This document shows positions 1 through 16,324 of a stretch of 16,324 nt of DNA, piece by piece. Under the pieces are notes generated by a model. That model ran no database searches. It had not been told where the DNA came from and was given only the letters and a program-made list of their open reading frames with translations. Where the stretch lies: positions 1-16,324 of the forward strand of contig JBGTJW010000684.1 in NCBI GenBank assembly GCA_041744955.1, written 5' to 3'. Positions within the stretch are counted from its first letter, which is position 1. Each line of letters opens with the position of its first letter. This DNA is from Stenomitos sp. (GTDB taxonomy: Bacteria; Cyanobacteriota; Cyanobacteriia; Leptolyngbyales; Leptolyngbyaceae). Made by a program: the position numbers and the translations under genes.

Positions 1-1
1 G

Positions 2-214
2 CCGTTTTACTTTTCCATTCCAGTCAACCCGATCGGCGTACCAGATTTACTCAATTCGATTTTTGGGCAAATCAACACTGCCCTCGGACAAGCGAGAAAT
101 GCTGAACAGGACAAGCGCGACAAAATTGAAGGGGTGCTGAGAAGCTTGCTGCTGCCAACGTTTGACGAAGCAGGCAGACGATCGCCAGACTCGTTTCCGC
201 CACCCAATCAGTAA
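2..214 (+). CDS. 3' end of an unidentified protein-coding gene (partial, continues left of the window)
   Basis: Frame 2 is open from the window edge for 70 codons to TAA at 212-214. The translation ...NSIFGQINTALGQARNAEQDKRDKIEGVLRSLLLPTFDEAG... looks protein-like. The overlapping minus-strand track ORFs (7..207, 47..376) are R/S/W-rich, as antisense frames usually are. No family recognised. Confidence 0.4.
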   Translation, partial: PFYFSIPVNPIGVPDLLNSIFGQINTALGQARNAEQDKRDKIEGVLRSLLLPTFDEAGRRSPDSFPPPNQ

Positions 215-404
215 GCCGCCGCCAATGCTGTCTCTGAGAACGCGCTGAGTGCGGGCTGAGAGCCTTAGCGGTATAAATTCAGGTAACTTCCTGCTGGGCT
301 TCAGAGAGGTTTCAGTGCTAGCTGCGATGCTGTGAACAGTGAATCGATCGCGGTTCCTCCAAAACGCCACAAGCACTAGCTGAATCTCTAATTAGGAGTG
401 ACTC

Positions 405-782
405 ATGAAATTAGCTTCTCTACTCACAGGCATGGCAATGGTTGGCTTGGTTACCGTTGGTGATGCGTCTTTCAAAGCGTTCAATCTTTCAAGCATTGGG
501 GTTGCTCATGCCGCAGAAACGAAGCAAGCAGGACCCACTGCTAAAGAGAAAATTGCTCTGATCACTAAAAACAAAGGACAAATTGGCAGTGGCGACCAAC
601 TCCGTCGCTTTTTCTACGGCGAACTAGACCCAGTTGGTATTCAGGTGGGTGGTGGTGGTCATGTTGTGAACCTGTACAACAAAACCAACGATGTCACTTT
701 TTCCTACTGTTCTCACTTTGATGTCGTGGTTGCCGTGAAAAAAGGAAAAGTGACGCAGTTTCTAGCCAGCGAAGTGAAATAG
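405..782 (+). CDS. small secreted hypothetical protein
   Basis: ATG is preceded by AGGAG (taattAGGAGtgactcATG). N-terminal signal peptide MKLASLLTGMAMVGLVTVG...VAHA/AE. No domain recognised. Confidence 0.6.
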   Translation: MKLASLLTGMAMVGLVTVGDASFKAFNLSSIGVAHAAETKQAGPTAKEKIALITKNKGQIGSGDQLRRFFYGELDPVGIQVGGGGHVVNLYNKTNDVTFSYCSHFDVVVAVKKGKVTQFLASEVK

Positions 783-919
783 GTCACGTAATCCAAGTGC
801 TTAACCGAAGCGGAAGTGACGATCGATCACTTTTGTATGCGCGTCTTGACCTGCTGTAAGCTGATCGCGCACCCGCGCCTATTCATCCCACTCAACTACC
901 GATTAAGGATAAAACCATC

Positions 920-1192
920 ATGAAAGCAAAGATGTTGTGTCTTGTGGCTAGTCTGGCAATAGCGGGTCTAGCGGCTTGTTCCAGTCCCCCCGCTGCTAAT
1001 CAGGCATCACCCAGCAGCGCTCCTGCCGCTAGCACCAGTCCAGATGCGATGAAAGGCGATGCCATGAAAGGTGACGCAATGCAAGGCGATGCGATGAAGG
1101 GTGACGCGATGAAAAAGGATGCTACTACGAAGGGTGACGCGATGAAGAAAGATGGTGACGCGATGAAGAAAGACGCACCGACAAAGCCATAG
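920..1192 (+). CDS. Met-rich MXKDX-type pentapeptide-repeat lipoprotein
   Basis: Signal peptide with lipobox (LAIAGLAAC/SS). The mature part carries seven [GP]DAM[KQ] units (PDAMK GDAMK GDAMQ GDAMK GDAMKK ... GDAMKK ... GDAMKK), giving 7 Met in roughly 70 mature residues. Confidence 0.8.
   Translation: MKAKMLCLVASLAIAGLAACSSPPAANQASPSSAPAASTSPDAMKGDAMKGDAMQGDAMKGDAMKKDATTKGDAMKKDGDAMKKDAPTKP
1040..1174 (+). repeat. in-frame degenerate 15-bp tandem repeat encoding the GDAMK units
   Basis: Successive units ccagatgcgatgaaa / ggcgatgccatgaaa / ggtgacgcaatgcaa / ggcgatgcgatgaag / ggtgacgcgatgaaa..., followed by two longer ggtgacgcgatgaagaaa units. Read directly from the sequence. Confidence 0.8.
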
Positions 1193-1362
1193 TCGATCGC
1201 GTCGTTGGGGTACACAACAGGTAATCAGTCTGTGCCCCGACTTAGTGCTTGGTTTCATGCCAATCAACTTGACTTTAGAGTGCGGCAGGGAGCATTGCTT
1301 GGACGTTCAGGAGCCAAGAGCCAGCAGTCGAGACCTTCTTATCACCGTTTGGAAGGATAGCA

Positions 1363-1989
1363 ATGGAAAAACTTTCGCAGAGCAAACGACGGCTGCTGCT
1401 CTATCTTGGTTTAGGAGTAGCAGGCGCAGGCGCAGCAACGGTCTTCGGCGCTGTTTCCCAAAAGGTAATCCCATCTGCATCGATCACCACCATTGATCCG
1501 TTACCTGCAAATAGTGCTGCGCCTCAAGCCGTCACGAAAAATAGTGCGATCGCTGCTAGTAAGGAACTACCAGACTTTCAGGGCATTGGTCAGTGGTTGA
1601 ATTCGGCTCCACTCACTGTGCGTGACCTTAAAGGCAGCGTCGTTTTAGTACAGTTTTGGACGTTTTCTTGCATCAACTGCCAGCGTACATTGCCTTCGAT
1701 CGTGCGATGGCATCAGCAGTACGCCGCCCAGGGGCTAAAGGTGATCGGTATCCACACGCCAGAATTTGCTTTTGAGCGTGATGCTAACAACGTCAAACAG
1801 GCGTTGCAAAAGCATCAAATTACTTACCCTGTACCGATCGACAACGACTTCAAAACCTGGAAAGCCTACAGCAATGAGTATTGGCCGCATCTCTTTCTAG
1901 CCGATCGTCAAGGGTTACTGCGCTACGACCACATTGGCGAAGGTGCATACGACACAACTGAGCAAACGATCCGCAGACTTTTGGGCTAA
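1363..1989 (+). CDS. exported thioredoxin-fold thiol:disulfide oxidoreductase (TlpA/ResA/DipZ-C-terminal-like)
   Basis: GGAAGGA lies just upstream of the ATG. The N-terminus SKRRLLLYLGLGVAGAGAA is a Tat-like RR motif or a signal anchor. CxxC motif FWTFSCINCQRTLP is followed by GIHTPEFAFE, YPVPIDND and YWPHLFLADRQG, typical of extracytoplasmic redoxins. Confidence 0.85.
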   Translation: MEKLSQSKRRLLLYLGLGVAGAGAATVFGAVSQKVIPSASITTIDPLPANSAAPQAVTKNSAIAASKELPDFQGIGQWLNSAPLTVRDLKGSVVLVQFWTFSCINCQRTLPSIVRWHQQYAAQGLKVIGIHTPEFAFERDANNVKQALQKHQITYPVPIDNDFKTWKAYSNEYWPHLFLADRQGLLRYDHIGEGAYDTTEQTIRRLLG

Positions 1990-2128
1990 TTAAACCTTTT
2001 GAGTTTTGCCTGCTGCTAAAAGCGGATTGAACAAGTTCCTTCACGTCCATTGACCACAGGAAACCCTCTGCACGGCTGCGGTCGGTCTTCAACCTTACTC
2101 TCTCGTTCCTAAGCGTTGCTGTTCAACC

Positions 2129-2818
2129 ATGAATGTTTCACTTTCAGCAGGGCTTGCCTTCCTGGGTGGTGTATTGACGGTACTTTCGCCCTGTGTCTTG
2201 CCTCTTTTGCCTGTGTTGGTGGGACGATCGCTTCAGTCTCATAAAGCGGGTCCGATCGCTCTGGTAATGGGGCTGGTCAGTGGTTTTGCAGTGATGGGCA
2301 GTTTACTTGGCTTTACCGCAAGCTGGTTTACCGGACTCGCTAATGCTTTGCGCTATGGGGCGATCGCGATCCTGTTAGCCTTAGGGCTGCTGGCAGTCTT
2401 CCCCAACTGGAGCTATCGGCTCTTCAACTATCTTCCTCTTAGCCGTTGGACAAAAGAACCCATGCGTCCTGGTCTGGTTGGTGAATTTTGGTTGGGCACG
2501 CAACTGGGTCTACTATGGACTCCCTGCGCGGGTCCTGTACTGGGTGGCATTCTAGTGTTAGCAGCCGTGCAGCATGATGTCATCAATGCGTTTGGTCTAC
2601 TGGTTGCCTACGGGATGGGTGCGGCGTTGCCCCTGCTCACGATCGCGTATGGTGGACGAGCCTGTAGCCAACGCTTGCTTGCACTTCATAGCCATAGTGC
2701 TACCTTGAGACGGGTCGGTGGTGTGATGATTGTAGTAACGGCGATCGCCATTTTGCTCGGCTGGGATATTCAGGTTCAGCTTTGGCTCTCGCCATTGTTT
2801 CCCCCTTTACCGCTTTAA
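2129..2818 (+). CDS. ccdA: CcdA/DsbD-family transmembrane thiol-disulfide electron transporter
   Basis: Polytopic membrane protein with the two hallmark membrane-embedded Cys motifs LSPCVLPLLP and WTPCAGPVLG. Confidence 0.85.
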   Translation: MNVSLSAGLAFLGGVLTVLSPCVLPLLPVLVGRSLQSHKAGPIALVMGLVSGFAVMGSLLGFTASWFTGLANALRYGAIAILLALGLLAVFPNWSYRLFNYLPLSRWTKEPMRPGLVGEFWLGTQLGLLWTPCAGPVLGGILVLAAVQHDVINAFGLLVAYGMGAALPLLTIAYGGRACSQRLLALHSHSATLRRVGGVMIVVTAIAILLGWDIQVQLWLSPLFPPLPL

Positions 2819-2848
2819 GTACAACTTCGTCACAGGACAGCACCACCC

Positions 2849-3574
2849 ATGTCAACGTCCATAACGCTTCTTTCCCGCTCCTTACGCAGATTGTCTATTC
2901 TGTCTCTAGTAGCGCTTGCCCTTATTGGCGGTGCGTTCTATCTCAGGTTGTCTCGATCGAGTGCTGAAACGCCACTGTCTATTGTGCAGGGAGCGTTTCC
3001 TGATCCGGCAGTCAATCTGCCAGCGACCCAGGCAAAGGGAATGCAGACTGCGGTTTTGGCAGGTGGTTGCTTCTGGGGCGTAGAGGCAGTGTTTGAACAT
3101 CTCAATGGCGTTTCAGATGTGGTCTCTGGCTATGCGGGCGGCAGTGCAGAGACAGCAAATTATGGGCTGGTCAGCTTTGGGCAAACGGGTCATGCCGAGT
3201 CTGTGAAAGTGACGTACGATCCCGCAAAGATTTCCTACGGACAGTTGCTCAAAGTCTACTTTGCGGTGGCGCATGACCCGACGCAGGTCAATCGGCAGGG
3301 TCCTGATGCCGGGAAACAATACCGTTCAGCTATCTTTTTTGAGAATGATGAACAGAAGCGAGTCGCGCAGGCATATGTCGATCAACTCAACCAGGCAGGC
3401 ACCTTCCGCAAGCCGATCGCCACTCAGCTAGCGCCGTTGAACGGTTTTTATGCGGCTGAAGCAAACCATCAGGACTTCATCGATCGCAATCCAAACCATC
3501 CCTATGTCGTGATTCATGACTTGCCAAAGCTCAAACAGCTCAAGGAACAGTTTGTCGCTCTTTACAAAAACTAA
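2849..3574 (+). CDS. msrA: peptide-methionine (S)-S-oxide reductase MsrA with an N-terminal export/anchor segment
   Basis: Catalytic motif GGCFWGVEAVF, then GYAGG, TGHAESVKVTYDP, HDPTQVNRQGPDAGKQYRSAIFF. A roughly 50-residue N-terminal extension holds the hydrophobic stretch LSILSLVALALIGGAFYL. The protein has only one Cys. The gene starts 30 nt after ccdA. Confidence 0.93.
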   Translation: MSTSITLLSRSLRRLSILSLVALALIGGAFYLRLSRSSAETPLSIVQGAFPDPAVNLPATQAKGMQTAVLAGGCFWGVEAVFEHLNGVSDVVSGYAGGSAETANYGLVSFGQTGHAESVKVTYDPAKISYGQLLKVYFAVAHDPTQVNRQGPDAGKQYRSAIFFENDEQKRVAQAYVDQLNQAGTFRKPIATQLAPLNGFYAAEANHQDFIDRNPNHPYVVIHDLPKLKQLKEQFVALYKN

Positions 3575-3595
3575 GTCTTCATTGGTCGCAGCTTT

Positions 3596-4198
3596 ATGGA
3601 AGCCTCTGTCCCTGCTAAACGTCAACCTAAAACACCCAGTCAGGCGATCGCGGCAAAAGCCTTTCACTGGATCAATCTTCTTAGCCTGCTGTTGATGATC
3701 ACCAGTGGGCTACGCATTTATAACGCAAACCCTGTGTTTGGCGGACGAGCAGGCTGGCATTTTCCACCGTTCCTCGTGATTGGTAACGGGTTAGCAGAAG
3801 GGCGAGACTGGCACTTCGCTATCATGTGGGTGTATGCGCTCAACCTCCTCTGCTACGGGCTTTATATTCTCATCACACGGCGCTGGCAGCATCGCTTTGC
3901 TAACAGCAATGATCTAAAAGCAGTGCAGGTCAGCCAAAACGAAAAGCGCAAAAATTATGCTCTGCATCGGTTAGTTTATACCGCGATCGTGCCCCTTTTG
4001 CTGTTGGCGATCGCCAGCGGTTTAGCGATGTACAAACCCGCTCAACTATACTGGCTAGCGGCACTTTTTGGCGATTGGCAAACTCTCCGCACGGTTCACT
4101 TCATCACAGTACCGATCGTGCTTCTCTTTACCTTTGTCCACTCGTTTCTTGCCCTCAGAGTCGGCACTTTTCGCCTTATTAAATCGATGTTTGTCTAA
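3596..4198 (+). CDS. 4-TM b-type cytochrome (b561/PhsC/HydC-like), probable quinol-oxidising membrane partner
   Basis: Four hydrophobic helices carry conserved His (FHW, WHF, LHRL, VHF..VHS). The gene starts 21 nt after msrA and ends 4 nt before the molybdoenzyme gene. The family call rests on topology and His pattern only. Confidence 0.7.
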   Translation: MEASVPAKRQPKTPSQAIAAKAFHWINLLSLLLMITSGLRIYNANPVFGGRAGWHFPPFLVIGNGLAEGRDWHFAIMWVYALNLLCYGLYILITRRWQHRFANSNDLKAVQVSQNEKRKNYALHRLVYTAIVPLLLLAIASGLAMYKPAQLYWLAALFGDWQTLRTVHFITVPIVLLFTFVHSFLALRVGTFRLIKSMFV

Positions 4199-4202
4199 AA
4201 AT

Positions 4203-4919
4203 ATGAACCTGATCCTCCCTAAACGCACGTCTCGCCGTCGGTTACTGCAATGGTCTGGTCTGTCTGGAGCGGGGCTGTTGTTGAATGGCTGCGCGTCGTC
4301 GCTGTTTGCAGAGCAGGTAGGGCAGCTTTCTGAGCCGTTAAACCAGAGCGTTGAAGCACTGATGCTGTCACAAAAAGCGGTGCCAGAATTTCCTGCGAAT
4401 GCGATCGATCCAGCGGAAAAACTCATCATCAATTCCTTTGACTTTGTGCCTAAGCTTGATCCCACCCAGTTTCGTTTGACGATCGATGGTGAGGTTGAGC
4501 GACCCCTGCAACTAAGCCTCAACGATCTACAGAAATTGCCGCTTACCACCATGAATGTTCGCCATGTTTGCGTTGAAGGCTGGGCGGCGATTGTGCAGTG
4601 GAATGGTGTGCGCTTACAGGAACTAGCGCTGTTGGCGCAGCCCAAAGCCGATGTTCGCTACGTCTATTTCAAATCTGCCGATGGTTACTACGAAAGCTGG
4701 GATCTTGCTTCTGCGGTGCATCCCCAAACGCTGATGGCATACCAGCGCAACGGGCAGCCGCTCTCAGTTGCGAACGGTGCGCCGCTGCGTCTCGCCTCAC
4801 CCATCAAACTGGGCTACAAGTTAAGTAAATGGGTGACTCAAATCACCTTTTTGAGCCAGTTAACGCCAATGAAAGGCTACTGGGAAGACCAGGGCTATGA
4901 ATGGTTTGCTGGACTTTAG
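4203..4919 (+). CDS. Tat-exported SUOX-fold molybdopterin oxidoreductase (YedY/MsrP-like, short form)
   Basis: Start placed at ATG 4203 (MNLILPKRTSRRRLLQWSGLSGAGLLLNGC), which gives a twin-arginine motif and a possible lipobox LNGC. The track start at 4068 overlaps the cytochrome b gene in another frame. RHVCVEGWAAIVQWNGVRL matches the Mo-ligand Cys region of sulfite-oxidase-fold enzymes, and GAPLRLASPIKLGYKLSKW is also typical. Length 238 aa. Confidence 0.85.
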   Translation: MNLILPKRTSRRRLLQWSGLSGAGLLLNGCASSLFAEQVGQLSEPLNQSVEALMLSQKAVPEFPANAIDPAEKLIINSFDFVPKLDPTQFRLTIDGEVERPLQLSLNDLQKLPLTTMNVRHVCVEGWAAIVQWNGVRLQELALLAQPKADVRYVYFKSADGYYESWDLASAVHPQTLMAYQRNGQPLSVANGAPLRLASPIKLGYKLSKWVTQITFLSQLTPMKGYWEDQGYEWFAGL

Positions 4920-4994
4920 CGCGTGACTAAAACGATTTCTGAGCCGGATCTACAGACTATCTCAATGACGTTCACAGCAGGTTTGAGCAGTCAC

Positions 4995-5705
4995 TTAAAG
5001 CCTTTGTAAAAGGTTCAAGCCGTGGGTATCGGTGCCACAGGTGTTAAGTAGATTGAAGGTATCACTGAGTCGGTGGACTTGTCTGGTTTGCTCAGGGCTG
5101 GGCTGCCAGGGTTGAGAGTTGTTGTAGGCATAGTACGTTTCAACGCCATCAATGCCAAAACGAGCCACTTCGGGGATTAACACTTCGGGCGATCGCTTGT
5201 AACGTGCTGGATGTGCCAACACTGCCAAACCACCAGCAGCATGAATAGCGCTGATCACTCGTTCAGCCTTTGCGTCGTCTCCCATCGGTGCATGGCGCTG
5301 TAAATAAGGCTGCATAGAAGGGCTTTCTGGGTTAAACGCATAACCGAGGATATGTACTTCTATGTCTAGCAGTTGGGATGTGATTTCTACACCAACCCAA
5401 AGTTGAGGCAAGGCACGATCGCCCGCTGGCTCTAACGGCTGTTCATCGAGCCAACGCTGTACAAGGCGATAACCGTTAACCGAATGGTGGTCAGTGATGG
5501 CAAACCCTTGCAGCCCGATCGCGATCGCCTGCTGCACCAATAGCTCTGGCTGCAACTGTCCGTCAGAGTTTACCGTGTGCATATGAAAATTAAACGTTCT
5601 GGGGCAACTGCCAGCGTGAATCTGCTCAAACACGTGCCGCAGCGCTACAGCGTTCTGTGCAGCAGGGATGGACGAATGTGACGCTGGAGCCAGTTTGACA
5701 GACAT
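4995..5705 (-). CDS. PHP-domain metal-dependent phosphoesterase (TrpH/YciV-like)
   Basis: PHP metal-binding motifs FHMHTVNSDG and ITDHH, later VLAHP and GTDTHG. Start moved to ATG 5705 because GAGG sits 5 nt upstream; the track start is 5747. Confidence 0.8.
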   Translation of the reverse strand: MSVKLAPASHSSIPAAQNAVALRHVFEQIHAGSCPRTFNFHMHTVNSDGQLQPELLVQQAIAIGLQGFAITDHHSVNGYRLVQRWLDEQPLEPAGDRALPQLWVGVEITSQLLDIEVHILGYAFNPESPSMQPYLQRHAPMGDDAKAERVISAIHAAGGLAVLAHPARYKRSPEVLIPEVARFGIDGVETYYAYNNSQPWQPSPEQTRQVHRLSDTFNLLNTCGTDTHGLNLLQRL

Positions 5706-5909
5706 AGGTGCCTCAAAAAGAGATGGGCTTGTTTTGCTTACATACATATCTTAACTGCTGTCGATCGAGAGTTTGAGCGATCGGGTTGACCACAGACAGC
5801 CGCACAAAAATTAGCAGCAAAGAGAATTGCTGAATGGTTGCCTCGCCTGACAACTACTTAGCAGTCCTAGCTTTAGAAAGCGATGGGTACAGCCCAGTTT
5901 TGCAAATTT

Positions 5910-6024
5910 GCCCTCAGCCCCTAGCCCTTTCTCGCAAAACGAGAGAAGGAGAGCCGATTCAAAGCCCCTCTTCCGTTTCGTAGAGGGCTGAAAGCCTTGC
6001 GGCATCAAAGAAAAGGGTGAGGGC
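5910..6024. repeat. 115-bp palindromic intergenic element, possibly a copy of a dispersed cyanobacterial small repeat
   Basis: Outer inverted repeat GCCCTCA (5910-5916) / TGAGGGC (6018-6024). Next pair CCCTTT (5925-5930) / AAAGGG (6012-6017). Inner hairpin AGCCC(C)TCT-N10-AGAGGGCT (5963-5989). The spurious minus ORF reads ...SFCEKGLGAEG..., resembling the WEKGLG-type pseudo-peptides I recall from cyanobacterial repeat elements. Dispersal cannot be tested within one window. Confidence 0.3.
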
Positions 6025-6055
6025 TACAAAGGTAGAATGTACTCAAAGCGATCGA

Positions 6056-6970
6056 CTAAGCAGACGGTTCTCTTGTCGCAGGTTTCGCTGACGGCACACT
6101 CTTACGGTTCAATCCACCCAAAAACATCGGGACGAATTTTTCTATAAACGCTTGGGGATCGCGCTTCCATGCCCGTTGAGCGATGTCAATGCGGGTTAGC
6201 TGCAAGTCGGGTGCCAGCAAAGTTTGGGGCAACCGTTCCATCAAGTATTGGGGACGCTCCCAAACTGACATTGTGTTGGCAATGTCTAGCAGATTGGACA
6301 CGCGACGTAGTTCCGCTCCCAACGTGATATCCATACCGGATTCAAAGGCAGCTTGCTCGATCGCCGAGTACCGTTGCTTTGCCGTTTCTACCTTCTGACG
6401 ATTTTCTGGGCTTTGATCCGCTAGTTTCGCTAGCCAGCGGTTGCCCCAGCGCACGTGTCCTGCTTCTTCAGGAAAGATCCGCTCGATCGTCTCACGAATT
6501 TTGATGTTTTCTTCGGTTTGCGGTGCCTGCTTCAGCGCATAGATGTGCGCCGAGAAATACTCACAGCCGCGCTTTTCGGTGACGTTAATGGCTGCCAGGG
6601 TTGAAATCAGAAACCCATCCAGGTCATTGTCTGCGTCATGGAGTTCTGCATCCAGCAGGCGCTCAAATTCCTGAATGTAGGAGGAACCCGGCGGGGTGCC
6701 GACGCTGGAACCAAGGTCTACCAGTAAATCGGTGAGCCACATGGCATGACGGGCTTCATCAGAAATATGCCGCGACAAGTCTTTAATCAATTCAGGAGAT
6801 TTGCCATCAAGCTGCTCAATCAAATTGGTGAGATCTTTGCAGCTTCGTTGTTCGCTGTAGCGGTAGCGGTTGAGCGTGATGAGGTGAATTTCACGATCGC
6901 GCACAACCTGACCCAGAATCTCACGTGCGCCTAGAGCTTTACTAAGTTTGCGGGGGTAAGCAACAGTCAT
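6056..6970 (-). CDS. ferritin-like di-iron carboxylate domain protein (family not identified)
   Basis: Start set at ATG 6970; the track start 7078 is a TTG extension. Two ExxH motifs (SDEARHAMW and PEEAGHVRW) are each preceded by a Glu-bearing helix (YSEQ, TEKRGCEYF), which is the four-helix di-iron signature. Confidence 0.7.
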   Translation of the reverse strand: MTVAYPRKLSKALGAREILGQVVRDREIHLITLNRYRYSEQRSCKDLTNLIEQLDGKSPELIKDLSRHISDEARHAMWLTDLLVDLGSSVGTPPGSSYIQEFERLLDAELHDADNDLDGFLISTLAAINVTEKRGCEYFSAHIYALKQAPQTEENIKIRETIERIFPEEAGHVRWGNRWLAKLADQSPENRQKVETAKQRYSAIEQAAFESGMDITLGAELRRVSNLLDIANTMSVWERPQYLMERLPQTLLAPDLQLTRIDIAQRAWKRDPQAFIEKFVPMFLGGLNRKSVPSAKPATREPSA

Positions 6971-7074
6971 TGTTTTCTCTTGTTGGGTGTTCTTATCTGT
7001 TGAGTCGTTATTGACGATCGTAGTAATCGTGCCAAGCAGCTTCAATAAGCTGATGCTAAATCTGAAGCAACAGT

Positions 7075-7221
7075 TCAATGGGCAAAGGGTTTTGCTTCGC
7101 GCTGTAACAGTGCAACGAAGAGATTGTTCAACTGAGTGCTAACCGCTTTATGTGCCAGACCAAAATAGCTTTTACCTTCCTGGAAAGCCTGGTACGCCAG
7201 CTTTGTTAAAGTGTCAGGCAT
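7075..7221 (-). CDS. possible 48-aa small protein (MPDTLTKLAYQAFQEGKSYFGLAHKAVSTQLNNLFVALLQREAKPFAH)
   Basis: Open frame between the glnA terminator and the ferritin-like gene. The track version starts at TTG 7296 and the first ATG is at 7221. No SD and no recognised family. Confidence 0.25.
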   Translation of the reverse strand: MPDTLTKLAYQAFQEGKSYFGLAHKAVSTQLNNLFVALLQREAKPFAH

Positions 7222-7373
7222 TGGATGTAAGAAAATACGATCGACTGTAAACGATTGTAACGAATCCCTTCCGTAAATGCCGCAGAGGGTGAACAAATCT
7301 GCCTTTTGGTAGGAAGACGATCGCTGGATTTACATCCACCTAACGCATACAGACAACCCGTACGAGACCTGGA

Positions 7374-7449
7374 TAAGAAAGAGCGGCGATCGCGCCCTGA
7401 ACCTCAAACGTTACCCGCAGGTAAAAGAGGTAGAGGAGCGATCGCCGCT
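7374..7449 (-). terminator. glnA terminator-like extended hairpin built on two HIP1 copies
   Basis: 12-bp perfect inverted repeat AGCGGCGATCGC (7382-7393) / GCGATCGCCGCT (7438-7449). Inner pairing ACCTC..TTACC-TGCG-GGTAA..GAGGT. On the minus strand it is followed by CTTTCTT. It begins about 47 nt after the glnA stop. Confidence 0.45.
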
Positions 7450-7495
7450 AGATGGTAGATGTGTCGTTACTGGTTGTTACCAACAGTTGTACTGT

Positions 7496-8932
7496 CTAGC
7501 AGTCGTAGTACAGCGCAAACTCGTAGGGATGCGGACGGATGCTTACTGGAATCACTTCGCGATCGAGCTTGTAGCTAATCCAGTTTTCGATGAAGTCTTC
7601 CGTGAAAACACCACCAACCGTCAAGAACTCATGATCTGTTTCCAGGTTCTTCAGCGCATCCATCAGTGAACCGGGTGTTGAAGGCACCTTCGCCAACTCT
7701 TCAGGGGTGAGTTCGTAGATGTCCACATCCAGCGAATCGCCGGGGTCAATCTCGTTCTTGATGCCGTCAATACCCGCGCAGAGCATCGCCGCAAACGCCA
7801 GATAGGGGTTGCACGAGGCATCGGGGCAACGGAACTCCAACCGTTTTGCTTTGGGGCTGTCACCCGACAGTGGAATCCGAATGGAGGCAGAGCGATTGCC
7901 CTGAGAATATGCCAGGTTTACAGGTGCTTCAAAACCGGGCACCAGGCGCTTGTAGGAGTTGGTCGTTGGGTTGGTAAACGCCAGCAGCGAGGGCGCGTGC
8001 TTCAGCAGACCGCCGATGTAGTGCATGGCTGTCTTGCTCAGTTGAGCATACTCTTCGCCAAAGAAGGTGGGTTGCCCATTTTTCCAGATCGACTGGTGGC
8101 AGTGCATCCCGGTGCCGTTATCGCCAAAAATCGGCTTGGGCATGAAGGTCGCAGACTTGCCATGCTTCTTGGCAACGTTTTTGATGCAGTACTTATAAGT
8201 CAACAAGTAGTCAGCAGCTTTCACCAAAGACGCAAACCGGAAGCCCAATTCGCACTGTCCGCCTGTCGCAACTTCGTGGTGGTGCTTCTCGATCGGCACA
8301 CCGCAATGCTTCATTGCCAGCAGCATTTCAGTACGGATGTCTTGCAGCGTATCAGTCGGCGCAACGGGGAAGTAGCCTTCTTTATTCCGAGGCTTGTACC
8401 CTAGATTGCCGCCCTTGCCAGTGGTTGGATTATATTCTTCACGACCCGAGTTCCACACGCCTTCGTCGCTATCAACGTAGTAGTAGCCAGCGTTCTGCGT
8501 CTGGTCATACCGCACGTCATCAAATAGGAAAAACTCGGCTTCGGGTCCAAAAAAGGCAGTGTCACCGATACCTGTTGTTTGCAGATAGTCGATCGCTTTT
8601 TGGGCGATCGATCGAGGATCACGGCTATAGGGCTGTCCTGTGCGTGGCTCGATAATGCTACAGATCATGCTCAGAGTTGGTTCTGCCATGAAGGGGTCGA
8701 TCCAGGCAGTATCTGGATCAGGCACCATTGCCATGTCTGAGTCATTAATGGCTTTCCAACCCCGGATGCTAGAGCCATCAAAGGCAACACCCTCGCTAAA
8801 GCTGCTTTCATCGATCATGTCGTGGAACAGGGTCAAATGTTGCCACGTTCCTGGCGTGTCAATGAATTTCAGATCGATCATCTGAATCTTGTCACGTTTA
8901 ATCCATTCCAGGATTTCCTGCGGGGATGCCAT
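7496..8932 (-). CDS. glnA: glutamine synthetase type I
   Basis: 478 aa with unmistakable GSI sequence: [80 protein letters not shown] lies 7 nt upstream of the ATG. Confidence 0.97.
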
Positions 8933-9250
8933 GTATTACTCCTTATTGCGGTACTGTCTCTAAAGTGGGAGGAACGAAGAACGGTAGAAATCATTTGAGA
9001 GCAGCAGTGAAAGCGTTGCATCCTAAGGTTTGGCGCTGAAACGTCTGATCGGTCGACCGACCGATCTACAGCTTCAAACGCTCAGACACAGAACAATGAG
9101 CTTGAACCGAGACAGAAGCCTACAGTCTTAATCAGCTTTCAACCAAAGCCACAAACTTCTCCTGCGTTTCTAAAGCCAATGAAAGGATTGTCAGGAAGAG
9201 GCTGCCTTAGCAAACCCTCTCCGGGCTTAGAGCTTACTTGTATCTGAATC

Positions 9251-9293
9251 ATCCTAGAGATTGGCTTGAGTCACTTTTGTATCAACTGCTACA
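9251..9293 (-). promoter_or_regulatory. NtcA-activated (class II) promoter directed toward glnA
   Basis: Perfect TGTA-N8-TACA (tGTAtcaactgcTACa, 9278-9293). On the minus strand, exactly 22 nt downstream of the site, lies TAGGAT (9256-9251), which fits the -10 pattern TAN3T. Predicted TSS is near 9244, about 310 nt upstream of the glnA ATG. On the plus strand no TAN3T sits at the equivalent spacing. Confidence 0.7.
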
Positions 9294-9691
9294 AAGTGTT
9301 GCCTTACCAGTCGAGACTTAAGTGCAGGTTAAGGGTGTAGCGTGCAGACGAACGTGCAGAGTGACTGCTCTAACGTAATTTTAAGAACCTGTAACACTTG
9401 ATGTTTACAATTGCAACATGGCACGATTCTGTTTCATGCAATGGTAAACTTGACCGTACGCTCAGACTCAAAGAACCGTCAGTTCTACGATTTGAGCCGT
9501 ATGTGACTAGAGATCATACGCCTAAAAATGAGCGTGAATGGATCAATCACTGTTGTTGTCCACGGGGCATAGCTTACTTTGAATCTGTTGATCGCGATGA
9601 GCCTTTGGGCTTGCCATTGAGCAAGATTTTTGTCGTCGAACGAGTCAACCATAACTAAGAACATATTAAGGATCGTTGGGAGAAGAGTTTC

Positions 9692-10201
9692 ATGCGTGAT
9701 GCAGTGACGAGTTTGATTAGAAATTACGATATTACAGGTCGTTACCTCGATCGCAATGCTATTGATAGCCTCAAAGCGTATTTTGATACGGGTATTGCCA
9801 GAGTGCAGGCATCGGCAGTCATCAATGCGAATGCAGCGGCGATCGTCAAACAGGCAGGTTTGCAATTGTTTGACGAACTGCCAGAGTTGATTCGTCCCGG
9901 TGGCAATGCTTACACCACTCGTCGCTATGCCGCTTGCCTGCGCGATTTAGACTACTACCTGCGCTACGCGACCTACGCCCTTGTTGCAGGCGATACGGAT
10001 GTGTTGGATGAGCGGGTGCTAGAAGGGCTACGCGAAACCTACAATTCGCTGGGTGTACCATCTGGACCCACCGTACGCGGCATCCAAATCTTGAAGGCGA
10101 TCGCGCAAGAAACCGTCGCTGAAGCTGGCATCACCAACGCGGCGTTTATCGATCAACCGTTTGATTACATGGCGCGTGAATTGAGCGAGAAGAATATTTA
10201 G
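9692..10201 (+). CDS. apcF: allophycocyanin beta-18 subunit (phycobilisome core)
   Basis: 169 aa, collinear with ApcF as I remember it: MRDAVTSLIRNYDITGRYLDRNAIDSLKAYF, PELIRPGGNAYTTRRYAACLRDLDYYLRYATYALVAG, LRETYNSLGVP, QPFDYMARELSE. GGGAGAAGAG lies upstream of the ATG. Confidence 0.95.
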   Translation: MRDAVTSLIRNYDITGRYLDRNAIDSLKAYFDTGIARVQASAVINANAAAIVKQAGLQLFDELPELIRPGGNAYTTRRYAACLRDLDYYLRYATYALVAGDTDVLDERVLEGLRETYNSLGVPSGPTVRGIQILKAIAQETVAEAGITNAAFIDQPFDYMARELSEKNI

Positions 10202-10234
10202 TTTGCCGAGAGTTCACATCCTAAACTCAGTTGT

Positions 10235-10276
10235 AAAGAGGTGAGGCGCGATCGTGTCTCACCTCTTTCTTTGTTT
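10235..10276 (+). terminator. rho-independent terminator of apcF
   Basis: 11-bp perfect stem AAAGAGGTGAG (10235-10245) / CTCACCTCTTT (10258-10268), a 12-nt loop, then the T-rich tail cTTTgTTT. Confidence 0.7.
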
Positions 10277-10290
10277 CGTTCTGTAGCAAA
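10266..10290. repeat. left copy of the direct repeat flanking the R-M cassette
   Basis: TTTCTTTGT (10266-10274), 9 nt, then TAGCAAA (10284-10290). Compare the right copy at 12253-12279. Confidence 0.4.
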
Positions 10291-10316
10291 TAACTCTTCA
10301 GCCAAAACACTGTTGA

Positions 10317-11372
10317 TTAAATAACAGTATCAAGAAAAGTTAGCTGAGTTGGTGGTTTCACTCGACGTAAATGACTACAGCGACCAGTATTTTGATACTC
10401 TTGAATATCAACTAAAATCTTAGATGCTAATGCTCTACTAAAATTAACAGGAACAGCGTTTCCCACCATCTTATAGCCAGTGGAAATATTATCGTACTTA
10501 AGAATAAAGTCATCTGGAAACGTTTGTATCCTTGCACATTCTCGAACTGAAAGCCTGCGGTATGGCTTAGGAGAGCTTGGATCAAAAATTCGCTTATCTT
10601 GTTCAACAAAAATCATTTTATTGGCTTGAGGGTGAATCGGTGCATGCCGTCCGCCTGCCTGAATAGTAAACGAGGGTTCATCCCAACTTCTAACGCGATT
10701 TCTAGACATATAAATGCTAGAAAAACCCATATCTAAATACTCATGGTTAGCAACTAAAGCCGAATAATTTATTGCCTGCCGACTGGCAACAGGTTCTATA
10801 AGGCTTAAGTCATAAACAGTATCCCTCAAAGTTGGAATTTTGTGATTTTCTTGTGGGAAGCTAAAGGTGCCACCCATATCTTCTCTATAACCCACGATAA
10901 TAACTCTTTGTCTATCCTGAGGTACATTAAAATACTTAGCATTCAGTAGTTTATAAGCTACTTCATAACCTGCATCTTTAAACATATATAGAATATTAGA
11001 AAAAGCATAAGTATGCCTCTCTGAAAGAATACCGCTTACATTTTCAGCTACAAAAAATAGAGGTTTTTTTGCTTGTACAATTCTGATGTATTCATAGAAA
11101 AGTTGCCCTCTAGAATCATTAATGCCTCGCCCAGCGCCTGCCTCGCTCCAGCTTTGGCAGGGCGGTCCGCCGATAATGCCAATGCAATTAGGTATTTCTG
11201 ATGATGGAATGTCTTGTATCGCTCTTCTATCTAGTGTCGTTTCGGTATGATTAAGCTCATAAGTTTCCCAAATTGATTTATCGTTTTCATTTGCCCAATC
11301 GACCTGAAAACCTGCTAGAGAAAAGCCTAAATCTAGACCACCACAACCAGAAAATAAAGATACAACATTCAT
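10317..11372 (-). CDS. type II DNA (cytosine-5)-methyltransferase, M.HaeIII-like (predicted GGCC)
   Basis: C5-MTase motifs in canonical order: I FSGCGGLDLGF, IV GGPPCQSWS, VI FFVAENVSG, VIII QDRQRVIIVG, X GNAVPV. The variable region and flanks (NHEY..SSIYMSRNRVRSWDEPSFTIQAGGRHAPIHPQA, YRRLSVRECARIQTFPDDF) are collinear with my recollection of M.HaeIII. Specificity is inferred, not proven. Confidence 0.93.
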   Translation of the reverse strand: MNVVSLFSGCGGLDLGFSLAGFQVDWANENDKSIWETYELNHTETTLDRRAIQDIPSSEIPNCIGIIGGPPCQSWSEAGAGRGINDSRGQLFYEYIRIVQAKKPLFFVAENVSGILSERHTYAFSNILYMFKDAGYEVAYKLLNAKYFNVPQDRQRVIIVGYREDMGGTFSFPQENHKIPTLRDTVYDLSLIEPVASRQAINYSALVANHEYLDMGFSSIYMSRNRVRSWDEPSFTIQAGGRHAPIHPQANKMIFVEQDKRIFDPSSPKPYRRLSVRECARIQTFPDDFILKYDNISTGYKMVGNAVPVNFSRALASKILVDIQEYQNTGRCSHLRRVKPPTQLTFLDTVI

Positions 11373-11389
11373 AACGTGAGAAAACTAAC

Positions 11390-12238
11390 CTATCTTCTAT
11401 AGCTAATCATTTTTGCGGGAAGAATTTCAACCGGATTATTAGGCGATTTAATTGTGATGCTCTGAATATTAAAGCCTGGTAAAGTTATATTCTCGATCGC
11501 TTTCCTACTTTCTTCTGCAAAGGAAGCATATTTGCTCTCTTTCATTAAAGCAATAATTTGAAAATTTGCATTAGGAGTGTACCCAGAGTCTACATAACTA
11601 AAAGCTCTAGCAGGATTTTCAATGCCCCACATCCCTCTGATTCTTAAATAGGTTATGCCTAAAGGATCTACCTTATTCACTCTACCTAGCTCTTTCGTTA
11701 CGGTGAACTCGACTCCTTGAATTTCAGCAATTCCATTGATTAAGCCATTTCTAGTCTTCTCATAAATTTCTTTGTCTGCGGCATAGCAGTCACCGTAAAT
11801 TAGCCACAGAAGCTTTAACTTTTTTTGATTGATGATGCCGATCGCATAAATAATATCTTTTTCCGTCCAAGCCTCACAATTTCGGCAGGCGCTAATGAGC
11901 ATTGGATTATCAGAAAATAGCTTTGCTTTTGGGTAAGAGCTATTGAGCGCAATTTGAGAGCCGTACGATTCAATTTTCTTTACTTCTACTGCGTCGCCGC
12001 TTTTGATCATTAGATCGGGCGGGTTATTTTGGTTGCCAGCGTATGAAAAGACTTCGGAATACTTCAAAAGTCTCTCATTTTCATCACCTGCGTTCACGGT
12101 GCCTGCAAAAGCATCTTTAATGAAAACTTCAAGGGCATCACCTACACCATTAATTCTATTTTTCCCTTTATAGTGGCTAACTAAATCTGAAATTGGATTG
12201 TGAACAATATTTTGTATAGCTTCTAGGAGATTGCTCAT
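11390..12238 (-). CDS. type II restriction endonuclease, R.NgoPII-like (predicted GGCC)
   Basis: Ends 17 nt upstream of the methyltransferase gene on the same strand. PD-(D/E)XK core NPPDLMIKSGDAVEVKK. Blocks ALNSSYPKAKL, EKDIIYAIGI and ELGRVNKVDPLGITYLRIRGMWGIENP match my memory of the NgoPII family, as does the size (282 aa). The assignment is from memory, not a search. Confidence 0.8.
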   Translation of the reverse strand: MSNLLEAIQNIVHNPISDLVSHYKGKNRINGVGDALEVFIKDAFAGTVNAGDENERLLKYSEVFSYAGNQNNPPDLMIKSGDAVEVKKIESYGSQIALNSSYPKAKLFSDNPMLISACRNCEAWTEKDIIYAIGIINQKKLKLLWLIYGDCYAADKEIYEKTRNGLINGIAEIQGVEFTVTKELGRVNKVDPLGITYLRIRGMWGIENPARAFSYVDSGYTPNANFQIIALMKESKYASFAEESRKAIENITLPGFNIQSITIKSPNNPVEILPAKMISYRR

Positions 12239-12252
12239 AGTAGATGTTGCCG

Positions 12253-12279
12253 TTTCTTTGTAGGGTAGAGTATAGCAAA
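12253..12279. repeat. right copy of the direct repeat flanking the R-M cassette
   Basis: TTTCTTTGT (12253-12261), 11 nt, then TAGCAAA (12273-12279). It overlaps a TATACT -10-like hexamer on the minus strand (12274-12269) upstream of the endonuclease gene. Confidence 0.4.
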
Positions 12280-12542
12280 AGGATTAAGTAGGAGCCGTTT
12301 TCCTGGAGTTCCGTTATTATCCCGCTTCGATTGAGCAAGAGTGGCAGCCAACCCGGGAAGAGCAGGGTGTAAATCTGAAACCAGATGAAGTGAAACGCGC
12401 TGTTGATGTTTCCTTATTCGTCGGATAGCCTGCACATGAAGCACGTACGCAATAACGGATGTTACTGGCACGGGTGCAGCGGAAGTTTGAGGCTGACCAG
12501 AACCGCTAAAATAGGGTGAGAGTCCCAAGCCGTAAAGTTTCT

Positions 12543-14459
12543 ATGACCGTGCGATCGTCCGTTGACTTTTTGGATGCCTTTGATGTGGTGGTGGTCGGAG
12601 CCGGACACGCTGGCTGTGAGGCAGCATTGGCAACGGCGCGGCTGGGCTGCCGCACACTCTTGCTCACCTTAACGTTAGACAAAATCGCGTGGCAGCCGTG
12701 CAATCCTGCGGTGGGTGGTCCGGCGAAGTCTCAACTGGTGCATGAAGTGGATGCGCTGGGCGGCGAAATCGGCAAAATGGCAGACCGCACCTACCTGCAA
12801 AAGCGTGTGCTGAATGCGTCACGCGGTCCGGCGGTATGGGCGCTACGGGCGCAGACGGACAAGCGCGAATATGCGGCTGTCATGAAAACGATCGTGGAAA
12901 ACCAGTTAAACCTGACGATCCGCGAAGGCATGGCAACGGATCTGGTTCTGGGCGAAAACAATGAAATCATTGGTGTGCAAACCTACTTTGGCGTAGCGTT
13001 TCAGTGCAAAGCCGTCGTGTTGACCACAGGCACCTTTTTAGGCGGAAAAATTTGGGTCGGCAATACGTCGATGGCAGCCGGACGCGCGGGAGAATTTGCG
13101 GCTGTTGGGATGACTGAAACGCTCAATCGGCTGGGCTTTGAAACGGGACGGCTGAAAACGGGGACACCTGCCAGGGTCGATCGGCGCTCCGTCGATTTCA
13201 CAAACCTGGAACCTCAACCCGGTGATGCAGACGTGCGCTGGTGTAGCTTCGACCCTAAAGCATGGGTGGTACGGGAGCAAGTGCCCTGTTACCTGACACG
13301 TACGACTGCCGAAACTCATCGCATCATTCGCGAAAACCTCCATCTATCACCTGTTTATGGTGGTTGGGTAGATGCCAAAGGTCCACGCTATTGCCCCAGC
13401 ATTGAAGACAAAATCGTCCGCTTTGCTGATAAGGAAAGCCATCAGATTTTCATTGAGCCAGAAGGACGCGATACACCAGAGCTTTATATTCAGGGCTTTT
13501 CAACGGGCTTGCCAGAAGCGATTCAGTTGCAAATGCTGCGATCGCTCCCCGGATTGGAACACTGCGCCATGCTGCGTCCTGCCTATGCCGTTGAATATGA
13601 CTATCTGCCTGCAACGCAGTGCTACCCCACCCTGATGACCAAAGCGGTTGAAGGGTTATTCTGCGCTGGGCAAATCAATGGCACGACGGGCTATGAAGAA
13701 GCGGCGGCACAGGGACTTGTAGCAGGCATTAATGCGGCTCGGTTGGTGCAAAAGCAGGAGATGATTATTTTCCCGCGTGAGCAAAGCTATATTGGCACCT
13801 TGATTGACGACCTTTGCACAAAAGACTTGCGCGAACCCTACCGAGTGCTGACTTCACGATCGGAGTATCGCCTCCTGCTGCGATCGGACAATGCGGATCA
13901 ACGCCTCACGCCACTGGGTCGAGAAATTGGGCTGATTGACGATCGTCGTTGGCATTTATTCACCCATAAACAAGAACGGATCGTTGCTGAAAAAGAGCGG
14001 CTGCATGAAACTCGTGTGAAAGAACATGATGAACTGGGTCAAAGAATTGCAGCGCACACGCAGCAGGCAATTAAAGGTTCGCTGACTTTAGCCGATTTGC
14101 TGCGGAAGCCAGGGTTTCACTACGCCAATTTAGAACAGTTTGGGTTGGGCAATGCAGAGTGCGATCGCGCCGAAAAAGAAGGGGCTGAAATTGACATTAA
14201 ATATGCCGGGTATATTCAACGGCAACAGCACCAAATTGACGCGATCGTCCGTCAAGAACATCGCAAACTACCACCCGATTTAGACTACAGTGCGATCGCC
14301 ACACTCTCTAAAGAATCCCGCGAAAAGCTGGCGAAAGTGCAGCCTCTCACAATTGGACAGGCAACTCGCATTGGGGGTGTCAATCCTGCTGATGTGAATG
14401 CGTTACTTGTATACCTCGAAATCCAGGCACGTCAGCAAGCGGAAGCGGGAGTTTTATGA
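12543..14459 (+). CDS. mnmG: tRNA uridine 5-carboxymethylaminomethyl modification enzyme MnmG (GidA)
   Basis: Start set at ATG 12543; the track start 12516 is GTG. FAD motif [17 protein letters not shown], then [67 protein letters not shown] and [14 protein letters not shown] are all classic MnmG blocks. Confidence 0.96.
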
Positions 14460-14460
14460 C

Positions 14461-14532
14461 GGCGTTTACTGTCATGATGTAGGTCGTTTCATCAAGAATG
14501 TGCTGTAGATATTCATGAGCCGACGGAGACAT
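14461..14532 (-). pseudogene. 5' remnant of a HEPN/DUF86 toxin gene (only about 20-24 codons retained)
   Basis: ATG at 14532-14530 overlaps the end of the MNT reading frame by 20 nt, the usual operon geometry. MSPSAHEYLQHILDETTYIM matches the DUF86 N-terminal YLQ.IL....I pattern. The frame then runs antisense into the mnmG 3' end with no further resemblance. Confidence 0.5.
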
Positions 14533-14913
14533 ACTCGACCTCATCTAAAATATGTGAACCAATATAAGGACTCAATGACTCGACAGTAATGAACGTCAGT
14601 TCGGGCTAAGAACGCTGATACGGTGCTGATCGGCTGAAACGTCGCAAACACGTTGGCGAAGACTTGACATCGACAACGGTGGCATAAGGGTTTCAGCTTA
14701 TCCCGAACTCAGGTTAATGAGGTCAACTGCTCTGCCAAAAAGATCTTCTAGAAAAAAGGATAGGGGTATAAAGTTATCAAATGTTTTCTGAGCTGGCTCA
14801 AAAGTAACCAAGATATCAACATCACTTTGAGGATGAATTGCGGTGTCACGGGCAAACGAGCCGAAGAAACATCGGTTGTCCTTACGATCCGAGTGAATGA
14901 GGGGCAGGGTTTT
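14513..14913 (-). pseudogene. MNT-type nucleotidyltransferase (antitoxin of a HEPN/MNT pair), interrupted by a MITE and lacking a usable start
   Basis: A frame absent from the ORF track reads ...DNRCFFGSFARDTAIHPQSDVDILVTFEPAQKTFDNFIPLSFFLEDLFGRAVDLIN.. and meets a stop at 14698-14700. The C-terminal part ..TVESLSPYIGSHILDEVEYVSVGS* resumes at 14586-14513 in another frame. The GS..R...D.D motif is the minimal nucleotidyltransferase signature. Only 15 codons separate an upstream in-frame TGA (14916-14914) from FFGS, and they hold no ATG/GTG/TTG. Confidence 0.65.
14593..14714. mobile_element. 122-bp MITE-like insertion with 18-bp imperfect TIRs and a 6-bp target-site duplication
   Basis: Left end ACGTCAGTTCGGGCTAAG (14593-14610). 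The right end CTTATCCCGAACTCAGGT (14697-14714) has the reverse complement ACCTGAGTTCGGGATAAG, 15/18 identical to the left end. Flanking direct repeat TAATGA at 14587-14592 and 14715-14720. Second internal inverted pair GCTGAAAC (14633-14640) / GTTTCAGC (14690-14697). No coding capacity. Confidence 0.6.
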
Positions 14914-16324
14914 TCAGTCCGTCTGGCACCTCTTTGCCCTTGTATCGACTCAAACGCTTGTTGAAGTAACGCCATACTACCTGACCCAAAATGTAGGGTT
15001 GAAACAACGCGATCGAGGGTTTAAGCAAGTGCAGCACTTCCATAAACGTACGGTAGACCCTGGCTCGATCAACGATTAGTTCCAGCACTTGATCCCAATA
15101 CCAATTCAGAAACTCAGTCACTGCATTAATCGGCTTGCCCTGCGTGTTGCGGTAACGGTAGTCTGCACCCGTTGCCACTAACCAAGCCTCCTGATGTGCC
15201 TTGGCTAATTGTTGTTGCAGGCGGCGGGTGTGGTGCTCAAGTTGGTTAATTCCGTGGTGCTGAAAGAATTGATCTAACAGCACGGCTTCAAGTGCAGCCA
15301 CGGTCATGGCTTGTCCATAGGTGGGATTCAGCGAGCAACCTGCATGTCCCACCACAATAAAATGAGCGGGTGCGTGGGAGCGCCGTGCATAATCGCGCAA
15401 GCGATTTTCGTTGCCGTAATGGGCATAGATGGGCGTAAGGGGTGTGCCTTGTTCAATTACCTCTGCCAAAATTGGGGTGGGTAGACTGCGCGCAAAGGCT
15501 AAAAAGCCAGCTTCATCAGTGGGAGGATAATCGCGATCGCCGCCGACCAAACTGACAATCCAACGCCTGCTATGGGGATTGGAGCGATCGCCCTCAATGG
15601 GAAAAATGACTCCACCGCGTTGCCGCTGAGGCGGGGCAGATGGCACAAACAGCATTTTCCAATCTACAACTAGATCGGCTGGAGGCTGATAGATGCGGGC
15701 AACATAGCCCACAAACGCATCAACTTCTGTTTCGGGTGGTGGCTCATAGCCCAAGGCACTCAACCATTGCGGCGCGTGGGAGGCTTTGCCACTCGCATCT
15801 ACAATCAGATCGGCATAGAGTGACTCAGTGGCTTGAGAGGTCGCACCTGCATGCTGATGCAGCGATACCCCCACAATTTTTGTGTGCTCTGTATCTGTTA
15901 ACAAGCCGGTAACGCTAGTTCCTTGCAAAAATTGCACCCTGGGAAAGGCTGCTAGGCGACGGCGAATCCCCCAGTCCAATAAGTCTCGGCTACAGGTAAA
16001 GAGCCGCAAGTCTGAGGCACACCGAGTCGTCCACCCAGCGGCGGTCAAAAACGCCATGTCTTGCAGACTGTCTACCACGATCGCGCCCTCCGCCACTAGG
16101 TCTGCTTGAAGCCCTGGGAAGAACTGTTCTAAAATTTGTTGCCCCCGGAGCATGAGGCTGTGTGGAAAGCGAGAGTGAGGCAATCCCTTACGAGGCGAGG
16201 GCTGATCCGGATAAAGATCACGTTCTACAAGGGTGACGCGATCGAAATGGTTTGCCAGGGATCGACTGACTAACAGTCCTGCAAAACTACCGCCAATGAC
16301 TAACGCATGAGTCTTGTGTCGCAT
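14882..16324 (-). CDS. FAD-dependent oxidoreductase/monooxygenase-like protein
   Basis: 480 aa. The ATG lies at the window edge (16324-16322) and the dinucleotide-binding motif HALVIGGSFAGLL..VTLVERD follows immediately, so the N-terminus is probably complete. Later blocks LIVDASG and GHAGCSLNPTYGQAMTVA fit the flavoprotein monooxygenase fold. Substrate unknown. Confidence 0.8.
   Translation of the reverse strand: MRHKTHALVIGGSFAGLLVSRSLANHFDRVTLVERDLYPDQPSPRKGLPHSRFPHSLMLRGQQILEQFFPGLQADLVAEGAIVVDSLQDMAFLTAAGWTTRCASDLRLFTCSRDLLDWGIRRRLAAFPRVQFLQGTSVTGLLTDTEHTKIVGVSLHQHAGATSQATESLYADLIVDASGKASHAPQWLSALGYEPPPETEVDAFVGYVARIYQPPADLVVDWKMLFVPSAPPQRQRGGVIFPIEGDRSNPHSRRWIVSLVGGDRDYPPTDEAGFLAFARSLPTPILAEVIEQGTPLTPIYAHYGNENRLRDYARRSHAPAHFIVVGHAGCSLNPTYGQAMTVAALEAVLLDQFFQHHGINQLEHHTRRLQQQLAKAHQEAWLVATGADYRYRNTQGKPINAVTEFLNWYWDQVLELIVDRARVYRTFMEVLHLLKPSIALFQPYILGQVVWRYFNKRLSRYKGKEVPDGLKNPAPHSLGS

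Follow-up and report, generated by a model that had tools for sequence, protein, structure and literature searches.

Avoidance of recognition sites reportedly occurs in genomes that carry Type II restriction-modification (R-M) systems (Gelfand & Koonin, 1997; Rocha et al, 2001). Both NgoPII, from Neisseria gonorrhoeae, and MthTI, which we take to be the endonuclease annotated as NgoPII-family on the Methanothermobacter plasmid pFV1, cleave GGCC. In cyanobacteria, the same sequence is the target of a common orphan methylase that makes GGm4CC and blocks HaeIII, and GGCC has been described as frequent in Synechocystis (PMC6560206). Avoidance concerns the sites of orthodox Type II systems, is stronger where a system has been resident for long, and can persist after the system is lost (Rusinov et al, 2015; PMC4687349). 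We analysed a 16,324-bp stretch of cyanobacterial DNA (hereafter the window), in which a predicted GGCC R-M cassette lies within DNA that contains its site only once. The organism is sampled by one contig of 16,483 bp, nearly all of which is the window, and the counts below apply to that DNA. [quoted passage not shown]

The core genes of the window (trx-like, dsbD-like, msrA, glnA, an apc-type phycobiliprotein gene and mnmG) are those of a cyanobacterial chromosome. The closest MnmG proteins, 87% identical, are found in Leptolyngbyaceae and Phormidesmis, and the closest named homologues of the Trx-like protein in Tildeniella, Stenomitos and 'Lyngbya' HA4199-MV5. The window gave no Rfam matches and no megablast match against E. 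coli. The features discussed below are listed in Table 1.

Table 1. Positions in the window of the features discussed in the text
Feature	Position	Strand	Basis or remark
Whole window: chromosomal, Leptolyngbyaceae/Oculatellaceae-like cyanobacterium, GGCC-purged	1..16324	.	Gene content by Pfam
Gene for thioredoxin-fold (AhpC/TSA, Redoxin) protein, bearing the surviving GGCC	1363..1989	+	Pfam PF00578, PF08534, PF13905
Sole GGCC	1883..1886	+	TGG-CCG, Trp174-Pro175 of the Trx-like protein; no synonymous removal possible
Hairpin separating the convergent apc and M genes: 15-bp stem, loop at CGATCG	10235..10268	+	Terminator scan
M gene: M.HaeIII-like C5-cytosine methyltransferase, predicted product GGm5CC	10317..11372	-	PF00145; alignment with M.HaeIII
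R-M spacer, 17 bp	11373..11389	-	R precedes M on one strand
R gene, for a Type IIP restriction endonuclease of the NgoPII family, predicted GGCC cutter	11390..12238	-	PF09521
Conserved leader/promoter region 5′ of R, 64 bp, with a putative TATACT -10-like hexamer	12239..12302	-	Near-identical to the R-leuS intergenic region of Lyngbya HA4199-MV5 (locus L081, 9937-10000)
Decayed leuS 5′ fragment (start codon lost, frameshift, deletions, stop)	12303..12483	+	tblastn with L081 LeuRS residues 1-29 and 37-55, HMGH motif region included
mnmG (gidA), host gene flanking the cassette	12516..14459	+	Pfam GIDA, E = 3e-161

The R protein matches the Pfam model RE_NgoPII over its entire length (E = 1.6e-116; 388.4 bits for a cut-off of 25; residues 2-264 aligned with positions 1-262 of the 262 in the model); it has no NCBIfam model. 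It has 5971 homologues, the closest being in filamentous cyanobacteria, and is 49.5% identical to the pFV1 endonuclease and 46% identical to the N. gonorrhoeae locus. The cassette shares with NgoPII and MthTI the family of the endonuclease and the arrangement, R then an m5C methylase on one strand, but it is chromosomal and has a cyanobacterial host. This order, with a gap of 5-32 bp, recurs in 40 of 41 related loci. The M protein matches PF00145 (E = 3e-88) and TIGR00675 dcm, and aligns with M.HaeIII (1DCT, 3UBT) along its full length (E = 1.4e-104 with 1DCT, continuous over residues 1-318), including the variable target-recognition region; the m5C motifs I, IV, VI, VIII and X are present in this alignment as FSGCGG, GGPPCQSW, AENV, QDRQRV and GNAVPV. 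With wild-type M.HhaI chains, by comparison, the match is weaker (E = 2.5e-29) and its best stretch covers residues 3-186 only. M differs from M.HaeIII by a short C-terminal extension (351 aa versus 324-331 aa) and by its NgoPII-family partner. The orphan of the M.Ssp6803II/Alr1052 type also targets GGCC, whose methylation is common across the phylum (PMC6560206, PMC4390886), but it makes N4-methylcytosine, belongs to the MethyltransfD12 family (PMC4390886) and has no endonuclease partner. The predicted specificity of the cassette, GGCC, is thus well supported by homology, and R and M would both be active on this sequence, R cutting GG^CC unless it carries GGm5CC methylation and M modifying the inner cytosine. 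Next to the cassette there is no T/G-mismatch repair gene (vsr or mig), whereas on pFV1 mig adjoins the R-M genes. We rejected orf97 (12235-12528, minus strand) as a controller or vsr gene: it has no Pfam match and overlaps the leuS remnant on the opposite strand.

We then counted GGCC exactly. The window contains a single site, in agreement with the first-pass annotation, which had placed it in the Trx-like gene, whereas base composition predicts 61.2, a first-order model 60.1 and a maximal-order Markov model 58.5 (Poisson P(X ≤ 1) = 2e-24). GGCC ranks last among the 136 strand-merged 4-mers, the runner-up having an O/E of 0.63, and the Markov-corrected comparison with the other 4-bp palindromes that had been proposed as a check gave it the lowest ratio. 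When the 13 kb of coding sequence were shuffled synonymously 1000 times, with proteins and codon usage kept, we obtained 50.0 ± 5.4 sites (minimum 34) versus 1 observed (z = -9), and the 3.3 kb of non-coding DNA contain none for 7.6-10.5 expected. The near-absence of GGCC in the window is therefore confirmed. The depletion is specific to the cognate site among palindromes of the same composition (O/E 0.64 for CCGG, 0.83 for GCGC and 0.90 for CGCG). Note that CCGG, which had been counted at about twenty and taken as a contrast, occurs 26 times versus 40.8 expected from the Markov model (23 versus 45.5 by codon shuffle, z = -4.4); being itself about twofold depleted, it is not a neutral control. 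Four of the CCGG positions given earlier (3005, 4944, 7671 and 13549) are correct, two (9222 and 16146) miss the true positions, 9221 and 16145, by one, and 12346 has no site, the nearest being at 12353. It is also correct that the R-M pair (10317-12238) contains no GGCC, though merely ~3-5 would be expected there. Several further palindromes are absent from the window.

The position of the surviving site indicates how far the depletion has gone. Trp-Pro is the only dipeptide for which GGCC is obligatory (TGG-CCN), and the Trp-Pro of the Trx-like protein is invariant, being found in 120 of 120 homologues of 63-100% identity; Tildeniella nuda and Lyngbya HA4199-MV5, otherwise almost free of GGCC, both keep the orthologous site, as TGGCCT. 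Elsewhere, the avoidance affects non-coding DNA and, within genes, synonymous positions, whichever of the three frames the site would occupy. Gly is never encoded by GGC when the next codon begins with C (0/67, compared with 117/248 elsewhere; P = 2e-16), nor Ala by GCC when the preceding codon ends in G (0/90, compared with 90/340; P = 4e-11). GGC (278 occurrences) and GCC (270) are both abundant and are avoided only where their juxtaposition makes GGCC. All GGCC sites removable by synonymous or non-coding change are gone, and the count is the minimum for this proteome. Furthermore, 812 four-mers of the window lie one mutation away from GGCC, so that neutral flux would bring back ~68 sites. 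A depletion that reaches synonymous and non-coding positions alike, and halts at nothing but an obligate Trp-Pro, has the appearance of selection against GGCC as such.

To place the window among its relatives, we fetched 80 cyanobacterial loci via mnmG, with 10 kb on each side of the gene. GGCC is below expectation in all 80 (median O/E ~0.37; 0.03-0.05 in the closest relatives), and in none of them does the cassette occur within these 10 kb on either side. Tildeniella nuda has an O/E of 0.05, and two unlinked loci of Lyngbya HA4199-MV5, a relative whose cassette is 82% identical to that of the window, have 0.032 and 0.039 on separate contigs. The depletion is thus lineage-wide. Among genomes bearing a cassette, those with one 82% identical in amino acids to that of the window have O/E of 0.04-0.10, and other cassette-bearing cyanobacteria 0.34-0.52. 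Among NgoPII-bearing metagenome loci 10 kb or longer, the median is 0.33 and 70% fall below 0.5; the region around NgoPII in N. gonorrhoeae is at 0.31 and plasmid pFV1 at 0.63. Overall, cassette-bearing loci span from 0 to 1.0, some metagenome loci being near 1.0, and cassette presence is no guarantee of strong depletion: Microcoleus vaginatus carries a cassette and yet has an O/E of 0.52, so that presence alone is insufficient. E. coli K-12, which is not known to have a GGCC system and is the only such genome compared, is at 0.56.

We consider it probable (roughly 0.8) that this filamentous-cyanobacterial lineage has long been exposed to GGCC-cutting Type IIP enzymes and that selection by self-restriction purged the sites. 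The cassette would be the present GGCC system of the lineage. Protection by methylation is always imperfect and can lapse after replication or repair, upon gain or loss of the system, or with an imbalance between R and M, so that each chromosomal GGCC would run a slight risk of double-strand breakage. Selection would then delete sites and block new ones until the only survivor is one that cannot be recoded, the invariant Trp-Pro. Self-restriction is inferred to be the selective agent, and selection to be effective on each site: zero removable sites for ~57 expected gives a stationary ratio below 0.05 and hence, in the standard mutation-selection model, |2Ne*s| of roughly at least 3. The first-pass annotation had likewise seen the footprint of long exposure to a GGCC-cutting enzyme, which the R-M family assignments and the synonymous and non-coding depletion support with qualifications. 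Several points count against the explanation: the foreign composition and relocation of the cassette, the depletion in relatives with no cassette near mnmG, the moderate depletion in E. coli K-12, and the lack of strong depletion in cassette-bearing M. vaginatus and some metagenome loci. An orphan GGm4CC methylase, if present here, would moreover lessen self-restriction and weaken the proposed agent (no gene for it is found in the window). The phenomenon is the known one of restriction-site avoidance, in an extreme and very clean instance, and the pattern in the window and its relatives agrees with Rusinov et al (2015; PMC4687349). Our literature searches turned up no earlier account of GGCC avoidance in cyanobacteria, but their coverage is incomplete and no proof of novelty.

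How much of this purge is owed to the resident cassette is a separate matter. Earlier GGCC systems, possibly lost or different, may have made it, the present cassette being a later import that settled easily on a target-poor genome; causation would then be reversed for this cassette. We regard this as a possible but distinctly less likely account. The cassette is indeed compositionally foreign, imported and relocated. Its GC content is 38.0% for R and 38.2% for M versus 51-52% in the flanks, and its GC3 0.26-0.35 (0.26 for M) versus ~0.52. From 12483 down to 10339, the window has ~80% DNA homology to positions 9735-11899 of locus L081 of Lyngbya HA4199-MV5, where an intact leuS adjoins the cassette, and the same homology extends into a further locus, L083; the leuS fragment is the scar of an earlier location of the cassette beside leuS. 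The homology stops at 10339, and the nearby hairpin is likely a bidirectional terminator marking the other edge. We found no cassette-free apc-mnmG junction in relatives, synteny around mnmG not being conserved across the 80 loci: only one of them (L044) has glnA-apc, 7 kb away, and in three relatives divergence of the trx-operon loci sets in beyond the molybdopterin gene. A later import would also fit the GGCC-poor mnmG loci that have no cassette nearby, the low ratio of Tildeniella nuda, and the reading of avoidance as the trace of lost systems (Rusinov et al, 2015; PMC4687349). Against it, the same cassette is present in relatives with equally extreme depletion, and its divergence (82% amino-acid identity) resembles that of a host protein (78% for the Trx-like protein), which is compatible with a long association with the clade. 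The advanced decay of the leuS remnant means that the move is not recent, and low GC is no clock, since the GC of the cassette stays at 33-41% in hosts of 31-53% GC. That the depletion independently supports the GGCC specificity of the R-M pair, as first suggested, does not hold, because relatives are GGCC-poor without a cassette near mnmG, E. coli K-12 is at 0.56 and cassette-bearing M. vaginatus only at 0.52, and the cassette is compositionally foreign and relocated. Taken together, the lineage-wide depletion, the relocation and the ratio in M. vaginatus suggest that the footprint reflects a long history of the lineage with GGCC enzymes, of which the cassette would be the current representative.

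Erosion of the sites without selection by cleavage, through deamination to T of the inner C of GGm5CC, is very improbable. The m5C class of the methylase and the lack of vsr or mig beside the cassette, where pFV1 has mig, would favor it. The deamination products GGTC/GACC are nevertheless depleted rather than enriched (69 versus 88.5 by codon shuffle, z = -2.8; Markov O/E 0.80), which argues for selection rather than decay; the excess is instead in TGCC/GGCA (z = +8.3) and AGCC/GGCT (z = +3.3), i.e. changes at the outer positions. The codon context points the same way: the Gly codon GGT is rarer before C than elsewhere (22/67 versus 81/131 of non-GGC codons, P = 1.5e-4), and G-GCC contexts are at 0/90 although both deamination routes are non-synonymous there. 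At 16 sites with GGCC in MnmG orthologues, the window has GGTC at 3 only. On this evidence we reject m5C deamination as the main cause; moreover, mutation alone cannot keep 812 one-step neighbors at zero occupancy. Lastly, a compositional or codon-usage artefact, or a structural or regulatory constraint on GGCC unrelated to defence, is scarcely credible: low CCGG and the missing palindromes do indicate a general oligonucleotide skew, but nulls that keep trinucleotides, codon usage or amino-acid sequence all give 50-60 sites, GGC and GCC are shunned only when forming GGCC, and the effect does not differ between frames or between coding and non-coding DNA.

A site count at the proteome minimum, combined with codon context, makes selection on the site separable from m5C mutational decay, an unusually clean textbook case. 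As the avoidance mirrors the history of the lineage and not merely the present cassette, it also sets a limit on the use of k-mer deficits for assigning R-M specificities. For genetic engineering, DNA intended for this clade should be free of GGCC or pre-methylated with M.HaeIII.

Whether restriction directed at GGCC has, in filamentous cyanobacteria, been intense enough and lasted long enough to shape protein sequence is, in our estimate, an even bet. If the Trp-Pro result holds proteome-wide, the recognition sequence of a restriction enzyme can mould amino-acid sequence space, and a defence enzyme would constrain which proteins can evolve; we found no report of dipeptide effects of site avoidance in the literature, as far as our incomplete coverage goes. 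Among orthologues, no replacements of Trp-Pro were found: the MnmG orthologues are without any, and in the seven-gene trx region of four genomes the only one is the invariant one, so that the signal rests on bulk statistics. In these, Trp-Pro is the most under-represented of the 400 dipeptides in these filamentous-cyanobacterial genomes, and its deficit scales with that of GGCC at the DNA level, with observed-to-expected ratios of 0.20 in the most GGCC-depleted loci, 0.47 in the least depleted and 0.92 in E. coli K-12.

An exact scan of the 16,324 bp (49.5% GC) found a single GGCC, at 1883–1886, in agreement with the first-pass annotation, which had placed it inside the Trx-like gene. Base composition, a first-order model and a maximal-order Markov model predict 61.2, 60.1 and 58.5 sites, respectively, leading to an observed/expected ratio (O/E) of 0.017 (Poisson P ~2e-24). 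GGCC is by far the lowest of all strand-merged 4-mers, the second lowest having an O/E of 0.63. Shuffling synonymous codons 1000 times within the 15 genes, which preserves every protein and the codon usage of each gene, gave 50.0 ± 5.4 GGCC (minimum 34) against the one observed, and the 3.3 kb of non-coding DNA contains none versus 7.6–10.5 expected. CCGG, the same-composition comparison chosen in the first-pass annotation, has 26 copies; its number (put at about twenty) and several listed coordinates were slightly off. Since it is itself ~2-fold depleted (codon shuffling of the coding sequence: 23 versus 45.5, z = −4.4), CCGG is an imperfect control.

GGC (278) and GCC (270) are both common in the window, and their avoidance is restricted to overlaps that would create GGCC. 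GGC, the preferred glycine codon, is never used before a codon starting with C (0/67), versus 117/248 elsewhere (Fisher P = 2e-16), and alanine GCC is absent after codons ending in G (0/90), versus 90/340 elsewhere (Fisher P = 4e-11). The surviving site encodes a Trp-Pro pair that is invariant in 120 of 120 homologues (63–100% identity), the orthologous site reading TGGCCT in two relatives otherwise nearly GGCC-free. Because tryptophan has one codon and all proline codons start with CC, Trp-Pro is the only dipeptide impossible without GGCC; the window's GGCC count is therefore the minimum that its proteins permit.

The window contains 812 4-mers one substitution away from GGCC, from which neutral flux would restore ~68 sites, thus GGCC removal must be ongoing. 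With no removable site where ~57 are expected, the stationary ratio would lie below 0.05, and a standard mutation–selection model would put |2Ne*s| at roughly 3 or more per GGCC site. The missing sites appear to be replaced mainly by TGCC/GGCA (193 versus 123.5 expected in coding sequence, z = +8.3), and alanine after codons ending in G is encoded by GCA in 47 of 90 cases. Deamination of m5C at the inner C of GGCC would remove sites by mutation, with GGTC/GACC as its product; this product is depleted rather than in excess (69 versus 88.5, z = −2.8), and the excess lies at outer-position changes, in TGCC/GGCA and in AGCC/GGCT (z = +3.3). Glycine GGT is picked less before C than elsewhere (P = 1.5e-4). 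In G-GCC contexts neither deamination route is synonymous, and still none of the 90 possible sites is filled (0/90). At 16 alignment columns with GGCC in MnmG orthologues, the replacements in the window are varied, GGTC occurring just three times. The GGTC/GACC deficit, the outer-position excess and the codon choices therefore leave mutational decay as at most a minor contributor.

Features of the R-M cassette, its flank and the surviving GGCC site
Feature	Position	Strand	Evidence
R gene, NgoPII-family endonuclease	11390–12238	−	Pfam RE_NgoPII, whole model, E = 1.6e-116
M gene, C5-cytosine methylase	10317–11372	−	M.HaeIII (1DCT) alignment, E = 1.4e-104
Surviving GGCC	1883–1886		TGG-CCG = Trp174-Pro175 of thioredoxin-fold protein 1363–1989
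Decayed leuS 5′ fragment	12303–12483	+	Between R and mnmG; LeuRS N-terminus

Homologues of R number 5971, the nearest in filamentous cyanobacteria. R shares 49.5% identity with an endonuclease of Methanothermobacter plasmid pFV1 that is annotated as NgoPII family, and 46% with an N. gonorrhoeae locus; we take these to be MthTI and NgoPII, respectively, both cutting GGCC. M aligns with M.HaeIII over residues 1–318, including the variable target-recognition region, whereas M.HhaI gives E ~3e-29, with the best stretch in wild-type chains covering residues 3–186 only. Because of this homology of R and M, and with both ORFs intact, the predicted GGCC specificity of the pair is well supported. On the archaeal plasmid pFV1 (NC_001336, 9636–12662), the homologous pair lies near the thymine/uracil-DNA glycosylase gene mig, which presumably repairs deaminated m5C; the cyanobacterial cassettes examined have no equivalent of vsr or mig beside their R-M genes.

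The first-pass annotation had also taken the depletion as independent support for this specificity, a view that the relatives do not sustain. All 80 cyanobacterial loci fetched via MnmG (81–87% identity) have a GGCC O/E below 1 (median 0.38 in loci of at least 10 kb, 79% of them below 0.5), CCGG being near expectation, and in none of the 80 is the cassette present in the 10 kb flanking mnmG on each side. Depletion is strongest in the closest relatives: Tildeniella nuda has 4 GGCC versus 80 expected (0.05), and Lyngbya HA4199-MV5 has 3 versus 93 at its trx locus (0.032) and an O/E of 0.039 at its R-M locus on another contig, so that its depletion is genome-scale. A further relative reaches only 0.41 on a 5.26-Mb contig. 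For metagenome contigs with NgoPII homologues (≥10 kb), the median is 0.33 (range 0 to 1.0), and intact-looking cassettes are found in two genomes whose GGCC depletion is only moderate, Microcoleus vaginatus CP031705 (O/E 0.52, two GGCC in the cassette) and Lyngbya aestuarii (0.34, one GGCC). The ratio is 0.31 around NgoPII in N. gonorrhoeae and 0.63 on pFV1; 200 kb of E. coli K-12, a strain not known to carry a GGCC R-M system, gives 0.56, so that moderate GGCC deficits are common and, by themselves, not diagnostic. With depletion being lineage-wide, the GGCC deficit is thus no independent proof of cassette specificity. The pattern fits the findings that genomes avoid the sites of orthodox Type II systems, especially of long-resident ones, and that avoidance can outlast system loss (Rusinov et al, 2015; PMC4687349). 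In cyanobacteria, methylase presence often accompanies site deficiency (PMC4390886). GGCC methylation by an orphan m4C enzyme is widespread there and protects DNA from HaeIII, and Synechocystis is described as having frequent GGCC (PMC6560206). Overall, the codon-context pattern and the NgoPII/M.HaeIII-like pair indicate that the first reading of GGCC avoidance as a restriction footprint was essentially right, and we put at about 0.8 the probability that R-M selection, by the present cassette or its predecessors, explains the depletion. As a kind of finding, restriction-site avoidance beside R-M genes of an established family is already known; the depletion is exceptional in degree.

Dipeptide counts covered the long ORFs of the window and of every fetched locus (L001–L177). 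Trp-Pro is the most under-represented of the 400, its obs/exp falling through 0.47, 0.42, 0.37, 0.21 and 0.20 across GGCC O/E bins from >0.6 down to <0.1 (Poisson regression P = 0.007, with phylogenetically related loci and crude ORF calls); the control dipeptides PW, WA and [FY]P show no such trend (P > 0.8). In E. coli K-12, Trp-Pro stands at 0.92 (rank 143/400). Since each Trp-Pro requires a GGCC, their number cannot exceed the GGCC count, and as GGCC is depleted in all frames and in non-coding DNA too, the DNA-level deficit is the cause and the protein-level deficit its result. No Trp-Pro replacement was caught at the orthologue level; a literature search found no report of the effect, which is weak evidence of novelty. 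Pro-Gly, always encoded by CCNGG, is also lower at loci with GGCC O/E <0.15 (0.71 versus 1.00 at ≥0.4, z = −4.1) and may be a second dipeptide constrained by a recognition site.

The cassette has 38% GC (GC3 0.26–0.35), versus 51–52% (GC3 ~0.52) in every flanking gene. Homologous cassettes keep 33–41% GC in hosts of 31–53%, thus low GC characterises the element itself and gives no measure of time. Three assemblies, among them 'Lyngbya' sp. HA4199-MV5, hold the nearest cassettes (82% amino acid, ~80% nucleotide identity), which occupy a different context, divergent next to an intact leuS. DNA homology to them runs from the M end (10339) through R and its 64-bp leader, nearly identical to their R–leuS spacer, and continues for 180 bp into the leuS remnant. 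The remnant's start codon is gone, and a frameshift, deletions and a stop interrupt it, although the HMGH-motif region is still recognisable. Judging from this homology and the remnant, the cassette, an import, came to the apc–mnmG site carrying part of the gene that it used to adjoin. A 97-aa ORF (12235–12528, minus strand), antisense to the remnant, is spurious.

Other motifs deviate in the window. RCCGGY, whose deficits were tied to the DmtD orphan methylase (Elhai, 2015), occurs once versus 4.0 expected. GRCGYC (11.5 expected, P = 1e-5), CTGCAG (8.4), TGCGCA (5.3) and CAGCTG (4.0) are missing, and GWGCWC (2 versus 10.1) and CYCGRG (2 versus 7.2) are rare, which suggests exposure to other R-M specificities, none encoded in the window. 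GATC (124), CGATCG (64) and HIP1 GCGATCGC (15) are abundant, a typical cyanobacterial trait, and the apc/M terminator hairpin (10235–10268) has CGATCG at its loop.

Follow-up and report, generated by a model that had tools for sequence, protein, structure and literature searches.

A candidate defence against extracytoplasmic methionine oxidation encoded by a six-gene cluster in the cyanobacterium Stenomitos

Why would a filamentous cyanobacterium encode, one after the other, a methionine-rich lipoprotein, a thioredoxin (Trx)-like protein whose active site is CINC, CcdA, a membrane-anchored MsrA with a single cysteine, a b-type cytochrome and a Tat-exported molybdoenzyme? This gene order occurs in a 16,324-nt stretch of Stenomitos sp. 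DNA (contig JBGTJW010000684.1), referred to here as the window. A sequence-only reading had interpreted the genes as a module that defends against extracytoplasmic methionine oxidation. Comparative genomics supports that interpretation with the corrections given below, and the sequence-level tests that we ran gave no support to the findings named as able to refute it. We favor, with a probability of roughly 65%, an accessory, operon-like cluster that protects an extracytoplasmic compartment, either the periplasm or the thylakoid lumen, from methionine oxidation.

The ORF list bore out six consecutive plus-strand genes with the proposed positions and spacing (Table 1). The last ORF ends at 4919. 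Since the homologous proteins open with M[NS]LILPKR, we placed its start at the ATG at 4203, which gives intergenic gaps of 170, 139, 30, 21, and 4 nt. Pfam and NCBIfam searches, which the earlier reading had proposed, assigned the Trx-like protein, CcdA, MsrA, the cytochrome b, and the molybdoenzyme to families. The export and membrane signals that it had listed were also found: a lipobox, N-terminal hydrophobic segments in the Trx-like protein and MsrA, four hydrophobic segments in the cytochrome b, and a twin-arginine motif. The molybdoenzyme of Stenomitos frigidus ULC029 is 94% identical to that of the window, and the synteny downstream is common to both. Together with a phycobiliprotein gene elsewhere in the window, this confirms that the DNA is cyanobacterial.

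Table 1. Positions of the cluster genes and of other features in the window
Feature	Position	Strand	Evidence or remark
up125, exported 125-aa conserved protein, possible accessory member	405..782	+	Function unassigned
Met-rich lipoprotein, proposed sacrificial methionine sink, MrpX/BcrX-like	920..1192	+	Lipobox LAAC; seven DAM[K/Q] pentapeptide units
Tandem DNA repeat encoding the GDAMK units	1043..1173	.	Period 15/30/21 nt, Tandem Repeats Finder
Thioredoxin-fold protein, exported or anchored, CINC active site, DipZ/SOQ1 type	1363..1989	+	Pfam AhpC-TSA/Redoxin/Thioredoxin_8
CcdA-type transmembrane thiol-disulfide electron transporter	2129..2818	+	PF02683 DsbD_TM 49.4 bits (cut-off 27.1)
Membrane-anchored MsrA, single cysteine (GCFWG)	2849..3574	+	PMSR 196.6 bits; TIGR00401 174.4 bits (cut-off 108.1)
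Four-helix b-type cytochrome, proposed quinol-oxidising donor to the Mo enzyme	3596..4198	+	PF01292 Ni_hydr_CYTB 60.8 bits
SUOX-fold molybdoenzyme, single-domain, Tat-exported, probably lipid-anchored, YedY/MsrP branch	4203..4919	+	PF00174 Oxidored_molyb 120 bits
Phycobiliprotein gene	9692-10201

The Met-rich lipoprotein had been described as carrying seven GDAMK units. Seven DAM units are indeed present, but only five of them are GDAMK, the others being one PDAMK and one GDAMQ. Methionine makes up 9.9% of the mature part and charged residues 30%. It scores 38.3 bits against TIGR02953 (penta_MxKDx), and the small protein of the uropathogenic E. coli (UPEC) operon discussed below comes close to this at 35.2 bits; both fall under the cut-off of 41. 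Orthologues keep the lipobox and the composition, with a variable number of repeats and 4 to 15 methionines. Methionine-rich motifs are typical Cu(I) ligands, which suggests an alternative in which the protein binds Cu(I) and the Trx-like/CcdA pair keeps the cysteines of a metallochaperone reduced, in a TlpA-Sco-like manner. Metal genes do lie near some proteobacterial loci (CueR and a P-type ATPase at L083, a CDF transporter and SCO-TlpA-CcdA at L086), and E. coli MsrPQ has been linked to copper stress and CusF repair (PMC9302797). The repeats of the window protein, however, contain no His and no MxM or MxxM spacing, and we found no copper chaperone, multicopper oxidase, or CopC/CopD gene in the window or the cyanobacterial loci. 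The recurrent neighbors are instead MsrA and MsrB, and the related proteobacterial systems are tied to oxidants: hypochlorite oxidises MrpX, and the operons of Brucella and UPEC are responsive to HOCl or H2O2. We regard metal handling as very improbable.

Those systems provide the closest precedent for a Met-rich protein, a cytochrome b, and a molybdoenzyme acting together. Full-length alignments with UPEC 536 gave 30% identity for the cytochrome b of the OrhKR operon (E 4e-20) and 33% for the Mo subunit (E 3e-42); there the pair is flanked by an HK-RR system and by hlyCABD and corresponds to the c3566-c3568 operon. The triad of the window is homologous to c3566-c3568. The same make-up, an exported MxKDx-type Met-rich protein with a membrane cytochrome and a Tat-exported SUOX-fold Mo enzyme, is shared by Brucella melitensis bcrXQP (BcrS/AbcS) and Azospira suillum mrpX-yedY1Z1 (SigF/NrsF). 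A PF01292 cytochrome in common with the window is established for the UPEC operon, whereas Brucella BcrQ and Azospira YedZ1 could belong to PF01292 or PF01794. The OrhKR-regulated c3566-c3568 operon confers H2O2 resistance and macrophage survival (PMC8550376), bcrXQP is induced by HOCl and confers resistance to it (PMC8315932), and MrpX is re-reduced over time in vivo after its oxidation by hypochlorite (PMC4436054). The window differs from these operons in several respects. Trx-CcdA(-MsrA) intervenes between its Met-rich lipoprotein and the cytochrome b/Mo pair, and the lipoprotein has half the methionine content of MrpX (~10% against 20%). Neither a two-component system nor an ECF sigma factor, with or without an anti-sigma partner, adjoins the cluster in the window. 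In its cyanobacterial host, the lumen is a second possible destination.

The earlier reading had also compared the pairing of cytochrome b and Mo enzyme with E. coli MsrPQ, and for the cytochrome b this did not hold. It belongs to PF01292 and has no sequence similarity to E. coli MsrQ, a PF01794 protein, so we rejected it as an MsrQ homologue. Within its family His24, His168, and His182 are invariant, and His73 (in WHF) is conserved except in a Streptomyces sequence. What the window and E. coli MsrPQ (YedYZ) have in common is a Tat-exported PF00174 catalytic subunit with a Cys-Val-Glu motif at the Mo ligand and the logic of passing electrons from quinol through a membrane haem protein to a periplasmic Mo enzyme. 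The window enzyme is ~90 residues shorter than MsrP, has a lipobox, and lacks the MsrP C-terminal extension. Its twin-arginine motif SRRRLL is followed by LNGC, and its family shares the RR motif, the lipobox Cys30, the Mo-ligand Cys123 in RHVCVEGW, and a C-terminal GYWEDQGYEWF.

Could the molybdoenzyme instead be a sulfite dehydrogenase, or another S- or N-oxide reductase, so that the cytochrome b/Mo pair serves sulfur or small-molecule metabolism? The SUOX fold and weak SorA and SoxC matches (57.5 and 55 bits) leave some room for this, as does the MsrP score of 92.5 bits, which fails the equivalog cut-off of 207; E. coli YedY, too, was initially characterised as a reductase of S- and N-oxides with weak activity (PMC13488963). 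MsrP nevertheless ranks first in NCBIfam, as does E. coli YedY in the PDB (1xdq, 3.7e-17). Sulfite oxidases have C-[AS]-G-N at the Mo-ligand motif, in contrast to the YedY-like C-V-E-G-W found here. Pfam detected no Mo-co dimerisation domain and there is no cytochrome c partner. The homology to the UPEC Mo subunit argues in the same direction, as do the Met-rich exported ORFs and MsrA/MsrB genes beside the pair in many lineages and the oxidant resistance conferred by the UPEC and Brucella operons. The sequence of the enzyme thus does not suggest a sulfite dehydrogenase, and we consider this family of explanations improbable.

A further concern was that the Trx-like protein and CcdA might be the housekeeping CcsX/CcdA pair of cytochrome maturation. 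The Trx-like protein has a single N-terminal hydrophobic segment and Cys103/Cys106 in its CINC motif. Its best PDB match is the C-terminal domain of M. tuberculosis DipZ (2hyx, E 4e-43), followed by the lumenal Trx-like domain of SOQ1 (7djj, E 9e-23), NHLRC2, and YkuV; Etrx structures (2yp6, 4hqz) match weakly (1.6-1.8e-7). We rejected a ResA/CcsX assignment, since ResA was matched only at E 1e-9 in the PDB and its NCBIfam model scored 58.7 against a cut-off of 170. The partner CcdA, read from its sequence, has Cys22 in SPCVLP, Cys133 in TPCAGP, and multiple hydrophobic segments. S. frigidus ULC029 has lost the pair by deletion, a frameshift disrupts it on a Kovacikia plasmid, and in L091 it is truncated; because it is lost or broken in such close relatives, it is not the housekeeping pair. 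DipZ is a CcdA-like membrane domain fused to a Trx-like domain, and the gene pair of the window therefore looks like a split DipZ, without the carbohydrate-binding-like domain that DipZ also bears. SOQ1, which together with DipZ is the closest solved relative, likewise has a C-I-N-C active site, and the window protein lacks its NHL and C-terminal domains. In SOQ1, electrons pass within the thylakoid lumen from the CINC Trx-like domain to an Msr-active domain, and CcdA has been proposed to supply them (preprint 10.1101/2024.11.01.621559); unlike in DipZ and SOQ1, the proposed acceptor in the window is a canonical MsrA.

Thiol-driven Msr systems of this kind, in which CcdA or DsbD reduces an extracytoplasmic thioredoxin-fold protein that serves an exported or anchored Msr (reviewed in PMC13488963), include CcdA-Etrx-MsrAB2 of S. 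pneumoniae, PilB/DsbD of Neisseria, and MsrAB with CcdA in H. influenzae and Fusobacterium. The window MsrA differs from these in being single-domain and one-cysteine, and it is neither fused to an MsrB nor next to one; its Trx-like companion belongs to the DipZ/SOQ1 rather than the Etrx or PilB type, and the whole is embedded in a candidate Mo-enzyme operon. MsrA has one N-terminal TM segment, and Cys74 is its sole cysteine. The anchored subfamily is widespread in cyanobacteria, where other contexts include a Met-rich protein, an exported MsrB, and a two-component system (L089) or a divergently transcribed chlorite dismutase (L093). These contexts point to oxidant stress.

Conservation of the six genes together had been proposed as a check, and it proved true of five. 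The order MetRich-Trx-CcdA-CytB-Mo recurs at ~27 of 80 species-level cyanobacterial loci, in Nostocales, Leptolyngbyales, and other orders, but most cyanobacterial versions have no MsrA. The Stenomitos/Leptolyngbya clade and the Kovacikia plasmid retain the full set of six, and MsrA within the cluster is confined to Stenomitos, Leptolyngbya, and Kovacikia relatives. The conserved cyanobacterial core is thus five genes, with MsrA a lineage-specific member outside it. Nostoc has lost the upstream genes many times with the Mo gene intact and under purifying selection (dN/dS ~0.09); the Mo enzyme therefore has no strict need of adjacent partners.

Proteobacterial-type loci bear on the same question. 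Of the 460 ORFs near the cytochrome b/Mo pair in 80 such metagenome loci, 40 encoded exported Met-rich proteins, compared with 2 of 1154 distant ones, and half of the loci (40/80) had one. MsrA, MsrB, CcdA, and Trx repeatedly join the pair. MsrA and/or MsrB adjoin the triad in ~8 of the 80, lying 3′ in L102, L105, L106, L115, L124, L126, and L176, with MsrA upstream in L108. One proteobacterial-type contig, L106, is a single case with all six families, in a different order and at 31-56% identity to the window proteins; its lipoprotein MsrA is 56% identical to the window MsrA. Met-rich exported ORFs also occur beside PF01292/PF00174 pairs in Methylobacterium, in Burkholderia (with NrsF), and on E. 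coli plasmids. The six-family combination is therefore not confined to cyanobacteria. We found no published description of a Met-rich lipoprotein with both extracytoplasmic methionine-repair routes in one cluster, but each component is known elsewhere, and the triad has already been studied experimentally in Proteobacteria.

These comparisons also allow us to weigh a loose or chance juxtaposition, in which only the triad cooperates, Trx-like/CcdA is a general pair for envelope thiol reduction or for cytochrome c maturation, and MsrA is a stand-alone repair enzyme. The modules do occur apart: Nostoc L064 and L077 have MetRich-CytB-Mo, the Brucella X-Q-P order, without Trx/CcdA; L054 and L058 have CytB-Mo alone, 16 loci the Mo gene alone, and L092 and L093 the anchored MsrA at unrelated positions. 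Most cyanobacterial clusters lack MsrA, and separate promoters could sit in the 170-nt and 139-nt gaps. Against this stand the identical five-gene order across cyanobacterial orders, the re-clustering of the six families in changed order on L106, the DipZ/SOQ1 type of the Trx-like protein, under the ResA cut-off, and losses of the Trx/CcdA pair that are incompatible with essential cytochrome c maturation. We judge mere juxtaposition unlikely, although it is the strongest of the alternatives.

Under the preferred reading of a methionine-oxidation defence, the genes would be cotranscribed and the lipid-anchored Met-rich protein would act as a sacrificial sink: hypochlorite, peroxide, or similar oxidants, which may also be inducers, would oxidise its exposed methionines. 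Two reduction routes would regenerate it together with other damaged envelope proteins. In the conserved route, the adjacent di-haem PF01292 cytochrome b would carry electrons from the quinol pool to the lipid-anchored YedY/MsrP-branch molybdoenzyme, which would reduce methionine sulfoxide. The second would run from cytoplasmic thioredoxin through CcdA to the Trx-like protein on the outward-facing side of the membrane. In the Stenomitos/Leptolyngbya lineage, this protein would recycle the sulfenic acid of the anchored MsrA, and the two sulfoxide reductases may divide their labor stereochemically; in lineages whose cluster has no MsrA, the Trx-like protein presumably works with an Msr from another locus or repairs oxidised cysteines.

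Directly 5′ of the cluster lies up125, which matched nothing in Pfam or NCBIfam. The AlphaFold2 core has a pLDDT of 70-90, and the model found no fold match in the PDB. Its 632 cyanobacterial homologues (E <= 0.001) have an invariant Cys102. The gene occupies the same position in L001-L004, L078, L079, and L091, and in strain JSC-12 it adjoins an MsrA fragment. In the L079 protein, four GDSMSKP Met repeats follow the signal peptide.

Pfam and NCBIfam searches confirmed each family assignment in the cluster of six plus-strand genes described by the sequence-only reading, and both the coordinates and the gaps of 170, 139, 30, 21 and 4 nt between the genes were reproduced. The start chosen for the molybdoenzyme (Mo enzyme) replaces TTG 4068 of the mechanical ORF list because all homologues begin with M[NS]LILPKR. 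In hydropathy profiles the cytochrome b has four hydrophobic segments, and the thioredoxin-like (Trx-like) protein and MsrA each have a single one at the N-terminus. We infer that the six genes are co-transcribed. With its counterpart in Stenomitos frigidus ULC029 the Mo enzyme shares 94% identity, and the genes downstream of the cluster (PHP, DUF455 and GlnA) are syntenic with that strain; to judge by sequence, the host is a Stenomitos-like cyanobacterium. An exact-sequence look-up of the window Mo enzyme and of protein P0220 returned no record.

Genes of the cluster and two neighbouring features in the window.
Feature	Position	Strand	Basis
Exported protein up125	405-782	+	
Met-rich lipoprotein (MetRich)	920-1192	+	ORF listing
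Trx-like protein	1363-1989	+	ORF listing; AhpC-TSA/Redoxin/Thioredoxin_8 HMM
CcdA	2129-2818	+	DsbD_TM (PF02683) HMM
MsrA	2849-3574	+	PMSR (PF01625) and TIGR00401 HMMs
Cytochrome b (CytB)	3596-4198	+	PF01292 HMM
Mo enzyme	4203-4919	+	PF00174 HMM; start ATG 4203
Restriction-modification pair	10317-12238	-	

The first gene encodes an exported small protein of the MxKDx type. Its signal peptide carries a lipobox (LAAC), seven DAM[K/Q] units with the repeat unit G-D-A-M-K are present, and the mature part contains 9.9% methionine and 30% charged residues; the DNA coding for the repeats forms a 15/30-nt tandem repeat. On the NCBIfam model for the pentapeptide MXKDX repeat (TIGR02953), the protein scores 38.3 bits (E 1e-9), slightly under the 41-bit cut-off and comparable to the 35.2 bits obtained for the corresponding small protein of uropathogenic E. 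coli (UPEC).

The sequence-only reading had called the Mo enzyme MsrP-like, with a sulfite dehydrogenase as the alternative. Assignment to the MsrP/YedY branch of the SUOX fold held up: the best NCBIfam score was that of MsrP (NF003767, 92.5 bits), the best solved relative was E. coli YedY (E 3.7e-17), and the Mo-ligand cysteine lies in RHVCVEGW, which aligns with RMRCVEAW of YedY and gives the C-V-E-x-W context of this branch. PF00174 is the sole Pfam domain, and a twin-arginine motif (SRRRLL) is present. The sequence does not resemble a sulfite dehydrogenase or oxidase, as the scores for SorA (NF052245, 57.5 bits against a cut-off of 600) and SoxC (TIGR04555, 55 against 420) were far too low; the Mo-co dimerisation domain was not found by Pfam. 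An AlphaFold2 model of the enzyme, built on a 33-sequence alignment in which all sequences were at least 74% identical, had a mean pLDDT of 51 and was too poor for a fold search.

Membership of MsrPQ proper did not hold. The MsrP equivalog cut-off of 207 bits is not reached, as is also the case for the UPEC homologue (73.4 bits), and the membrane partner belongs to PF01292, whereas E. coli MsrQ belongs to PF01794; BLASTP of the window cytochrome b against E. coli MsrQ detected no similarity. The low MsrP score and the different partner therefore place the enzyme with the UPEC C3566/C3567-type systems. In a seven-sequence alignment, His24, His168 and His182 of the cytochrome b are invariant, and His73 of a WHF motif is present in all sequences except that from Streptomyces.

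The PF01292/PF00174 pair is widespread, with examples in Rhizobium, Methylobacterium, Burkholderia, Streptomyces and E. coli. Annotations call the first protein 'cytochrome b/b6 domain-containing protein' and the second either 'molybdopterin-binding protein' or 'molybdopterin-dependent oxidoreductase'. Everywhere except in Streptomyces, the Mo subunit retains a lipobox cysteine behind its twin-arginine signal, and we therefore predict that outside that genus it is probably a Tat-exported lipoprotein. On two Rhizobium plasmids (L081:3292-3918 and L083:3287-3910), a conserved 208-aa exported protein with no family assignment precedes the pair in place of the Met-rich peptide, and in one of the two cases a DoxX gene follows it.

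In the window, the cytochrome b and Mo genes are direct neighbours, and their homologues in UPEC 536 align over the full length (Mo subunit, 33% identity, E 3e-42; cytochrome b, 30% identity, E 4e-20). The UPEC pair is flanked by a divergent HK-RR system and by hlyCABD, is followed by an 80-aa MxKDx protein, and is the c3566-c3568 operon, which is activated by OrhKR on exposure to H2O2 and is required for H2O2 resistance and macrophage survival (PMC8550376). It was recorded as 'yedYZ-mrpX' by Melnyk et al. (PMC4436054). The window shares with this type both the adjacent homologous pair and the MxKDx-type protein. The same make-up of Met-rich protein, membrane cytochrome and Mo enzyme is found in Brucella bcrXQP, in which the MXKDX Met-rich BcrX accompanies BcrQP and which is HOCl-induced, makes the cells resistant to HOCl and is under the control of an ECF sigma factor (PMC8315932), and in the mrpX system of Azospira, whose MrpX is rapidly oxidised by hypochlorite and regains the reduced form with time (PMC4436054). 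The triad is thus already known, and the window contains one of its cyanobacterial representatives. In the UPEC operon, and in the related loci examined, the partner of the MsrP-like enzyme is a PF01292 cytochrome b and not MsrQ.

Exported Met-rich ORFs are found next to the pair in Methylobacterium and Burkholderia too, the latter with NrsF as well. We extended the comparison to 80 proteobacterial-type metagenome loci anchored on a Burkholderia-type Mo enzyme. The cytochrome b gene lies directly upstream of the Mo gene in nearly all loci with enough upstream sequence, and half of the loci (40/80) have an exported Met-rich ORF within 1.5 kb on the same strand. Among small ORFs of these loci, 40 of 460 nearby ones encode exported Met-rich proteins, compared with 2 of 1154 distant ones.

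The UPEC type has an adjacent oxidant-sensing regulator, whereas the window has none: an OrhKR-type two-component system or SigF/NrsF-type ECF pair is absent from the window and from close cyanobacterial loci. The inducers of the cluster would presumably be oxidants. Alignment of the region upstream of MetRich from 8 loci showed only the Shine-Dalgarno region and clade-level similarity in common, with no clear regulator site. A promoter and terminator scan gave matches at or below shuffled expectation and 0 in the intergenic gaps, and an Rfam scan of the window at E ≤ 1 gave no match, hence no Moco or other riboswitch.

The thiol arm consists of the Trx-like protein, CcdA and MsrA. In searches of the PDB, the Trx-like protein is nearest to the C-terminal domain of M. 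tuberculosis DipZ (2hyx, E 4e-43) and also matches the lumenal Trx-like domain of SOQ1 (7djj, 9e-23); NHLRC2 and YkuV are further close solved relatives, and ResA reaches merely 1e-9. Its active site, WTFSCINC, has the C-I-N-C motif that is also present in SOQ1 (CCINC), so that it belongs to the DipZ/SOQ1 type by both motif and nearest similarity. CcdA scores 49.4 bits on PF02683 (cut-off 27.1) and has one conserved cysteine in each of two transmembrane helices (Cys22 in SPCVLP, Cys133 in TPCAGP). DipZ joins a CcdA-like membrane domain to a Trx-like domain of this kind, and the Trx/CcdA gene pair of the window therefore looks like a split DipZ. MsrA scores 174.4 bits on TIGR00401 (cut-off 108.1); its catalytic Cys74, in GGCFWGVE, is the sole cysteine, and it is therefore a one-cysteine MsrA. 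The thioredoxin-recycled two- or three-cysteine type was ruled out, as there is no resolving cysteine.

An objection raised at the outset was that the Trx-like protein and CcdA might be the housekeeping cytochrome maturation pair (CcsX/CcdA), next to msrA by coincidence. This reading is rejected on two grounds: the Trx-like protein belongs to another family, and the pair is dispensable. The score on ResA, which stands for the ResA/CcsX/HCF164 type, is 58.7 bits against a cut-off of 170, and DipZ is far closer; S. frigidus ULC029 has lost the pair by deletion, and two other loci (L088 and L091) have broken versions of it. In SOQ1, the Trx-like domain is reported to pass electrons on to a domain with Msr activity inside the thylakoid lumen, and CcdA has been proposed as the upstream donor (preprint 10.1101/2024.11.01.621559). 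In the window, neighbouring genes for CcdA, a Trx-like protein and an Msr spell out the same logic.

The subfamily of this anchored one-cysteine MsrA is widespread among cyanobacteria, and two of its other gene contexts point in the same direction. One locus from the Oscillatoriophycideae (L089:4609-8862) encodes a 128-aa exported Met-rich protein with GDAMSGSAMSG repeats, followed by an exported MsrB, an anchored MsrA and an HK-RR pair, with no Mo enzyme in the locus. In Leptolyngbya sp. AN03gr2 (L093:5228-6753), a chlorite dismutase gene is divergent from the anchored MsrA gene, an arrangement that links this subfamily to reactive chlorine stress.

We then asked whether the two arms belong together. 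In eight of the 80 proteobacterial-type loci MsrA accompanies the triad, after it in seven (L102, L105, L106, L115, L124, L126 and L176) and upstream in one (L108); MsrB is additionally present in L105 and L124, and CcdA in L106 and L107. The fullest case is a GC-rich proteobacterial-type metagenome contig (L106:2123-6967) with the Pfam-confirmed order DUF1223-CytB-Mo-MetRich-MsrA-CcdA-Trx(CINC). It has the six families of the window in a different order, its MsrA is a one-cysteine lipoprotein, and its proteins are 49% (Trx), 35% (CcdA), 56% (MsrA), 31% (CytB) and 38% (Mo) identical to their window counterparts. The occurrence of the same six families in two lineages with different gene orders argues for functional coupling and not for inherited adjacency. 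This independent recurrence is the strongest evidence that both arms belong together. The DUF1223 protein of this contig carries a CSSCPP motif and may be an additional thiol-redox member.

Conservation within cyanobacteria was assessed in 80 species-level genome loci anchored on the Mo enzyme, with the other genes placed by tblastn and ORF analysis. The order MetRich-Trx-CcdA-CytB-Mo proved to be conserved, and MsrA lies outside this core. All six are present in three loci (Stenomitos, Leptolyngbya) as well as in the window and two contig-limited loci (L005 and L048), and five genes without MsrA in about 27 loci and 4 contig-limited ones (Nostoc, Phormidesmis, Cyanomargarita, a Kovacikia MAG and Microcoleus). 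Other loci have MetRich-CytB-Mo (2), just CytB-Mo (2), Mo plus a cytochrome b remnant whose length varies (16) or Mo alone immediately after rplU-rpmA (16). In the many clusters that lack MsrA, the Trx/CcdA pair may work for an Msr whose gene lies at another locus, or it may repair oxidised cysteines.

Since the cytochrome b remnants differ in length, the losses were independent events. In a Nostoc series (L007-L077), the position downstream of rplU-rpmA is occupied by the five-gene cluster, by MetRich-CytB-Mo, by Mo with variable cytochrome b remnants or by Mo alone. The Mo gene of the Mo-alone loci is intact and under purifying selection (median dN/dS 0.089; 0.113 in five-gene loci). In the closest relative of the window, S. 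frigidus ULC029 (L001), a deletion about 1.3-1.7 kb upstream of the Mo gene has removed MetRich, Trx and the greater part of CcdA; it leaves up125 beside a ccdA remnant, followed by MsrA-CytB-Mo. Another copy in decay, in which the CcdA and cytochrome b genes are truncated, is found on a metagenome contig (L091). Outside the 80-locus set, the six genes are all present on the 1.2-Mb plasmid of Kovacikia minuta CCNUW1 (L088:4224-8080), where the Trx gene has a frameshift. IS elements are found near this plasmid-borne cluster, and in the Kovacikia MAG (L080) the cluster has five genes and lacks MsrA; together these suggest mobility of the cluster and recent gain or loss of MsrA inside one genus. 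The conserved order, the losses and the decay show that the cluster is co-conserved yet modular and dispensable and, by these sequence comparisons, appears to be an accessory module rather than a housekeeping one.

A general function in methionine-oxidation defence outside the cytoplasm is our preferred reading, with a probability of about 0.65; copper handling was rejected as the main explanation. Oxidants of the periplasm or lumen would attack exposed methionines of lipid-anchored MetRich and of other envelope proteins. The lipid-anchored Mo enzyme would reduce the sulfoxides with electrons passed from quinol through the di-haem cytochrome b. In a parallel path, cytoplasmic thioredoxin would reduce CcdA, which would reduce the CINC Trx-like protein, and the latter would recycle the sulfenate of the one-cysteine MsrA. 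MsrA would act on the S-sulfoxide only, and the Mo enzyme may take both epimers, which would explain the lack of MsrB; MsrP is reported in a preprint (bioRxiv 243626) to handle both. A more specific version would place the module in the thylakoid lumen and not in the periplasm, as a two-channel cycle of oxidant quenching (driven by NADPH-thiol and quinol-molybdenum) round lipid-anchored MetRich near photosystem II, with the CcdA-fed CINC Trx-like protein as the prokaryotic counterpart of the plant SOQ1 lumenal methionine-redox system. We consider this version very unlikely.

Extracytoplasmic methionine repair is known as two separate routes, a thiol route (CcdA/DsbD to Trx to MsrA/B) and a quinol-molybdenum route (MsrPQ-like), the latter sometimes with a sacrificial Met-rich peptide. 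Our literature searches returned the separate parts only and no account of one locus in which a Met-rich sink is combined with both a CcdA/Trx/MsrA route and a cytochrome b/Mo route, and a search for 'YedY' with 'cytochrome b561' returned no paper. The proposal that the combination had not been described therefore stands for the literature searched, but the combination is not confined to cyanobacteria, as L106 and related loci demonstrate. All parts belong or stand close to known families, and the cluster is built wholly of known modules. The cyanobacterial literature searched contained only a passing mention of a Limnospira MsrP-like gene without a recognisable MsrQ, which would fit a partner other than MsrQ, for example the PF01292 cytochrome b of the cyanobacterial clusters. 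The window and the proteobacterial loci hold both routes and the sink in one cluster, and this gene content suggests that the two routes cooperate on a common substrate, for example through an R/S sulfoxide split or two electron sources. The cluster thus offers a concrete candidate, amenable to testing, for methionine repair in the cyanobacterial envelope or lumen. It is also a testable lead on how both repair chemistries might cooperate, and it points to a bacterial relative of the SOQ1 Trx-like domain adjoining CcdA and an Msr.

Two neighbouring features were also noted. The conserved 125-aa exported protein up125 belongs to no known family and has an invariant Cys102. In several lineages its gene immediately precedes the cluster, and in strain JSC-12 it adjoins an MsrA fragment. 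Foldseek against the PDB with its AlphaFold2 model, whose core was usable, gave nothing significant (best E-value 0.28). In one compared locus (L079), the up125 protein encoded about 3.8 kb upstream of the Mo gene has four GDSMSKP Met-rich repeats after the signal peptide, which hints at a fusion that ties up125 to Met-rich function. A low-GC island of the window (0.38-0.41 compared with ~0.51 in the rest), situated between a phycobiliprotein gene and mnmG, was probably acquired horizontally. Its minus strand encodes a restriction-modification pair, which consists of a C-5 cytosine DNA methyltransferase of 351 aa and a restriction endonuclease of the NgoPII type (282 aa).

Follow-up and report, generated by a model that had tools for sequence, protein, structure and literature searches.

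A fragment of an MNT-HepT toxin-antitoxin (TA) module in the genome of the cyanobacterium Stenomitos sp. is split by a 122-bp element that carries terminal inverted repeats (TIRs), is flanked by a perfect target-site duplication (TSD), and can be excised in silico with exact restoration of the interrupted reading frame. It appears highly probable that this element is a non-autonomous MITE that became inserted in an mntA-type open reading frame (ORF), and that it is a member of a family widespread in cyanobacteria that would be mobilised by the transposases of IS982 elements. Several lines of evidence converge on this explanation, namely, the anatomy of the element, the behaviour of the host reading frame, the presence of numerous related copies in other genomes, and the identity of one end of the element to the ends of full-length IS982 elements.

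Anatomy of the element

The element and its flanks were delineated within the window, the term that we use for the whole stretch of 16,324 nucleotides that was analysed. The constituent features are as follows.

14593..14714, no strand assigned: MITE, subfamily '122A', 122 bp, non-coding, with IS982-type ends
14587..14592, plus strand: target-site duplication, copy 1, TAATGA, which reads TCATTA in the coding orientation of the MNT fragment
14715..14720, plus strand: target-site duplication, copy 2, TAATGA
14593..14610, plus strand: left terminal inverted repeat, ACGTCAGTTCGGGCTAAG
14697..14714, minus strand: right terminal inverted repeat, ACCTGAGTTCGGGATAAG in the minus-strand reading and CTTATCCCGAACTCAGGT in the plus-strand reading

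The TIRs pair at 15 of 18 positions, and a repeat search extends the inverted repeat to 22 nt at 82%. The 18-bp imperfect TIRs and the perfect 6-bp TAATGA duplication at both flanks had been described in an earlier reading of this DNA that was made from the letters alone (hereafter, the sequence-only reading), and the coordinates given there are exact. The only ORFs that overlap the 122 bp are chance ones, of at most 36 aa. To gauge chance occurrence, we took as the control configuration two inverted 18-nt repeats that match at 15 positions or more, are separated by 60-300 bp, and have perfect 6-bp direct repeats at their outer flanks; this configuration is found once in the window, at the element itself (14593, length 122), and in 0 of 30 dinucleotide-preserving shuffles. 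Within the window, there are no further copies or TIR-like sites beyond chance, and no IS982 transposase was found. Thus, the element is shorter than about 500 bp and non-coding, and has TIRs, a family-typical TSD, dispersed copies, and an empty site in a related sequence (see below), which by every sequence criterion makes it almost certainly a true MITE.

Excision restores an MNT reading frame

Removal of positions 14593-14720 (128 bp, that is, the element together with one copy of the TSD) yields a minus-strand frame that reads ...FGRAVDLITVESLSPYIGSHILDEVEYVSVGS to the stop codon, whereas the unexcised minus-strand frame runs into the element and ends as ...FGRAVDLI|NLSSG*. Because 128 is not a multiple of 3, the insertion causes a frameshift as well as a stop, as the sequence-only reading had maintained. 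With the excision, the match to the Pfam family NTP_transf_2 (PF01909) is extended from profile positions 18-73, at 39.0 bits, to profile positions 18-92 of 93, at 45.6 bits (cut-off 21). The G-S...D-x-D motif of the MNT nucleotidyltransferase domain is present in the form FGSFARD...SDVDILV, the host sequence matches PF01909/PF18765, and the score of the MNT fragment against the NCBIfam model MntA is 42 bits, under the cut-off of 60, as expected for a fragment.

Comparison with homologous proteins leads to the same junction. A search with the restored 80-aa sequence gives 442 homologues (E <= 1e-5); the best are 104-107 aa long and 85-91% identical to it, and all those listed carry PF01909 and PF18765; the closest MNT homologue (P0001) is the same as the restored sequence from FGRAVDLITVESLSPYIGSHILDEVEYVS on. 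All 11 homologues that were aligned with the restored sequence are uninterrupted at the junction (...FGR[AT][VI]DL[ILV]T[VI]ESLSPYI...). The proposal that excision of 128 bp restores both the frame and the MNT C-terminus is therefore borne out by the extended Pfam match and by the continuity of the aligned homologues.

An empty counterpart of the site can be seen at the DNA level as well. In a module of Leptolyngbya sp. FACHB-321 (L132), a single TCATTA is found at the insertion point (...GTTGACC TCATTA CTATCGAG...), where the window has TCATTA, the 122 bp, and TCATTA again, and the alignment of the excised window with L132 is gap-free over 268 bp, with 94.4% identity. The mnmG genes of FACHB-321 and the window are 93.5% identical in DNA and 99% identical in protein sequence, so that the 'empty' copy is about as diverged as orthologous genes are (93.5% for mnmG and 94.4% for the module). 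The context of the L132 module differs from that of the window in that it adjoins Y1 and DDE_3 transposase genes; because of this different context, L132 is, as judged from the sequences compared, a homologous empty site, not a demonstrably orthologous one. The sequence-only reading had also raised the prospect that intact MNT orthologues would carry the 122-bp segment as coding sequence, and that prospect is contradicted by the 11 aligned homologues and by the L132 DNA, all of which are without it.

The host locus is a fragment of a toxin-antitoxin module

The gene fragments that surround the element, and the two genes that in turn surround them, can be described as follows.

14721..14865, minus strand: MNT (MntA-type nucleotidyltransferase antitoxin), upstream part, from about codon 28 of the intact homologues, without a start codon; PF01909 match from profile position 18
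14513..14592, minus strand: MNT, downstream part, TVESLSPYIGSHILDEVEYVSVGS and a stop codon, out of frame with the upstream part through the insertion
14470..14532, minus strand: HepT (HEPN) toxin, about 21 N-terminal codons, MSPSAHEYLQHILDETTYIMT..., from DNA alignments to L129, L131 and L132
12516..14459, plus strand: mnmG (context); the homology shared with close relatives at their mnmG loci reaches 14469
14882..16324, minus strand: FAD-dependent oxidoreductase, UbiH-like (context); homology to the orthologue in L138 covers 14870-16324

Homology to intact MNT-HepT modules extends only over window positions 14470-14865 minus the MITE, which amounts to 268 bp. At one edge, the DNA homology to L132 ends at 14865, and the approximately 27 N-terminal MNT residues of the intact homologues (MPVQTK...FGV.RCG) are missing here, along with a start codon. 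At the other edge, homology to HepT ceases abruptly at 14470, after about 21 codons, and a Pfam search with the HepT fragment gives no match. The TA fragment directly abuts the mnmG-side homology (14469/14470), and its other edge (14865) is within approximately 5 bp of the boundary of the oxidoreductase-side homology (14870); the 268 bp are wedged, in other words, between two convergent genes, with two homology breaks as bounds. The complete tandem antitoxin and toxin ORFs of an MNT-HepT type VII module are not found at this locus. Because only this 268-bp internal fragment is left between two homology junctions, the host module is, to judge from the sequence, a pseudogene fragment whatever the MITE did to it. 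The sequence-only reading had spoken of an antitoxin gene; the identification as MNT stands, by virtue of the PF01909 match, and the notion of an intact gene does not, given the 5' truncation and a toxin partner of about 21 codons. Loss of the toxin appears to be recurrent in the TA family to which the host module belongs, and loss of HepT would make a later loss of the antitoxin neutral.

The locus is not syntenic with those of relatives and, consequently, there is no strict orthologous empty site among the loci compared. Beside mnmG, an orthologous empty site is absent in FACHB-592, FACHB-321, and the JGI and ENA contigs, which carry a Uma2-family gene there; beside the oxidoreductase, it is absent as well, the L138 orthologue (91% DNA identity) being followed by unrelated sequence. 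A weak resemblance ('QTD*KTLPL') made a decayed MNT N-terminus upstream of 14865 a candidate, which was rejected: this stretch belongs to the oxidoreductase gene, of which it forms the conserved 3' end, and is also present in L138. In the three homologous MNT loci that were fetched, a PF01934 HepT-like gene comes next after MNT. As a separate observation, HepT is decayed in two of the three homologous modules fetched, with products of 51 aa and 67 aa.

The abrupt homology breaks at 14469/14470 and 14865-14870 are of a kind that repeat mis-assembly could yield, which raises the question of whether the apparent insertion is an assembly artefact or a chimera. However, neither break coincides with any repeat found in the window, and the perfect TSD, the complete family-typical ends, and the exact restoration of the frame are not features that assemblers create; we consider an artefact of this kind exceedingly improbable.

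A fold without signs of selection

The internal pair GCTGAAAC/GTTTCAGC had been predicted to form a hairpin, and the corresponding helix is indeed included in the centroid of the DNA fold, for which the minimum free energy is -21.6 kcal/mol and z = -2.5; for the RNA fold, z = -1.65. Across 18 copies of the subfamily, the proportion of cells in which the helix forms is 89% for GCTGAAAC/GTTTCAGC and 98% for the TIRs. The DNA thus folds better than its shuffles (z = -2.5), and this, along with the position between two convergent genes and the discrete length classes of the family, could be taken to mean that the 122 bp function through their structure, whether as a small RNA, as a hairpin for termination or regulation, or as a REP-like sequence, with a selected fold and without a history of transposition. 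Yet, among the 18 subfamily copies, there are no compensatory changes in the named helices and the shuffle control is not exceeded, and RNAalifold detects no covariation beyond the pairing of the TIRs, with a covariation term of +0.05 kcal/mol. Likewise, an Rfam search over 14450-14850 gives no match at E up to 10, and a consensus scan for promoters and terminators turns up no such site. Because there is only sequence conservation, without covariation, a selected RNA or DNA structure is not supported, and there is no evidence of a selected fold beyond the default expected of inverted repeats. The TSDs and the clean excision from a coding frame are, furthermore, hallmarks of transposition, so a functional element that was never transposed is a very unlikely alternative to the MITE.

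A family of short elements in cyanobacteria

The case for a mobile element is strengthened by the copies found elsewhere. In a blastn search of the PLSDB plasmids with a 134-bp query, related elements were detected on plasmids of Nostoc flagelliforme, Nostoc sp. ATCC 53789, Nostoc sp. C052, Microcystis aeruginosa, Acaryochloris marina, and Cyanobacterium sp. HL-69; five of these matches are complete elements of 101-122 bp, and the one in ATCC 53789 comprises the right half only. In these plasmid copies, conservation is seen at the ends and variation in the interiors. Species-representative genomes were scanned with the right-end pattern AGCTTATCCYRAACTCAGGTT, for which we estimate that about one chance match would be expected, and at least 116 stretches were recovered, mostly cyanobacterial and from several orders. 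The cyanobacterial hosts among the matches listed include Nostoc, Calothrix, Scytonema, Mastigocoleus, Kaiparowitsia (with ten or more), Lyngbya, Stenomitos, Acaryochloris, Xenococcaceae, Chroococcus, Hyella, and others; the few right-end matches outside cyanobacteria come from Thiothrix, Nitrosomonas communis, Methyloprofundus, Neptunicella, and Bacteroidales. The right-end pattern has no match in viral contigs.

A complete short element was defined by the left end ACGTCAGTTCGGG, with at most 2 mismatches, within 320 bp upstream of the right end. At least 93 such elements (92 and the window's own) were identified, at differing loci, mostly in cyanobacteria, which disposes of the possibility, acknowledged in the sequence-only reading, that neither other copies nor related TIRs exist. 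The left end ACGTCAGTTCGGG is exact in most of the copies listed. The ends shared across the family comprise about 20 nt on the left (ACGTCAGTTCGGGnTAAG) and about 30 nt on the right (...GGGTTTCAGCTTATCCCGAACTCAGGT), and the interiors vary; one family end, of 21 nt, recurs without a mismatch in elements from Proteobacteria and Bacteroidota.

Among the matches listed, 122 bp is the commonest length class, and the subfamily of the window copy is shared with Nostocales and Lyngbya. Homologues of the 122-bp interior reside at unrelated loci in Nostoc, Calothrix, Scytonema, Mastigocoleus, and Lyngbya, most of them with a TSD of their own. The window copy agrees with the consensus of 35 distinct 122-bp copies, drawn from the matches listed, at 91 of 122 positions, and the nearest copy among those matches, in Lyngbya sp. 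HA4199-MV5 (L026), is 86% identical to it. A scan of a metagenome collection with the subfamily core produced four copies only, all from the same Lyngbya sp. HA4199-MV5; two of these are L026 and L015 (86% and 78% identical to the window's, respectively), and the four same-subfamily copies are diverged from one another. The sequence-only reading spoke of an element family in this genome; it is for relatives that multiple copies are shown, as with these four of Lyngbya sp. HA4199-MV5. With the nearest listed copy being only 86% identical and the HA4199-MV5 copies mutually diverged, the sequences give no sign of recent activity.

The target-site duplications are informative in their own right. 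Among the matches listed, exact TSDs of 6 bp were observed in 35 copies, of 7 bp in 15, of 8 bp in 5, and of 9 bp in 1; hence, 6 bp is the modal length (35 of the 56 listed copies with an exact duplication of 6-9 bp), and the 6-bp TSD of the window recurs at other copies as anticipated. In the remaining 37 of the 93 listed copies, the exact repeat is at most 5 bp; if one mismatch is accepted, 6-8 bp is attained in several of them. For the 41 listed copies that show a 6-bp duplication when one mismatch is tolerated, the target consists of T (41/41), A (37/41), two variable positions, T (34/41), and A (37/41), and the 7-bp and 8-bp duplications listed mostly have TA at the start and TA at the end. 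The target consensus of the family is, accordingly, TA-N(2-4)-TA, with a duplication of 6-8 bp, and the target in the window, TAATGA, departs from TANNTA at position 5 only.

Ends shared with IS982 elements

The sequence-only reading held that the TSD length hints at the family of the mobilising transposase and recommended a search for a full-length IS with matching TIRs. Such elements exist, and they belong to the IS982 family. Complete elements with perfect ACCTGAGTTCGGGATAAG inverted repeats were found in Thiothrix (L022, 992 bp) and Nitrosomonas (L044, 997 bp), the transposases of which score 252 and 166 bits, respectively, against the NCBIfam model NF033520, 'IS982 family transposase' (cut-off 130); a Pseudomonadota MAG contains a partial IS982-family copy that carries the right-end motif (L011). 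A tblastn search of plasmids with the Thiothrix protein detected IS982-family transposases in Nostoc flagelliforme, Nostoc sp. C052, Leptolyngbya boryana, Cyanobacterium sp. Dongsha4, Pseudanabaena galeata, and others. The IS982 element of Nostoc sp. C052 (L125, plasmid pC052_B) is 961 bp long, has the ends ACCTGAGTTCGGGATAAGG and ACCTGAGTTCGGGTTAAGC, is flanked by a 6-bp TSD, TATGTA, that is of the TANNTA type, and encodes a transposase, WP_179064888.1, annotated in RefSeq as IS982 family; it co-occurs with a 112-bp MITE of the same family as the window's (L006), which is located on plasmid pC052_A of this strain. The autonomous partners, then, are transposase-encoding elements of 961-997 bp with the TIR ACCTGAGTTCGGG[A/T]TAAG. 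The right end of the MITE is identical over 18 of 18 nt to the IS982 ends in Nostoc sp. C052 (L125), Thiothrix (L022), and Nitrosomonas (L044). The TSDs of five full-length IS982 elements, two of which have more divergent TIRs, are 4, 6, 7, 8, and 8 bp long; they largely overlap the MITE range and agree with the variable 3-9 bp that ISfinder gives for IS982.

The identity of the TIRs to those of an autonomous IS982 element, the similar behaviour of the TSDs, and the co-occurrence in Nostoc sp. C052 together make it likely that an IS982-family DDE transposase mobilises the MITE family in trans, and it is to IS982 that the TSD length, along with the TIRs, probably points. No IS982 transposase was found within about 8 kb of the cyanobacterial MITE copies fetched. 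This negative result leaves some room for the alternative that the MITE is mobilised by a transposase of another family, such as IS630, IS5, or IS1634, with the likeness of the TIRs being coincidental or convergent, the more so as the link to IS982 is drawn from sequence comparison and as, on the Nostoc flagelliforme plasmid, the MITE copy has an IS630 transposase gene as a neighbour at a distance of about 350 bp. IS630 duplicates TA, 2 bp, according to ISfinder, unlike the 6-8 bp of the MITE. Against coincidence or convergence, the 18/18 identity of the right end holds for IS982 elements in three phylogenetically distant hosts, the 6-8 bp TSDs of the MITE fall inside the 4-8 bp range of the full-length IS982 elements, and both kinds of element are present in Nostoc sp. 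C052. We regard mobilisation by a transposase other than IS982 as unlikely.

The similarity between the MITE and IS982 is restricted to the terminal 18-24 nt, so that deletion alone would not turn any of the IS examined into the MITE; in most copies, the left end, ACGTCAG, also shows two differences from the IS TIR, ACCTGAG. These observations bear on another conceivable scenario, in which a full-length IS982 element was inserted at this locus and subsequently shrank in place to 122 bp by internal deletion, leaving a local IS remnant. The TIRs do match IS982 ends, and MITEs are generally thought to originate by internal deletion of an IS. However, beyond the first 18-24 nt, the interior is unlike the IS982 elements examined, and copies with a homologous interior and a length of exactly 122 bp are scattered over unrelated sites in many genomes, the majority of them flanked by a TSD of their own. 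A remnant formed in place is, therefore, hardly credible as an explanation of this copy.

If the element is a MITE mobilised by IS982, the course of events that we infer, including the acting transposase, the mechanism of transposition, and their place in time relative to the truncations of the module, would be as follows. An IS982-family DDE transposase, acting in trans, would bind both TIRs, and integration by a staggered cut would duplicate 6 bp, or sometimes 7-8 bp, at a target similar to TA-N(2-4)-TA, in this case, TAATGA. The MITE would have entered an MNT-HepT (type VII) module, in the 3' third of its mntA-type antitoxin ORF, and, by adding 128 bp, would have brought about the frameshift and the premature stop.

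Comparison with known elements

With the IS982-family elements, such as the 961-bp one of Nostoc sp. C052, the MITE shares the terminal 18 nt, ACCTGAGTTCGGGATAAG, ends that start with AC, and an overlapping range of TSD lengths. The differences are equally clear: the IS982 elements are about 1 kb long and include a transposase gene, whereas the MITE is 122 bp long, lacks such a gene, and has an unrelated interior, and its left end is a conserved two-base variant, ACGTCAG.

Cyanobacteria are rich in MITEs (PMC3184786, PMC11602168, PMC10969869). The Nezha MITE of Anabaena variabilis and Nostoc sp. PCC 7120 (Zhou et al. 2008, as summarised in PMC3184786 and PMC6042816) is about 130-170 bp long, has TIRs and direct repeats, and occupies A+T-rich sites; its presumed mobiliser is an ISNpu3-like IS found in another strain. 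Nezha, then, is a cyanobacterial MITE of similar size that likewise combines TIRs with direct repeats. Its reference copy has a 10-bp direct repeat, CATTATCTAC (PMC6042816), compared with 6-8 bp in the present family and 6 bp in the window. The length of the direct repeat, 10 bp versus 6 bp, speaks against identity with Nezha, which was rejected on this basis.

Other bacterial MITEs that disrupt genes include those in the mcy genes of Anabaena (Fewer et al. 2011) and the Correia elements of Neisseria (PMC10969869). The present element resembles these in being a small non-coding sequence with TIRs and TSDs, of a kind that inactivates coding sequences and far outnumbers its autonomous partners; they represent, however, other sequence families and have partner IS of other families. 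A further difference is that the gene disrupted in the window was, or became, a pseudogene fragment, so that no phenotype is expected. As for the host, it is up to 91% identical to MNT proteins of 104-107 aa and thereby resembles the MNT-HepT type VII modules, but consists here of MNT from about codon 28 to the end and of about codons 1-21 of HepT, with MNT split by the MITE and no functional toxin.

In the literature, nothing specific was found that ties a cyanobacterial MITE to IS982 or bears the TIR string. Very probably, these elements are present but unnamed in large censuses such as PMC11602168.

Length classes and significance

The abundant length classes among the matches listed are 101, 112, 122, and 132/133 bp, which are spaced by approximately one helical turn. 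A length of exactly 122 bp is common to two subfamilies whose interiors differ for the most part, one being AT-rich and the other possessing two GC-rich perfect hairpins (for example, in Kaiparowitsia). The truly independent subfamilies are few, and the clustering of interiors is too permissive to count them. These classes resemble the length periodicity that Goryshin et al. reportedly observed, in 1994, in very short derivatives of IS50. Conceivably, only elements in which both IS982-type ends are in the same helical phase may be synapsable on such short DNA, a suggestion that we offer as a lead rather than a result. Taken jointly, the propositions that synapsis of IS982 ends on short DNA has a helical-phase requirement and that the elements form an undescribed, pan-cyanobacterial, IS982-linked superfamily are a doubtful bet. 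Should the helical-phase reading nevertheless be true, this natural MITE family would preserve a record of how DNA twist constrains the assembly of the transpososome, and the length classes, if real, would be a natural data set on the minimal transposon length that is still synapsed.

For the locus itself, little effect is to be expected, as the element splits a gene fragment between two convergent genes. The element is a clean but ordinary example of its kind, and its value is that of a well-defined reference copy, one that ties a widespread cyanobacterial MITE family to IS982-type ends and to a defined target. The annotation signature that it provides, ACGTCAGTTCGGGnTAAG ... AGCTTATCCyrAACTCAGGT, can be used to mask these repeats and to flag the genes that they split.

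Diversity of the MITE family

Among the matches listed (the fetched loci L002-L123), the lengths of the MITE copies cluster at 101 bp (15 copies), 112 bp (4), 122 bp (39), and 132/133 bp (9), that is, in classes separated by approximately one turn of the DNA helix, and the off-phase lengths are mostly represented by singletons. This clustering may reflect a helical-phase constraint on the synapsis of the two ends.

The AT-rich 122-bp subfamily that contains the copy in the window is matched precisely in total length by a second subfamily with a largely different interior, built from a pair of perfect, GC-rich hairpins, one GGGGCATCGCGCGACGCGCGATGCCCC and the other GTGCCGTGCGCGTCGCGCACGGCAC (loci L010, L024, L034, L061, L072, L095, L102, L107, L110, L113, L118, and L123); Kaiparowitsia implicata, for example, hosts many copies of this variety. 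The family also includes longer copies, of 170-284 bp (L009, L038, and L067, among others), several of which resemble standard MITEs with further insertions nested in them or with short tandem repeats in the interior, runs of GGACAAT, AAGCTAT, and GCTGAAG being examples; the family elements have thus undergone secondary growth.

Conserved ends within and beyond cyanobacteria

The two ends of the MITE are asymmetric, and this asymmetry is conserved: in most of the family copies, the left end reads ACGTCAG (14593-14599 in the window) vs ACCTGAG at the right end (14708-14714), so that C and G are exchanged at the third and fifth positions. The right-end form is the one found in IS982 TIRs, and in a minority of copies, the left end is ACCTCAG or ACCTGAG.

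The exact 21-nt right-end motif is present outside cyanobacteria as well, in Thiothrix, Nitrosomonas communis, Methyloprofundus, Neptunicella, a Pseudomonadota MAG, and Bacteroidales/Bacteroidetes MAGs (loci L011, L012, L018, L022, L023, L029, L031, L044, L058, L065, and L073). The Thiothrix and Nitrosomonas loci harbor full IS982 elements, and the Bacteroidales MITEs with this motif span 242-264 bp. The recurrence of the motif points to an IS982 subgroup that has very conserved ends and is distributed across phyla. In one of these loci (L031, Bacteroidales UBA5342), at about position 6454, there is a 36-bp unit consisting of little beyond two back-to-back TIRs, ACCTGAGTTCGGTATAAGCT...AGCTTATCCCGAACTCAGGT; either this is a minimal derivative, or the two sequences may lie side by side by chance.

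Genomic neighborhood of the element

The MNT-HepT fragment that hosts the MITE is flanked by two abrupt breaks in homology, at 14469/14470 and 14865-14870. In relatives, no MNT-HepT module adjoins either mnmG or the oxidoreductase gene, so the intergenic region that contains the fragment is a synteny breakpoint.

Among homologous modules in other genomes, HepT is truncated or decayed in L131 (4122-4277, 51 aa) and in L132, from Leptolyngbya sp. FACHB-321 (4290-4493, 67 aa), compared to 108 aa in L129, despite MNT being intact in both L131 and L132. Decay of the toxin seems to be a recurrent event in this TA family.

Upstream of mnmG, a block of about 2.2 kb (10277-12491) has no counterpart at this locus in the closest relatives (Phormidium sp. 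FACHB-592, FACHB-321, and JGI and ENA contigs). Their loci are collinear in other respects, with mnmG coming immediately after the phycobilisome-protein gene. Encoded in the block are:

10277-12491 (within), C-5 cytosine DNA methylase (PF00145, 297 bits)
10277-12491 (within), NgoPII-type restriction endonuclease (PF09521, 388 bits)
10277-12491 (within), 97-aa ORF

The block has the appearance of a type II restriction-modification system that was inserted specifically in this strain.

Elsewhere in the window, a 90-aa ORF (920-1192) with no match in Pfam contains, at 1043-1186, direct repeats with a 15-nt period (GGTGACGCGATGAAG-like) that encode a repetitive G-D-A-M-K-type peptide.
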